From positions 3,076 to 67,075 of the forward strand of contig JANRKF010000026.1 of the NCBI GenBank assembly GCA_033763575.1: a stretch of DNA of 64,000 nucleotides, in the 5' to 3' direction. This document shows, in pieces, positions 1-64,000 of the stretch. The first letter of the stretch is position 1; every line of letters starts with the position of its first letter. A model generated the notes under the pieces. That model did no database searches, was not told where the DNA came from, and worked only from the letters and a program-made list of their open reading frames with translations. This stretch comes from Alphaproteobacteria bacterium. Its GTDB lineage: Bacteria; Pseudomonadota; Alphaproteobacteria; Rickettsiales; SXRF01. Both the position numbers and the translations under genes were made by a program.

Positions 1-1098
1 GTCACGCAGCGAGAGATCGCCGCTCACCAGATAGCTGCCGTCCGCTTGTTTCTGGATGGCGTTTTTGGTTTCGTCATGCTCGTCGTCGATATTCCCGACG
101 ATTTCTTCAATGATATCCTCCAGCGTCACGATGCCGAGCCATGCGCCATATTCATCGACGACGAAAGCGAAATGCTGGCGCTTGGCGCGGAAGGCGAGCA
201 GCTGGTCGCGCAAGGACGTCGTCTCCGGAATAAACCACGGCGTGTGGCAGATGGAAACGATGCCTTCCGAGGTGATCTGGCCGTCCGAATCATTGAAGGC
301 CTTTATCAGGTCTTTCACATGCAGCAGGCCGATGATATTATCCGGATCGCCGCGATACAAAGGAATCCGGCTATGCATGGTGCGCACCGCCGTATCCATC
401 AGCTCGGCGGGCGGGATGTCGGCATCGATGGTCTCGACTTCCTTGCGGTGGAGCGCGATGGAGCCGACGCCGATATCGTTCAAATCGAGGATACTGCCCA
501 GCATGTCGCGGTCCTGCTTAATCATCGTGCCTTCCTGGTGGTGCAGTTCGATAGTGCCGCGAATCACATCGGTGGCGGAAATCAGCGTGTTGTTTTTGAC
601 AACGTCCGCGCCGAGCAGTTTGAGCAATAGGCGGATAAAGATCTGGATGGCGTGGGTGATCGGATACAGTAATTTGACCAGGATATTAAGCGCAGGCGCG
701 AAGGCGAGCGCCACCCGCTCGGAATTCTGGATGGCGTAGGTCTTGGGCAGAATCTCGGTGAACACCACGACCAGCAGGGTCATGGCAACGGTGACGATAA
801 TCAGGCCGCCGTCTTCCGTGCCGAACAGCTTGATGGTGATGGTGGTGGCGATGGCGGAGGCGGCGATATTCACCGCATTGTTACCGAGCAGCACCGTGCC
901 GATGAGCGCTTCTTTTTTCTTACGCAGGGTGCTCACCAGCTGGGCGCGCTTGTTGCCGTCCATCACCAGATGGTAAATCCGGGCGCGGGAAAGGGCGGTA
1001 AGGGCGGTTTCCGCCGCCGAAAAAAAAGCGGAGATCAGCAGCAGCACAACAATGCCTGCGCCATAAAAAACCAGTTCGTTATCAAGGCCCGAGGTCAT
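1..1098 (-). CDS. HlyC/CorC (CNNM/DUF21-CBS) family transporter, 3' end outside window
   Basis: Manual translation from ATG at 1098: MTSGLDNELVFYGAGIVVLLLISAFFSAAETALTALSRARIYHLV...LIGTVLLGNNAVNI, a typical CNNM N-terminus. ATGA overlap with aroB stop. Absent from ORF track because it runs off the edge. Confidence 0.88.
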   Translation of the reverse strand, partial: MTSGLDNELVFYGAGIVVLLLISAFFSAAETALTALSRARIYHLVMDGNKRAQLVSTLRKKKEALIGTVLLGNNAVNIAASAIATTITIKLFGTEDGGLIIVTVAMTLLVVVFTEILPKTYAIQNSERVALAFAPALNILVKLLYPITHAIQIFIRLLLKLLGADVVKNNTLISATDVIRGTIELHHQEGTMIKQDRDMLGSILDLNDIGVGSIALHRKEVETIDADIPPAELMDTAVRTMHSRIPLYRGDPDNIIGLLHVKDLIKAFNDSDGQITSEGIVSICHTPWFIPETTSLRDQLLAFRAKRQHFAFVVDEYGAWLGIVTLEDIIEEIVGNIDDEHDETKNAIQKQADGSYLVSGDLSLRD

Positions 1099-2198
1099 GA
1101 AAGGAACTCCCTGAGGGTGCGCCTGACGACGGCGGGATCGACATTTTCCTCCACAAATGCGCCGCCGATGCCGCGCATCAGCACGAAGGTCAGGGTGCCG
1201 TCCTTGGATTTCTTGTCGCGGGTGAAATGCTCCATCAGCGCCTGTTCGTTCCACTCGGGGCGAATGGTTTTCGGCGAGGAAGGAAGCCCGACCGCCTCAT
1301 AATGCGCCTGTATTTTTTCAAGGTCATCGGCAGGGGCCAGCCCCATCGCCACCGACATGGAAAGCGCCATCACCATGCCGATCGCCACCGATTCGCCATG
1401 CAGCAACGCGTCGCCATAGCCGGTTTCCGCCTCCAGCGCGTGACCGAACGTATGGCCGAGATTGAGCAGCGCCCGCACATTATGTTCTTTCTCGTCGGCC
1501 TCGACAATCGCCGCCTTGGCCTTGCAGCAATGGAGGATGGCATGCGTGAGTAAGGCGACATCGCCCGCAAGCATCGCCCGCGCATTTGTTTCAAGCCAGG
1601 CAAAAAACCCGGCGTCGTTGATCAGCGCGTATTTGAGCATCTCGGCATAGCCCGCGAGCAATTCGCGTTTGGGCAGGGTAGAAAGCGTTGCCACGTCGGA
1701 GAGCACCAAAACAGGCTGGTGGAAACTGCCGATCAGGTTCTTTCCATAGGCGGAATTGATCCCGGTTTTCCCGCCGACCGAGCTATCGACCTGCGCGAGC
1801 AGCGTGGTCGGTATCTGCACGAAATTCACCCCGCGCAGCAGCACGCTCGCCGCGAATCCGGTAAGGTCGCCGACCATGCCGCCGCCGAGCGCGATCAGCG
1901 TGGTTTCGCGGCTGGGCTTCTGCTCCAGTATCTGCTCGATGACTTTGGAAAACCCGGCGAGCGATTTGGTGCCTTCGCCTTCCGGAACAATCACCGAACG
2001 ATGCTGGATTCCGGCTTCTTCGAGGCTGTTTACCAGCCGGTGCAGGTAAAATTTGGCGACGCGCTCATCGCTCACGATAATGACATGCGGGCGTTTCAGA
2101 AGCGGCTTGATGTGGCTGCCCGCTTTCGCCAGCAGGCGCTCGCCGACAAGGATATCATAGCGATGATGCCCCAGATTGATCGGTAGCTTATCCGCCAT
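1095..2198 (-). CDS. aroB: 3-dehydroquinate synthase
   Basis: GGGMVGDLTGF, PTTLLAQVDSSVGGKTGIN, LNLGHTFGHALE motifs. Confidence 0.97.
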   Translation of the reverse strand: MADKLPINLGHHRYDILVGERLLAKAGSHIKPLLKRPHVIIVSDERVAKFYLHRLVNSLEEAGIQHRSVIVPEGEGTKSLAGFSKVIEQILEQKPSRETTLIALGGGMVGDLTGFAASVLLRGVNFVQIPTTLLAQVDSSVGGKTGINSAYGKNLIGSFHQPVLVLSDVATLSTLPKRELLAGYAEMLKYALINDAGFFAWLETNARAMLAGDVALLTHAILHCCKAKAAIVEADEKEHNVRALLNLGHTFGHALEAETGYGDALLHGESVAIGMVMALSMSVAMGLAPADDLEKIQAHYEAVGLPSSPKTIRPEWNEQALMEHFTRDKKSKDGTLTFVLMRGIGGAFVEENVDPAVVRRTLREFLS

Positions 2199-2739
2199 GT
2201 GCATCCTGCTTTTCGAGTATCGATAAAATATCGGTCACCACCGTATCGTGCGGGCCGGAATTACTGTCGATGGTGATGGCGGCCTGAGCATAGACAGGGT
2301 AGCGCTCATCCATCAGCCGTTGCAATATCTCGCGCTTATCGCCGGTCTTCAGCAGCGGGCGGGTGTCGCGCCGGGAGACGCGCTCCACCAGCACATCGAG
2401 ATCCGCCCGCAGCCAGATGGAAAGCGTGCGCGATATGATCGCCTCGCGAATCTCCGCATTCATGAACGCGCCGCCGCCGGTAGCGATCACGCAAGGAGCA
2501 GAGGAAAGCAGCCGGGTGAGCACGCGCTGCTCTAAGTCGCGGAACATCACCTCGCCGTAAGTTTCAAAAATTTCCGAGATGCTGCAACCGGCGGCTTCGG
2601 CGATTTCATTATCGGAATCGACAAAATCGACGCCGAGTGCCGAGGCAAGGCGTTTGCCCACGGTCGATTTCCCGGCGCCCATCAGGCCGACCAGAACGAT
2701 AGGTTTATCCAAAAGATGGTTTTTATCTTGTATATTCAT
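2188..2739 (-). CDS. aroK: shikimate kinase
   Basis: GLMGAGKSTVG P-loop, ATGGG, RPLL; start at MNIQDK. Confidence 0.96.
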   Translation of the reverse strand: MNIQDKNHLLDKPIVLVGLMGAGKSTVGKRLASALGVDFVDSDNEIAEAAGCSISEIFETYGEVMFRDLEQRVLTRLLSSAPCVIATGGGAFMNAEIREAIISRTLSIWLRADLDVLVERVSRRDTRPLLKTGDKREILQRLMDERYPVYAQAAITIDSNSGPHDTVVTDILSILEKQDAHGG

Positions 2740-2784
2740 CGGACTAATTTTACAGTTGGGGTAGAGTAACCGAAGCAGCAAAAT

Positions 2785-2928
2785 ATGCAATCTAAACGAA
2801 GCAAGTCTTTATTATTGATCGTTATCATGGTCATCGCGGGGGTGTTTATCGCGGCGATGCTGCATGAGCCGACCCTGGTGCAAACCCCGGTGGAACAGGT
2901 TCTCGATGCCGAAAGCTTCAACCGCTAA
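2785..2928 (+). CDS. small single-TM hypothetical protein (47 aa)
   Basis: MQSKRSKSLLLIVIMVIAGVFIAAMLHEPTLVQTPVEQVLDAESFNR*; below ORF-track cutoff; overlaps xerD start. Confidence 0.55.
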   Translation: MQSKRSKSLLLIVIMVIAGVFIAAMLHEPTLVQTPVEQVLDAESFNR

Positions 2929-3874
2929 ACCCACCGCCGCCTCGCTCGCCACCCAGCAATTCCTGGAAATGATGGCGGCGGAACGTGGGGCGAGTGCCAA
3001 CACGCTGGCCGCTTACGGGCGCGATTTGCGCGATGCGGCGGCCGATTTCGCCGCCCGGAAAAAACAATTCCTGCGGGCGCGCAAAGGCGATATCGAGGCC
3101 TATCTCGCCACCCTTTCGGAAGCGGGCCTCTCGGCCCAGACGCAGGCGCGCAAGCTCTCGGCACTCCGGCAGTTCTTCGCCTTCGCCTATCAGGAAAAGA
3201 TGCGCGCCGACAACCCGGCGGCCACGCTTGAAACACCGAAATTATCGCGGCCGCTGCCCAAGGCATTGAGCCTTGAGGATATCAAAACATTGATCGCCCA
3301 GGCCCGCACCGACGATTCACCGAAGGGATTGCGGATGCAGGCGATGCTGGAGCTGATGTATGGCGCGGGACTCCGGGTGTCCGAGCTGGTGTCGCTGCCG
3401 CTTTCCGCCTTGCGGCTGGCCGCCGGAAGCAGCAACGTCACCGCCGAGTCGATGATTATTCGCGGCAAGGGCAGCAAGGAACGCCTCGTGCCGCTCAACC
3501 ACAACGCCCGCATGGCGCTCTCCAAATATCTCACCATCCGCCATGTTTTCTTACCGAGTACCGAGTACCGCGTACCGAGTACCAACAACTATCTCTTCCC
3601 CTACCACCGCGCCGACGGCACTATCACCCGCCAGCAATTCGGCGTGATGCTGAAGGAGCTGGCGCAAGGATGCGGCATCGATCCCAAGAAAATTTCGCCG
3701 CATGGGCTGCGCCATTCCTTCGCCTCGCACCTGCTGGAAGGCGGGGCCGACCTGCGGGTGATCCAGGAATTGCTGGGCCATGCCGATATCGCCACCACGC
3801 AGATATATACCCATATCGCGGGCGGCAGGCTGAAAAAGCTGGTGGAGGAAAAGCACCCGCTGGCCAAGGGCTGA
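2906..3874 (+). CDS. xerD: tyrosine recombinase XerD
   Basis: AERGASANTLAAY, GLRVSEL, RGKGSKER, HGLRHSFASHLL, LGHADIATTQIY. Confidence 0.93.
   Translation: MPKASTAKPTAASLATQQFLEMMAAERGASANTLAAYGRDLRDAAADFAARKKQFLRARKGDIEAYLATLSEAGLSAQTQARKLSALRQFFAFAYQEKMRADNPAATLETPKLSRPLPKALSLEDIKTLIAQARTDDSPKGLRMQAMLELMYGAGLRVSELVSLPLSALRLAAGSSNVTAESMIIRGKGSKERLVPLNHNARMALSKYLTIRHVFLPSTEYRVPSTNNYLFPYHRADGTITRQQFGVMLKELAQGCGIDPKKISPHGLRHSFASHLLEGGADLRVIQELLGHADIATTQIYTHIAGGRLKKLVEEKHPLAKG
3552..3583. repeat. (TACCGAG)n heptamer tract in frame in xerD
   Basis: taccgag taccgag taccgcg taccgag tacc encodes PSTEYRVPST. Confidence 0.9.
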
Positions 3875-3945
3875 AACGCCGCCATCGCCAAATTTCTTGT
3901 AGTTTCCGGATTCTCTGCTAGATTTGCGCGCCTGTAGGAGAGTTT

Positions 3946-4545
3946 ATGCGCATTGCGAAGATTGAACGAAAAACCAAGGAAACCTCTATCAATGTCGAGG
4001 TGAATCTGGACGGCACCGGGCTTTATGAAGTCGCCACCGGCATCGGCTTTCTTGACCACATGCTGGAGCAGCTTTCGCGCCACAGCCTGATGGATTTGAA
4101 GGTGAGCGCAGTGGGCGATTTGCATATCGACCAGCACCACACCACCGAGGATACCGGCATCGCCATCGGCGAGGCGGTGACAAAGGCGCTGGGTGATCGC
4201 AAGGGCATCACCCGCTATGCCAGCGCCTATGTGCCGATGGATGAAACACTCACCCGCGTTGCCATCGATATTTCCGGGCGGCCCTATTTCGTCTGGAAGG
4301 TCGATTTCTCCAAACCGAAACTAGGCGAGATGGATACCGAGCTGTTCCGCGAATGGTTCCAGGCCTTTGCCTTTGCCAGCGGCATGACGCTGCATGTGGA
4401 AAATCTCTACGGCGTCAATAACCACCACATCGTCGAATCCTGCTATAAGGGGCTGGCGCGGAGCTTGCGTGAAGCGGTCACCATCGACGCCCGCAAGGCC
4501 GATGCGATTCCATCGACGAAGGGAACGCTGGGCGGGGCGAAATAG
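3946..4545 (+). CDS. hisB: imidazoleglycerol-phosphate dehydratase
   Basis: [30 protein letters not shown]. Confidence 0.97.
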
Positions 4546-4546
4546 C

Positions 4547-4930
4547 ATGTTCCACGGGCTGAAACTCTACACCGTCCATACCAAACCGGGCAGCGACCAC
4601 TCGCTCACCAAGCCGGTGTTCCTGCGCGAAGGCTTCAACTGGCCGGCGTTTTTATTCACCTTCCTGTGGGCGCTCTATGAACGGCTGTGGCTGCTGGCGC
4701 TGGTCATCCTTGCCGCCAATTTCGCCATCGCCGCCGGCCTGCGCACCGGCCTGATCGACCAGATGTCGGGCACCATTATATTATTGGCGCTGCAGGTGAT
4801 CGTCGGTTTTTCCGGCAATGACGCGCTGCGCAAACGCATGCGGAAACAGGGCTATATCTTTCAGGATATCGCCAGCGGCGATTCGCTGCTCCGCGCCGAG
4901 CAGCGCTATTTCGACCGGCTGGTGGCATGA
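4547..4930 (+). CDS. DUF2628-like membrane protein
   Basis: FLREGFNWPAFLFTFLWALYERLW; hisB-X-hisH position; start at MFHGLK. Confidence 0.75.
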   Translation: MFHGLKLYTVHTKPGSDHSLTKPVFLREGFNWPAFLFTFLWALYERLWLLALVILAANFAIAAGLRTGLIDQMSGTIILLALQVIVGFSGNDALRKRMRKQGYIFQDIASGDSLLRAEQRYFDRLVA

Positions 4931-4941
4931 GGGAGGCAGGG

Positions 4942-5055
4942 GAAATGAAGAAATGGAGAATTGAAGAATTGAAGAGCAGAGTAATATATTCTCAGCCTGA
5001 CGTTGTTGTTTTTTCTTATTTCTCCAATTCCTCAATTCCTCAATTCCTCAATTCC
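4942..5055. repeat. inverted pair of octamer tandem repeats (GAATTGAA / TTCCTCAA)
   Basis: gaaatgaa gaaatgga gaattgaa gaattgaa, spacer, tctccaat tcctcaat tcctcaat tcctcaat. Confidence 0.88.
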
Positions 5056-5063
5056 ACTTTTTT

Positions 5064-5696
5064 ATGACCCTCGCCATCATCGATTACGGTTCCGGTAATT
5101 TGCGCTCGGTGGCGAAGGCGTTTGAGCATGTGGCGGGGGGTGAGAAAATCCTGGTCACTTCCGATGCGAAGGAGGTGGTGGCGGCCAGCCGCATCGTGCT
5201 GCCGGGCGTGGGCGCGTTTGGCGATTGCATGAAGGGACTCGCCGCGCTTTCCGGCATGGTCGAAACGCTGCATGAGCAAGTCATGCAAAAGAAAAAAAAC
5301 TTCCTCGGCATTTGCGTCGGCATGCAGCTGATGTTTGAGCGTGGGCTGGAGCACGGCACGCATGAAGGGTTGGGGTGGTTAAAGGGAGAAGTCGTCCACC
5401 TTAACCATCAACTATCAACCATCAACCATCAACTAAAAATCCCGCATATGGGCTGGAACGCGCTTGACCTGAAGCGCGACCACCCGATCCTGCGCGGCGT
5501 GGGTGGCGGCGCGCATGTCTATTTCGTCCATAGCTACCACGCGAAGGCGAACGCCGCCGATATCCTCGCCACCACCGGCTACGGCGGCGACGTGACCGCG
5601 ATGGTCGGGCGCGACAACATGGTCGGCACGCAATTCCACCCGGAAAAAAGCCAGGCATCAGGGCTTGCCATTTTGCAGAATTTCCTCAGTATGTAA
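5064..5696 (+). CDS. hisH: imidazole glycerol phosphate synthase glutaminase subunit
   Basis: [37 protein letters not shown]. Confidence 0.97.
5403..5434. repeat. (AACCATC)n heptamer tract in frame in hisH
   Basis: aaccatc aactatc aaccatc aaccatc aact encodes [11 protein letters not shown]. Confidence 0.9.
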
Positions 5697-5700
5697 TGCC

Positions 5701-6234
5701 ATGGCTGTCCGTATAGAAAAAATAACCGAGTTCAAACATGCAGACCTCACCGAGCTGGTCACGGCGACGGAGGATGCGATTCGCGACGGCATCGGCTTCA
5801 ACTGGATGGTGCCACCGGGAAGGGACGTGCTCGAAAAATACTGGAACGGCGTGCTGGTCGTGCCCGACCGCATCTTGTTCGCAGGCCGGCTCGATGGCAC
5901 GCTCGCAGGCTCCATCCAGCTCATCAAGCCGGGCATCAGCAAGGAAACCTCGTCATTCGCAGCGAGCCTGGATGCCCATTTCGTGGCTCCCTGGGCACGC
6001 GGGCACGGCATGGCGAAACTGCTGCTCGAAGCGGCCGAACGCGAGGCGCGCAGCCTCGGATTCACCGTGCTCAAGCTCAGCGTGCGGCAAACGCAGGAGG
6101 CGGCGATTTCGCTTTATGAGGAAATGGGTTTTGTGCAGTGGGGCACCCTGCCGACTTACGAATATGTGAATGCGCAGATGATTGCCGGGCATTTTTATTA
6201 CAAGAACCTCGATCCGATCACGAGCTTGATATGA
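5701..6234 (+). CDS. GNAT family N-acetyltransferase
   Basis: FVAPWARGHGMAKLLL acetyl-CoA motif, AISLYEEMGF. Confidence 0.85.
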   Translation: MAVRIEKITEFKHADLTELVTATEDAIRDGIGFNWMVPPGRDVLEKYWNGVLVVPDRILFAGRLDGTLAGSIQLIKPGISKETSSFAASLDAHFVAPWARGHGMAKLLLEAAEREARSLGFTVLKLSVRQTQEAAISLYEEMGFVQWGTLPTYEYVNAQMIAGHFYYKNLDPITSLI

Positions 6235-6240
6235 ATTTAT

Positions 6241-6316
6241 CCCCGCATAAGCGTAGCGCATTGCGGGGTCCGGTATTGGTGCCGGACTCTGACCAGACCC
6301 CGCAACAAGTGCGGGG
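6241..6316. repeat. REP-doublet-like element copy 1
   Basis: CCCCGCA-taagcgtagcgcat-TGCGGGG tccgg ... ccaga CCCCGCAACAAGTGCGGGG. Confidence 0.88.
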
Positions 6317-6322
6317 TCTAAA

Positions 6323-7051
6323 ATGATCCTCTACCCCGCCATCGACCTCAAGGATAATCAATGCGTGCGGCTGCTGCGCGGCGACATGGACAAGGCCACC
6401 GTATTTTCCAAAACGCCTGCCGACCAGGCCGCCGAGTTTGAGGCAATGGGCTTTGAATGGCTGCATGTGGTCGACCTGAATGGCGCGTTCGAGGGGCAGC
6501 CCGTGAATAAAAACGCGGTGAAATCGATTCTCGCCAGCGTCTCGATGCCGGTACAGCTGGGCGGCGGTATCCGCAACATGCAGATGATTGCCGACTGGCT
6601 GGAAGCGGGGATTTCGCGGGTGATCCTGGGCACCATCGCGCTTAAAAACCCGCAGGTGGTAAAAGAGGCCTGCCGCCTGTTTCCCGACCAGATCGCCGTC
6701 GGTATCGATGCCAAGGACGGGCGGGTGGCGGTGTCCGGCTGGGCGGAGATTTCCGATAAAAAAGCCCTCGACCTCGCCAAACAATTTGAAGACGCCGGGG
6801 TCGCCGCCATCATCTATACCGACATCAGCAAAGACGGGGCGATGCAAGGACCAAACATTACCGAGACCGTAACGCTTGCGGAACAAATTTCCATTCCCGT
6901 CATCGCCTCCGGCGGCATCAGCAGCAACGCCGACGTCATCGCCTATAAAGAGCATGAATTTTCCGGTATCGGCGGGGTCATCATCGGCCGCGCACTTTAT
7001 GATGGCGCCATTAATCCGCAGGAAGTATTAGCCGCCACCAAGCAATCCTAA
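6323..7051 (+). CDS. hisA: ProFAR isomerase
   Basis: ILYPAIDLKD, LHVVDLNGA, QLGGGIR, YTDISKDG, IASGG. Confidence 0.97.
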   Translation: MILYPAIDLKDNQCVRLLRGDMDKATVFSKTPADQAAEFEAMGFEWLHVVDLNGAFEGQPVNKNAVKSILASVSMPVQLGGGIRNMQMIADWLEAGISRVILGTIALKNPQVVKEACRLFPDQIAVGIDAKDGRVAVSGWAEISDKKALDLAKQFEDAGVAAIIYTDISKDGAMQGPNITETVTLAEQISIPVIASGGISSNADVIAYKEHEFSGIGGVIIGRALYDGAINPQEVLAATKQS

Positions 7052-7615
7052 TAGACCTTTTTGATTCAGGAATTTTCCTTCCTGTCCGGGCTTGGGCACC
7101 TGGCGGAACTGAAGCTGGCAGTCGGCCTGCGACAACCGCGCCGTGTCATTCTCGAACACCGCGCTGCCGGTGCATTCGGTGCTGGAGCTGTAGCGCATAT
7201 TGACCGACACACCGCCCATCATATTCGCGCCATCGGCCCATTCGGCGGAGGTGAAACGGACTGCGCCGGTGTCGCTGTCAAGGCTTTCGAGCGATGGCGT
7301 GGTGCTGTAATCGGTGAGGCTGTAGAGAATATTATCGACAAACGTAATAAACCCGGCCTTGTCGAAATTCTCATCCATGGCCGGGCGCGTATTGCCGATG
7401 GAAAAGAAATGGACCGTGAGATGGATTTTCGCATCATCGGTAAGAAGCGCGGTGAGCGCCTCGCTTACCCTGGCGCGGTCTTTAGTCGCCACCGCGTCGG
7501 AAAAATTTTGCAGCGATACCTGCACTGCGCGTTTTTTTTCACCGCTGACATAATAAAACCCCATCGCCACCAGCAGGATAACAAGCGCCACCAGCAGAGG
7601 AACAATCGCTTTCAT
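7028..7615 (-). CDS. hypothetical protein with N-terminal signal/TM anchor
   Basis: MKAIVPLLVALVILLVAMGFYYV; directly follows gcdH; convergent overlap with hisA. Confidence 0.65.
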   Translation of the reverse strand: MKAIVPLLVALVILLVAMGFYYVSGEKKRAVQVSLQNFSDAVATKDRARVSEALTALLTDDAKIHLTVHFFSIGNTRPAMDENFDKAGFITFVDNILYSLTDYSTTPSLESLDSDTGAVRFTSAEWADGANMMGGVSVNMRYSSSTECTGSAVFENDTARLSQADCQLQFRQVPKPGQEGKFLNQKGLLGLLGGG

Positions 7616-7618
7616 GGC

Positions 7619-8809
7619 CTACTCGCTCGAAAACGCCTGCAGGCCGGTGATGGCGCGGCCTAAGATCAGCGCGTGGATGTCGTGCGTGCCCTCATAGGTA
7701 TTGACGCTTTCAAGATTCATCACATGGCGGATGACGTGATATTCGTCGGAAATGCCGTTGCCGCCATGCATGTCGCGGGCAGTGCGGGCGATGTCGAGCG
7801 CCTTTCCGGCATTGTTGCGTTTGATCATCGAGATCATTTCCGGCGCGCATTTATCCTCATCCATCAGCCGCCCCACCCGCAGGCACGCCTGCAAACCGAA
7901 GGCGATATCGACCATCATATCGGCGAGTTTCTTCTGGATGAGCTGGTTGGCGGCTAAGGGCTTCCCAAATTGTTTGCGTTCCATGGTGTAGCTGCGCGCT
8001 GCCTCATAGCAGAATTCCGCCGCGCCGAGCGCGCCCCAGCCGATGCCGTAACGCGCCTTGTTGAGGCAGGAAAACGGGCCTCTCAGGCCCGCGACATCGG
8101 GGAGCATATTTTCTGCGGGCACCTCAACGTCGCTCATCATAATCATGCCGGTGGCCGATGCCCGCAGCGAAAACTTGCCTTCGATTTTGGGCGCGGTAAG
8201 CCCCTTCATGCTCTTTTCCAGGATGAATCCCTTGATGGTGCCGTCGGGAATTTCCTTATCGCCGTGAAGCTTCGCCCACACCACGAACACATCGGCAACC
8301 GGCGAGTTGGTGATCCAGTTTTTGGCGCCGCTTATACGATAGCCGTCGGCGGTTCTGGTCGCACGCGTAATCATGCTGCCGGGGTCGGAACCATGGTCAG
8401 GCTCGGTAAGCCCGAAGCAGCCGATCAGCTCGCCGCTCGCCAGTTTCGGCAGGTATTTTTCTTTCTGCGCCTCGCTGCCGAACGCATAAATCGGGTGCAT
8501 GACCAGCGAGGATTGCACACTCATTGCCGACCGATAACCCGAATCCACCCACTCGATTTCCTTGCAGATAAGCCCGCTCGCCACATTCGAAAGCCCCGCG
8601 CAGCCATAGCCCTGAATGGTCGCGCCGAACAGCCCAAGTGCGCCCATTTCGCGCATGATTTCGACATCGAAACGCTCATGCCGGTTGGCCTCGATAATAC
8701 GCGGCAGGAGTTTTTCCCGCGCATAGGAACGCGTGCTTTGCTGCGCCATGCGCTCCTCGTCGGTGAGTTGCGCGTCGAACAGCAGCGGATCAAATGGATC
8801 GATAGTCAT
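7619..8809 (-). CDS. gcdH: glutaryl-CoA dehydrogenase
   Basis: [49 protein letters not shown]. Confidence 0.92.
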
Positions 8810-8810
8810 A

Positions 8811-9392
8811 TTATTTCCCCAGCAAGCGCCCGACATAGCGGGCAATCAGATCAATTTCGAGGTTGAGCATATCACCGATATTGCGTTCGCGGAAGCCGGT
8901 AACGCTCCATGTATGCGGAATAATATTCACGGTGAAACGATTGCCCGACACTTCATTCACGGTGAGCGATACGCCATCGAGCGCGACCGATCCTTTGGCC
9001 GCGATGAATTTCGCAAGTTCGGCGGGCGCTTCCAGTTCGAGCCGGTGCGAATCTTTTTCCGGCGTGATTTCAATGAGTGTCGCCAGCCCATCGACATGGC
9101 CGGAGACCATGTGCCCGTCAAGCGCCTCGCCAAGGCGCATGGCCCGCTCCAGATGCAGCCTGCTTCCCGCTTCCCAGCGCGGCGCGGTGCAGCGGAGCGT
9201 TTCGGCGGAAAGATTCGCCGTGAATGTTTCACCCTTCATGTCAGTAACCGTGAGGCAGCAGCCGTTGCAGGCGACCGAATCGCCGGGGCGCAACTCGCCC
9301 ATCGGCATATCGCAGGCGACGGCGATCGTCCAGTCGCCGGATTTTTCGCAACGCTCAACCGTTCCAAAATGACGAATAACACCCGTGAACAT
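8811..9392 (-). CDS. ribE: riboflavin synthase (alpha)
   Basis: MFTGVI start, [31 protein letters not shown]. Confidence 0.96.
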
Positions 9393-9455
9393 CACGCCTT
9401 CCTTAAAAGAAAATACCTGCCGCAATTGTTCGCATTTTTGGGAAGGCGTTGCAAT

Positions 9456-10721
9456 CTAAACTTGCCCACGCATGGTCCGGCTAAGCCGCCACAGCACCAG
9501 CAGCGCCGGAATGCCGATCGCCGTGGAGAGAATGAAGAACCCGTCCCATCCCAGCTGCTCCGCCGCCCAGCCGGAAGGCGTCGAAAGCCAGGTGCGGCCA
9601 AAAGCGGCGAAGGAGGAAAGCAATGCATATTGGGTGGCGGTGAAACGCAAATTGCAGAGCTTGCTCATATAGGCGACGAAGGCGGCGGTGGCGAGCCCGC
9701 CGCTTATATTATCGAGCGAGATGGTAAGCGCCAGCCCATAAGGCTCCGCGCCGATATGCGCCTGCCAGACGAACATCAGGTTACTGATGCTCGCAGCAAT
9801 GCCGCCCACCCACAACGCCCGCATCACGCCTAGGCGGAACACCACCGCACCACCGATGATGCTGCCGAGGATCGTGGCAAGCAAGCCGTAAATTTTTACC
9901 ACCTCGGCGATCTCGATTTTGGAGAAACCCAGCTCGATGTAAAACGGATTGGCCATCACCCCAAGGAAGGCATCGGCCATGCGGTAGAGCAATATGAAAA
10001 GCAGGATGGTGATCGCCTGCGGCCGCTGCAAAAACTCGACGAACGGCGTGATGACGAAGTCCCTGATCCACTCCCCTGCCCCGCCTGTTTTATGGTGTTC
10101 CGCCTCTTGTCGCTTGCTGGCTTCCGGCTCGCGCACCGCCAGCACCGTGATGCAAAATGCCAGCATGATCGCCGCCATCAGCAGATACGTCATCTGCCAG
10201 CCGAAAAAGGTGGCAAGGTATAAAGCGCCGGCGGTGGAAAATAAATTGCCCACGCGATAGCCGAGCACGAAAACCGCCGCGCCCGCCCCTTGCATTTCTG
10301 TCGGCAGAATCTCAACGCGGTAAGCATCCTTGGCAATGTCATGGCTCGCCGAGGAAAAGGAAAGCAAGAGGGCGGCAAGCCCGGTGAGGTAGGGCGCTTC
10401 TTCCGGATTGGAAAGCGCCATCAGCACCATGGCGGCGGCCATCATGATTTGCGTGGCGATCATCCAGCCGCGGCGTTTGCCGAGAAATGGCAAATCGATG
10501 CCGTCGAGCAAAGGCGCCCACAGGAATTTGAGCGAATAGGGCACGGCGACCGCCGCGAAAATCCCGATCGCCGATTTACTGATGCCGGACTCCGCGAGCC
10601 ATACCGTAAGCGTCCCCGCCGTGAGTGCCAGCGGCAGGCCGCTCGGAATACCCAGCATGAACTGCGCGAGAATCGGACGCCTTAAATAAATTTCGAGGCT
10701 TTGCAGCCAGCTTTTCATCAC
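9456..10721 (-). CDS. ampG: AmpG muropeptide MFS permease
   Basis: LGIPSGLPLAL, LKFLWAPLLD, SASHDIAKDAYR, TATQYALLSS. Confidence 0.92.
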   Translation of the reverse strand: MMKSWLQSLEIYLRRPILAQFMLGIPSGLPLALTAGTLTVWLAESGISKSAIGIFAAVAVPYSLKFLWAPLLDGIDLPFLGKRRGWMIATQIMMAAAMVLMALSNPEEAPYLTGLAALLLSFSSASHDIAKDAYRVEILPTEMQGAGAAVFVLGYRVGNLFSTAGALYLATFFGWQMTYLLMAAIMLAFCITVLAVREPEASKRQEAEHHKTGGAGEWIRDFVITPFVEFLQRPQAITILLFILLYRMADAFLGVMANPFYIELGFSKIEIAEVVKIYGLLATILGSIIGGAVVFRLGVMRALWVGGIAASISNLMFVWQAHIGAEPYGLALTISLDNISGGLATAAFVAYMSKLCNLRFTATQYALLSSFAAFGRTWLSTPSGWAAEQLGWDGFFILSTAIGIPALLVLWRLSRTMRGQV

Positions 10722-11731
10722 GCCGCCAGCAGATCCGTCAGCGGTTCCATGCTGCGGGCGCCGAGCTGCTGGATAATCTGCCCGGCGGCGCGGTTGCCGA
10801 GCGCCACGGATTTGGCGTGCGACCAGCCACGCGTATAGCCGTAGAGGAAGCCGCTCGCGAACAGATCACCCGCACCGGTCGTATCCACCAATTGCTTCAC
10901 CGGCAATGCGGCCACGGCTTCCATCTTCTCCCTGGTAACGAGCACCGCGCCATGTTCACTACGGGTGATGAGCGCCACTTCACACACGCCCTGCAACATG
11001 CGCGCCGCCTTGTCCGAATCACGCATTTGGAAAAGCGCCTGAAGCTCCGCTTCGTTGGCAAATAAAATATCCACATCGCTAGAAATCAGCGAGAGGAATT
11101 CCTGACGGAAACGATCGACGCAGAACGTATCGGACAAAGTAAGCGCCACTTTTTTTCCATGCTTTTTCGCAAGCGTTATCGCCTTGCGAATGGCGGTTTT
11201 CGCCTGATCCACATCCCACAAATAGCCCTCGATATAAAGCACAGCGGCGTTTTTAATCAGATCCTCATCGACATCCGCCTCGCTCACGCGGTTGCAGGCG
11301 CCGATAAAGGTCATCATCGTGCGCTGGGCATCCGGCGTCACGCAGACGAGGCAACTTGCCGTCGCCGGTCCTCCGGTCGCGGGTATCGAGGGAAAATGCA
11401 CGCCGACACTCTTCATATCATGGGTAAAAATGGTGCCGAGCTGGTCGCTTGCCACCTTGCCGATGAACGCCGTTTTTGCCCCGAGCGACGCCATGCCCGC
11501 GAGCGTATTGGCCACCGACCCGCCGGAACATTCCTTGGTAGGGCCGATCTGGTCGTAAAGCGCTTTGGCACGCGCCTCATCCACCAGCTGCATGCTGCCT
11601 TTGGCAAGCGCGTTTTGCTCGAGAAACTCCTCTTCCACATGCGAAAGCACATCGACAATCGCATTGCCGATGCCCACGACATCATAATCCCCGCCGGATG
11701 GCGGGGTCTGGTGTAAATTTTCAGTGCTCAT
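10718..11731 (-). CDS. PfkB family kinase (adenosine kinase-like)
   Basis: GIGNAIVDV, GGSVANT, DTTGAGDLFASGF; start MSTENL after GAGGAG. Confidence 0.9.
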   Translation of the reverse strand: MSTENLHQTPPSGGDYDVVGIGNAIVDVLSHVEEEFLEQNALAKGSMQLVDEARAKALYDQIGPTKECSGGSVANTLAGMASLGAKTAFIGKVASDQLGTIFTHDMKSVGVHFPSIPATGGPATASCLVCVTPDAQRTMMTFIGACNRVSEADVDEDLIKNAAVLYIEGYLWDVDQAKTAIRKAITLAKKHGKKVALTLSDTFCVDRFRQEFLSLISSDVDILFANEAELQALFQMRDSDKAARMLQGVCEVALITRSEHGAVLVTREKMEAVAALPVKQLVDTTGAGDLFASGFLYGYTRGWSHAKSVALGNRAAGQIIQQLGARSMEPLTDLLAA

Positions 11732-11778
11732 TTTACTCTCCTCAATGATGTGCTGCGGACCCCGCAACAAGTGCGGGG
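11689..11778. repeat. REP-doublet-like element copy 2, spanning kdsB end and kinase start
   Basis: CCCCGCCGGATGGCGGGG tctgg ... gga CCCCGCAACAAGTGCGGGG. Confidence 0.88.
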
Positions 11779-12539
11779 ATTAATTTCCTTGCTTTCTCTA
11801 AGCCTTCCGGCGTGTCCACCCCCAGCGGTACCGTATCGACCACCGCCACGTCAAGTCGCATTCCGGCTTCGAGCGCCCGGAGCTGTTCGAGTTTTTCCGC
11901 CTTCTCAAGCACGCTTGGCGGCAGCGAGACAAATGTTTCGAGCGCGGCGCGGCGATAGGCGTAAATGCCGATATGGTGATAATGCGGCCCTTCGCCATGC
12001 GGGATGAGGGAGCGGGAGAAATACAGGGCCTTGCCGGTTGCTGGTCTTTGGTCTTTGGTCTTTGGTTGCACCTGACTATTGACCAAAGACCCATGCCCCA
12101 TGACCACCTTCACCACCGCCGGATCGTTTCTTTCTTCATCGCTGGCAATCACTGCGGCAAGGGTGCCGATATCCACCAGCGGGTCATCGAGCAGCGCCGC
12201 CGCCGCACGGATAATATCCGGATCGAGCGTCGGCATATCGCCCTGTACATTAATGATAACATCGTATTTTTTTTCGGGATCGATTTGCAGGAGCGCCCGG
12301 TAGATACGGTCGGAACCGGAGGGAAGATCGGGGTCGGTCAGCACATATCTTCCACCGGCGGCCGCCACCGCATCGCCAATCTGCTGGCTGTCGCACGCCA
12401 CCGCCACATCACCGATCTTCGCGGCCAGCGCACGCTCCAGCACATGCACGATCATGGGCGCGCCGCCGATATCCGCAAGCGGTTTGTTCGGCAGGCGGGT
12501 GGAGGCAAGACGTGCCGGAATGAGAACCAGAGGATTCAT
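11742..12539 (-). CDS. kdsB: 3-deoxy-manno-octulosonate cytidylyltransferase
   Basis: [49 protein letters not shown]. Confidence 0.96.
12042..12105. repeat. inverted heptamer pair (TGGTCTT / GACCAAA-GACCCAT) in frame in kdsB
   Basis: tggtctt x3, spacer, gaccaaa gacccat gccccat gacc; peptide [20 protein letters not shown]. Confidence 0.87.
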
Positions 12540-12542
12540 CCC

Positions 12543-12610
12543 GTCATCCCGCATTTATTGCGGGATCTCCCTTTTGTTACGACGAGGCCCCGCAACAAGT
12601 GCGGGGTGAT
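12543..12610. repeat. REP-doublet-like element copy 3
   Basis: gtcATCCCGCATTTATTGCGGGAT ... CCCCGCAACAAGTGCGGGGtgat. Confidence 0.85.
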
Positions 12611-12728
12611 GTCCAGAATGAGCATAAGAGGATTCATAAAGCTTTAAACAATTCCTGATTGATTGAACATAGCCACCCTATTATAAAAGCAACCGAATTC
12701 TTTTCTATCCCTATCACAAAGAGTCTTT

Positions 12729-13283
12729 ATGAAACCCAATAGCTTCGAACTCAATAAGATAATCGGCGCCCTCCTGCTTGCGGCGATCGTGGCCATGGTT
12801 GCGGGTTTTGCCGCGATGGGCATGTATACCGGCAGCATTGGCGAACACGGGCATCACGAGGAAAAACGCGGCTACACCATCGCCGGTGCTGAAAGCGCTG
12901 GCGAGAACGAGAGCGCGGCCGCAGCGGCGCCGGAAACCCCGGTCGATATCATGCCGCTGATGGCCAGCGCCGATGTCGCTGCCGGACAAGCACAAATCAA
13001 AAAATGCACTGCATGTCATACATTCGATCAGGGCGGCAAAAACGGCGTCGGCCCGAACCAGTGGGGCTTGTTTGGCGCTGCCTGCGGCCATCGCGCCGAC
13101 TATAGCTATTCCGATGCCATCAAAGCGCTACATAGCAAAGGCATGAAGTGGGATGAGCAGACGCTTTCGGAATTCCTCGCCAATCCCAAGAAATTTGCAC
13201 CCGGCAATAAAATGTCCTTTGCCGGCATCAAAAACCCTCAGGATCGCGCCAACCTGATCGCGTACCTGAAAACGCTGCGCTAA
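12729..13283 (+). CDS. membrane-anchored cytochrome c (CycM/c552-like)
   Basis: N-terminal TM, CTACH heme motif, GPNQWG, PGNKMSFAG. Confidence 0.92.
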   Translation: MKPNSFELNKIIGALLLAAIVAMVAGFAAMGMYTGSIGEHGHHEEKRGYTIAGAESAGENESAAAAAPETPVDIMPLMASADVAAGQAQIKKCTACHTFDQGGKNGVGPNQWGLFGAACGHRADYSYSDAIKALHSKGMKWDEQTLSEFLANPKKFAPGNKMSFAGIKNPQDRANLIAYLKTLR

Positions 13284-13332
13284 CCGGCAGCGGGCAAGCG
13301 TTCGCGCATGCCCCTGTATGTGGAGAGACACC

Positions 13333-13788
13333 ATGGAACTTTCGGCCCTGCCCCCTTACATCCTCTGGCTTGCCTTCGGCGTCGCCTGCCTGCTCGCGGA
13401 GATGCTGATCGCCACCGGTATCGGCTTCCTGTTTGCGGGGCTTGGCGCGCTCACCGCCGGGTCTATCGTTACCGCCATGCCGGAGCTGGACGGCGTGCAG
13501 CAGGGCGTCATCTTTTTCGCGACCACCGCCCTGTGGACGGCGTTCCTGTGGAAACCGCTGAAAAAATTCCAGCGGAAATCCTCCGGCAAAGGCTACCGCA
13601 ACATGGTGGGCGACACCGCTTTTGTCGGGGTGTCCGGGCTTAAAAAAGGCACCACCGGCGAGGCGACCTGGTCGGGCACCATCATGCGGGCCGAGCTGGC
13701 CGAAGGCCTCGACGCACTGCCGCCGGGAGCGCAGGCGCAGATTGTAAATGTGGTGGGCAACACGCTTATCCTCAAACCCAAGCCGTAA
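13333..13788 (+). CDS. NfeD family protein
   Basis: TM segments then OB-fold-like C-terminus; upstream of SPFH gene. Confidence 0.85.
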   Translation: MELSALPPYILWLAFGVACLLAEMLIATGIGFLFAGLGALTAGSIVTAMPELDGVQQGVIFFATTALWTAFLWKPLKKFQRKSSGKGYRNMVGDTAFVGVSGLKKGTTGEATWSGTIMRAELAEGLDALPPGAQAQIVNVVGNTLILKPKP

Positions 13789-13799
13789 GGAACGCTTCC

Positions 13800-14753
13800 A
13801 TGGAAATATTGCTCGCACTCGGAATTGTTGTTTTCATCGTGATTTTCAAGGGCGTGAAAACCGTGCCGCAACAGCAGGCGTGGATCGTCGAAAGCCTCGG
13901 CAAATTCGATAGCAAGCTGGAACCGGGCCTCAATATCCTCATCCCGTTCTACCAGAAGGTCGCCTATAAACACTCCCTCAAGGAAACCGCCATTGACGTG
14001 CCGGAACAGGCCGGCATCACCCGCGATAACGTGACGCTGGTGCTCGATGGCGTGCTTTATATGCGGGTGGTGGATCCTATCGCCGCCTCCTACGGCGTGA
14101 GCGACCCGCTCTATGCCGTGTCGCAACTGGCGCAAACCACCATGCGCGCCGAAATCGGCAAGCTGACACTCGATAAAACCTTTGAAGAGCGCGAAACGCT
14201 GAACGCCAATATCGTCACCGCCATCAACCACGCCGCGCAGGCCTGGGGCATCCAGTGCATGCGTTATGAAATCAAAAACATCACCCCTCCCACCTCCGTG
14301 CTGAAGGCGATGGAGCTGCAGATGGCCGCCGACCGCCAGAAACGCGCAACGATCCTGGAATCGGAAGGCAAGCAGCAGGCGCAGATCAATGCGGCCACCG
14401 CCGCCAAACAACAGGTGGTGCTGATTTCGGAAGGCGCGCTCACCGACCAGGTGAACCGCGCAAAAGGTCAGGCCGAAGCCATTCTCGCCGTCGCCGAGGC
14501 CACCGCCAAGGGGATTGAGCTGGTCGCCGCTTCCATCGGTAAAGCCGGTGGCTCGGAAGCAGTCGCGCTCAAAATCGCCGAGCAGTATGTCGACGCCTTC
14601 AGGCAGCTGGCCAAGGAATCGACGACCATCCTGCTGCCCGCCAATGCTTCCGATGCTGGCAGCATGGTCGCCCAGGCGCTCACCGTGTTCGATGCCATCC
14701 GCAATAAAACGGCTGCCGCCGGTGCAGCAGGCGGGCCATGGGAAAATAAATGA
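13800..14753 (+). CDS. SPFH/stomatin-like protein
   Basis: VPQQQAWIVE, AQTTMRAEIG, WGIQCMRYEI, AEQYVDAF. Confidence 0.93.
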   Translation: MEILLALGIVVFIVIFKGVKTVPQQQAWIVESLGKFDSKLEPGLNILIPFYQKVAYKHSLKETAIDVPEQAGITRDNVTLVLDGVLYMRVVDPIAASYGVSDPLYAVSQLAQTTMRAEIGKLTLDKTFEERETLNANIVTAINHAAQAWGIQCMRYEIKNITPPTSVLKAMELQMAADRQKRATILESEGKQQAQINAATAAKQQVVLISEGALTDQVNRAKGQAEAILAVAEATAKGIELVAASIGKAGGSEAVALKIAEQYVDAFRQLAKESTTILLPANASDAGSMVAQALTVFDAIRNKTAAAGAAGGPWENK

Positions 14754-16582
14754 TACCCGAAAGGACGATGACCGATAACCGAAAAGCAAGATTGCGTATT
14801 TTCTTTTCGATCATCGTAGCATCGGTCATCGGATCATCGGTCATCGGATCATCGGCGCAAGCTGCGCCGTCGCACTGCCTCTCGCTTTACGACCCCTGTA
14901 AATACCCCGCGAACTTTAGCCATTTCGATTATGTGAACCCGGACGCGCCCAAAGGCGGCAGCGTCAAGCTGGCCGATTCCGGCACGTTCGACAGCCTGAA
15001 CCCGTTTATATTGAAGGGCGTCAAGGCCCCGGCGGTTTCGATGATTTTCGATGCGCTGATGGTGTCCTCGCTCGATGAGCCGCAAAGCATGTATGGCCTG
15101 ATCGCCGAATCCGCCGACCTTAGCGCCGATAAAAGCCATATCGATTTTGTCTTGCGCAAAGAAGCGCGTTTTCATGACGGGACGCCGATTACCGCCGACG
15201 ACGTGGTGTTCTCCTTCGAAACGCTGATTACCAAGGGCGATCCCACCTACCGCATCATGCTGGCGCCGGTGAAAAGCGCCCAGAAAATCGACGCCCGCCA
15301 TGTGCGCTTCACGCTCGACAGGGAGGTGCGCGAGTCCGCCCTCATCGCGGCCTCCCTGCCGGTATTTTCCAAAGCCTATTACAGCAAAGTGGACTTTGAA
15401 AAAACCACGCTGGAGCCGCCGCTGGGAAGTGGCGCGTACAAAGTCCAGTCGGTCGATCCGGGGCGCGCCATCATCTATGAGCGGGTGAAAAACTACTGGG
15501 CGAAGAACCTGCCCTTCGCGCGCGGCCAATATAATTTCGATACCATACGCTATGATCTCTATCGCGATGAAAATGTCGCGCTCGAAGCGTTCAAATCCGG
15601 CCAGTATGATTTCCGCCGCGAATATGTCGCCCGCAACTGGGCCAAAGCCTACGACCACCCGGCGGTGAAAGATGGCCGCATCACCAAGCGCGACGTGCCG
15701 GATATGAGCCCGCAGGGGATGCAGGGTTTCGTTTATAACACCCGCAAACCCACCCTCTCCGACCGCCGGGTCCGCGAAGCGATCGGGCTGGCCATGGATT
15801 ATGAATGGCTGAATAAAACCATTTTCTACGGCGCCTATAAACGCAACCGCAGCTTCTTCGGCAATACCGATTTTGAGTCCAAGGGCAAGCCCTCCAAAGA
15901 AGAATTGGCGCTGTTGTCCCCCTATAAATCGAACCTGTCCCCTACCGTGTTCGAGCATGAATATGCCCCGCCTGTGACCGACGGTTCCGGCAACCCCCGC
16001 GAAAACCTGCTCAAGGCACAGGCGCTGCTCAATGAAGCGGGCTGGAAGGTAGAGGGTGGCAAGCGCATGAAAAACGGCCAGCCGCTCACCATCGAATTCA
16101 TGCTGCGCCAGCCGACCATGGAGCGCGTCATCGGCCCGATGCGGAAGAACCTGGAACGCCTGGGCATCACCAGCTCCATCCGCATGGTCGACGATTCGCA
16201 ATACCAGAAACGCATCGATGAAAAAGATTTCGACATCGTCTCGCTGTGGATCAATCGCGGGCTGTTTTACCCCGGCAATGAGCAGGTGGCATTGTGGCAT
16301 AGCTCACAGGCTGATGTGAAGGGCGGCAACAATCTGGCCGGCGCGAAAAACCCGGCGGTGGATGCCGCGCTCGCCGCGCTCATCGGCGCTAAAAACAAAG
16401 GCGAGCTGGTCGCCGCCGGACGGGCGCTCGACCGCATTTTGCTCTGGGAAAATTATGTGATACCGAACTGGCAGTCGGCATCATTCCGCATCGCCTACTG
16501 GAATAAATTCGGCATGCCGCCCACCCCGCCTAAATACGGCCTGGCCTTTGAAAGCTGGTGGATAAGGTCAGATGACAGGTGA
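14750..16582 (+). CDS. yejA: peptide ABC transporter substrate-binding protein (YejA-like)
   Basis: HFDYVNPDAPKGG, TFDSLNPFILKG, PLGSGAY, RALDRILL; start may be 14768. Confidence 0.9.
   Translation: MIPERTMTDNRKARLRIFFSIIVASVIGSSVIGSSAQAAPSHCLSLYDPCKYPANFSHFDYVNPDAPKGGSVKLADSGTFDSLNPFILKGVKAPAVSMIFDALMVSSLDEPQSMYGLIAESADLSADKSHIDFVLRKEARFHDGTPITADDVVFSFETLITKGDPTYRIMLAPVKSAQKIDARHVRFTLDREVRESALIAASLPVFSKAYYSKVDFEKTTLEPPLGSGAYKVQSVDPGRAIIYERVKNYWAKNLPFARGQYNFDTIRYDLYRDENVALEAFKSGQYDFRREYVARNWAKAYDHPAVKDGRITKRDVPDMSPQGMQGFVYNTRKPTLSDRRVREAIGLAMDYEWLNKTIFYGAYKRNRSFFGNTDFESKGKPSKEELALLSPYKSNLSPTVFEHEYAPPVTDGSGNPRENLLKAQALLNEAGWKVEGGKRMKNGQPLTIEFMLRQPTMERVIGPMRKNLERLGITSSIRMVDDSQYQKRIDEKDFDIVSLWINRGLFYPGNEQVALWHSSQADVKGGNNLAGAKNPAVDAALAALIGAKNKGELVAAGRALDRILLWENYVIPNWQSASFRIAYWNKFGMPPTPPKYGLAFESWWIRSDDR
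14809..14855. repeat. TCATCGG/GATCATCG tract in yejA signal peptide, with inverted arm near 14766-14781
   Basis: catcggtcatcggatcatcggtcatcggatcatcgg encodes SVIGSSVIGSS. Confidence 0.8.
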
Positions 16583-16644
16583 CAGGCGACGGGTGACAGG
16601 TATAATCATTTTCATCTGACACCCTGATCCTGACACCTGACACC
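16566..16644. repeat. imperfect inverted heptamer pair (TGACAGG / CCTGACA) at yejA-yejB junction
   Basis: tgacagg tgacagg cgacggg tgacagg ... ctgacac cctgatc ctgacac ctgacac. Confidence 0.85.
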
Positions 16645-17754
16645 ATGACTGCATACATAATCCGCCGCATATTATTTATGATACCCACCCTGTTCGGTAT
16701 CATGGTGCTGAATTTCCTCATTGTGCAGGCCGCCCCCGGTGGCCCGGTGGAACGGATGGTGGCACAGCTCACCGACATCACCAGCGCCCATGACGCGACG
16801 GCCCGCCTCTCCGGCAGCGGCTCGGATTCGGGTGCGGCGAGCCAGTCGCTGATGCGTTCCGGCGGTGATTCGCTCTATCGCGGCGGGCGCGGGCTGGATC
16901 CCGACCTCATCAGGGACATCGAGAAAATGTACGGCTTCGACAAGCCGCCGCTCGACCGCTTCCTGCAGATGATCGGCAACTATCTCCGCTTCGATTTCGG
17001 CGAGAGTTTTTACCGCAACGAGCGGGTCATCACGCTCATCATGAACACCCTGCCGGTCACCATCTCGCTCGGGCTGTGGACCACGCTTATCACCTATCTT
17101 GTCTCCATTCCGCTCGGCATCAGGAAAGCCGTGCGCGACGGCAGCGCCTTCGATATCGCAAGCAGCTGGATCATCATCATCGGCTATGCCATCCCGAGCT
17201 TCCTGTTCGCCATTTTACTGATTATCGTCTTTGCCGGCGGTGGCTATTTCCAATGGTTCCCGCTCAAGGGCCTCACCTCCGACAATTGGGCCGAACTCAG
17301 CCCGCTCGCCAAAATCGGCGATTATTTCTGGCATATCGCCCTGCCGGTCACCGCCATGGTCATCAGCGGCTTCGCGTCACTCACCATGCTCACCAAAAAC
17401 TGCTTCCTCGATGAAATCTCCAAGCAATATGTGCTGACCGCCCGCGCCAAGGGCTTAAGCGAGCGCGAGGTGCTCTATGGCCATGTGTTCCGCAACGCCA
17501 TGCTGATCGTGATCGCCGGGTTTCCGGGCGCATTGCTGTCCATCCTGTTTCGCAGCGCCCTTTTGATCGAGATTATTTTTTCGCTGAACGGGCTGGGATT
17601 GCTCGGCTACGAGGCGGTGGTCGGCCGCGATTACCCGGTGATGTTCGGCACGCTGTATATTTTCACGCTGCTCGGCCTCGTCTTCGGCCTGATCGGCGAC
17701 ATCGTCTATATGCTGGTCGACCCGCGCATCGATTTTGAAAAGAGGGCGATATGA
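16645..17754 (+). CDS. yejB: peptide ABC transporter permease
   Basis: [42 protein letters not shown]. Confidence 0.93.
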
Positions 17755-18770
17755 GCCCCCTCACCCGCCGCCGCCTTGCCTTGTTCCGCTCCAACAAGCG
17801 CGGCTTTGTGAGCTTCTGGATATTTTCTTTCCTGCTTTTTGTCTCGCTCTTCGCCGAGCTGATCGCGGGGGACAAACCCGTCCTGCTCTCCTACAAGGAT
17901 ACGCTTTATTTCCCGGCATTTGCTACTTATAGCGAGCAGACCTTCGGCGGGGATTTTGAAACGGAGGCCGTGTACCGCGACCCGCATGTGGCCGAGCTGA
18001 TCGGGAAAGACGGCTGGATGGTCTGGCCACCGCTGCGCTATGGCTATTCCACGATCAATTACGACTCCCCTACCCCGGCCCCCTCCCCGCCCTCAGCCGA
18101 AAACCCGCTCGGCACCGACGACCAGGGGCGCGACGTGCTGGCCCGGCTGATTTACGGCTTCCGCATCTCGGTGCTGTTCGGGCTGACACTTACGATCCTG
18201 AGCAGCACCATCGGCATCATGGCCGGGGCGGTACAGGGTTATTTCGGCGGGCTTACGGATATTCTTTTCCAGCGTTTCATCGAGATCTGGTCGGGCCTGC
18301 CGGAGCTTTTTCTGCTGATTATCCTTGCCTCCATCATCACCCCGAATTTCTGGTGGCTGCTTTTGATCCTGCTGCTGTTTAGCTGGATGTCGCTGACCGG
18401 CGTGGTGCGCGCCGAGTTCCTGCGCGCCCGCAATTTTGATTATGTGAAAGCCGCCCGCGCCCTCGGTGTGCCGGAATTCCGCATCATGATGCGCCATGTG
18501 CTGCCCAACGCGCTTACCTCCGCCATGACCATGATGCCGTTTCTGGTAAGTGGCGCGGTCACGGCCCTTGCCACGCTCGATTTCCTCGGCTTCGGGCTGC
18601 CCGCCGGGTCGCCGTCGCTCGGCGAGCTGCTGCTACAGGGCAAGAACAACCCGCAAGCCCCATGGCTCGGCATTACCAGCTTCGTCGTGATCGCCACCAT
18701 GCTGGTGCTGATTATCTTCATCGCCGAGGCCGTGCGCGATGCCTTCGACCCCAGAAAGATGCTGAAATGA
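17751..18770 (+). CDS. yejE: peptide ABC transporter permease
   Basis: [33 protein letters not shown]. Confidence 0.93.
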
Positions 18771-20413
18771 GCGCCCTCCTCTCCATTTCCCATTTCTCGC
18801 TGTCCTTTGGGGAGAGCCGCATCATCAGGGATATTTCGCTCGACATTTGGCCCGGCGAGATGGTGGCGATAGTCGGCGAATCCGGCTCCGGCAAGTCGCT
18901 TACCGCCCTCTCCTGCCTTGGATTGCAGCCAGCGGGTGCGCAGGTAAGTGGTGAAATTATGCTGGATGGCTACTCCCTCCCCATTAGGGGGAGGGTCGGG
19001 GTGGGGGCATCCACGGGTGATAGTGCAAATAATGCCCCCCTCCCAACCTCCCCCCTACAGGGGGAGGAGCTAAGGGCCCTCCGCGGGAAAACCGCCAGCA
19101 TGATTTTCCAGGAGCCGATGACGGCGCTGAATCCGCTGCACCCGATTGGCAAGCAGATCGGGGAGATGCTGAAGAAGAATAGCTCGATCACCCAATCATC
19201 CGATCATCGGATCATCATGCTTTTGGAAGAAGTCGGCCTCTCCCACCTCGCCTCCCGGCTTGGCGCCTATCCGCATGAGCTTTCCGGCGGCGAGCGCCAG
19301 CGGGTGATGATTGCCATGGCGATTGCCAATTCGCCGAAACTGCTGATTGCCGATGAACCTACCACCGCCGTCGACGTCACCATACAGGCGAAGATACTGA
19401 AATTACTGAAAGAACTACAAAAAACGCGCAATATGGCCATGATGTTCATCACCCATGACATCACGCTGGTGCGCAAGCTGGCCGACCGCGTGGTGGTGAT
19501 GAAATCCGGCGAGATCGTGGAACAAGGCAAGGTATCCGAGGTTTTCTCGCGCCCGCAGCATCCCTATACCCACGAACTGCTGGGTTCCGAGCCCAAAGGC
19601 ACCATGCCCCCCCTGCCCGCCAATGCGCCGGTTGCGCTTTCCTGCGAGGGGCTCAAAGTACATTTCCCGGTCAAAACCGGCCTGCTGCGCCGCACCACCG
19701 GATTTATCAAAGCCGTGGACGGCATATCCGTTACGATACCGGAATCCTCGACGCTGGGAATCGTAGGTGAATCCGGTTCCGGCAAGAGTACGCTCGGATT
19801 CGCCCTGCTGCGACTGGTAAAAAGCGAAGGCAAAATCGTCTGGCTGGGACGCGACATCGCCACGCTTTCCTCCGCCGCCATGCGCCCACTGCGAAAGGAA
19901 ATGCAACTGGTATTCCAGGACCCCTACTCCAGCCTGAACCCGCGCATGACGGTCGGCGACATTATCGGCGAAGGATTGCGTGTCCACCGAGTACCGAGTA
20001 CCGAGTACAGAGTACGTATCGCACGCGCGATAGAAGAAGTCGGGCTCTCGCCTGATATGGCCGAACGCTACCCCCATGAATTTTCCGGCGGTCAGCGCCA
20101 GCGCATCGCCATCGCCCGCGCCATGATATTAAAGCCACAATTCGTGGTGCTCGACGAGCCGACCTCGGCGCTCGATTTGACCGTGCAGACGCAAATCATC
20201 GCGCTGCTTAAGGATTTCCAGATTAAATACGGCATCAGCTACCTGTTCATCAGCCATGATTTGCGCGTGGTGAGGGCCATTGCGCACCATATCGCCGTGC
20301 TGTATAAGGGCGAGATGGTAGAATATGGAAAAGCGAGCGATATCCTGACGCATCCGGCGCAGGACTATACCAGACGGCTGATCGAAGCGGCAATGTTCAA
20401 AGGGGAAGCATAA
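18767..20413 (+). CDS. yejF: peptide ABC transporter dual ATPase
   Basis: Two GESGSGKS Walker A and SGGERQR/SGGQRQR motifs; ATGA overlap with yejE. Confidence 0.93.
   Translation: MSALLSISHFSLSFGESRIIRDISLDIWPGEMVAIVGESGSGKSLTALSCLGLQPAGAQVSGEIMLDGYSLPIRGRVGVGASTGDSANNAPLPTSPLQGEELRALRGKTASMIFQEPMTALNPLHPIGKQIGEMLKKNSSITQSSDHRIIMLLEEVGLSHLASRLGAYPHELSGGERQRVMIAMAIANSPKLLIADEPTTAVDVTIQAKILKLLKELQKTRNMAMMFITHDITLVRKLADRVVVMKSGEIVEQGKVSEVFSRPQHPYTHELLGSEPKGTMPPLPANAPVALSCEGLKVHFPVKTGLLRRTTGFIKAVDGISVTIPESSTLGIVGESGSGKSTLGFALLRLVKSEGKIVWLGRDIATLSSAAMRPLRKEMQLVFQDPYSSLNPRMTVGDIIGEGLRVHRVPSTEYRVRIARAIEEVGLSPDMAERYPHEFSGGQRQRIAIARAMILKPQFVVLDEPTSALDLTVQTQIIALLKDFQIKYGISYLFISHDLRVVRAIAHHIAVLYKGEMVEYGKASDILTHPAQDYTRRLIEAAMFKGEA
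18973..19069. repeat. GC-rich palindromic element in frame in yejF
   Basis: CTCCCTCCCC.ttaGGGGGAGGGtcGGGGTGGGGG...CCCCCCTCCCaaCCTCCCCCtacaGGGGGAGGAG encodes SLPIRGRVGVG...PLPTSPLQGEE. Confidence 0.85.
19185..19216. repeat. (CGATCATC)n octamer tract in yejF
   Basis: cgatcacc caatcatc cgatcatc ggatcatc encodes SITQSSDHRII. Confidence 0.75.
19986..20015. repeat. (ACCGAGT)n heptamer tract in yejF
   Basis: accgagt x3, acagagt; encodes HRVPSTEYRVR; same unit as in xerD. Confidence 0.9.
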
Positions 20414-20415
20414 CC

Positions 20416-20952
20416 ATGGAATTATCGGAGGCAGTATCGCAAAACCTGTTCGGTTTTGTGTCGGCGCTGATCGGTGCGGTGGTGGGCGGTTATTTCACGC
20501 TGGTCGCGACCGATAAGGCCATCCGCGAGGAAAATGCCAAGGAAAACCGCCGTGATGAAAAGGAAGTGCAGAACCTGCTCGATGCGCTGGGCGTGGAGCT
20601 TCATGCGCTGTGGAGTTTCCACATGCGACGCATCGGCGCGCTGATCGAAGAATTACCCGCAGGCCAGCCGCTCGCGATTTACTATCCGCTGACCCAGGAT
20701 TATTTCACCATCTATAATTCCAACGCCGTGACCATCGGCCGCGTCAGAGACCCGGTGCTTCGCGAATCCATCGTGATTACCTACAATAAATGCAAAAAAG
20801 TGGTCGACGGGTTTAAATACAACAACGAACTGTTGCAGGCCCACAAGGAGCAGGAAATGGTTGAATATGCTGCCCTCATCAAGGAAGACCATTACGAGCT
20901 CAAAGGCTATATCGAAGAACTGCTCGGCCTGCTCAAATCGCGGCAGCGCTGA
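20416..20952 (+). CDS. hypothetical protein, N-terminal TM
   Basis: 178-aa ORF fitting tightly between yejF and mnmE; FGFVSALIGAVVGGYFTLV. Confidence 0.75.
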   Translation: MELSEAVSQNLFGFVSALIGAVVGGYFTLVATDKAIREENAKENRRDEKEVQNLLDALGVELHALWSFHMRRIGALIEELPAGQPLAIYYPLTQDYFTIYNSNAVTIGRVRDPVLRESIVITYNKCKKVVDGFKYNNELLQAHKEQEMVEYAALIKEDHYELKGYIEELLGLLKSRQR

Positions 20953-20955
20953 CCA

Positions 20956-22254
20956 ATGGCCAGCGATACTATCTTCGCCCTTGCCACGCCGCCCGGGAAA
21001 TCCGGCGTCGCTGTGCTGCGGATTTCGGGGAAGGGGGCGTTACCGACACTGCAACAACTCACTGGCAAGCGTGAGTGGACGCCAAATAAACTTACTTACT
21101 CACCACTCACAACTCAGCACTCAGCACTCATCGACCATGGCATGGCGGTCTATTTTAAAGCCCCAAAAAGCTTCACCGGGGAAGAGGTGGTGGAATTGCA
21201 TATCCATGGCAGCCTTGCCGTCATTCGTGAGCTGCTGGGGATATTGGAAAGCCTTCCCGGCCTGCGTCCCGCCGAGCGGGGAGAATTCACCCGCCGGGCG
21301 CTCTTAAACGGCAAAATGGATTTACTGGAAGTGGAGGGGCTGGCCGACCTGATCGACGCCGAAACCAGCGAGCAGAAATCACAGGCGCTGCGGCAGCTCC
21401 AGGGGGAGTTGAGCGGTTTTTATGAGCGGCTGCGCAAGGAAATCATCGCGACGCTCGCCCATCTGGAAGCTTACATCGATTTTCCCGATGAGGAGATTCC
21501 GGAATCGGTGCTTCTGGGCATGGATAAAGAGGTGAGGGCGGTGATGCAGACCATCGCGGCCACGCTTGAAAAACATGCCGACGGCGAGCGCATCCGCAAC
21601 GGGATTTCGATAGTGATACTGGGCGCGCCGAACTCCGGTAAATCGAGCCTTATCAATGCATTATCAAAGCGCGAGGCGGCGATTGTCTCGCACCACGCAG
21701 GCACCACGCGTGACCTCATCGAAGTCCATATGGAAATTGCCGGCTATCCGGTGATTCTGGTGGATACGGCGGGCATCCGCGAAAGCGACAACGACATCGA
21801 AGCCGAGGGCATCCGCCGCGCCATCGCCCGCGCCGAACATGCCGATATCCGGCTGGTATTGTTCGATGGCACCCAGGCACCCGATGCCGCCAGCCTCAGG
21901 CTGCTGGGCGAGGGTGCAATCGCCGTTTCAACCAAATCCGACCTTAAAAAAGGCGGGCAGGGGCTCGCCATCTCCACACAGACGGGGGAGGGCATCTCCG
22001 AACTCCTCACCCTGCTCGAAACACGCATTGTGGAAAGTTTCTCAGGCGAGGGGGCGCTGATCACCCGCAGCCGCCATCGCGGGCTGTTGCAGCAGGCCAG
22101 CCGCCATCTGGAGGCGTTTTTTGAACCGGCCGAACTGGAGCTGAAATGCGAGGAACTGCGGCTTGCCGCCGGCTCCATCGCGAAAATCACTGGAAAAATA
22201 GCGGTGGATGATGTATTAGACGTTGTTTTCCGGGAATTTTGTATTGGGAAATGA
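20956..22254 (+). CDS. mnmE: tRNA modification GTPase
   Basis: DTIFALAT, SFTGEEVVE, GAPNSGKSS, GTTRD, DTAG, FCIGK. Confidence 0.97.
   Translation: MASDTIFALATPPGKSGVAVLRISGKGALPTLQQLTGKREWTPNKLTYSPLTTQHSALIDHGMAVYFKAPKSFTGEEVVELHIHGSLAVIRELLGILESLPGLRPAERGEFTRRALLNGKMDLLEVEGLADLIDAETSEQKSQALRQLQGELSGFYERLRKEIIATLAHLEAYIDFPDEEIPESVLLGMDKEVRAVMQTIAATLEKHADGERIRNGISIVILGAPNSGKSSLINALSKREAAIVSHHAGTTRDLIEVHMEIAGYPVILVDTAGIRESDNDIEAEGIRRAIARAEHADIRLVLFDGTQAPDAASLRLLGEGAIAVSTKSDLKKGGQGLAISTQTGEGISELLTLLETRIVESFSGEGALITRSRHRGLLQQASRHLEAFFEPAELELKCEELRLAAGSIAKITGKIAVDDVLDVVFREFCIGK
21091..21130. repeat. (ACTCACC/ACTCAGC)n heptamer tract in mnmE
   Basis: actcacc actcaca actcagc actcagc actca encodes YSPLTTQHSAL. 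Confidence 0.85.
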
Positions 22255-22258
22255 TTAT

Positions 22259-22345
22259 CCCCGCATTTATTGCGGGGTCTGGCGACATAAGGTTTCAGGC
22301 GTATGAATAGCAAAGAAAAATACCGGACCCCGCCATGCGGCGGGG
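22259..22345. repeat. REP-doublet-like element copy 4, straddling mnmG start
   Basis: CCCCGCATTTATTGCGGGG tctgg ... ATG ... accgga CCCCGCCATGCGGCGGGG. Confidence 0.88.
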
Positions 22346-24231
22346 CTTATGATGTCATCGTCATCGGTGGTGGACATGCCGGCTGCGAAGCGGCAGCGGC
22401 GGCGGCACGCGTGGGCGCCAAAACCGCGCTCATCACCCAGAAATTCGCAACCATCGGCGAAATGTCGTGCAACCCGGCCATCGGCGGCATCGCCAAGGGC
22501 ACACTGGTGCGCGAGATCGATGCGCTGGACGGCATGATGGGCCGGGTCATCGACCGCGCTGGCATTCATTACCGCGTGCTGAACGCCAGCAAAGGCCCCG
22601 CCGTCCATGGCCCACGCGCACAGGCCGACCGCAAGCTCTATAGGCTTGCCATGCAGGACGTTTTGTCTAATTACGAAAACCTCACCATCACCGAAGGGTC
22701 GGTTGAGGATTTATTACATTCCCGCGAAGGCGGGAATCCTATAGAAATAACAGGTGTTGTCCTCGCCAACGGCGAAGTAATTTCCGCCCCCAAAGTCGTC
22801 CTCACCACCGGCACTTTTCTGAATGGCTTGATCCATTGCGGCGAGAAAAAAATACCGGCGGGTAGGGTAGGGGACGCGCCCTCGATCGGCCTATCTAATA
22901 CATTGAAAAGATTGGGCTTTAATGTTGGACGGCTCAAAACCGGCACCCCGCCGCGCCTGGATGGGAAAACCATCGATTGGGCATCGCTCGAAGCCCAGCC
23001 CGGCGATAATCCCCCCAAGCCTTTTTCCTATCTCACTGAGCGTGTAGAGGTGCCGCAAATCCATTGTTCGATCACCCATACGAGTGCGGCAACTCATGAG
23101 ATTATCCGCGCCAATCTTCACCGCGCACCGATGTATAGCGGGCAAATTGAAAGCCGGGGGCCGCGCTACTGCCCGTCGATCGAAGATAAAGTCGTGCGTT
23201 TTGCCGAGAAGCTTCGCCACCAGATTTTTCTCGAACCGGAGGGGCTGGATGACGATACGGTCTACCCGAACGGCATCTCGACCTCACTTCCGGAAGACGT
23301 CCAGCTTGAGCTTTTGAAAACCATCGGTGGTTTGGAAAAAGCGGTCATGATCCGTCCGGGCTATGCCATCGAATATGATTTTGTCGACCCGCGTGAATTG
23401 AAGCCAACCTTAGAGACCAAAAAGGTGAGGGGGCTTTATCTCGCCGGCCAGATCAACGGCACCACCGGCTATGAAGAAGCTGGCGGGCAGGGGTTGGTGG
23501 CCGGGGCAAATGCCGCCCTTTCGGCGTCCGGCTCCAGCCCTCTTATCATCGACCGGGCCGATGGTTATATCGGGGTGATGATCGATGATCTGATCACCCA
23601 TGGCACCACCGAACCCTACCGTATGTTCACCTCGCGCTCGGAATTTCGCCTGTCCTTACGGGCGGATAATGCCGACCTGAGACTGACCCCTATCGGCCTG
23701 AAAGCGGGGGTTATCGGGACGGAAAGGACAGGGCATTTCAATAAAAAATCCGAAGCGCTTTCTGTTTCACGTGAATCGCTCCGACAACTTTCGGCCACCC
23801 CAAACGAATTCCAGAAACACCAGATTGCCATCAATCAGGATGGAATTCGCCGGAATGCGTTTGACCTCATCCGCCATGACCATATCGGATTTGAAGGGGC
23901 GACAAAAATCTGGCCGGAGCTGAAAAATATTCCGGATGATATCCGTGAGCAACTTATCATTGAAGCCACCTATTCATCTTATCTCGATCGCCAGAAAGAA
24001 GACCGGGATAATTTGAAAAACGAAGAGGGCATGGCGATTCCGGAAACACTGAACTTTGATGACCTCCCCTCTCTTTCCAATGAGGTGAAGGCCAAACTTC
24101 GTTACCATAAACCGTCGACCATTGGTGGGGCGCTCTCCATACAGGGGATTACCCCGGCGGCGGCGATCACATTGATGGCCCATATTCGCAAATTGAATAA
24201 TGAAAAAAAGCGTGGTAAGAAGGTGGCATGA
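22303..24231 (+). CDS. mnmG: tRNA uridine-5-carboxymethylaminomethyl synthesis enzyme
   Basis: [53 protein letters not shown]. Confidence 0.98.
22717..22739. repeat. ATTCCC-N8-GGGAAT palindrome in frame in mnmG
   Basis: cATTCCCgcgaaggcGGGAATcc encodes HSREGGNP. Confidence 0.75.
23763..23778. promoter_or_regulatory. parS site (imperfect) in mnmG
   Basis: TGTTTCACGTGAATCG vs consensus TGTTTCACGTGAAACA. Confidence 0.75.
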
Positions 24232-24815
24232 TCCACCTGTCGCCCGACCTCAAAACACGATTCGAAATCTATCAGGCCCTTCTTTTGAAATGGCAGAAAT
24301 CGGTAAATCTAGTCTCCGATTCGACCATTGCGGATTCATGGAATCGTCACTTTATCGACTCCGCCCAACTGGCAAAATATATCACCAGACAAAAACCGGT
24401 GGTCGTTGATATTGGAAGCGGCGGCGGATTCCCCGGAATGATATTGGCGATGATGATAGATGGAGAGTTTCACCTGATAGAAAAAGACAAAAAGAAGTGC
24501 GTTTTTCTCTCCGAAGTTTCACGTGAAACCAAAACAAAAGTGATAATTCATGATGATAGAATCGAAACATCATCTATTCACAATGTCGGCTATATCACCT
24601 CAAGGGCCTGTGCCAATGTTTCACAACTATTCGACTGGACGGAAAAATTAGTTTCACATGAAACAAAATGTCTCTTCCTAAAGGGCGAAAACTATTCTAT
24701 AGAGATTGACGAAGCAAAAAAAGATTGGCAATTTGAAATCCAACTACATCCGAGTCTCACTAAATCTGAATCCGCTATTCTCGAACTTTATCATATAAGC
24801 AGGAGAAGGAAATGA
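24228..24815 (+). CDS. rsmG: 16S rRNA m7G527 methyltransferase
   Basis: [26 protein letters not shown]; mnmG-rsmG-parAB synteny. Confidence 0.95.
24515..24530. promoter_or_regulatory. parS site in rsmG
   Basis: aGTTTCACGTGAAACc, perfect 14-bp core. Confidence 0.9.
24650..24665. promoter_or_regulatory. parS site in rsmG
   Basis: aGTTTCACATGAAACa, one core mismatch. Confidence 0.82.
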
Positions 24816-25633
24816 ACCAAACCACACCACCATCGCAACCAAAAATTCTGGCCATCGTAAACCAAAAAGGCGGTGTGGGAAAAACCACCACCACGGTCAA
24901 TCTGGCCACGGCGCTCGCCGCCGTTGGAAAATCGGTTCTCATCATCGATTTTGATCCGCAGGGCAATGCCAGCACCGGCGTCGGCATCGAATCATCTAAC
25001 CGCGAACTAACCTCCTATGATCTTGTTTTAAATGATGTTTCTTTGGATGAAGCCACCCAAAAAACGCAAGTGCCCAACCTCTCCATCATCCCCGCAACCA
25101 TCGATTTATCGGGAGCGGAAGTCGAGATGGTGAGCCTTCAGCGCCGCGAATTCCGCTTAAAACAGGTCATCGATCAATGCCCGAAAAACTATGATTATAT
25201 ACTGATCGATTGCCCGCCATCCCTCGGCCTGCTGACGCTCAACGCCCTGGTCGCCGCCACCAGCGTGCTTATCCCGCTGCAATGCGAATTCTATGCGATG
25301 GAAGGGCTGAGCCACCTGATGCGTACCGTGCAGCTGGTGAAAGACAACCTGAATGCCGAGCTCAATATCCAGGGTATCGTGCTCACCATGTATGACCGCC
25401 GCAACCGCTTCACCGACCAGATCGAACGCGACGTCCGCGAATATTTCGGCGCGCTGGTCTATGAATCGGTCATCCCGCGTAACGTGCGTATGTCGGAAGC
25501 GCCGTCGCACGGCAAGCCTGCGCTGATTTACGATATGAAATGCGCCGGTTCCAAAGCCTATATCCAGCTCGCTAAAGAGATTTTAAAACGCGAGCGCGAA
25601 GCCAAAAAACAACAAGCCATCGAAGCAGCATAG
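24812..25633 (+). CDS. parA: chromosome partitioning ATPase
   Basis: NQKGGVGKTTT, DPQGNAST, DCPPSLG, EAPSHG. Confidence 0.97.
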   Translation: MNQTTPPSQPKILAIVNQKGGVGKTTTTVNLATALAAVGKSVLIIDFDPQGNASTGVGIESSNRELTSYDLVLNDVSLDEATQKTQVPNLSIIPATIDLSGAEVEMVSLQRREFRLKQVIDQCPKNYDYILIDCPPSLGLLTLNALVAATSVLIPLQCEFYAMEGLSHLMRTVQLVKDNLNAELNIQGIVLTMYDRRNRFTDQIERDVREYFGALVYESVIPRNVRMSEAPSHGKPALIYDMKCAGSKAYIQLAKEILKREREAKKQQAIEAA

Positions 25634-25643
25634 GAAGCAACAT

Positions 25644-26567
25644 ATGAGTACCACCACCCAAACACGCGGCCTTGGCAAAGGCCTCTCCGCCCTTATCTCG
25701 GAAAACTCATCGAAACCATCAGCCAACAGCAGCCCGGCGGTCGTCTCCGGCATCAACCATGTGCCACACACACGCCTGCATCCCGGCCAGTTCCAGCCGC
25801 GCACCCATTTCGATGAAGGCGCCCTCACCGAGCTCGCCGAATCCATCCAGAAAAACGGCATCATGCAGCCGATCATCGTCCGTCCCGGCGCCGGGTCCAA
25901 ACTGGAAATCGTCGCCGGTGAGCGCCGCTGGCGTGCCGCTAAATTAGCCGGCCTCGAAACCGTACCCGTCATCATCCGCGAGATCAGCAATAAACAGGCG
26001 CTGGAACTGGCGCTCGTCGAAAATATCCAGCGCCGAGACCTGGGGCCGCTCGAAGAAGCACTGGGTTACCAGCGCCTGATCGAGGAATTCGATTACACGC
26101 AGGAAGAACTCGCCGGCACCGTCGGCAAAAGCCGCAGCCATATTGCCAACCTGTTGCGCCTGTTATCGCTGCCGGATGAGGTCAAAACCATGCTCGAAAA
26201 AGGCGAGCTCACCATGGGCCATGCGAGAGCGCTCCTCACCTCGGAAAACCCGGTGGAGCTCGCCCGCCAGATCGCCAAAAAAGGCCTGAATGTGCGCCAG
26301 GCGGAAAGCTTCAGCAAAGGGGCGGGGACACGCGTTAAAGAAACCAGCGAAAAATCTGCCCGCCCGAAAGCGCCCGCCGCCTACCGCCACCCGCAGGACA
26401 GCGGCGCGAAGGATCCCGACATCCTGGCGCTGGAAGAAACACTCTCCGAAAATCTCGGCCTGAAAGTGAGCATCTATGACCGCGGCCAGAGCGGTGAAAT
26501 CGTGCTCTCTTATGATTCCCTCAGCCAACTGGATGAAATCCTGAAACGTCTGGGCGAAGGGTATTGA
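25644..26567 (+). CDS. parB: chromosome partitioning protein
   Basis: RGLGKGLSAL, QPR, AGERRWRAA, ENIQR, KSRSHIANLLRLL. Confidence 0.97.
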   Translation: MSTTTQTRGLGKGLSALISENSSKPSANSSPAVVSGINHVPHTRLHPGQFQPRTHFDEGALTELAESIQKNGIMQPIIVRPGAGSKLEIVAGERRWRAAKLAGLETVPVIIREISNKQALELALVENIQRRDLGPLEEALGYQRLIEEFDYTQEELAGTVGKSRSHIANLLRLLSLPDEVKTMLEKGELTMGHARALLTSENPVELARQIAKKGLNVRQAESFSKGAGTRVKETSEKSARPKAPAAYRHPQDSGAKDPDILALEETLSENLGLKVSIYDRGQSGEIVLSYDSLSQLDEILKRLGEGY

Positions 26568-27026
26568 TTCCTTTTTATTCAGTTCGGAATTACCGCTTCC
26601 GTGCGCGTCCTGAAGGTTTGCCTATCGAAAGGCGCGATTAATGCCCCATACCCCACGGTACACGGCCTATGAACCCTACTCCTGATTTTACCACCCGACG
26701 AAAATTCCGCCGCCGATAACCCCATAGCCAAGCCATTAATGCTGCTTCTGTTATGTTATTTTTTGATGCATCTCCCTTTGTTGATTCGTCATTGCGAGCG
26801 ACTTATAGTTAACTAACCGAATGTTTGCACATTCGGACGCTGCCTACGGCGCGGCAAATCTGGCTTCCGGCCTCGATTTTCATACCAGTTTTGCTGCACT
26901 TTGTTTGCGAACTGGTATAAGAATCTCATGCTAAAAACTGTCAGGGAAGGGGGTAAATTGCACTTTTTTCAATAAAAATGACAAGCGGCTGTATTTTATG
27001 GTTTTCGTGAAAATTTTTGTATCGCC

Positions 27027-28034
27027 TTACAGGCGCGTCGCCTTGAACAGCTCCCGCTCGCTGGCGGCAAAGACCGGCAGGTCGCTGGTTTTGCAGGAAA
27101 GCTCCGCCTCTGTGATATAGCTCAATGCCCTGGCGATAGATTCCAGCTCCCACTGTTTGGCATGACGGGTGATGATCGGCACCTGCTTGAAGAATACCGG
27201 CGGCCGCAGCCCGGAAATCACACTCTCGACGCTGCTGTTTCTGGCCTGCAGTTTAATCGCATATAAACGCAGGAAATAGCGCGAAAGCGCCCGGAGATAC
27301 TGGACGGGCTGGATGCCTTCCTTCACGAGCTGTGTGAGGGCTTTATCGAGCCCCGCCAGATTCCTGTCGGCCAGCGCGTTGACCGCCTCGTCCATATCGG
27401 TTTCCTGGTTATAGTTGGTGAGGAGCTGCGCCGCCTGCAGCGTCAGTGTTTTTTCATCGCCGACATAGGTGAGTATTTTTTCCAGCTCCTGCCGCGTCAC
27501 ATAACGGTCATTGCCGAGCTGGGTGAGCAGATATTGTATGACATCATTACCCGCCGAAATATTCGCCTGACTAAAACTATCGCGCAGCAGGTCGCCGATA
27601 TCGCGGGCCTCGTCATGATAGCAGGGGACCGATGCCGCGTGCGGCGCTTTTTCAAACCATGCGCGTAAGGAAGAGCGAGGCCCAAGCTCTCCGGCCAGCA
27701 CGATGATATACACGTCGGCACGCATCGCTTCGCTTGCCGCTTCCAGGATTTTGGTGAGCTTATCGCCGGCATCGCGAATCAAAATCACGCGGTTGCCGGA
27801 AAGAAAACTGATGGCGGAGAGTTCATCGGCCAGCATCGCCGGGTCGGAAAGCAGCCGCGCTTCGCTGATATCCAAAATGGAAAGCGCATCGGGCGCATCA
27901 CCGAGCAGCCGCTTGACCAGCGCCTGCGAACGCTCGCGGGCAAGCCCGGCATCCGGGCCGTAAAGCAAAGCGGCAGCCGCGCCCTCCGCCGGTTTGGCGA
28001 GGAAGGAAGCGATGCTTTTTACTGCAATTTTCAT
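27027..28034 (-). CDS. holA: DNA polymerase III delta subunit
   Basis: LLYGPDAGL, ELEKILTY, RPPVFFK; leuS-lptE-holA synteny. Confidence 0.92.
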   Translation of the reverse strand: MKIAVKSIASFLAKPAEGAAAALLYGPDAGLARERSQALVKRLLGDAPDALSILDISEARLLSDPAMLADELSAISFLSGNRVILIRDAGDKLTKILEAASEAMRADVYIIVLAGELGPRSSLRAWFEKAPHAASVPCYHDEARDIGDLLRDSFSQANISAGNDVIQYLLTQLGNDRYVTRQELEKILTYVGDEKTLTLQAAQLLTNYNQETDMDEAVNALADRNLAGLDKALTQLVKEGIQPVQYLRALSRYFLRLYAIKLQARNSSVESVISGLRPPVFFKQVPIITRHAKQWELESIARALSYITEAELSCKTSDLPVFAASERELFKATRL

Positions 28035-28540
28035 ACCGGTTGCTGTTTTAGAAGCAGGGCGCCGATGCGCTGGCGATAAAGTTCGCTCAGCTCGGCAATG
28101 CCGCGTTTTATCGAGTCCTTCTCCGAAATATAGGTCGAGAAATACTGGTTGGTCTGGTTGTTGAAGCTGCTGACATGGCGGATTTCGCCGCGCTGGATAA
28201 TTTTGTCATCGGCAAGGCGCGTCAGCACATAATTCGAAGTCAGGGTAACATTAAAACGCGATACCGTGCCGTCGCGTGCCACACCGATCCCTCCCAAAGC
28301 GCTGGTGAGGACGACCGACAATTTGTAAGCGGGATGAGATGGCAAGCCCTGAAGGTTGAGCCTGTCTTCCAGCGCCTTCTCCAACTCCCGACCATCCTCA
28401 TCCTTAGGTGATGCATCAACACTGACGCCGACCGAGAGCGCCTGCCGGTTTTGTGCGCCGCGCATCGGCGTAAAACCGCAAGCGGCAAGCGAAAGCGAGA
28501 GAAGGACGATAAGGCAGGAGGCAAGAAGTTTTTTCATCAT
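28031..28540 (-). CDS. lptE: LPS assembly lipoprotein
   Basis: Lipobox LAACGFTPM; synteny. Confidence 0.85.
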   Translation of the reverse strand: MMKKLLASCLIVLLSLSLAACGFTPMRGAQNRQALSVGVSVDASPKDEDGRELEKALEDRLNLQGLPSHPAYKLSVVLTSALGGIGVARDGTVSRFNVTLTSNYVLTRLADDKIIQRGEIRHVSSFNNQTNQYFSTYISEKDSIKRGIAELSELYRQRIGALLLKQQPV

Positions 28541-31023
28541 CCGACCACCACATTCACAATCCGGTTCGGCACCACCACAATTTTTTTCACCTGTTTATCC
28601 CCTAGCGCATCCTTGACCTGTTGCAAATCAAAAACGCGAGCCTCCGTTTCCTCTCTCGGCAGGTCTTTGGGGAGATCCAGCGTGGTTTTCATCTTGCCGT
28701 TGATTTGCACGGCGATCGTCACCGAATCGTCGACCAGAAGCGCCTTGTCGGCCACCGGCCATGGGCGCGTCGATAGCATATCGGTATGGCCAAGCGCCTG
28801 CCAGCATTCTTCCGCGATGTGCGGCAGGAAAGGAGACAGCAGGTGCAGCGCCACCTCCACCCCTTCACGGTCGGGCGATTTTTCCAGCGCGTTGGTCAAT
28901 TCCCGGATGCGGGCGATGGCTTTGTTGAAATGGAATTTTTCAATATCGTCCGTCACCGCAGCGATGGTTTTGTGAGTCAATTTTTTAATGTCCCCGCTAT
29001 CCGACGCGGAAGATTCCTTCGCAGATTGCACCAGCTTCCACAGCCGGTTCAGATAACGCCATGCGCCCTCGATACCGGCATCCGTCCATTCCAGATCCCG
29101 CTCCGGCGGGGAATCAGAAAGCATGAACAGCCGCGCCGCATCCGCCCCGTAAGTGCTCATCATCGCGCGCGGGTCCACCGTGTTTTTCTTGGATTTGCTC
29201 ATCTTCTCGCTGCGGCCCACTGCCACGTCCTCACCCTTGGCACGGGCTTCTGCCGCCTCTTCCAGCGAAAGCCATTTCCCCTCGGAGTTCTTATAGGTTT
29301 CATGGCAGATCATGCCCTGGGTTTCCAGCCGCTTGAACGGCTCCTCCATTTCAAGCTGGCCACAAGCCTTCAGCGCCCGGGTGAAAAAGCGCGAATAGAG
29401 CAAATGCAGCACCGCATGTTCAATGCCGCCAATATAACAATCCACCGGCAGCCAGTAATTGAGTGATTTGGAGTGCAGCGGCTCTTCGGAAGGCATCGAA
29501 GCGAAACGGGAGAAATACCAGCTGGATTCAAAGAACGTGTCGAACGTATCTGTCTCCCGCCGGGCTTGCTTGCCGCAAGCGGGGCAGGGAGTGTGTTTCC
29601 ATGTCGGGTGGTGCTCCAGCGGGTTGCCGGGCTTATCAAACGTCACATCCTTAGGCAATTCGACCGGCAATTGCTCCTCCGGCACCGGCACGATTCCACA
29701 CGCCTCGCAGTGAATAATCGGAATCGGGCAGCCCCAATAGCGCTGGCGGGAAATGCCCCAGTCACGCAGGCGGTAATTGGTTTTGGCCGTGCCCACACCC
29801 ACCGCTTCCAGCGCCGCCAGCATGCGTTTTTTGGCCGCCGCCACGTCCATCCCGTTTAAGAAATCGGAATTAATCATCACGCCGTCGCCAGTATAGGCTT
29901 CAGCCAGCGGCTCAGACCCTCCTGCTACTACAGGAATAATCGGCAGGTTATATTTGGTGGCAAATTCAAAATCCCGCTCATCATGCGCCGGGCAGGCAAA
30001 AATCGCGCCGGTGCCGTAATCCATCAGCACGAAATTGGCGACATAAAGCGGCACCTCCCGCCCGTCAAACGGATGCACTATTTTCAGGCCGGTATCGAAG
30101 CCCTTTTTCTCGGCCTTTTCGATGGCTTCTTCGGAGGTGCCGATACGCTGGCACTCGGCAATGAAAGCAGAGAGTTCGGAGTTCCGAGTTCCGAGTTCGG
30201 CAGCAAGCGGATGACCCGGCGAGACGGCGCAAAACGACATACCAAAGAGCGTTTCTGGGCGGGTGGTATAAATTTTCAATGTTTTGCATTCTTGCAACTC
30301 GCAACCAGCAACTTGCAACTCAAGCATCGCCCCTTGCGATTTACCGATCCAGCGCTCCTGCATGATGCGCACTTTTTCCGGCCATTCCTTGAGCGTGTCC
30401 AGCCCCGAAAGCAAATCCTCGGCATAATCGGAAATGCGCAAGAACCACTGAGAAAGTTTCCGACGCTCCACCAGCGCACCGCTGCGCCAGCCGCGCCCGT
30501 CGATCACCTGCTCGTTGGCGAGCACCGTGTTATCCACCGGGTCCCAGTTCACCTCGGCTTCCTTGCGATACGCCAGGCCCGCTTGCAGAAACTTCAGGAA
30601 AAAGGTTTGTTCGTGTTTGTAATAATCCGGGCTGCAGGTGGCCAGCTCGCGTGACCAATCATAAGAAAGGCCAATGAGTTTCAACTGCTCGCGCATGGTG
30701 GCGATGTTCTGGAAGGTCCAATCCCCCGGGTGGGAGTTATTTTGAATCGCGGCGTTTTCCGCCGGAAGGCCGAATGCATCCCAGCCCATCGGATGCAGCA
30801 CGTTGAAGCCCTGCATGCGCTTGGCGCGCGCCACCACATCGCCTAACGTATAGTTCCGCACATGGCCCATATGAATGTTGCCGGAAGGGTAGGGAAACAT
30901 TTCCAGCACATAGTACTTAGGTTTGCCGGCATCTTCGCGGGCTTTAAAACTTTCGTTTTTTTCCCACAGTTTCTGCCATTTGGCCTCAGCCTCACGAAAA
31001 TGGTAGCGCGCTGCATCCGACAT
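28537..31023 (-). CDS. leuS: leucine--tRNA ligase
   Basis: MFPYPSG-HMGH, DWGISRQRYWG, KMSKS. Confidence 0.98.
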   Translation of the reverse strand: MSDAARYHFREAEAKWQKLWEKNESFKAREDAGKPKYYVLEMFPYPSGNIHMGHVRNYTLGDVVARAKRMQGFNVLHPMGWDAFGLPAENAAIQNNSHPGDWTFQNIATMREQLKLIGLSYDWSRELATCSPDYYKHEQTFFLKFLQAGLAYRKEAEVNWDPVDNTVLANEQVIDGRGWRSGALVERRKLSQWFLRISDYAEDLLSGLDTLKEWPEKVRIMQERWIGKSQGAMLELQVAGCELQECKTLKIYTTRPETLFGMSFCAVSPGHPLAAELGTRNSELSAFIAECQRIGTSEEAIEKAEKKGFDTGLKIVHPFDGREVPLYVANFVLMDYGTGAIFACPAHDERDFEFATKYNLPIIPVVAGGSEPLAEAYTGDGVMINSDFLNGMDVAAAKKRMLAALEAVGVGTAKTNYRLRDWGISRQRYWGCPIPIIHCEACGIVPVPEEQLPVELPKDVTFDKPGNPLEHHPTWKHTPCPACGKQARRETDTFDTFFESSWYFSRFASMPSEEPLHSKSLNYWLPVDCYIGGIEHAVLHLLYSRFFTRALKACGQLEMEEPFKRLETQGMICHETYKNSEGKWLSLEEAAEARAKGEDVAVGRSEKMSKSKKNTVDPRAMMSTYGADAARLFMLSDSPPERDLEWTDAGIEGAWRYLNRLWKLVQSAKESSASDSGDIKKLTHKTIAAVTDDIEKFHFNKAIARIRELTNALEKSPDREGVEVALHLLSPFLPHIAEECWQALGHTDMLSTRPWPVADKALLVDDSVTIAVQINGKMKTTLDLPKDLPREETEARVFDLQQVKDALGDKQVKKIVVVPNRIVNVVVG
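30172..30200. repeat. (GAGTTCC)n heptamer tract in leuS
   Basis: gagttcg gagttcc gagttcc gagttcg encodes ELGTRNSEL. Confidence 0.85.
30291..30321. repeat. (GCAACTT)n heptamer tract in leuS
   Basis: gcaactc gcaacca gcaactt gcaactc encodes ELQVAGCELQ. Confidence 0.82.
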
Positions 31024-31541
31024 TACTTGTTGCCCGCCGCGATCTTGAGTTCACGGGCGCGGGTGAGGATGGTGTCTTCCAGCGCACGCGCCAGCTTGTC
31101 ATCCACCGCCTGGTCGCGCCAGCTGCCCTTGGTGAGTTTCTGTTTGAAGAGCTGGATGCGCACGCCGTCGGCGCGCAACGTTTTATCCAGAATAATCGCC
31201 GTCACTTTGAAACGCTCACCCGGCGTTTTCGGGTCTTCATACCAGTCGGTGATGATGGTGCCGCCAAAAGGATCGGCAGAGGTGAGAGGCATGAAGGAAA
31301 TGGTGTCGAGCGTCGCCCGCCATAAATAGCTGTTCACGCCAATCACACCGCCGGAAGAGGATTCCTTGTCGCCGCCGCCAAACTCAAATAATCCGCCCGG
31401 CCCGGTGAGCTTGCCGCGGCTTTCGCGCTGCGCATCCTCCCTATCAAGCGGCTTGCCGGCCGGTTCGGTCTTGATGTCGCTGTCGCAGGCAACAAGAATC
31501 AATAGAAGAAAACAAGAGGAAACAAGGCGTTTCATGGGCAT
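31023..31541 (-). CDS. DUF3576-like lipoprotein
   Basis: Lipobox LVAC, GVNSYLWRATLDTISFMPL, DPFGGTIITDWY; start 31541 or 31535. Confidence 0.85.
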   Translation of the reverse strand: MPMKRLVSSCFLLLILVACDSDIKTEPAGKPLDREDAQRESRGKLTGPGGLFEFGGGDKESSSGGVIGVNSYLWRATLDTISFMPLTSADPFGGTIITDWYEDPKTPGERFKVTAIILDKTLRADGVRIQLFKQKLTKGSWRDQAVDDKLARALEDTILTRARELKIAAGNK

Positions 31542-43369: not shown

Positions 43370-43693
43370 TTATTCCTTCATTTTACGGCGGGCCTTTTCA
43401 TCAAGTCCCGAGGTTCCTTCGCGCTTTGAAAGCTCTTCCATCACGTCTGCCATGCTCACGCCCGCATCGGCAAGCAGCAGCAGCCAGTGGAAAATCATAT
43501 CGGCGCTCTCACTCACGATTTCTTTTTTATCGCGCTTCATCGCCGCGATGATCGTTTCCACCGCTTCCTCGCCGAATTTCTGGGCGATTTTTTCCGTGCC
43601 CTGTTTCAGCCGCTTGGCGATGTAAGAGCTGTCGGGGTCGGCGCTTTTACGCTGTTCTATAATCGCTTCGAGTTTGGTTAATATGTCGCTCAT
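43370..43693 (-). CDS. hisE: phosphoribosyl-ATP pyrophosphatase
   Basis: [22 protein letters not shown]. Confidence 0.95.
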
Positions 43694-44553
43694 GAATGCA
43701 GTCTTACTGGAATGCCTTCCCTTTGCATAGCCTCTTTTGCCTGGGCAACGCTAAACGTGCCGAAATGGAAAACAGACGCGGCGAGCACCGCATCCGCCTT
43801 GCCTTCGATCACCGCATCGACAAAGTGCGATAGCTCGCCGATGCCGCCGGAGGCAATGACGGGAATGGAAACCGCTTCCGAAACGGCGCGGGTCAGCTCC
43901 ACATCCACGCCGATCTTGGTGCCGTCGCGATCCATCGAGGTGAGGAGTATTTCCCCGGCGCCATACGCCGCCATTTTTTTCGCCCACTCCACCGCATCGA
44001 TACCGGTGGCGTTTCTGCCGCCATGGGTGAATATTTCAAACCTTTGGTCGCTCCCGGTACGCGCCTGCTGCGCGTCCCATGAAGCGCGCTCAAGGCTGGC
44101 TCGCGCTGCTGCGCTCCCATCACTCGCAACTTGCAACAGGGAACTTGGAACTCTCTTCGCATCCATGGCGACCACGATGCATTGATTGCCGAATTTCTCC
44201 GCCGCCTCACGCACGAATTCCGGGCGCTTCACCGCCTCGGTATTGATGGAAACTTTGTCGGCCCCGGCAAGCAGCAGCTTGCGTATATCGTCCAGCGTGC
44301 GCACGCCACCGCCCACGGTAAGCGGCATAAAACACGCCTCCGCCACCTTCGAAATCATATCATATAAAATGCCGCGATTATCCGAGCTCGCGGTAATATC
44401 GAGGAAGCATAATTCATCCGCCCCGCCGGCATCATAGAGTTTTGCCTGCTCAACCGGGTCACCCGCATCAACCAGCTCGACAAAGTTGATGCCTTTGACC
44501 ACGCGGCCATCTTTGACATCCAGACAGGGAATGATACGGGTTTTCAGGGTCAT
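43690..44553 (-). CDS. hisF: imidazole glycerol phosphate synthase cyclase subunit
   Basis: [36 protein letters not shown]; extra segment of about 30 aa. Confidence 0.96.
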
Positions 44554-44603
44554 TGCGCCGCGAGAGTAACAAAGGAATCGTCACTCTGCAAACGGCAAAC
44601 GCC

Positions 44604-45488
44604 CTACGCTGCTTTCTTTTTGAGCAGTTCGGCCATGGTGCGGCCCAGCGCCGCCGGTGAATCCGACACCATAATGCCCGCCGATTTCATCGCCTCGATC
44701 TTATCATCCGCACCGCCCTTGCCGCCGGACACAATCGCCCCGGCATGGCCCATGCGGCGGCCCGGAGGCGCCGTGCGCCCGGCGATAAAGCCGACCACCG
44801 GTTTTTTGATTTTGCTGTCTTTCAGGAATTGCGCCGCCTGCTCTTCCGCATCGCCGCCGATTTCGCCGATCATCACGATGGCCTGGGTGGCGTCGTCACG
44901 CAGGAATAAATCGAGCACATCGATGAAGTTGGTGCCGTTTACCGGGTCGCCGCCGATGCCGACGCAGGTCGACTGCCCGAAACCTTCAGCGGAAGTTTGC
45001 GCAACGGCTTCATAGGTGAGCGTGCCGGAACGCGAGACAATACCGATCGTTCCTTTTTTATGGATATGGCCGGGCATGATGCCGATCTTGCATTCTTCCG
45101 GGGTGATGACGCCGGGGCAGTTCGGTCCGACCAAACGTGTTTTACTTCCGGAAAGGGCGCGTTTTACCTTCACCATATCCAGCACCGGAATACCTTCGGT
45201 GATGCAGATGACCAACTCAAGTTCCGCGTCGATCGCCTCTAAAATCGCATCGGCGGCGAATTTCGGCGGCACGTAAATGACCGAGGCATTGGCCTGGGTT
45301 TTGGCTTTGGCTTCTTCCACCGTGTCGAACACCGGCAGGTTAATATGGGTAGTGCCGCCCTTGCCGGGAGTGACGCCACCGACCATCTTGGTGCCATACG
45401 CCACCGCCTGTTCGGAGTGATAGGTGCCTTCGCGGCCAGTGAAACCCTGACAGATGACTTTGGTGTTTTTATTAATTAAAATGGACAT
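44604..45488 (-). CDS. sucD: succinyl-CoA ligase alpha
   Basis: [29 protein letters not shown]. Confidence 0.98.
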
Positions 45489-45505
45489 TTTATTCTCCTT
45501 ACAAG

Positions 45506-45565
45506 CCCCGCACTTGTTGCGGGGTCTGGTTCTAATGATATACCGGACCCCGCCATTCGGCGGGG
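45506..45565. repeat. REP-doublet-like element copy 8 (sucC-sucD)
   Basis: CCCCGCACTTGTTGCGGGG tctgg ... accgga CCCCGCCATTCGGCGGGG. Confidence 0.9.
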
Positions 45566-45569
45566 CTGG

Positions 45570-46772
45570 CTACGCCGCCTTCTTTTTCACTGCGCCGACA
45601 ATTTTTTCTGCGGCATCGGCAAGGTTATCCGCCGGGGTGATGGCAAGGCCGGAAGAAGCGAGCATCTTCTTGCCCAGCTCCACATTGGTGCCTTCCAGCC
45701 GCACCACCAGCGGGATGTTGAGATTAACTTCCTTGGCCGCCGAGATAATGCCTTCGGCGATAATATCGCAACGCATGATGCCGCCGAAAATATTGACGAG
45801 GATACCTTTCACATTCGGATCGGATAAAATCAATTTGAACGCTTCGCCGACTTTTTCCTTGGTGGCGCCGCCGCCGACATCGAGGAAGTTGGCGGGTGCC
45901 GAGCCGTAAAGCTGGATGATGTCCATCGTCGCCATGGCAAGGCCGGCGCCGTTCACCATGCAGCCGATATTGCCGTCCATTTTCACATAGCTAAGACCGA
46001 ATTTCGCGGCTTTCTGCTCCAGCGGGTCTTCCTCATCCGGATCGCGCAGCGTGATGATATCGGGATGGCGGAAGAGCGCATTTTCATCGAAATTGAATTT
46101 CGCATCGAGCGCCACCAGCTCGCCGCCATCGGTGATGACGAGCGGATTGATTTCCACCTGCGATGCATCGGTATCCACAAAACAGGCATAAATCGCATTG
46201 ATGAATTGCTCGAATTTTCCGTGCAGTTCTTTCGGGATTTTGAGGCCAAACGCCAGCTTACGGGCATGGTGCGGCCAGATGCCCGCCGCCGGATCAATCG
46301 AAAGCTTAATCAGTTTCTCCGGATGTTTTTCCGCCACTTCCTCGATATCCATCCCGCCTTCGGTGGAGGCGATGAAGGTGATGCGCGAAGTCGCACGGTC
46401 CACCACGAGGGAGAGATAAAGTTCTTTCTTGATGCCCGTGCCTTCTTCGACATAGACGCGGCGCACCAGGCGGCCTTCCGGGCCGGTTTGATGCGTGACC
46501 AGCGTATTACCGAGCATCGCCTTAGAAAAGCCTTCCACTTCCTCCAGCGTTTTAGACAGCTTCACGCCACCAATACCGCCGCTGGCCGCTTCCGCAAACT
46601 TTCCTTTGCCGCGCCCGCCGGCATGAATCTGCGCCTTGACCACCCACAGCTTACCGCCAAGATTCTGCGCGCCCGCCACCGCCTCTTTCGGCGTATAGGC
46701 CACATGACCTTTCGGGATCGGCACATTATATTTCGCCAGCACCTGTTTGGCCTGGTATTCATGGATGTTCAT
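45570..46772 (-). CDS. sucC: succinyl-CoA ligase beta
   Basis: [36 protein letters not shown]. Confidence 0.98.
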
Positions 46773-46839
46773 TTTCTTATACTCCTTCTAATCGCGACTG
46801 CGAGTAGGGTTGGTGTGGCGGCTACGAGCAGTCGCGCAC

Positions 46840-47802
<963 letters not shown>

Positions 47803-47883
47803 TCATGTTAAAGAAGCACCGAGCATAGAGCGTTGGATTTAAGAGAAGGTTAATAACGCAAGTTATATTCCGGGACAACCCGC

Positions 47884-49608
47884 CTAATCCCGGCGAAGAT
47901 ACACATCCAGCCAGCTTCCCATTGGGCTCTCCACCGGGAACAGGGCCGGGCGCGACTGGCCGTCAACCATCAAGGTTGCATGATATACTTTTCGTTCTTC
48001 CATGAATTTTTCATCTTTAGAAGTGATGATGGAGCCTATTTTCCGGTAATGCGTCCATAGCGCGGCAAACTCAGCATTATCCGCGAGCATGATATCAAGC
48101 GCCACCGGCAGGCAATGCTCCCCAAGCTCCCTGAAAGCATGGCGTGTGCTGACAAATACCAGCCGTGGCGGCGTCTTTTCAAAAAAACGCAGGACGGAAT
48201 CATAATAATACGCCTCGGCTTTTTGCCATTCATCATATTCGCCGCGACTCAGAAACAGGGCTTTACGATCGGCCATATCGACCAGCGGACGAACGGTATG
48301 GAATACCGGGTAGGGCTGCTTCTCACGCGAGAGCAAAGGAATGAGCGTATGCTCCACGCTTTCCGACATAATATAAATCGGCTCATGCGGGGCATAGCGC
48401 TGGGTATACTCCAGCACCGCCTCGCTCACCACATCGCGTGCCGGCACATGCGGCGAGAGCATATAAATGAAATCGTTAACCCGGAAAATAGTCACGCTGG
48501 CCAGCACACAGGCCACACCTGCAACACCCTTCCCCACCCATCCGATACTATGCCGGACCGGAAGCGGCGCATATAAAAAAAGCAGAAGTGAATAGAGCAG
48601 CAGGACGGCGATGAAAAAAACCAGCAGCGATTTCTGGTCATAGGAGAGTAAAAGCTCGGAATATAAAACCATGCATTGCGCGACCATGGCGGCCATGAAA
48701 ACGCCGGTCGACAGGCGCGGTTCCGATACACGCCGCACCGCCAGCTGCCACAGCAAGAGCGGCAACAAATAAAGCAGGGTGGTTATAAAATTATCCACCC
48801 AGCCGACCCAGCCGATCATCGCCGCCGAATAATAAATAACAAAATAGAAAAGCCCTTCTAAATAACCTGAGAAGAAGAAGGGCAGGATGAGCGCATCGCC
48901 GATCACCACCACCAATGCCGCAAGATAGTTGGATAGGCGAAACCATATTTTCCATGACCGCATCCGCCAGGCAAGATAAAACTCCGTCACCAGGAAAAAT
49001 AAGGCGTAGTGCGGCTTAAGAAGGATCACCAGCCCCTGAAAAACACCTGTTACATAGTTCATTGTCGGAGGAAGGTTTGTTTTCTCAATACGCAGATGCA
49101 GGGAAAAAATATACGGCAATACCAGGCAAATGAAGGGCAGGCTTTTGGTCGTCCATTCGAAGAAGCAAAAGCTGAAGGCGCAGAATATCGCGATGATGAT
49201 TGCGTTATAACGCAGCGGCGTCGACCATTCCTTGCTCCCGCGAATAAGTAGATGCACGAGGCCCACACTGAGCAGACAGAGCAGGCCGATGAACAGTTTT
49301 GCGCTCACGACATCAGGCGCGCCCAGCCATCTTCCCATCATCAGCGGCAGCGCGTAAAGCCCCACCGCAAACGGCGTGTTATATTCGAAGAAATCGGTGA
49401 AATAATGCTCGCCGTCCAGCATCCGCCCGGCCAGGAAAATATAGACATTCCCATCACCCGGCAACGAATAGAAAAAGGTAGCCGCAAATCTGATCGAAAA
49501 AAAGAACAGCCCGACCGACCAGCCGAAGGCCCGCGTCGTCTCCATGCACGCGCACAATCCATCAACCCGGCGTATCAGCTTTTGCCTGAAAACAAACAAT
49601 CTCTCCAT
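47884..49608 (-). CDS. polytopic membrane protein, possible GT-C-fold glycosyltransferase
   Basis: Many hydrophobic segments, loop DGNVYIFLAGRMLDGEHYFTDFFEYNTP after first TM, LLKPHY, soluble C-terminus. Confidence 0.6.
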   Translation of the reverse strand: MERLFVFRQKLIRRVDGLCACMETTRAFGWSVGLFFFSIRFAATFFYSLPGDGNVYIFLAGRMLDGEHYFTDFFEYNTPFAVGLYALPLMMGRWLGAPDVVSAKLFIGLLCLLSVGLVHLLIRGSKEWSTPLRYNAIIIAIFCAFSFCFFEWTTKSLPFICLVLPYIFSLHLRIEKTNLPPTMNYVTGVFQGLVILLKPHYALFFLVTEFYLAWRMRSWKIWFRLSNYLAALVVVIGDALILPFFFSGYLEGLFYFVIYYSAAMIGWVGWVDNFITTLLYLLPLLLWQLAVRRVSEPRLSTGVFMAAMVAQCMVLYSELLLSYDQKSLLVFFIAVLLLYSLLLFLYAPLPVRHSIGWVGKGVAGVACVLASVTIFRVNDFIYMLSPHVPARDVVSEAVLEYTQRYAPHEPIYIMSESVEHTLIPLLSREKQPYPVFHTVRPLVDMADRKALFLSRGEYDEWQKAEAYYYDSVLRFFEKTPPRLVFVSTRHAFRELGEHCLPVALDIMLADNAEFAALWTHYRKIGSIITSKDEKFMEERKVYHATLMVDGQSRPALFPVESPMGSWLDVYLRRD

Positions 49609-49691
49609 GCCACCGGCATAACGGAAAAAGCGCCGGCTGTCACTATGAGCGTGAATGGAAAAATGAAGCCGTCATGGACGGTGATTTACCC

Positions 49692-50459
49692 TTATTTCAC
49701 CCCGACCGTAATCGGACCTTCGGCGCGGCCATGGATGAACTGGTCGACGAATTCGTTGCCGCTGCGTTCGATCTCGCGCACTTCGCCCTGCCAGATAATT
49801 TTACCCTGATAAATCATTGCGACGCGGTGGGCGATGCGGCGGACCGAGGCCATGTCGTGGGTGATGGTGAGCGTAGTAGCGCCCAGCTCCTTCGAGCATT
49901 TGACGATGAGCTGGTTGATGACATCGGCCATGATGGGGTCGAGGCCGGTCGTCGGCTCATCGAACAGGATAATTTCCGGACTTACGGCAATGGCACGGGC
50001 CAGCGCCACCCGTTTCTGCATGCCGCCGGAAAGCTCGGAAGGGGAGAGACCCGCCACATCGGCGGAAAGCCCTACCTGCTGCAGCTTGGCGACCGCAAGC
50101 TCCTTGGCTTCGGCACGGTTCATCTGGTGATTTTGCAAAAGCGCGAAGGAAATATTTTCCCATACCGGCAGCGAATCGAACAGCGCGCCGCCCTGAAACA
50201 ACATGCCGAATTTACGCATGATCTCCTGACGCTCGCTCCGCGAAAGCCTGGTGACTTCCTTGCCGTCGATTTTGATCGATCCCTTATCCGGTGTGATAAG
50301 GCCGAGAATGCACTTGATAAGCACCGATTTGCCCGAACCGGAGCCGCCAATGACTACCAGCGACTCCCCCACGTTCACGGTGAGGTCAATGCCGTCCAGC
50401 ACTTTTTTCGCGCCGAAGGATTTATATAAGCCGGAAACTTCTATTTTTGGAGAGGTCAT
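49692..50459 (-). CDS. mlaF: MlaF-like ABC ATPase
   Basis: GGSGSGKS, LFQGGALFDSL, SGGMQKRV, DEPTTGLDP. Confidence 0.9.
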   Translation of the reverse strand: MTSPKIEVSGLYKSFGAKKVLDGIDLTVNVGESLVVIGGSGSGKSVLIKCILGLITPDKGSIKIDGKEVTRLSRSERQEIMRKFGMLFQGGALFDSLPVWENISFALLQNHQMNRAEAKELAVAKLQQVGLSADVAGLSPSELSGGMQKRVALARAIAVSPEIILFDEPTTGLDPIMADVINQLIVKCSKELGATTLTITHDMASVRRIAHRVAMIYQGKIIWQGEVREIERSGNEFVDQFIHGRAEGPITVGVK

Positions 50460-50465
50460 GGGCGA

Positions 50466-50993
50466 TTACCGCTTTGCTTTTGCTTTGGCGTCATCACGAA
50501 GAAAACCAATTTTACGCGATTGATAAGGCTTGGCTTCCGGCGCAGAAGCAAGCTCTTTGAGCAGATCAAACAAATAACCGATTTGTTTTTCATGCTCGGA
50601 GAGTTTTTTCATGACGGCTGACTGGTTGCCAGTAAGTTCGCGCAATTTCAAAAATGCTTCGATGACGGTGATGCTTACTTTGATGGCGGTTTTCGAGTTG
50701 AGCACGTTCGCTGCTTGCAGCGTTCCATGCTCGGTGAAGGCGTAGGGCGGGACCCTTGTTTTGGTGTAATTTGTGGTCGCAAATTGCGACCGCAAAAATT
50801 CAAGCTCTTGATTTGTAAGCTGAAACATGAAGTTTTTAGGGAAGCGATCAAGATTACGTTTCACCTGCTCATTCAGACGCTTGGTGGGAACGCCGTAAAG
50901 TTCGGCGAGGTCTGAATCCAGCAGCACTTTCTGGCCGCGAATCAACAGGATTTTTCGTTCAACGCGTTGCAATGGGATGAGCGTACTGGTCAT
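50466..50993 (-). CDS. ORF6N domain DNA-binding protein
   Basis: IRGQKVLLDSDLAELYGV.TKRLNEQVKRN..RFP..FMFQL, PYAFTEHG, RKIGF. Confidence 0.9.
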   Translation of the reverse strand: MTSTLIPLQRVERKILLIRGQKVLLDSDLAELYGVPTKRLNEQVKRNLDRFPKNFMFQLTNQELEFLRSQFATTNYTKTRVPPYAFTEHGTLQAANVLNSKTAIKVSITVIEAFLKLRELTGNQSAVMKKLSEHEKQIGYLFDLLKELASAPEAKPYQSRKIGFLRDDAKAKAKR

Positions 50994-51763
50994 TTGGAAA
51001 AGAACACGGCGGTGAGGAAATAGTTGGAAAGAAGGATGAGGATCGAGGCGGAGACCACGGCATGGGTGGTGGCGGCACCCACGCCTTGCGCACCGCCTTT
51101 GGAATGGAAACCGTGATAGCAGCCCATGAGCGAGATGATGAAACCGAACGCCGAGGCCTTCACCAATCCGGAGACGACGTCCTTGGTTTCTAAAAATTCC
51201 ACGGTGCTTTTCAAATACGGCCCGGGCGCAAATCCCAGCTCCTGGATGGAGACGAGATAGCCGCCGAACACGCCGATAACGTCGCCGACGGCAACCAGCA
51301 CCGGCAGCATGGCAAGCCCGGCGAGCAGGCGCGGCAGCACCAGATATTTATGCGGGTCGGTGGATAAGGTGGTGAGCGCATCGATCTGTTCGGTCACGCG
51401 CATGGTGCCGATCTCGGCCGCGTAGGCAGCACCGATGCGGCCAGCGACCATCAACCCGGCCATGACCGGGCCCAGCTCGCGGGTGATGGCGAGCACCACC
51501 ACGATGGCAATCGAGCTTTCGGCATTAAAGCGCGAAAAGCCGGAATAGGTTTGGAGCGCCAGCGCCGCGCCGGTGAACATCGCCGTCATGCCGACCACCG
51601 GTAGCGAATAATAGCCCAGCTCGATCAGCTGTTTACGCAGTTGCTTGATGTAAAAAGGCGGGCGGAAAAGACCGCTCATCGCCGCCCAGACAAAAAGGGT
51701 GAGCCGCCCCGTCGCCTCAAGGAATCCAATAAAAAAACGACCAGTCAGGGCAAGGAAGTTCAT
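50990..51763 (-). CDS. mlaE: MlaE-like ABC permease
   Basis: RELGPV, AEIGTMRVTEQIDAL, GAQGVGAATT. Confidence 0.93.
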   Translation of the reverse strand: MNFLALTGRFFIGFLEATGRLTLFVWAAMSGLFRPPFYIKQLRKQLIELGYYSLPVVGMTAMFTGAALALQTYSGFSRFNAESSIAIVVVLAITRELGPVMAGLMVAGRIGAAYAAEIGTMRVTEQIDALTTLSTDPHKYLVLPRLLAGLAMLPVLVAVGDVIGVFGGYLVSIQELGFAPGPYLKSTVEFLETKDVVSGLVKASAFGFIISLMGCYHGFHSKGGAQGVGAATTHAVVSASILILLSNYFLTAVFFSK

Positions 51764-51774
51764 GATATAATCAC

Positions 51775-51865
51775 GGGCTATGAGTCATGTGTCATGCGTT
51801 TCTAACAAATCATGCGAAACTGCGCAACCAACAACTCATGACCCGCAACCCATGACTCATGACTC
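51775..51865. repeat. inverted heptamer pair (GTCATGA / CATGACT) at alr-mlaE junction
   Basis: gggctat gagtcat gtgtcat gcgtt ... actcatg acccgca acccatg actcatg actc. Confidence 0.8.
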
Positions 51866-52921
51866 GGTATAAATCCGCCTCACCCGCCGACCAATGCGCG
51901 TGAAAACTTCATAGCCGATGGTGCCGCACTGTTCGGCGATGTCGTCGACCGTTTGCCCGACATTGATGAATTCGGCGCGGCTATTTTCAGTAATGGCGGA
52001 GGCTGGAACCTGCGAGACATCGAGCGCGATCATATCCATCGAGATGCGGCCAACGATCGGCACTTTATGCCCGGCGATAAACGCAACGCCGCGATTGCTT
52101 AAGCTTCGGAAATAGCCGTCGGAATAGCCAAGCCCGACGATGGCGATGCGCGCATTTTTCCCGGCCTCGAAGGTGGCGCCGTATCCCACCGATTCATCGC
52201 GGTCGAGCTCGCGAATCTGCAGGATGGGGGCGGATAAGGTGGCGACATGCCGCATCGGGTTTTCGCCGGCGACGGGGTTGATTCCGTAAAGCGCGCAGCC
52301 CGGCCTTCCGAGGTCGAAATGATACTCATCCGGCAGGAAAAGACCCGATGAATTGGCGAAAGAAACCGGCGCATTGGGGAAATATTTTTGTGCTTCTTTC
52401 AGCCGCAAAAGCTGCTCGGCATTTTTGGGATGCGCCGGGTCATTGGCGCAGGAGAGGTGGGAGAGGAGAAGCAGGGGTTGGGGATTAGGGATTGGGGATT
52501 GGGAAAGAAATTTTCCGATGTCGGTTTCGCTCAATCCAAGGCGCGTCATGCCTGTATCTACGTGAACAAAATATTTTCTGACACCTGCCACCTGACACCT
52601 GTCGCCTTGTTCCAGATCATTTGCCACCGGAATAATATTATGCGCCTTGAATTCGGTTTCTTCCCCCTTAAAAATGCCGTTGAACACGGCGATGTCGGCT
52701 TTAGGGAGCGTGCCGCGCAGCTCCATCGCCTCATCGAGCGTGGCGACGAAAAATAATGTGCAGCCTTCGGCGGCCAGCGCCTTGCTTACTTCAGCAACGC
52801 CGAGGCCGTAGGCATTCGCCTTCACCACGGAAGCGATGCTTTTTTTAGCGTGGCGGTTTTTGAGGAGCTGGTAGTTGGCGCGAAGTGCGGACAAATTTAC
52901 CGAGAGGGTGGCGCTAGCCAT
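51857..52921 (-). CDS. alr: alanine racemase
   Basis: VVKANAYG, VDTGMTRLG, RPGCALYG, GRISMD, GTIGYE. Confidence 0.96.
   Translation of the reverse strand: MASATLSVNLSALRANYQLLKNRHAKKSIASVVKANAYGLGVAEVSKALAAEGCTLFFVATLDEAMELRGTLPKADIAVFNGIFKGEETEFKAHNIIPVANDLEQGDRCQVAGVRKYFVHVDTGMTRLGLSETDIGKFLSQSPIPNPQPLLLLSHLSCANDPAHPKNAEQLLRLKEAQKYFPNAPVSFANSSGLFLPDEYHFDLGRPGCALYGINPVAGENPMRHVATLSAPILQIRELDRDESVGYGATFEAGKNARIAIVGLGYSDGYFRSLSNRGVAFIAGHKVPIVGRISMDMIALDVSQVPASAITENSRAEFINVGQTVDDIAEQCGTIGYEVFTRIGRRVRRIYTES
52474..52504. repeat. (GGGGATT)n heptamer tract in alr
   Basis: encodes SQSPIPNPQP. Confidence 0.87.
52578..52606. repeat. (CTGACAC)n heptamer tract in alr
   Basis: ctgacac ctgccac ctgacac ctgtcgc encodes GDRCQVAGVR. 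Confidence 0.83.
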
Positions 52922-54404
52922 GCTGCGTTTCCAGGTTATCGAACTGGGTCAGGTTGGCGTTGAAGCGCAGCTTGACGTTGCCGATCGGGCCATTCCTGTG
53001 CTTGGCGATGATGACTTCGGCGACGTTCATGGCGCGGTCCATATCGGCCTGCCATTTGGCGTATTGGTCGGCCTTGTCCATCGGCGGCTCTTCGCGTGAG
53101 AGGTAATATTCCTCGCGGTAAATAAACATCACCACGTCGGCATCCTGCTCGATCGAGCCGGATTCGCGCAAATCCGAAAGCTGCGGGCGTTTGTCGGGAC
53201 GCTGCTCGACCGCACGCGACAACTGCGAAAGCGCGATGACCGGAATATCCAGCTCCTTGGCGATGGCCTTCAGGCCCTGGGTGATTTCGGAAACCTCTTG
53301 CACGCGGCCATCATTGGCCTTGGTGTTGCTGCCGCGCAGGAGCTGTAAATAATCCACCACCAGCATTTTGAGGTTATGCATGCGTTTCAAGCGGCGGGCG
53401 CGGGTGCGAAGCCCGGCAATGGAAAGCGCCGGTGTATCGTCGATGAAAAAAGGCATGGCGGCCATTTCGTTGCTGGTGCGTACCAGATGTGCGAAGTCGT
53501 CGCTGGAAATGGTGCCTTTGAAAATGCTCGATGAGTTGAGCTTGCTGGCGCTGGATAAGAGACGGGTCGAGAGCTGTTCGGCCGACATTTCGAGCGAGAA
53601 AAACCCGACGCTGCCTGCGTCTTTTCCGTCCAGCCCCTTTTCCCTGGCAATCTGTTGCAGGGATTTGCAGGCGCTGTAGGCGATGTTGGTGGCGAGCGCG
53701 GTTTTGCCCATCGACGGGCGTCCGGCAAGAATGAGCAGATCGGATTTTTGCAGGCCGCCCAGCATTTTATCGAGATCGAGGAGGCCGGTGGATACGCCCA
53801 CGACCCCGTCATGCTTGAAGGCGAACTCGGCTTGTTTGATGGCGTTGATAAGCGAATGTTTGATGGCGCGGAAACCCCGGTCGCCGCTGCCTTCCACCGA
53901 TAAGTTAAATAGCTTCTGTTCGGCGGATTCGATCTGTACATTCGCCGGGATGTCGATCTGGTGTTCGTAAGCGACATTCACCACTTCCTCGCCAATGGCC
54001 ACCAGCTGGCGTTTGAGCGCGAGGTCGTAAATCATCTGCGAATAGTCGCTGATATTGATGACCATCACCGCGAGGCCCGCAAGCTTGGTAAGATACGCGC
54101 CGCCGCCGATATCGGAGAGCGCCTCATCCTGGTCGAAGAAATGCTTGAGCGTGACCGGGTTGGCGATCAGCCCTTTATTATTGAATTTCTGGATGGCCTC
54201 GAAAATACGCCCGTGCAGCGGCTCGTAAAAATGCTCGGGCCGGAGCTGGTCGCCCAGATGCTGCATCGCCTCGTTATTGACCAATAGCGCGCCCAAGAGC
54301 GCTTGCTCGGCGTCGATATTGGACGGCGCTTCGCGAAAAGACAGCGATTCGCTATCGGCAGAAAGGAGTGTCTCGGCAGTGGCGGAGAGGAGGACGGAAG
54401 ACAT
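52914..54404 (-). CDS. dnaB: replicative DNA helicase
   Basis: AGRPSMGKT, SLEMS, DYLQL, SQLSRAVEQR, LRESGSIEQDAD. Confidence 0.98.
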   Translation of the reverse strand: MSSVLLSATAETLLSADSESLSFREAPSNIDAEQALLGALLVNNEAMQHLGDQLRPEHFYEPLHGRIFEAIQKFNNKGLIANPVTLKHFFDQDEALSDIGGGAYLTKLAGLAVMVINISDYSQMIYDLALKRQLVAIGEEVVNVAYEHQIDIPANVQIESAEQKLFNLSVEGSGDRGFRAIKHSLINAIKQAEFAFKHDGVVGVSTGLLDLDKMLGGLQKSDLLILAGRPSMGKTALATNIAYSACKSLQQIAREKGLDGKDAGSVGFFSLEMSAEQLSTRLLSSASKLNSSSIFKGTISSDDFAHLVRTSNEMAAMPFFIDDTPALSIAGLRTRARRLKRMHNLKMLVVDYLQLLRGSNTKANDGRVQEVSEITQGLKAIAKELDIPVIALSQLSRAVEQRPDKRPQLSDLRESGSIEQDADVVMFIYREEYYLSREEPPMDKADQYAKWQADMDRAMNVAEVIIAKHRNGPIGNVKLRFNANLTQFDNLETQHG

Positions 54405-54472
54405 GAGCGTTCATTCGACAAATGGAGATTTGAAGGTAATCCTAGCCCCATGCCGTCCGTCATGCAAGTGGC

Positions 54473-55435
54473 TTACTCGGCGAACAAGTCCGTGCTGATA
54501 TAGCGTTCGGCGGAGCTTGCGGCGATGACCACGATGGTTTTCCCTTTCATCTCCGGCCTCGCACCTACTTCAAGCGCCGCAGCGAGCGTGGCTCCCGAAG
54601 AAATCCCTACCGGCATGCCTTCGAGCTTCGAGGCCTTGCGTGCGGTGACGAAGGCCGTTTCATTGCTGATGGTGATGATTTCATCGATCACATCGCGCAC
54701 CAGCACGTCCGGCACGAATCCGGCGCCGATCCCCTGGATTTTGTGCGGACCGGGCTTGCCGCCGGAAAGCACCGGCGAATCTTCCGGCTCGACCGCGATG
54801 ATTTTTACGCCGGGTTTTTTGGCTTTCAGAACCTGCCCGGTGCCGGTGATAGTGCCGCCGGTGCCAACGCCGGTGATAAACACATCGACCTTGCCCGCCG
54901 TATCTTTCCAGATTTCTTCGGCGGTGGTAGCGCGGTGGATTTCCGGGTTGGAAGGATTTTTGAATTGCTGCAGCATCATTGCATTTTTGTTTTCGGTGAG
55001 GATTTCCTCGGCGCGTTCGATGGCGCCGCGCATGCCTTTGGCCGCGGGCGTGAGCTCCAGATTCGCGCCCAGGAATTTCAGCATCTTGCGGCGCTCTATC
55101 GACATGGATTCCGGCATGGTCAGCGTCAGTTTATAGCCTTTGGCCGCGCAGACAAACGCCAGCGCAATGCCGGTATTGCCGGAAGTCGGTTCGACAAACA
55201 CCGTGTCCGGCTTGATTTTCCCGGAGGCTTCGGCGGCTTCGACCATGGAGAGCGCAATGCGGTCTTTCACCGAGGAAAGCGGATTGAAAAATTCGCATTT
55301 CACCAGCACGTCGGCAACGCAGCCCGCCTCTTTGGCGAGACGGGAAACCCTTACCAGCGGCGTGTTGCCGATCGTGGCGACGATATTGTCATACACATGC
55401 CCGCGGCCGGGGGTATCGAGGGTGGTTTTGGTCAT
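54473..55435 (-). CDS. cysK: cysteine synthase A
   Basis: NPLSSVKDRI, PTSGNTG, GVGTGGT, PHKIQGIG. Confidence 0.96.
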   Translation of the reverse strand: MTKTTLDTPGRGHVYDNIVATIGNTPLVRVSRLAKEAGCVADVLVKCEFFNPLSSVKDRIALSMVEAAEASGKIKPDTVFVEPTSGNTGIALAFVCAAKGYKLTLTMPESMSIERRKMLKFLGANLELTPAAKGMRGAIERAEEILTENKNAMMLQQFKNPSNPEIHRATTAEEIWKDTAGKVDVFITGVGTGGTITGTGQVLKAKKPGVKIIAVEPEDSPVLSGGKPGPHKIQGIGAGFVPDVLVRDVIDEIITISNETAFVTARKASKLEGMPVGISSGATLAAALEVGARPEMKGKTIVVIAASSAERYISTDLFAE

Positions 55436-55444
55436 AACATTCTC

Positions 55445-55900
55445 CTATATTGTGAAGTCCAGTTTTTCTTCGGCGTGTTTTTTGATCTGTTTTTCCGACG
55501 CCTGCTCGCATAATGCGGCAAGGTTGACGTTTTCCAGCGTATCGAGCCAGACGGCAGTCGCTTTTTCCCATACCGGCATCACGATATTTTTTCCAAGCGG
55601 TGTGGCAGCGTAATTGCCGCCTTCCTTATTGCTATCTTCTTCCTGCAGCACCGTGCAGATATCGGCCAGCGAAATCCTCCGCCGCTCCTTTGCCAGCACA
55701 TAACCGCCTTTCGGGCCGCGAATGCCGCGCAATATGCCCGCATGCACCAGCTTCTGCATCAGCCCTTCCAGATAGCGCGGCGGAAGATGCTGCTTGGCGG
55801 CAATGTCGCGGCTGGAAATCGCCCCGCCCGACGTATTGTAGGCGATATATAACACCGCCTCCATCGCGCAAAACAGTTTGTTGGGAGCCATGGACATCAT
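55445..55900 (-). CDS. Rrf2 family transcriptional regulator
   Basis: [23 protein letters not shown]; ATGA overlap with dut. Confidence 0.92.
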
Positions 55901-56352
55901 GCTGTTTTCTTCACCCCCGTCGAGCCGAAGCCGCCCTCGCCGCGTGCCGTGTCGTCGAGCTTTTCCACCGGCGTCCACTGCACCTGCGATACCGGCGCAA
56001 TCACCATCTGCGCGATGCGGTCGCCACGCGAAATATTCACCTCTTCGCTGCCGAGATTAATCAGCAGCACTTTGATCTCGCCACGGTAATCGGCGTCGAT
56101 GGTGCCGGGCGAATTGAGCAGCGTGATGCCGGATTTAAGCGCGAGGCCGGAACGCGGACGGAGCTGCGCCTCGAAACCGCGTGGCAGGGCGATCATGATC
56201 CCGGTGGGAACCAGCATGCGCTGCATCGGTGCCAGCCGCAGGTCCGAGCCGATGGCCGCCATCAGGTCAACCCCGGCGCTGTCCGTGGTCGCATAGGCCG
56301 GAAGCGGCAGGTTTTCCGCGTGCGGCAGCTGGGTGATTTGTACGTCGGTCAT
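55897..56352 (-). CDS. dut: dUTP diphosphatase
   Basis: [32 protein letters not shown]. Confidence 0.97.
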
Positions 56353-56993
56353 GATGCGCTCCGTTGTTTGAGTATTTCTTCGGCCAGTTTTTCGGCGATC
56401 TGTATTTTGCTCATGCGCGGCCAGCGCTCTTCACTGCCTTTTTTGATGAGGATGATCTGGTTGTCGTCCTTGCCGAAGGCCTGGCCCTCGGAGACGTCAT
56501 TGGCGATCATCCAGTCACAGCCTTTGCGTTTCAGTTTGCCTTGTGCATTTTGCTCCACCATTTCCGTTTCGGCAGCGAAACCGATAACGATTTCCGGGCG
56601 GTGCGTCGGATGGCTGGCGATATGGGCGAGGATGTCCGGGTTTTCGATCAGCGCGAGCTGCGGCACATCGCCGCTCGCCGCTTTTTTGAGTTTCTGCGCC
56701 GAAGGTTTCGACACGCGCCAGTCGGCGACGGCGGCGGCGCACACCGCGATGTCCACCGGCAGGCAGCGTTCGCAGGCGGCGAGCATTTCCTCGGCGGTTT
56801 CCACATGCACCACATTCATATGTTCAGGGTCGGGCAGCGCGGTCGGGCCGGAGACCAGCGTCACCTCCACCCCCGCTTTGGCGAGCGCGGCGGCGATGGC
56901 ATGGCCCTGCTTGCCCGACGAGCGGTTGGTGATATAGCGCACCGGGTCGATGGGCTCCTGCGTCGGGCCGCTTGTCACGAGCGCTTTCATCAC
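56349..56993 (-). CDS. coaB: phosphopantothenate--cysteine ligase (stand-alone)
   Basis: [38 protein letters not shown]. Confidence 0.92.
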
Positions 56994-57517
56994 TTCATTC
57001 CCAACGCAGCAATAATGGTCTCGACATCCGCCATCCGGCCCGCGCCGATTTCACCGCAGGCCAGCGCGCCGCTTTCAGGCTCGATGATTGACACACCATC
57101 TTTTTTGATCTGCTCGATATTGCGTTTGGTCGCCGGATGCGCCCACATTTCCTTGTTCATCGCCGGTGCTACGAATAACGGCCGGGTGTTTGCAAGCAAG
57201 GTGGCGGTGGCGAGATCGTCGGCAAAACCGTGGGCCATTTTGGCGATGATGTCGGCGGAGGCAGGAGCCACGATGACCAGGTCGGCCTCGCGGGCAAGGC
57301 GGATATGGCCCATCTCAGCCTCGTCTTTCAGGCTCCACAGGTCGGTATATACCGGATTTTCCGAAAGCGCCGCCACCGACATGGGCGTGACGAACTGCGC
57401 ACCACCCGCCGTCACAATGCAGCGCACATTGAGGCCGCGCTCGCGCAGGCGGCGGATTAAATCGAGTGATTTATAGGCGGCGACGCTGCCGGAAATAATG
57501 AGAAGGATGTTTTTCAT
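56990..57517 (-). CDS. coaC: phosphopantothenoylcysteine decarboxylase (stand-alone)
   Basis: SGSVAAYK, GHIRLAR, APAMN, LACGE.G.GRM. Confidence 0.92.
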   Translation of the reverse strand: MKNILLIISGSVAAYKSLDLIRRLRERGLNVRCIVTAGGAQFVTPMSVAALSENPVYTDLWSLKDEAEMGHIRLAREADLVIVAPASADIIAKMAHGFADDLATATLLANTRPLFVAPAMNKEMWAHPATKRNIEQIKKDGVSIIEPESGALACGEIGAGRMADVETIIAALGMK

Positions 57518-57623
57518 GTGAAATAATATATTATACGCGTGAACCGTGTAAATAGAGCATTATGGGCGGTTTTACAAGTTTCAAGATGACGAAAGCAAAA
57601 AAATGGCTATATTGGCCAGCCTT

Positions 57624-58160
57624 ATGACCGATATTGTCTATGATATTCCCACCAGGAGCGATGTAGAAAGCCGCCATACCCTCGCCGTGCTGGTGGATAA
57701 CGAATTCGGCGTGCTGGCCCGCGTCATCGGGCTTTTCTCCGGCCGTGGCTATAACATCGAATCGCTGACCGTGGCCGAGGTGGAGCATGAGAGCAAGCGT
57801 TCACGCATCACGATTGTGACGAGCGGCACCGAGGTGGTCATCGAGCAGATCAAGCGCCTGCTGGAGCGGATGGTGCCGGTGTATAAGGTGCATGACCTCA
57901 CGGTCGAAGGGCCACATGTGGAGCGTGAGCTGGCGCTGGTGAAAATCGTCGGTGGGGAAGATACGCGGCTGGAGGCGCTGCGCATCGCCGATATTTTCCG
58001 GGCGAAGGTGGTCGATTCCACCAGCGAATCCTTTGTGTTCGAGCTGACCGGCGAGCTGGCCAAGATCGATGAGTTCATCGCACATCTGCGCCCGCTGGGG
58101 CTTGCGGAAATCTGCCGCACCGGTGTCGCCGCCATGAGCCGCGGCAAACAACCGATTTAG
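57624..58160 (+). CDS. ilvN: acetolactate synthase small subunit
   Basis: LVDNEFGVLARVIGLFSGRGYNIESLTV, ERELALVK. Confidence 0.95.
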   Translation: MTDIVYDIPTRSDVESRHTLAVLVDNEFGVLARVIGLFSGRGYNIESLTVAEVEHESKRSRITIVTSGTEVVIEQIKRLLERMVPVYKVHDLTVEGPHVERELALVKIVGGEDTRLEALRIADIFRAKVVDSTSESFVFELTGELAKIDEFIAHLRPLGLAEICRTGVAAMSRGKQPI

Positions 58161-58213
58161 TCTTTGGTCTTTCGTCGCTGGTCTTTGGATAATTTACCAT
58201 CGACCATCTACTA
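58157..58213. repeat. heptamer pair (TGGTCTT / ACCATCG) between convergent ilvN and dapB
   Basis: tagtctt tggtctt tcgtcgc tggtctt tgg ... accatcg accatct acta. Confidence 0.72.
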
Positions 58214-58981
58214 ATTCAGTACATCCCGCATGGAATAGAGGCCGGGCTTTTGCTTTTTGGCCCAGAACGCGGCGGCCAGCGCTCCTTTCGCATAAATCTC
58301 GCGGGAAAAGCCCTGGTGTTTCAGCTCCAACACTTCGCCGCCGCCAGCGAAGGTGACGGTGTGAATGCCCACCACATCGCCGCCGCGTGCTACCGAGAAA
58401 CCAATATCACCGGGTTTGCGGAGGCCATCGCGGTCGATGGATTTTTTATCGGCGAGCGCGACACCACGCCCACGGGCGGCGGCCTCACCCAGCATCAGCG
58501 CCGTACCCGATGGCGCATCTTTTTTGTGTTTATGATGCATCTCGAAAATTTCGATGTCGACATCGTCGGCCAGTTTCCTCGCCGCTTCCTCGACCAGCCG
58601 CTCCAGCAGATTCACACCCAGCGAAAAATTACCCGACTGGACGATGCATGCCTTATGCGCAAAACCCGCCAGTTTTTTCTGTTCCTCGGCAGAAAAACCG
58701 GTGGTGCCGACAATATGGATGCCGCCTTTGGCGCTTACTGCTTCGGCAATCGCTAGTGTGTGGGCAGGCGAGGTGAAATCGATCACCGCATCGGCAGCAT
58801 TCACCAATGTCTGCACATCCGGCGTAATAAAAATATGCGAAGCGCCGAGCGCCGCAAGCCGCGCCGCATCCACCGCGCCCTGTTCGCTGCCGGCGGCGAG
58901 TGTGAAACGCTCATCGGCCAGTGTCGCTGTAATTAATGTCTGGCCCATCCGGCCAAGGCAGCCTGCAATCGCAATTTTCAT
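58211..58981 (-). CDS. dapB: 4-hydroxy-tetrahydrodipicolinate reductase
   Basis: GCLGRMG, GTTG, EMHHKHKKDAPSGTA. Confidence 0.96.
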   Translation of the reverse strand: MKIAIAGCLGRMGQTLITATLADERFTLAAGSEQGAVDAARLAALGASHIFITPDVQTLVNAADAVIDFTSPAHTLAIAEAVSAKGGIHIVGTTGFSAEEQKKLAGFAHKACIVQSGNFSLGVNLLERLVEEAARKLADDVDIEIFEMHHKHKKDAPSGTALMLGEAAARGRGVALADKKSIDRDGLRKPGDIGFSVARGGDVVGIHTVTFAGGGEVLELKHQGFSREIYAKGALAAAFWAKKQKPGLYSMRDVLN

Positions 58982-58991
58982 AGATTCTCCT

Positions 58992-59082
58992 CGTCATTGC
59001 GAGCGTAGCGAAGCAATCCAGAAAATCAAGGTGGGATTGGCAAGATGGATTGCCACGTCGCCTATGGCTCCTCGCAATGACG
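58992..59082. repeat. GTCATTGCGAG...CTCGCAATGAC palindromic element
   Basis: cgtcattgcgag cgtagcgaagcaatcca ... tggattgc cacgtcg...ctcgcaatgacg; partial relative at 26787-26863. Confidence 0.85.
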
Positions 59083-59083
59083 C

Positions 59084-60238
59084 CTATTCGCGGGTTCCCC
59101 AGAATTCCTTCATCTTCGAGAAGAATTTTTCGCTTTGCGGGCTGGTGTGGCTTTCATCATCCAGCTTTTCGAATTCCTTGAGCAGCTCGCGTTGTTTTTT
59201 GGAAAGCTTGGTCGGGGTTTCGATCTGCGCGTGCAGATACATATCGCCACGGTGGCTGCTGCGTAAAACTGAGAAACCCTTGCCCTTCACGCGGAACTGG
59301 TGGCCCGCCTGCGTGCCTTCCGGAATGGTAACTTTCACCCTGCTGCCGTCGATGGTCGGCATTTCGACGCTGCCGCCCATGATGGCGGTGGTCATTTTGA
59401 TCGGCACGGTGCAATGGATGTCGGCGCCTTCGCGCTCGAAGATCGGGTGGGGTTTGACCGCGAGGAAGATGTAGAGATCGCCGGACGGGCCGCCGCGTGC
59501 GCCCGCCTCGCCTTCCCCGGCCAGCCGGATGCGGGTGCCTTCCTCCACGCCCGCCGGGATATTGACCGAGAGGGTTTTTTCCTTGCGGGTGCGCCCGGTG
59601 CCCGCGCAGTTTTTGCAGGGGTTTTTGATGACCTTGCCGCTTCCCTGGCAGCTATGGCAGGTGCGCTCGACGGTGAAAAATCCCTGGCTGGCGCGCACGC
59701 GGCCCACGCCGCCGCACGCCCCGCACATTTCCGGCTTGGAGCCTTTTTCCGCGCCTGAGCCGTGACATACTTCGCAGGAAACTGCCGTCGTCACCTTGAT
59801 CGATTCATTTTTGCCTTTGAAAGCTTCTTCCAGCGAGATTTGCAGGTTATAGCGCAAATCGGCGCCACGCGCTGCCTGTTGCTGTCCGCTAGCGCGCCGT
59901 CCGCCGCCACCACCAAACGCGCCGCCGAACAAATCCTCGAAAATATCGGAGAAGCTGCCGGAGAAATCAAACCCGCCTGCGCCCGCTCCACCTGCACCAC
60001 CCATGCCGCCTTCAAACGCGGCATGTCCCATGCGGTCATAGGCCGCACGTTTTTGCGGGTCGGAAAGAATGTCGTAAGCGTGGGATGCTTCCTTGAATTT
60101 TTCCTCGGCTTTTTTATCGCCGGGGTTGCGGTCGGGATGCAGCTGCATGGCGAGCTTGCGATAGGCTTTTTTCAGCTCATCGTCACTGGCGTTTTTGGCA
60201 ACGCCGAGCACTTCATAGAAATCTTTTTTATCGGCCAT
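59084..60238 (-). CDS. dnaJ: chaperone DnaJ
   Basis: HPD, G/F region, four CxxCxGxG repeats. Confidence 0.98.
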
Positions 60239-60248
60239 GGGAGAATAA

Positions 60249-60308
60249 TGGTGGTTGGTTGATGGTTGATAGTGCAATTACCATCAACCATCAACGATCA
60301 ACTGACTA
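60249..60308. repeat. inverted heptamer pair (GGTTGAT / ATCAACC) at dnaK-dnaJ junction
   Basis: ggttgat ggttgat agt ... accatca accatca acgatca act. Confidence 0.87.
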
Positions 60309-60310
60309 TT

Positions 60311-62254
60311 TCAGCCGTTATTTTTCTTTTTGTTTTCTTCGACTTCCTCGAAATCGGCATCGACGACGGTGCCGCCATCCTCCGCCGAAGCGGTTGCGCC
60401 GTCATTGCTGTCGGTTGCCTGCTGCGCTCCTTGCGCTTTCTCCTGCTCAGCTTTATAGAGCGCTTCGCCGAGTTTCATGCTCGATTGCGTGAGCGTCTGG
60501 GTGGCGGTTTCGATACGCGAGGCATCATCGGAGGCCACGGCTTCTTTGAGGCTCGCCGCATCTTTTTCGATCTGCTCCTTGTCGGCAGCGGGGATTTTAT
60601 CGCCCTGTTCCTTCAGGTTTTTCTCGATCGAATGCAGCAGGCTTTCCGCCTGGTTTTTGGCTTCCACCGCCGCACGGCGTTTTTTATCGGCTTCGGCATT
60701 GGCTTCGCCTTCTTTCACCATGCGCTCGATGTCGGCGTCGCTCAAGCCGCCGCTCGCCTGGATGCGAATCTGCTGCTCCTTGCCGGTTGCTTTATCTTTG
60801 GCGCTGACATTCACGATGCCGTTGGCGTCGATGTCGAACGTCACTTCGATTTGCGGCATGCCGCGTGCGGCCGGGGGCAGGCCCACCAAATCAAACTGGC
60901 CGAGCAGCTTGTTATCCGCCGCCATTTCACGCTCGCCCTGGAAGACGCGGATGGTAACCGCCGTCTGGTTATCATCAGCGGTGGAGAAGGTCTGCGATTT
61001 CTTAGTTGGGATGGTGGTGTTGCGGTCGATAAGACGCGTAAACACGCCGCCCAGCGTTTCGATACCGAGCGAGAGCGGGGTCACGTCGAGCAGCAGCACG
61101 TCTTTCACGTCGCCTTTTAACACCGCCCCCTGAATGGCCGCGCCCATGGCGACGACTTCATCCGGGTTCACGCCTTTATGCGGTTCCTTGCCGAAGAAGT
61201 TCTTCACCGCTTCGATCACTTTCGGCATGCGGGTCATGCCACCCACCAGAATCACCTCGTCGATCTGGCTGGCCGAGATACCGGCATCTTTCAGCGCGTT
61301 TTTGCACGGCTCGATGGTTTTGGCGATCAGATCATCGACCAGCGATTCGAGCTTGGCGCGGGAAAGCTTGATGTTTAAGTGTTTCGGACCATTCTGGTCG
61401 GCGGTGATGAAGGGCAGGTTCACATCGGTCTGCATCGAGTTCGACAGCTCGATTTTCGCTTTTTCCGCCGCTTCTTTGAGGCGCTGCAGGGCGAGCTTAT
61501 CGCCGCGCAGGTCAATGCCTTGTTCTTTTTTGAATTCGTCGGCGAGGAAATCGATCACGCGCATGTCGAAATCTTCACCGCCAAGGAACGTATCGCCACC
61601 CGTGGCTTTCACTTCGAACACGCCATCTTCGATATCGAGAATGGACACGTCGAACGTGCCGCCGCCAAGGTCATACACGGCAACGGTTTTGGATTTTTTG
61701 GTGTCTTTATCGATGCCGTACGCAAGCGCTGCCGCGGTCGGCTCGTTGATGATGCGCAACACTTCGAGACCGGCGATTTTCCCGGCGTCTTTGGTGGCCT
61801 GCCGCTGGGCGTCGTTGAAATAGGCCGGCACGGTGATTACCGCCTGCGATACGCCTTCGCCAAGATAGGCTTCCGCCACCTCTTTCATTTTGGTGAGGAT
61901 GAAGGCGGAAATCTGCGATGGCGAATATTTTTCGCCGCGTGATTCCACCCATGCATCGCCATTATCGGCTTTGACGATTTTATAGGGAACGAGGCCCATG
62001 TCTTTTTTCACCATCGGGTCGGTGAAATTGCGGCCGATGAGGCGCTTGATGGCAAACAGGGTGTTTTCCGGGTTGGTCACGGCCTGGCGTTTCGCACCGT
62101 CGCCGACCAGCCGTTCGCCGGATTCGGTGAGCGCCACGATCGACGGCACAACGTTGCGGCCTTCCTGGCTGTGGATGACTTTTACCGAGCCGCCTTCCAT
62201 GATGGCGACGCAGCTATTGGTGGTGCCTAAATCGATACCGATGACTTTACTCAT
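60311..62254 (-). CDS. dnaK: chaperone DnaK
   Basis: [26 protein letters not shown]. Confidence 0.98.
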
Positions 62255-62270
62255 ATGTTGCTCTCCTTTT

Positions 62271-62400
62271 TGCAAACTCTACTGCCACTGCAAATCTGCT
62301 TGCGATGGAGCCTCGCTCGGCTCGGTCATGTACTTGCATGTACATTCCCTTCGCCTCGGTTTCCATCGCTTCGCGCTTTATCGCGGCAGCGAGTTTTGTG
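62271..62400. repeat. about 130-nt palindromic element in dnaK leader
   Basis: gcaaact..ctgcc / ggcagc..agttttgt outer stem, gcgatgga / tccatcgc stem, atgtac / gtacat centre. Confidence 0.65.
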
Positions 62401-62433
62401 TCGTGATGTGGTTTATTAAGTTAGACGAAGGGG

Positions 62434-62461
62434 ATATAAGGGCAAAAAATATGATTTCAAG
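62434..62461 (-). promoter_or_regulatory. RpoH (sigma-32) promoter of dnaKJ
   Basis: minus strand CTTG-N17-CTTATAT matches alphaproteobacterial RpoH consensus CTTG-N17-CYTATNT. Confidence 0.78.
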
Positions 62462-62575
62462 CCCGGCCTTGCGTGTAAGAAAAAATATTTTTACAGAATA
62501 GTTAATTTATTAACTATTTATTAGTTATTAAGCTTCATTAATAGTCGTACATTCTTATTTCGGGGGAAATAATTC

Positions 62576-62857
62576 ATGACGAATGCAACTAAAATGGTAG
62601 AAGCAGCGCGGGAACTCTTAAGAAATTCTGGATATTTTGTGGAGAATTTGTGGCATGTGGATGATATCCATTTTATTTGCGAACAGAACGACCTTCCCAA
62701 AGTGACCGATGCAGAAGCTCAGGAGATATTCAAAATCGCGCATGAACAATTCGATGGCGAAAGCGGCCTTTCCTGGCCGCAACTGGAAAAAGCGCTGAAT
62801 ACCTACCTACTCAGGAAGGCGCTGCTGGAAGGGTTGTGCGCGGCGAAGGCGGGGTAG
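62576..62857 (+). CDS. hypothetical protein (93 aa)
   Basis: GGGGGA RBS, AT-rich upstream region, acidic helical-looking ORF. Confidence 0.65.
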   Translation: MTNATKMVEAARELLRNSGYFVENLWHVDDIHFICEQNDLPKVTDAEAQEIFKIAHEQFDGESGLSWPQLEKALNTYLLRKALLEGLCAAKAG

Positions 62858-62860
62858 CGA

Positions 62861-63121
62861 TTACTTCGCTTCGTCTTTTTTATCTTCTGGTTTTGCAGCG
62901 CCTTTAACCGCGCCGAAGCTGCCGAACTTGTTCTGGAATTTTTCCATCTGGCCGGTTTTACGCAGATTGATGCCGCCGACCCATGCCGGATGCGTTTTCG
63001 GATCCACATCGAGCAGCAGCGTATCGCCTTCTTTACCCCAGGTGGAGCGGCTTTCATATTTGAAACCATCCGACATCTGGATGAAGATTTTATGGTAGTC
63101 CGGGTGAATGTTCGCTTTCAT
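62861..63121 (-). CDS. rpmE: 50S ribosomal protein L31
   Basis: [21 protein letters not shown]; Cys-free type. Confidence 0.95.
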
Positions 63122-63282
63122 GACAGGCTCATTTCTAATGTTCAGGGGCCACGTGATTAGCCCAAGCGCCCGGTAATTTCAAGCAGAATCGTCCCGTTTT
63201 CCCTAACTTTCCCGAAAAAACTTGAAAAACAAGTCACTAGCCGTTACACGGCATGGGTCCCCGCCTACATGGGGATTGGCAT

Positions 63283-63358
63283 GGGGGGATAGCTCAGCGG
63301 TTAGAGCAGGGCGCTCATAACGCCTTGGCCGGGGGTTCAAATCCCTCTCCCCCCACCA
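63283..63358 (+). tRNA. tRNA with CAT anticodon, probably tRNA-Ile2 (elongator Met not excluded)
   Basis: GGGGGGA/TCCCCCC acceptor, TAGCTCAG D arm, GCG-CTCATAA-CGC, GGTTCAAATCC, encoded CCA; 76 nt. Confidence 0.9.
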
Positions 63359-63411
63359 CGCTTCGCCTTCGGCTTCGGGTGTCTACTAAACGACTTTGAG
63401 GGAGTAGAATT

Positions 63412-64000
63412 ATGCAACAATCACGTATGACACGGGCAGAGACGTCTGCAATCATAGCGCCTGCACAGCGGGTGGAATTTAATCGGGATGGATTCTTAAT
63501 ATTGCGTGGCGCACTTAAAGAAGCTGCGGCTTTTCACGCCCTTATAAACGAGCTGGAGAATTATGCGCGAACCTTCGCGACGGATTTTAGTTTATCGAAT
63601 CCTGCCTCCGTGCTGGCGCTTGCTGCAGACGATCGCACGACGCTTTATTGCGGCCTGCGTTACCTGCCCAGTCTCTACCGTTTTGTTAGTGACGATCTGA
63701 TCCTTTCGATCTCGCGGGCGCTGGGGATTGCATTTCCGGGCATCGAACTGTTCAACAATATCCGCATGGATCTGCCGGGTGAAGACCAATATTTGTTCCA
63801 GTGGCATCAGGACATCACCTATAACCTCGGCTCAGCCAACTGCCTGACCTACTGGATCCCGCTATCGAAAACCGGGGCGCATTACGGCGGCATCGAGGTC
63901 ATTCCCGGCAGCCATAAGCGCGGCATATGGCCGTGCGAGGTGGTGAACCCGCAAGGCAAAAGCGGCTTACTTACGACACGCGATATCGTGATTACGGAGC
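63412..64000 (+). CDS. PhyH family Fe(II)/2-oxoglutarate dioxygenase, truncated by window end
   Basis: Manual translation: FNRDGFLIL, FQWHQD, YWIPL, IEVIPGSH; GAGGGAG RBS. Confidence 0.85.
   Translation, partial: MQQSRMTRAETSAIIAPAQRVEFNRDGFLILRGALKEAAAFHALINELENYARTFATDFSLSNPASVLALAADDRTTLYCGLRYLPSLYRFVSDDLILSISRALGIAFPGIELFNNIRMDLPGEDQYLFQWHQDITYNLGSANCLTYWIPLSKTGAHYGGIEVIPGSHKRGIWPCEVVNPQGKSGLLTTRDIVITE

Follow-up and report, generated by a model that had tools for sequence, protein, structure and literature searches.

The window analyzed here, a 64-kb stretch of the genome of an uncultured freshwater alphaproteobacterium (G000), holds 26 short tandem tracts, 17 of them within ten conserved proteins (Table 1). 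The host is represented by a metagenome-derived assembly (35 contigs, 92%-complete, 1.94 Mb scanned), and its clade consists of environmental genomes of about 2 Mb with 44-57% GC. Tracts were detected with TRF at periods 7 and 8, and host proteins were identified from NCBIfam profiles. Gene calls (1605 CDS) came from a crude in-house caller, which read the first arm of the dnaK-dnaJ foldback as DnaJ coding sequence, whereas the DnaJ profile begins at residue 16. Relatives were sampled as 400 kb of the sister species, G002, and 49-100 kb of each of the others, including a second congener, G001.

The original prediction that short tandem tracts are written into conserved genes was confirmed, with TRF recovering the named tracts in place in xerD, hisH, kdsB, yejA, yejF, mnmE, leuS, yggS, priA, and alr. 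Of the remaining details, hisF proved a weak member of the list, its 32-aa insert relative to G001 and G002 being mostly non-repetitive with only two GTTGCAA-like units, below the TRF threshold, and priA, credited with two tracts, has three by TRF. The host ORFs are uninterrupted, as had been claimed: 10/10 are open, with profiles matching essentially end to end.

Table 1. Tandem tracts and foldback elements of the window (positions in the window; a dot marks features without a strand)
Feature	Position	Strand	Evidence and details
XerD, solitary (TACCGAG)x4.6 cassette	3552..3583	+	TRF, NCBIfam; encodes LPSTEYRVPST
Intergenic octamer foldback just 5' of hisH	4942..5055	+	TRF, inverted partner; arms (GAAATGAA)n 4942-4975, (CAATTCCT)n 5025-5055
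HisH, solitary (AACCATC)x4.4	5403..5433	+	TRF, NCBIfam; encodes 11 residues
KdsB, foldback insert	12036..12101	-	TRF tract 12042-12066, unit TGGTCTT; arms GGTCATG/GGGCATG/GGTCTTT and (AAAGACC)x3.6; fold z -3.5
YejA-like binding protein, signal-peptide region, period 8/15	14807..14855	+	TRF, NCBIfam
Foldback (CAGGTGA)n / (CTGACAC)n across yejA stop and yejB start	16569..16649	+	TRF; fold z -3.35
YejF loop 1, octamer (CGATCATC)x4	19185..19216	+	TRF, NCBIfam
YejF loop 2, solitary (ACCGAGT)x4.3 cassette	19986..20015	+	TRF; encodes HRVPSTEYRVR
MnmE, degenerate (ACTCACC)x4.7	21098..21130	+	TRF, NCBIfam
LeuS aa 276-284, unit GAGTTCC (plus strand)	30172..30198	-	TRF, NCBIfam
LeuS aa 235-245, unit CTTGCAA (plus strand)	30291..30320	-	TRF, NCBIfam
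YggS, octamer foldback	33367..33482	+	TRF, NCBIfam; arms (GAATTGAA)x9.4 and (ATTCCTCA)x3.6, A-rich loop; encoded stretch starts ELKK; fold z -3.8
Intergenic (AAACCTAG)x3.1	34218..34242	.	TRF; unit with stops on both strands
PriA near C-terminus, unit GGTGAGT (complement of ACTCACC)	40364..40398	-	TRF; encodes SLTTHHSPLITT
PriA zinc-ribbon loop, octamer foldback	41002..41084	-	TRF; fold z -2.1
Intergenic (GGTCATG)x4, inverted partner downstream	42691..42718	.	TRF; partner score 14
HisF aa 136-190, weak member	43984..44148	-	HisF gene 43690-44553
Alr, units AGGGATT/GGGGATT	52473..52504	-	TRF, NCBIfam; encodes SQSPIPNPQPL
Alr aa 107-115, unit CTGACAC	52578..52601	-	TRF, NCBIfam
(TTTGGTC)x4.7 at stop codon of acetolactate synthase small subunit (ilvN)	58156..58188	.	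TRF; AAAGACC family
Foldback (ATGGTTG)n / (ACCATCA)n, dnaK-dnaJ spacer	60248..60302	.	TRF, inverted partner; fold z -4.2

Abundance and anatomy of the tracts

Genome-wide, 144 period-7 and 44 period-8 tracts stood against 5 and 4, respectively, in one third-order Markov simulation. Within the called CDS, 94 period-7 and 15 period-8 tracts compared with 1-7 and 0-5 in five codon shuffles, which bears out the excess over shuffled controls that the original prediction had made a check. With 26 tracts over its 64 kb, compared with a genome total of 182 over 1.94 Mb, the window is approximately four times as dense as average.

Most tracts are the arms of foldbacks, a hairpin pairing that the original prediction overlooked: 105 of the 182 have an inverted partner within 100 nt whose score exceeds the 99th percentile set by 546 random controls. 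One arm is an array of the tandem unit, the other an array of its reverse complement, and a variable loop lies between them. Such elements measure approximately 60-125 nt, and solitary arrays approximately 30-33 nt, or roughly 4.5 units. Array lengths peak at 30-33 nt (70/141) and drop steeply above 36 nt, outside genes as well. Inspection by eye, without a count, of 22 listed AAAGACC-family tracts with 60-nt flanks revealed GGTCTTT-like units upstream of most. Folding of six paired elements gave z scores of -2.1 to -4.2 in five; the sixth, the foldback upstream of hisH, reached only -1.2 because of its long loop. The XerD tract has no hairpin partner (fold z -0.9).

Length relative to orthologs

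As judged from aligned sequence, the foldbacks are net insertions relative to both congeners, adding 19 aa to KdsB and about 25 aa to PriA, where the element is also missing from 8 of the 14 relatives aligned. Paired elements spanned by the 400-kb G002 sample added a net 4, 6, 19, and 16/18 aa. In YggS, the element occupies an identical site in L027 and L002/L120, the G002 insert is similar in length and non-repetitive, and in G001 there is none.

Most solitary tracts match the length of their orthologs, as in YejF, MnmE, XerD, and LeuS; the 11 that were spanned in G002 differ by a net 0, 0, 0, 0, 1, 2, 2, 2, 3, 6, and 15 aa. XerD has the length of its G002 ortholog, and both are 6 aa longer than that of G001. 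YejF is as long as in G002 overall (2 aa shorter than in other genera) and in each loop; loop 1 holds a AATTCCTC element in G013, and in G001 the loop 2 site is occupied by a different heptad insert, 14 aa long. The MnmE region is of equal length in 20 orthologs, and the degenerate ACTCACC tract is common to G000 and G002; in L098 this loop contains a CCGTCAT tract. LeuS aa 276-284 shows equal length in G002, G001, L013, and L001, and LeuS aa 235-245 a net gain of 4 aa over G002; at that position G001 carries a heptad insert of 11 aa. HisH gains a net 4 aa (30 nt against 18 nt in G002), and the YejA-like binding protein 2 aa over G002. The PriA C-terminal tract adds 1 aa to a similar sequence in G002 (pLDDT about 78 in the model). 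In Alr, the tract at 52473-52504 adds 9 aa relative to G002 and 4 to 5 aa relative to G001 and G003, and that at aa 107-115 is about as long as in orthologs.

Simple insertion does not explain these unchanged lengths, and the alignments contradict insertion as a general rule, since many of these tracts equal the ortholog's non-repetitive sequence in length. Equal-length orthologs had been named, together with a density no higher than in codon-shuffled controls, as counting against the original prediction; the former were found, and the density exceeds the controls.

Unit families and their distribution

Among the 188 TRF rows, 83 canonical units were distinguished, many of them singletons, the recurrent ones genome-wide being AAAGACC (22), ACAGGTG/ACACCTG (20), and ACCGAGT (9). 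All nine ACCGAGT arrays are 30-33 nt long, with an identical start base in five and a start within 2 nt in eight. The peptides that recur in unrelated genes, as first noticed in translation, are explained by common DNA units: ACCGAGT for PSTEYRV in XerD and YejF, ACTCACC and its complement for SPLTT and SLTTHHSPLITT in MnmE and PriA, and the octamer AATTCCTC for FLNSSIP in YggS and PriA. Three sites in the window host the octamer element with its A-rich loop, and L027 carries it in PriA at another position. Among 151 genomes of the order, a 21-mer of this element turned up in five, which represent three families; a reversed control gave no match. Of 129 distinct heptamer units of other genomes, 21 also occur in G000, against 6.4 expected. 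The tracts are dispersed copies, both intergenic and genic, of a limited number of unit families that other genera, and other families, of the order also possess. The earlier argument that slippage at each site alone is insufficient is upheld by this genome-wide recurrence and sharing. Copies of the same family are not clustered beyond what label shuffling predicts (18 close pairs against 14.8; 488 of 2000 shuffles reach 18), which counts against the reading favoured below.

Density across 13 genomes is patchy: per 100 kb, tract numbers run between 0 and 21 (1.2 in G002 and 21 in G001). The description of the depositing process as active has as its sole basis the approximately eightfold fewer tracts of the sister species, and neither polymorphism nor an enzyme was found.

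Placement and the selection filter

DNA outside called genes (approximately 14%) holds 77 of the 182 tracts, about four times the density within genes. Of the intergenic tracts, 17/47 have a unit with stops on both strands, as do 8/30 at gene edges and 4/105 in CDS, and six of seven copies of the AAACCTAG family are intergenic. This near restriction of stop-bearing units to intergenic DNA supports a selection filter on genic copies, as proposed, and the same protein loops carry different units in different genera. Placement in tolerant loops was corroborated by a structure model of PriA (mean pLDDT 88.5), in which the insert (pLDDT 48-55) is a low-confidence excursion at the tip of the zinc-ribbon hairpin from an otherwise confident fold with intact flanking strands. 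An alignment of 59 sequences places the Walker A residues, the DEEH motif, and the eight zinc cysteines of PriA in conserved columns.

Origin of the tracts

The best reading of these elements is that they are non-autonomous mini-repeats, resembling both Rickettsia palindromic elements (RPE) and STRR, that spread by copying. We regard it as about half probable that the genome was colonised by miniature non-coding repeat families with 7-8-nt units, dispersed by copying, filtered by selection, and decaying in place. Existing arrays would be copied to new sites rather than arise by independent slippage at each, and selection would then purge copies that bring a stop codon, a frame break, or a disturbance of the fold. 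The genic copies that survive would all be oriented one way and lie in the variable surface loops of proteins that are conserved elsewhere, and fixed arrays would decay through point substitution with their length unchanged. Such length-preserving decay would account for some of the orthologs with non-repetitive sequence of equal length. The supporting cases are the degenerate MnmE tract of G000 and G002, the G002 YggS non-repeat of similar length, and the 6 aa shared by the two XerD proteins. G002 segments facing young tracts retain little residual identity, which does not support decay from a shared tract in those cases. Searches for a driver (Y1/RAYT, rve, DDE_Tnp_1, TnpB) gave no match in the 92%-complete G000 assembly, and RAYT was also not found in tract-rich G001, G003, G013, and G017. 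The one reverse transcriptase in G000 is not common to the relatives, and neither KdsB nor PriA shows a visible target-site duplication.

Local origin, in which a replication or repair quirk of the clade would generate the tracts from chance seeds by slippage and fold-back template switching in a 7-8-nt register, is unlikely as the general explanation. The many singletons among the 83 units fit it for part of the tracts, as do the equal lengths of solitary tracts, the failure to find a transposase, and seeds facing some tracts (ACCGAG in G002 YejF, CCGA in G002 XerD, ACCAAA in C2:18057). Recurrent units would then reflect composition and the stop-codon filter. Such an origin matches the heptanucleotide long SSRs known from Burkholderia, Xanthomonas, and cyanobacteria; in genomes rich in SSRs, no long class is more frequent than the heptanucleotide arrays, for which a 7-nt polymerase contact has been proposed (Mrazek 2007, as summarised in PMC4679880). 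SbcD was not found in 31/31 genomes, nor RecQ in G000, G001, G002, G003, G013, and G017, which suggests a hairpin-permissive background; however, these absences fail to split dense from empty genomes, and MutS, XseA, and RecJ are present. Local origin is also at odds with the identical 21-mer in three families, the fixed size and phase of ACCGAGT arrays, the A-rich loop conserved across sites and species, and a length peak where free slippage predicts a broad spread, and a single +7 or +8 step within a gene is a frameshift. We consider it quite unlikely that a cassette of approximately 32 nt copied from another array overwrites about the same number of bases, with a few bases of microhomology as the seed for ectopic template switching or short-patch conversion. 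This would explain why at least 7 of 11 solitary tracts, which span 10-11 aa, lie within 2 aa of G002, why the YejF, LeuS aa 276-284, and Alr aa 107-115 tracts equal ortholog length, and why cassette size and phase are constant. Nearly all bases differ within the patch, the flanks align in frame, and their left edge has 4-6 bases in common with the unit. Equal length is nevertheless also predicted by selection on loop length and by decay of old tracts in the tract-poor sister species (MnmE, YggS, XerD), some solitary tracts add net length (+6, +15, HisH +4), and the samples are small. We know of no mechanism with a length ruler.

A selected function seems improbable to us, with hairpins acting as RNA or DNA signals (terminators, mRNA stabilisers, protein-binding sites, translational regulators) and genic copies as by-products or linkers. 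It would suit the pairing of 59 of the 77 tracts outside genes or at their edges, several at gene boundaries (yejA/yejB, the ilvN stop, dnaK-dnaJ, 5' of hisH), the conservation of units between genera with about 60% protein identity, and the regulatory roles proposed for TAACTGA and GGGNATC heptamers in the accounts cited (PMC4679880; PMC4692102). Against this, no marked bias toward any intergenic type and no Rfam match at any tract was found, unit sequences are numerous, and the sister species and several genera manage without tracts. An artefact of metagenome assembly or binning, which the 35 contigs and their unequal tract density (chi-square p 3e-9) might suggest, is extremely improbable: all genic tracts keep the frame open, genomes assembled independently contain the same elements, and tract-poor and tract-rich contigs are similarly distant from G002 (70-85% identity). 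The MnmE and KdsB tracts are also spanned gap-free by contigs of run X1, although this run may be the source sample and would then not be independent.

Comparison with known systems

Like REP/BIME (RAYT, Y1) and MITEs, the families favoured here as copied mini-repeats are short, dispersed, non-autonomous hairpin repeats; unlike them, they are also genic and show no visible target-site duplication, and REP/BIME differ further in having one conserved palindrome rather than many unit sequences and a Y1 transposase, absent from G000 and four other tract-rich relatives. With the STRR and long heptamer SSRs (GGGNATC of Xanthomonas and Nostoc, outlined in PMC4692102; STRR of Calothrix, cited there; the Mrazek 2007 survey, via PMC4679880), they share dispersed tandem heptamers that fall into few unit families and favour about four units, an excess outside genes, and a patchy phylogeny. 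The Alr unit (GGGGATT / CCCCAAT) resembles a cyanobacterial one; of the original STRR claim, this resemblance of a single unit is the part that stands. GGGNATC repeats, as described in PMC4692102, occur less often than expected within coding regions and are explained by G-quadruplex formation, whereas 105 of our 182 tracts lie in called genes, some essential. Although most of our units are not G-rich, they favour 4-5 copies just the same; foldback pairing involves over half of the tracts, and octamers are included.

The TAACTGA direct repeats known from marine Beggiatoaceae, cyanobacteria, and Bacteroidetes likewise form a heptamer array family in distant lineages with no evident transfer mechanism, whose location is governed by stop codons in the unit; as described in PMC4679880, however, they comprise a single favoured unit in 2-6 copies, mostly immediately 5' of start codons, with one inverted set in 170, and do not lie in housekeeping protein loops. 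RPE, as characterised in PMC10969869 after Ogata et al. 2000, are unique-sequence palindromes of about 150 bp in ten families. Both they and our elements are dispersed palindromic mini-elements of alphaproteobacterial hosts without a known transposase, inserted in frame, stop-free, and fold-compatibly in unrelated housekeeping genes. The tracts here differ in their arms of 7-8-nt tandem arrays, their length of 60-125 nt, the additional solitary-array class, and a host that is not Rickettsia, the comparison being one of description. In effect, the system would work like a combination of Rickettsia palindromic elements and heptanucleotide STRR-type repeats.

Nature and genomic setting of the repeat tracts

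The studied genome (1.94 Mb in 35 contigs, ~56% GC, 92% complete) contains 144 period-7 and 44 period-8 arrays of at least three copies, as detected by TRF, compared with 5 and 4, respectively, in one third-order Markov simulation of the same genome. The original prediction held that tract density would exceed that of codon-shuffled genes, and the 1605 called genes indeed carried 94 period-7 arrays (1-7 after shuffling) and 15 period-8 arrays (0-5 after shuffling; five shuffles in all). Merging of overlaps left 182 tracts of 7-nt (heptamer) or 8-nt (octamer) units, 26 of them in the window, where the density is ~4 times the genome average; the distribution is over-dispersed both between contigs and between 20-kb bins. 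The tracts are real, occur well above chance, and form a richer set than first described. TRF reported tracts at the same coordinates as the initial inspection, the identity of ten conserved host proteins was confirmed, and the peptides shared between unrelated proteins were traced to DNA units held in common. The initial list of tracts gained further members, and HisF was its single weak case; the insert in this protein may be a decayed element. Tract lengths modulo 3 (40/24/41 in genes and 35/26/16 outside, by TRF) were uninformative because TRF edges differ from insert edges.

By NCBIfam name, the window (positions 3076-67075 of contig C26) encodes xerD, hisB, hisH, hisA, kdsB, a yejA-like binding protein, yejB, yejF, mnmE, mnmG, rsmG, a ParA-like ATPase, parB, holA, leuS, yggS, priA, hisF, sucC/sucD, mdh, mlaE, a MlaF-like ATPase, alr, ilvN, dnaJ, and dnaK, and tRNA was the only match to known RNA families. 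The mnmE-to-holA cluster usually lies near alphaproteobacterial origins. The public genomes nearest by PriA are metagenome-derived, uncultured 'Rickettsiales' or Alphaproteobacteria at ~60% identity; a PriA scan of metagenomes for closer relatives reached a best identity of 63%, and the window sequence itself was present in one drinking-water metagenome run (X1) and in no RNA run; contigs of X1 and of a further run, X2, covered it thinly and in fragments. Besides the congeners G001 and G002, the reference set covered 16 further genera of the family.

Locations of individual features (G000, studied genome; C, its contigs; L, loci of other genomes)
Feature	Location	Description
21-nt period repeat (x2.1)	window 7565-7609	N-terminus of a 195-aa protein without NCBIfam match; encodes the hydrophobic repeat AIVPLLVALVILLVA
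mnmE-mnmG-rsmG-(ParA-like)-parB-holA cluster	window 20956-28034	Mid-part of the tract-dense 64 kb
HisF insert	window 43984-44148	32 aa, nearly non-repetitive, missing in G001 and G002
ACCGAGT cassette	G000:C24:37507-37538	In a 388-aa protein 96% identical to its G002 ortholog (L177); 82/84 surrounding bases identical between G000 and G002
XseA match in two pieces	G000:C26:131346-132632	Inside one open 462-aa frame
Reverse transcriptase	G000:C19:5446-6492 (L101:1252-2301, minus strand)	349 aa; adjoins a 304-aa ORF without family; contig low-GC and tract-free
Second, unrelated palindromic element	L118:1390-1560; L123	In G116 (another family of the order); GTCATCCTGAACTTGTTTCAGGATCC ... plus complement, nested in the octamer loop and flanked by octamer arms; a different dispersed hairpin family
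Longer in-frame heptad arrays	L106/L083 (YejF); L185 (LeuS)	In G001 (PRTTNHDLRTTNYELRTTNYDLR; VETNIETNNEITNKITNE), in the same loops as the short window tracts

Foldbacks insert, whereas solitary cassettes are mostly length-neutral

The original account did not mention foldbacks. When the reverse complement of each tract was aligned to its flanks (100 nt per side), 105 of the 182 tracts had an inverted partner that scored higher than 99% of 546 controls drawn at random from the genome. Pairing was found for 59 of the 77 tracts outside genes or at their edges and for 46 of the 105 inside genes. The DNA hairpin fold z of six paired window elements was -1.2, -2.1, -3.35, -3.5, -3.8, and -4.2, and that of two solitary tracts was -0.9 and -0.2. 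The pairing test and the fold z therefore define two classes, namely tandem-armed foldbacks and solitary arrays. Aligning the three window sites of the octamer element (upstream of hisH, in YggS, and in PriA) revealed one composite element, in which a first arm, (GAAATGAA/GAATTGAA)n, is joined through an A-rich loop to a second, (ATTCCTCA)n, that is nearly its reverse complement. GGTCTTT-like units likewise lie upstream of most of the 22 AAAGACC-family tracts with flanks, as judged by eye rather than counted.

Some tracts are insertions and others replacements, largely according to these two classes. The tract data are partly at odds with an 'insertion only' account; alignment with orthologs bore out insertion for the foldbacks, whereas most solitary tracts left protein length unchanged. 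The KdsB foldback adds 19 aa relative to both congeners, that of the PriA zinc loop ~25 aa relative to G002, G001, and 8 of 14 aligned relatives, and that of YggS 28 aa relative to G001; four more paired elements add 4, 6, 19, and 16/18 aa relative to G002. For solitary tracts, the net length was 0 for both YejF tracts, MnmE (across 20 orthologs), LeuS tract 2, and XerD (vs G002), ~0 for the first Alr tract, and +4 for HisH and for LeuS tract 1. A blind sample, in which all 105 hosts of tracts in coding sequences were queried against 400 kb of G002 (20 matched and 16 spanned the tract), gave net differences of 0, 0, 0, 0, 1, 2, 2, 2, 3, 6, and 15 aa in 11 solitary cases. Relative to G002 DNA, almost all inner bases of the solitary patches differ while the flanks align in frame, and the left edge often has 4-6 bases in common with the unit.

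That solitary cassettes overwrite existing sequence at equal length is a live alternative to insertion followed by decay. Age accounts for some of the equal lengths: the MnmE tract occurs in G000 and G002 alike and is degenerate in each; at the YggS site that holds the octamer element in three genomes, G002 has a non-repetitive insert of similar length; and XerD is 6 aa longer in both G000 and G002 than in G001 and one more distant relative. The tract in YejF loop 2, however, is near-perfect, has the same length as its G002 counterpart, and falls 2 aa short of other genera, a case that insertion followed by decay fails to explain. Elsewhere in the genome, the split XseA match suggests what would be another insert, in this case within a repair gene.

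Selection probably confines the tracts to tolerated units and loops

Three copies of a 7- or 8-nt unit run through all three reading frames, so that a coding strand cannot tolerate a unit with a stop in any cyclic register. The proposed survival of only tolerated events is supported by the units with stops on both strands, which account for 17 of the 47 intergenic tracts, 8 of the 30 at gene edges, and only 4 of the 105 in genes. The stop-free AAAGACC occurs in both genic and non-genic positions, whereas AAAGACT, one mutation away and stop-bearing, occurs only outside genes or at their edges, and the octamer element is found in genes only in the orientation without TGA. An orientation bias beyond stops (ACCGAGT 9/9, AACAACC 5/5) probably reflects the more hydrophilic peptides of the strand in question. 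Between the head and tail types of intergenic region, tracts displayed no clear preference.

Tracts recur in the loops of YggS, YejF (1 and 2), LeuS, MnmE, and the PriA zinc region, with units that vary from genus to genus; 6 of 14 relatives have an occupied PriA zinc loop. In an AlphaFold model of PriA (59-sequence alignment; mean pLDDT 88.5, pTM 0.88), the insert (residues ~391-418, pLDDT 48-55) lies at the tip of a predicted beta-hairpin between the cysteine pairs, the cysteines being conserved columns of the alignment. Together, the loops of PriA, LeuS, MnmE, YejF, KdsB, YggS, and Alr provide a tolerance map for 10-40 foreign residues, and annotators should treat such inserts as genuine rather than as frameshift artefacts.

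Unit families and their spread among relatives

The 188 TRF rows represent 83 canonical units, of which a few predominate: AAAGACC (22 rows), ACAGGTG/ACACCTG (20), ACCGAGT (9), AACAACC, AAACCTAG, and AACCATC (7 each), and AATTCCTC (6). All nine ACCGAGT arrays are solitary, 30-33 nt long, genic, and on the coding strand; five begin on the identical base and eight begin within 2 nt of one another. The octamer element occupies approximately nine places across the studied genome. In L027 and L002/L120 it sits at the same position in YggS, with arms that hardly differ; L027 also has it in PriA, though at another site, and a further relative, G013, in YejF loop 1. Of 151 genomes from the order, 5, spanning three families, contained its 21-mer with at most one mismatch, and none contained the reversed control. 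Copies of one family showed no clustering beyond that of tracts in general, and local hopping of unit families was unsupported (18 pairs within 50 kb vs 14.8 expected). Of 129 distinct heptamer units in loci of other genomes, 21 were common to the studied genome (6.4 expected); these loci (4.16 Mb) partly overlap, which affects tract counts rather than the number of distinct units.

Five phage-like viral contigs (L273, L274/L276, L275, L277) also contained an exact match to the 21-mer from the AATTCCTC array. Two of them are identical over the 170-nt stretch compared; the array has ~12 units in one contig and is accompanied by an inverted partner in one. As a lead only, such contigs are a possible vehicle for horizontal spread of the octamer array. 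No match to the ACCGAGT 25-mer was found in the viral contigs searched. The DNA around the ACCGAGT cassette on contig C24 is far more similar between G000 and G002 than that of typical genes (70-85% identity), which suggests that this cassette may have moved along with a recent exchange between the two species.

Tract densities per 100 kb, determined in samples of 49-400 kb from relatives and over the whole studied genome, were 21 in G001, 20 in G013, 15 in G003 and G017, ~9.4 in G000, 4 in each of G014, G015, and G018, 2 in G009, 1.2 in G002, 1 in G011, and 0 in G006, G007, and G030, the last belonging to another family; more distant alphaproteobacterial loci had essentially none. The dominant units differ from one dense genome to the next, although some units are shared. 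The distribution indicates that the load is gained and lost quickly, even within a genus. The congeners, at 1 and 21 tracts per 100 kb, thus offer a natural experiment for finding the factor that makes or removes the repeats.

Candidate drivers and the origin of the arrays

Searches of the 92% complete assembly gave no match to Y1/RAYT transposases (PF01797), rve, DDE_Tnp_1, or TnpB. RAYT was rejected as the driver, being present in none of five tract-rich genomes (G000 and four others) and only in G012, G019, G021, and G026. The single reverse transcriptase could not be assigned to a class (group-II-like with a score of 89 bits where the cut-off is 300; UG17/UG4-like by PADLOC) and was dismissed because none of 30 relatives, tract-rich ones included, gave a match. 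Loss of MutS, XseA, or RecJ does not apply, as all three are present, and neither SbcD (0 of 31 genomes) nor RecQ (9 of 31) separates dense from empty genomes. The whole group of 31 genomes seems to be devoid of the hairpin nuclease SbcD.

Copying of existing arrays is the favoured origin, given that cassettes keep the same size and phase, that loops are conserved, and that families share elements; the numerous units seen only once, and the visible seeds, are compatible with a local origin of part of the tracts. Going beyond copying as such, we tentatively consider it conceivable, if rather improbable, that an undescribed copying process in this family, switched on or off between sister lineages, writes ~32-nt heptamer cassettes length-neutrally and builds tandem-armed foldbacks, with the ~4.5-unit size set by machinery and not by G-quadruplexes. 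If true, a machinery-set cassette size would recast the four-unit preference of Xanthomonas and Nostoc heptamers.

Comparison with known repeat systems

The tracts share features with several known systems while matching none in full. REP elements are extragenic and have a cognate Y1 transposase gene, whereas here called genes contain 46 of the paired tracts and PF01797 is unmatched in the studied genome. MITEs create target-site duplications, which are missing at the KdsB and PriA junctions, and have a related autonomous IS, for which the rve, DDE_Tnp_1, and TnpB searches gave no match in this draft, where IS copies may be unassembled. Phase-variable contingency loci affect surface or virulence genes through frame switching, whereas the present tracts lie mid-gene in housekeeping enzymes with all frames open. 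In the literature searched, neither foldbacks with tandem arms nor so heavy a load in essential genes had been described, and the same holds for heptamer tracts lying in frame within this clade's housekeeping genes.

The building blocks correspond to heptanucleotide STRR-type long SSRs, as characterized in the available text of PMC4692102 and PMC4679880: both occur as dispersed head-to-tail 7-nt arrays of several unit families. The preference for about four units noted in the available text of PMC4692102 is also evident here, with 70 of 141 heptamer arrays measuring 30-33 nt and only 6 at least 36 nt, a pattern alike in and outside genes. The same text ascribes this preference in GGGNATC repeats to G-quadruplexes; because non-G-rich units show it here, a more general cause is suggested. 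STRRs are mainly intergenic and rare in coding regions, whereas 105 of our 182 tracts lie in called genes, though density is ~4-fold higher outside them.

The effect on proteins, in turn, is that of Rickettsia palindromic elements (RPEs), as portrayed in the available text of PMC10969869. Like RPEs, the elements insert in frame and free of stops into unrelated conserved genes (KdsB, +19 aa; PriA, +25 aa; YggS), and the palindromic hairpin trait is present in the 105 paired tracts (z between -2.1 and -4.2 for five of six paired elements) but missing in the solitary class. An RPE is a palindrome of unique sequence of ~100-150 bp, whereas the present elements differ in anatomy, with tandem 7-8-nt arms and a span of 60-125 nt. 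Our findings widen the RPE phenomenon, in which selfish DNA resides in essential proteins, to include an environmental clade as well as another element architecture, and join two hitherto separate literatures, those on heptanucleotide STRR-type repeats and on in-frame palindromic elements.

Follow-up and report, generated by a model that had tools for sequence, protein, structure and literature searches.

The window analysed here is a 64,000-nt stretch of alphaproteobacterial (Rickettsiales) DNA, in which a tandem tract of short units had been predicted at eleven places to be followed, after a spacer, by an approximately reverse-complementary tract. For the pairing test we cut every site in two at the optimal position and compared the 5' part with the reverse complement of the 3' part, using 200 shuffles of the 3' part as control. 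The paired tracts proved to be there, and complementarity was above every shuffle at 10 of the 11 sites, the site at 58157 being marginal. Most of the hairpins fill short gaps between genes. A GAATTGAR 8-mer hairpin at 4938-5058 (arms 4938-4975 and 5021-5058, loop 45 nt; 30/38 paired, score 44, shuffle maximum 26) occupies the spacer between the end of the upstream gene at 4930 and the hisH start at 5064, which measures 9 nt in the congener G002 and 25 nt in the congener G001. At 16567-16649 a TGACAGG/CTGACAC hairpin (25/33 paired, score 27, shuffle maximum 18) fills the gap between a solute-binding-protein gene (SBP_bac_5), whose stop at 16582 falls within the 5' arm, and a permease gene starting at 16645; this gap is 76 nt in the genome of the window (G000) and 1 nt in G002. 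The intergenic GGTCGCTA/GGTTGCT 8-mer hairpin at 34184-34245 (21/26 paired, score 32, shuffle maximum 20) lies in a spacer of 78 nt that is 13 nt in G002.

Two hairpins adjoin the HIT gene on the minus strand. An AGTCTTT/GGTCTTT hairpin at 42254-42335 (core 16/20 paired, score 24, shuffle maximum 21) extends from the HIT gene stop (42333) to the start of priA (42253), also on the minus strand, and a GGTCATG hairpin at 42688-42774 (20/23 paired, score 34, shuffle maximum 21) from the HIT gene start (42686) to the stop of the upstream minus-strand gene (42779); the two spacers are 91 and 98 nt in G000 and 19 and 2 nt in G002. Minus-strand genes also flank the GAGTCAT/CATGACT hairpin at 51782-51865 (17/19 paired, score 30, shuffle maximum 28), where G002 has an unrelated spacer of 68 nt, and the GGTTGAT hairpin at 60251-60302 (19/23 paired, score 30, shuffle maximum 21), where G002 carries, at the corresponding position, an equally long (63 nt) and likewise G-first hairpin built from another unit (GTGTGAG...CTCACAC). 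The marginal case, at 58157-58214, lies between convergent genes and is a GGTCTTT array whose complementary partner is weak (13/18 paired); its score of 16 is below the shuffle maximum of 18.

The remaining three of the eleven hairpins, which the original prediction did not remark on as such, lie in-frame within genes. The CMP-KDO synthetase-like gene kdsB (11742-12554, minus strand; Pfam CTP_transf_3) carries a GGTCTTT 7-mer hairpin at 12043-12105 (19/24 paired, score 28, shuffle maximum 20), and the site measures 65 nt in G000 and 5 nt in G002, so that 60 nt, or 20 codons, are extra. In yggS (33040-33786) the GAATTGAR 8-mer hairpin at 33366-33482 (plus strand; 25/29 paired, score 42, shuffle maximum 20) encodes EELKKW...IPQFLNSS; most of the 29 relatives with a match lack the insert, but G017 and G013 carry a hairpin of this family at the corresponding position. 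The gene at 40187-42253 on the minus strand, in whose product PriA domains were found, contains a GAGGAATT 8-mer hairpin at 40999-41077 (minus strand; score 34, shuffle maximum 24), and this site is 90 nt in G000, 18 nt in G002 and 15 nt in G001. A metagenome contig of ~97% identity is without the priA hairpin, and 29 other letters replace positions 40989-41092.

A comparison of filled and empty sites thus finds most window sites empty in the two congeners, and at seven of them 65-137 nt in G000 correspond to 1-19 nt in G002. By comparison with the congeners the elements are insertions, both in very short intergenic spacers and at in-frame positions within genes. No target-site duplication was seen at the seven junctions compared between G000 and its congeners. 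Genome-wide, 21 of 69 de-duplicated elements are in-frame, each lying within a long ORF that has coding-like GC3 to either side. The folding check proposed with the original prediction gave strong RNA folding over the 69 elements (median z -5.3; z < -2 in 99%). Strong folding would suit selected functional RNA elements, acting as terminators, mRNA stabilisers or protein-responsive switches, possibly with a G/U-rich 5' arm that binds cold-shock proteins during transcription in competition with stem formation. A protein-binding arm that is transcribed first would account for the order of the arms described below, and the commonest unit, read as GTCTTTG, equals the high-affinity heptanucleotide 5'-GTCTTTG/T-3' given for B. 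subtilis CspB in PMC1904285. However, most other units do not fit that consensus, and cold-shock-domain gene counts (G000 1, G002 2) do not track hairpin abundance. In 5 of 34 intergenic elements the stem, read in the direction of the neighbouring genes, is followed by a T-tract, compared with 5% of random windows, but most elements have none, and mismatches on the sense transcript do not favour G.U over A.C types (12 vs 26 in genes, 29 vs 32 in intergenic elements). Since most window sites are also empty in congeners of the same gene order and 21 elements lie within coding sequence, we regard selection for an RNA function as an improbable origin.

The arms have a fixed order. At all eleven window sites G exceeds C in the 5' arm and C exceeds G in the 3' arm, in agreement with the prediction that the G-rich arm comes first and that chance pairing does not give this. 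Because the reverse complement of a G-first hairpin is again G-first, the polarity is independent of the strand read and intrinsic to the element. Nor is the orientation evenly divided genome-wide, as 63 of 70 paired elements in G000 are G-first, 2 C-first and 5 tied; by a second measure, 65 of the 69 de-duplicated elements were G-first and 4 C-first. A strict inverted-repeat scan, run independently, returned 28 G-first and 1 C-first tandem-type hairpins, as compared to 156 G-first, 121 C-first and 50 tied ordinary hairpins. Both clear C-first elements are members of a single 8-mer family, ACCAGATG/ATCTGGTY; its unit comes close to being self-complementary and is virtually without G-C skew. 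None of the 21 in-gene hairpins departs from the G-first order, which compatibility with the host gene alone cannot explain. The same polarity is found in other genera and phyla, and two unit types in unrelated phyla gave 77 G-first against 5 C-first.

A strand-symmetric polarity can, by reasoning, only come from a process that is alike on both ends or strands. One such process is the healing of double-strand breaks, in which G-rich repeats added to both 3' ends and then joined, as in head-to-head telomere fusions, would leave an inverted pair in which the G-rich arm comes first whichever strand is read. The copy numbers and unit orders of the two arms of an element are independent, as this would have it, and the loops are AT-rich, with a run of at least five A or T in 19 of 69 compared with 7.6% of random windows; the lack of target-site duplications at the seven junctions also fits. 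Yet healing predicts neither unique-sequence loops nor unit orders common to separate loci, it does not explain the genes found in loops (20 of 22 cases, see below), and it is without a template or enzyme. Reverse transcriptase, a candidate in the original prediction, was found in G000 but not in the hairpin-rich G001 and G013, and thus does not track hairpin abundance. Break-healing scars are accordingly a very unlikely explanation.

Arrays of this kind are in excess throughout the 1.94-Mb genome, with 155 period-7 and 39 period-8 arrays against 19 and 8 in a codon-block shuffle. A reverse-complement partner within 130 nt was found for 98 of the 194 arrays (reversed control 5, complement control 14), and 71 arrays are partnerless, 49 of them inside genes. 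The hairpins share form and polarity while their units differ, which bears out the idea that architecture rather than sequence is kept. A common AC(C/T) core, which had been proposed for most heptamers, holds in part: of the 155 G-oriented heptamer units, 84 contain GGT (54%, compared with 20% of random heptamers) and 67% contain RGT (27% of random heptamers). An arm finds its best match in its own partner in just 22 of 69 elements, which weighs against the derivation from cassettes favoured below.

These arrays could conceivably be independent paired microsatellites made by the replication machinery, through slippage of 7-8-nt units and intrastrand template switching or templated insertion. 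The four-helix-bundle genes discussed below would then be separate small selfish genes homing into loops, much as intervening sequences (IVSs) are located at the tips of rRNA helices, with the hairpins as targets and not relics. The heptamer excess by itself and the partnerless arrays speak for such an origin, and polymerase slippage has been named as the cause of heptamer excess in prokaryotes (PMC4679880 and PMC4692102, citing Mrazek 2007). Units also often resemble the flank: GGTCATA adjoins the GGTCATG arrays at 42681, AAGGAATTG adjoins the GAATTGAA arrays in yggS, and ACCATGAC adjoins the CCTGACA arrays at 16566. In other phyla, same-unit arrays are mostly without a nearby gene, a four-helix-bundle gene being present in just 7 of 238 array-bearing loci. 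Slippage alone, however, predicts no inverted pairing and no fixed polarity. Separate loci share an order of variant units (C6:62854 with C11:50983, and C35:17918 with C1:18777), which indicates copying between loci rather than growth in place, and in the eight GAATTGAR copies listed the two arms differ systematically, at least two of the copies having a T/A-run loop. Truncated gene remnants between arms suit decay better than homing. We therefore consider independent microsatellites unlikely, while giving them more weight than the other alternatives.

No candidate enzyme had been seen in the window, correctly, since the two full cassettes of G000 are on other contigs. They carry the only two PF05635 matches of the genome (C2:32115-32429 and C21:39485-39799), both between G-first arrays of GGTCTTT and GGTTGTT. 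The gene encodes a 120-130 aa four-helix-bundle protein (PF05635/TIGR02436, '23S rRNA intervening sequence protein', S23p) that is Avd-like; the two proteins score 126.7 and 115.4 bits with TIGR02436, and 38.4 and 31.5 bits with the Avd model, below its cut-off of 80, and the first matches Xcc0516 (2GSC, E=1.6e-21). We examined 22 PF05635 genes from seven genomes, the two of G000 and 20 of the 53 other matches. In 20 of these 22 (2/2 in G000, 18/20 in six relatives) the flanking inverted arms outscored each of 100 shuffles; they are separated by 354-421 nt and consist of tandem 7-8-nt units varying from copy to copy, and all 20 have the G-rich arm 5' and the C-rich arm 3'. Four truncated gene remnants were found, two with clear arms 147-206 nt apart, one borderline and one without arms. 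This supports the suggestion that the hairpins are empty ends of small cargo cassettes, and of the cargo candidates listed it singles out the four-helix-bundle gene; inverted repeats were seen around small GIY-YIG and DUF559 genes too, but these arms are neither tandem nor G/C-polar. PF05635 counts are 2, 5, 7 and 5 in the hairpin-rich G000, G001, G013 and G017, and none and one weak match in the hairpin-poor G007 and G030, yet G002 has two such genes and few hairpins. Some unit families known from ORF-less hairpins turn up again in the cassette arms of relatives, namely GAATTGAG (G013, G017), CTAGGTT (G001) and GGGGATT (G017). The three most similar cross-genus cassette pairs are in orthologous positions, with flanking host proteins 80-96% identical, and so reflect vertical descent, not movement; the match between protein and arm unit is for this reason no evidence of recognition.

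Movement by a RAYT, as for REP/REPINs, or by a DDE transposase encoded elsewhere, as for classical MITEs, would be in line with dispersed, short, palindromic and non-coding elements whose presence differs between species. However, a search for the RAYT domain Y1_Tnp (PF01797) gave no match in G000 (92% complete), G001, G013 or G017, and matched in 4 of 31 relatives, none hairpin-rich. The families have no common terminal sequence and showed no target-site duplication at the seven junctions, and dozens of unit families would demand equally many transposase specificities. To this origin we give hardly any credence.

We lean towards the reading that the window hairpins are ORF-less derivatives of IVS-like cassettes with an S23p gene. 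The eleven sites would belong to the roughly 70 hairpin elements of the genome that have arms of 7- or 8-nt tandem units and whose full-length relatives hold the four-helix-bundle gene in the loop. Short hairpins may arise from such cassettes by gene loss and then spread or persist as non-autonomous, MITE-like copies, while slippage in the arms would let the units drift and leave the architecture in place. Against this derivation, G000 has two full cassettes and about 70 hairpins, and most of its unit families (GAATTGAR, CAGGTGA, GGTCATG and others) have no full copy there. Since a full cassette would disrupt any gene it landed in, the 21 in-frame hairpins can only have inserted in their short form, which needs a mobility that no result here shows. 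Genes entering the loops of pre-existing hairpins would give the same pictures.

The closest known architecture is that of IVSs in 23S rRNA genes (Coxiella, Leptospira, Salmonella and others), in which a long terminal-inverted-repeat stem surrounds a loop with the PF05635 ORF. The elements here differ in lying between and inside protein-coding genes instead of in rRNA helices, in being mostly gene-less and in having arms almost wholly of tandem 7-8-nt arrays. The Coxiella IVS, regarded like other IVSs as selfish, has an S23p ORF, a 28-bp terminal stem cut by RNase III and, at its 5' side, three tandem copies of the heptamer GACAGAT, a number that differs from strain to strain (PMC4990558); our elements share the tandem heptamers but are not known to be cut by RNase III. 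PF05635 genes also occur between cas genes, e.g. cmr3 and cmr2 (PMC3936711). The family is described as Avd-like and reported as pentameric (PMC10053308), and the cargo protein is a homologue of the DGR accessory protein Avd, although it falls below the Avd cut-off and no reverse transcriptase, template repeat or variable repeat adjoins it. The TAACTGA heptamers of Beggiatoaceae, cyanobacteria and Bacteroidetes (MacGregor 2015, PMC4679880) likewise form arrays near gene starts in one orientation, are spread over distant phyla and, inside ORFs, occur only in the stop-codon-free orientation, but as described there they are almost always direct repeats (1 inverted/170) of a single unit with no hairpin.

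Short palindromes are familiar from other bacteria. Rickettsia palindromic elements, in another small alphaproteobacterial genome, are also inserted in-frame in protein-coding genes, but their families have a conserved consensus of ~100-150 bp in place of tandem 7-8-nt arrays; we know of no transposase and no cargo-bearing full form for them. REP/REPINs are dispersed in intergenic spacers like the hairpins here, but are conserved in sequence and depend on a RAYT gene, unlike diverse units in genomes where no Y1 transposase was found.

The G-first order has been reported before, as 'convergent' pairs of GGGAATC heptamer arrays in Xanthomonas (70 in Xcc, 75 in Xac; Rehm et al. 2015, PMC4692102). 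Those arrays are mostly intergenic, often paired on opposite strands and variable in length and sequence between related species, as are ours, but they have one dominant unit able to form G-quadruplexes whereas we found dozens of units, few of them G4-capable. The available part of that report draws no link to a cargo gene and describes no whole in-frame hairpins within genes. The in-frame hairpins and the arms common to PF05635 cassettes are new here. Start codons per nt amount to 0.098-0.106 in G-arms and 0.007-0.017 in C-arms, with a genome background of 0.048. On either strand, read 5' to 3', a C/A-rich arm almost free of start codons would stand directly upstream of a gene start, and a G/T-rich arm rich in start and stop codons would come behind the stop of the upstream gene. 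With this partial support, we suggest that the G-first rule belongs to the class as a whole and may make insertion tolerable in either orientation.

All 11 window sites listed in the original prediction consist of 7- or 8-nt units repeated in tandem, a gap of 6-46 nt and then an approximate reverse complement, and in 11/11 the G-rich arm is the 5' one and the C-rich arm the 3' one (G-first, the reverse being C-first). When each 3' half was shuffled 200 times, ten of the 11 sites showed complementarity above every shuffle and site 58157 was marginal; both the pairing and the polarity were borne out. Genome-wide (a 1.94-Mb assembly of 35 contigs with 55.6% G+C, the window being C26:3076-67075) we counted 155 period-7 arrays vs. 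19 after codon-block shuffling and 39 period-8 arrays vs. 8, with no excess at period 5. A reverse-complement partner within 130 nt was found for 98 of the 194 period-7/8 arrays, whereas two controls gave 5 and 14. A G-first hairpin stays G-first when read from the opposite strand, thus the polarity is independent of the strand read and is a true two-state property, and the roughly 50:50 chance expectation of the original prediction is the right null. Against it, the 70 collapsed paired elements were 63 G-first and 2 C-first with 5 ties, both C-first cases belonging to one 8-mer family with a nearly self-complementary unit. When inverted repeats were scanned separately under strict criteria, tandem-type hairpins came out at 28:1 and ordinary ones at 156:121 with 50 ties. 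The predicted folding was also clear, as the elements fold much more strongly than their shuffles (median z -5.3). The observation of polar hairpins is thereby confirmed.

The arms have no common REP-like consensus but comprise 85 distinct phased heptamer units, which form a network of single-base neighbours, and the unit "families" are therefore not fully independent. The AC(C/T) core proposed for most heptamers is a real enrichment, with GGT present in 54% of units vs. 20% by chance, but does not hold as a rule. The loops of 69 elements are 61% A+T as compared to 44% for the genome, and a run of at least five A or T occurs in 19/69 loops vs. 7.6% of random windows; in all seven in-gene loop runs with known strand the sense strand carries A, giving lysine codons. 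Rehm et al report 70-75 "convergent" GGGAATC pairs in Xanthomonas (PMC4692102), and the elements studied here (63/70 G-first) show the same feature as such tandem 7-nt convergent pairs, which are mostly intergenic.

Comparison of filled and empty sites was made with two congeners, G001 and G002, that have gene order in common with the window at ~75% DNA identity; the G001 orthologue of site 42681 (locus L187) reads N and was left out. Seven window sites measure 65-137 nt in the source genome vs. 1-19 nt in G002, showing that most window sites are empty in the sister species, and the in-gene length differences between these two genomes are multiples of three. At site 60249, G002 also has a hairpin, equal in length and polarity but with another repeat unit. 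The priA hairpin is replaced by 29 other letters in a metagenome contig of ~97% identity (one short, low-depth contig). Among sequencing runs, one DNA run matched with 0.33 of the sampled words and no RNA run was found. Two other genera have an insert of the same 8-mer family as that in yggS at the identical site, and most relatives lack it, hence part of the insertions are old and shared between genera. Further ones are lineage-specific, as the GGTCTTT arrays show (31 matches in the source genome, 0-1 in each of 30 relatives). Target-site duplication, a feature of MITEs, was not evident at the seven filled/empty comparisons, where junctions are blurred at the ~75% identity of the congener DNA. 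In G002 the four bases ATGA hold both the upstream stop codon and the start of hisH, which overlap there, and in the source genome ATGA stands on either side of the hairpin (window 4926-5064); this pair at the 4942 hairpin may reflect either a target duplication of 4 nt or selection keeping both genes intact.

Integron gene cassettes stand in arrays of one orientation beside an integrase and have conserved core sites; the present elements occur one by one, dispersed among housekeeping genes. Every window site is intergenic or within a protein-coding gene, and none is in a 23S rRNA helix. Many occupy the entire gap from a stop codon to the next start codon. Inside long ORFs, with coding-like composition on both sides, we found 21/69 elements, all 21 G-first; in the window these are at 12042 in a CMP-KDO synthetase-like (kdsB-like) gene, at 33366 in yggS and at 41002 in priA. 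In-frame entry into protein-coding genes is also a feature of the Rickettsia palindromic elements, which are not known to be made up of tandem units like the present elements. Partnerless arrays are likewise frequent in genes (49/71), the sense strand being C/A-rich in 34 and G-rich in 15. In-frame window examples are those at 5403-5433 in hisH, at 40364-40398 in priA, and at 3552-3583, 19986-20015 and 21098-21130 in, as listed, an integrase-family gene, an ABC ATPase gene and mnmE. The open frame around mutL is 679, 676 and 761 aa in three hairpin-rich genomes (the source genome, G001 and the relative G017, respectively) vs. ~595-630 aa in most relatives; in-frame inserts could account for the longer frames, and in the relative G013, likewise hairpin-rich, it is 628 aa.

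The proposal that the hairpins are empty cargo cassettes is supported by inverted pairs with arms farther apart. In a search of the source genome at spacings of 131-5000 nt we found two G-first pairs, on contigs C2 and C21, with arms 363 and 402 nt apart, each around a small low-GC3 gene; besides these two, no other small gene lies inside an inverted pair in that range. The two genes are the sole PF05635 (23S_rRNA_IVP) matches in the genome, and both products are TIGR02436 "four helix bundle" proteins related to Xcc0516 (2GSC), with a match to the Avd model below its cut-off. We examined 22 PF05635 genes, i.e. these two and 20 of the 53 other match rows among relatives (7/7 in G013, 5/5 in G017, four in G001, 2/2 in G002 and the top match of each of G015 and G019). 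Flanking inverted arms above every shuffle were present at 20/22, with one gene borderline and one without arms. In these 20 copies the arms are 354-421 nt apart, consist of 7-8-nt units that vary from copy to copy, and are in 20/20 G-rich 5' and C-rich 3'. Two of four truncated gene remnants sit between clear arms just 147-206 nt apart, and none of the 11 window hairpins, with their 6-46-nt loops, contains an ORF. Unit families of the ORF-less hairpins reappear as cassette arms. Evidently, hairpins and cassettes form one class with one polarity, which concerns class membership only and not which came first; the parent form carries the four-helix-bundle gene and no known transposase, such as the parent of a MITE would encode between the same ends.

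An apparent match between protein and arm unit could be taken as specific recognition. The three closest cross-genus cassette pairs are at orthologous positions, which indicates descent and explains this match, and we rejected the covariation as a sign of recognition on that ground. The original prediction had also named DUF559 and GIY-YIG genes as possible cargo, and here the outcome was divided, since tandem G-first arms enclose only the four-helix-bundle genes. In the source genome, inverted repeats that exceed all shuffles and lie 275-350 nt apart flank both DUF559 genes and 5/6 of the small GIY-YIG genes (C14:19935-20386, C24:19940-20494, C15:39234-39604, C35:125864-126243, C24:134808-135168, C15:5007-5380 and C24:138756-139126). 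Their arms are not tandem arrays and have no consistent G/C polarity, several being themselves small hairpins, and these loci look like a second and a third kind of small-gene cassette.

A known counterpart is the 23S rRNA intervening sequence (IVS) of Coxiella, for which one report describes a terminal inverted-repeat stem around an S23p gene and tandem heptamers of variable number (PMC4990558). The long terminal stem is shared with 10/11 window sites and 20/22 PF05635 genes, and the S23p/PF05635 ORF in the loop with the full copies on C2 and C21 but not with the 11 window hairpins. The IVS is lodged in a 23S rRNA helix, from which RNase III excises its stem, whereas the window hairpins are between or inside protein-coding genes. 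In the literature outside subscription journals, PF05635 genes and inverted heptamer arrays were linked nowhere besides the Coxiella IVS paper.

A hairpin inserted in frame cannot have decayed from a full cassette, therefore short copies must themselves have been able to enter new sites. Variant-unit orders common to distant loci, and a systematic difference between the arms of eight GAATTGAR copies, are evidence of copying between loci. The search for enzymes found no machinery for such movement. No Y1_Tnp/RAYT (PF01797) gene was found in the hairpin-rich genomes (the source genome, G001, G013 and G017), with 0 matches in the source genome at 92% completeness; without a RAYT gene there, and with no REP consensus shared among the 85 units, we rejected identity with REP/REPIN-RAYT systems. 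Reverse transcriptase (RVT_1) is present in the source genome, G017, G002 and the hairpin-poor G007 and absent from G001 and G013, so its presence does not track hairpin abundance, and neither do the counts of cold-shock-domain genes. MutL was found in 31/31 genomes; SbcD cannot separate rich from poor genomes, as it was found in 0/31. Concerted evolution of the arms was also rejected, the own partner being the best match in just 22/69 elements. The sole reverse transcriptase of the source genome (a 349-aa ORF within C19:4192-7803, L276) adjoins phage-like and HTH genes, and its LGNQTSQ may resemble the DGR-type motif.

The polarity is not confined to this genome. Per array, G-first:C-first counts were 25:0 in G013, 8:1 in G017 and 11:6 in G001, where the six C-first arrays are near-palindromic 8-mers; G002, G007 and G030 have almost no array pairs. 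Exact arrays of the two window units GGAATTGA and GGTCTTT are found across many phyla in the public records (at least 118 and at least 120 stretches), a distribution that other units may share. Among the matches listed, the G-first:C-first counts of near partners were 33:1 for the first unit and 44:4 for the second, counts in which hairpins with both arms exact appear twice, and a four-helix-bundle gene lies inside 3/10 of the longer G-first pairs. The matches listed come from Desulfobacterota, Bacteroidota, Acidobacteriota (many Pyrinomonadaceae), Mesorhizobium, Chloroflexota, Planctomycetota, CPR and others, and a single genome often has them on several contigs (loci L278-L515). In the literature outside subscription journals, 16-nt arrays of the two units were met only as unrelated primers.

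One possible cause lies in the coding properties of the arms. In the source genome start codons occur at 0.007-0.017 per nt in the C-arm vs. 0.098-0.106 in the G-arm; the C-arm being nearly free of start codons, a G-first element faces the next gene with a harmless arm in either orientation. This property fits the intergenic sites in all four gene arrangements, and covers the in-gene hairpins only if they were drawn from a pool that was already G-first. A G-arm closed by stop codons in each of its three frames was rejected as a cause, because the intergenic difference is only modest (a mean of 1.59 frames vs. 1.23 for the C-arm). Alternatively, the polarity may be caused at the level of DNA synthesis.

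A function in RNA was considered as well. Wobble pairs are not in excess over A.C mismatches in the sense strand, and selection at the RNA level was rejected accordingly. A T-tract follows the stem, in the sense of the neighbouring genes, in 5/34 intergenic elements vs. 5% of random windows, and on either strand in 11/48 elements (random windows 5%); with most stems lacking a T-tract, the reading as intrinsic terminators was rejected too. With most window sites empty in the sister species as well, the elements are read as selfish or neutral. The commonest heptamer of the source genome, read as GTCTTTG (window 12043-12066 and genome-wide), is the high-affinity heptanucleotide reported for B. 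subtilis CspB (PMC1904285), a match that may be a lead and is possibly a coincidence.

A much broader reading, which we consider unlikely, is that the long-noted excess of heptamer/octamer simple repeats in prokaryotes is largely the footprint of a single class of small mobile cassettes, widespread but unrecognised, that includes the 23S rRNA IVS. The full form would carry an Avd-like four-helix-bundle gene between arms built or maintained by a process of fixed polarity, with the G-rich strand 5' on both strands; the protein of that gene, which forms rings, might act on the tandem units, perhaps aided by a reverse transcriptase in trans, and the hairpins and many solo arrays would be relics able to enter genes in frame.

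For the organism itself, the elements add peptide segments to housekeeping enzymes, among them YggS, KdsB and PriA, and are thereby a source of protein variation, and the strong stems at operon junctions could affect expression. They also disrupt short-read assemblies and confuse gene calls, because on one strand the C-rich arm reads as an open frame. Two old puzzles are touched: why long simple repeats in bacteria are most often of 7-nt units, and the nature and spread of the rRNA IVS and its S23p gene. Should the paired arrays prove to be the ends of IVS-like cassettes, both would become testable by comparative genomics and by binding assays with the small protein, from a family in which the fold has already been solved.
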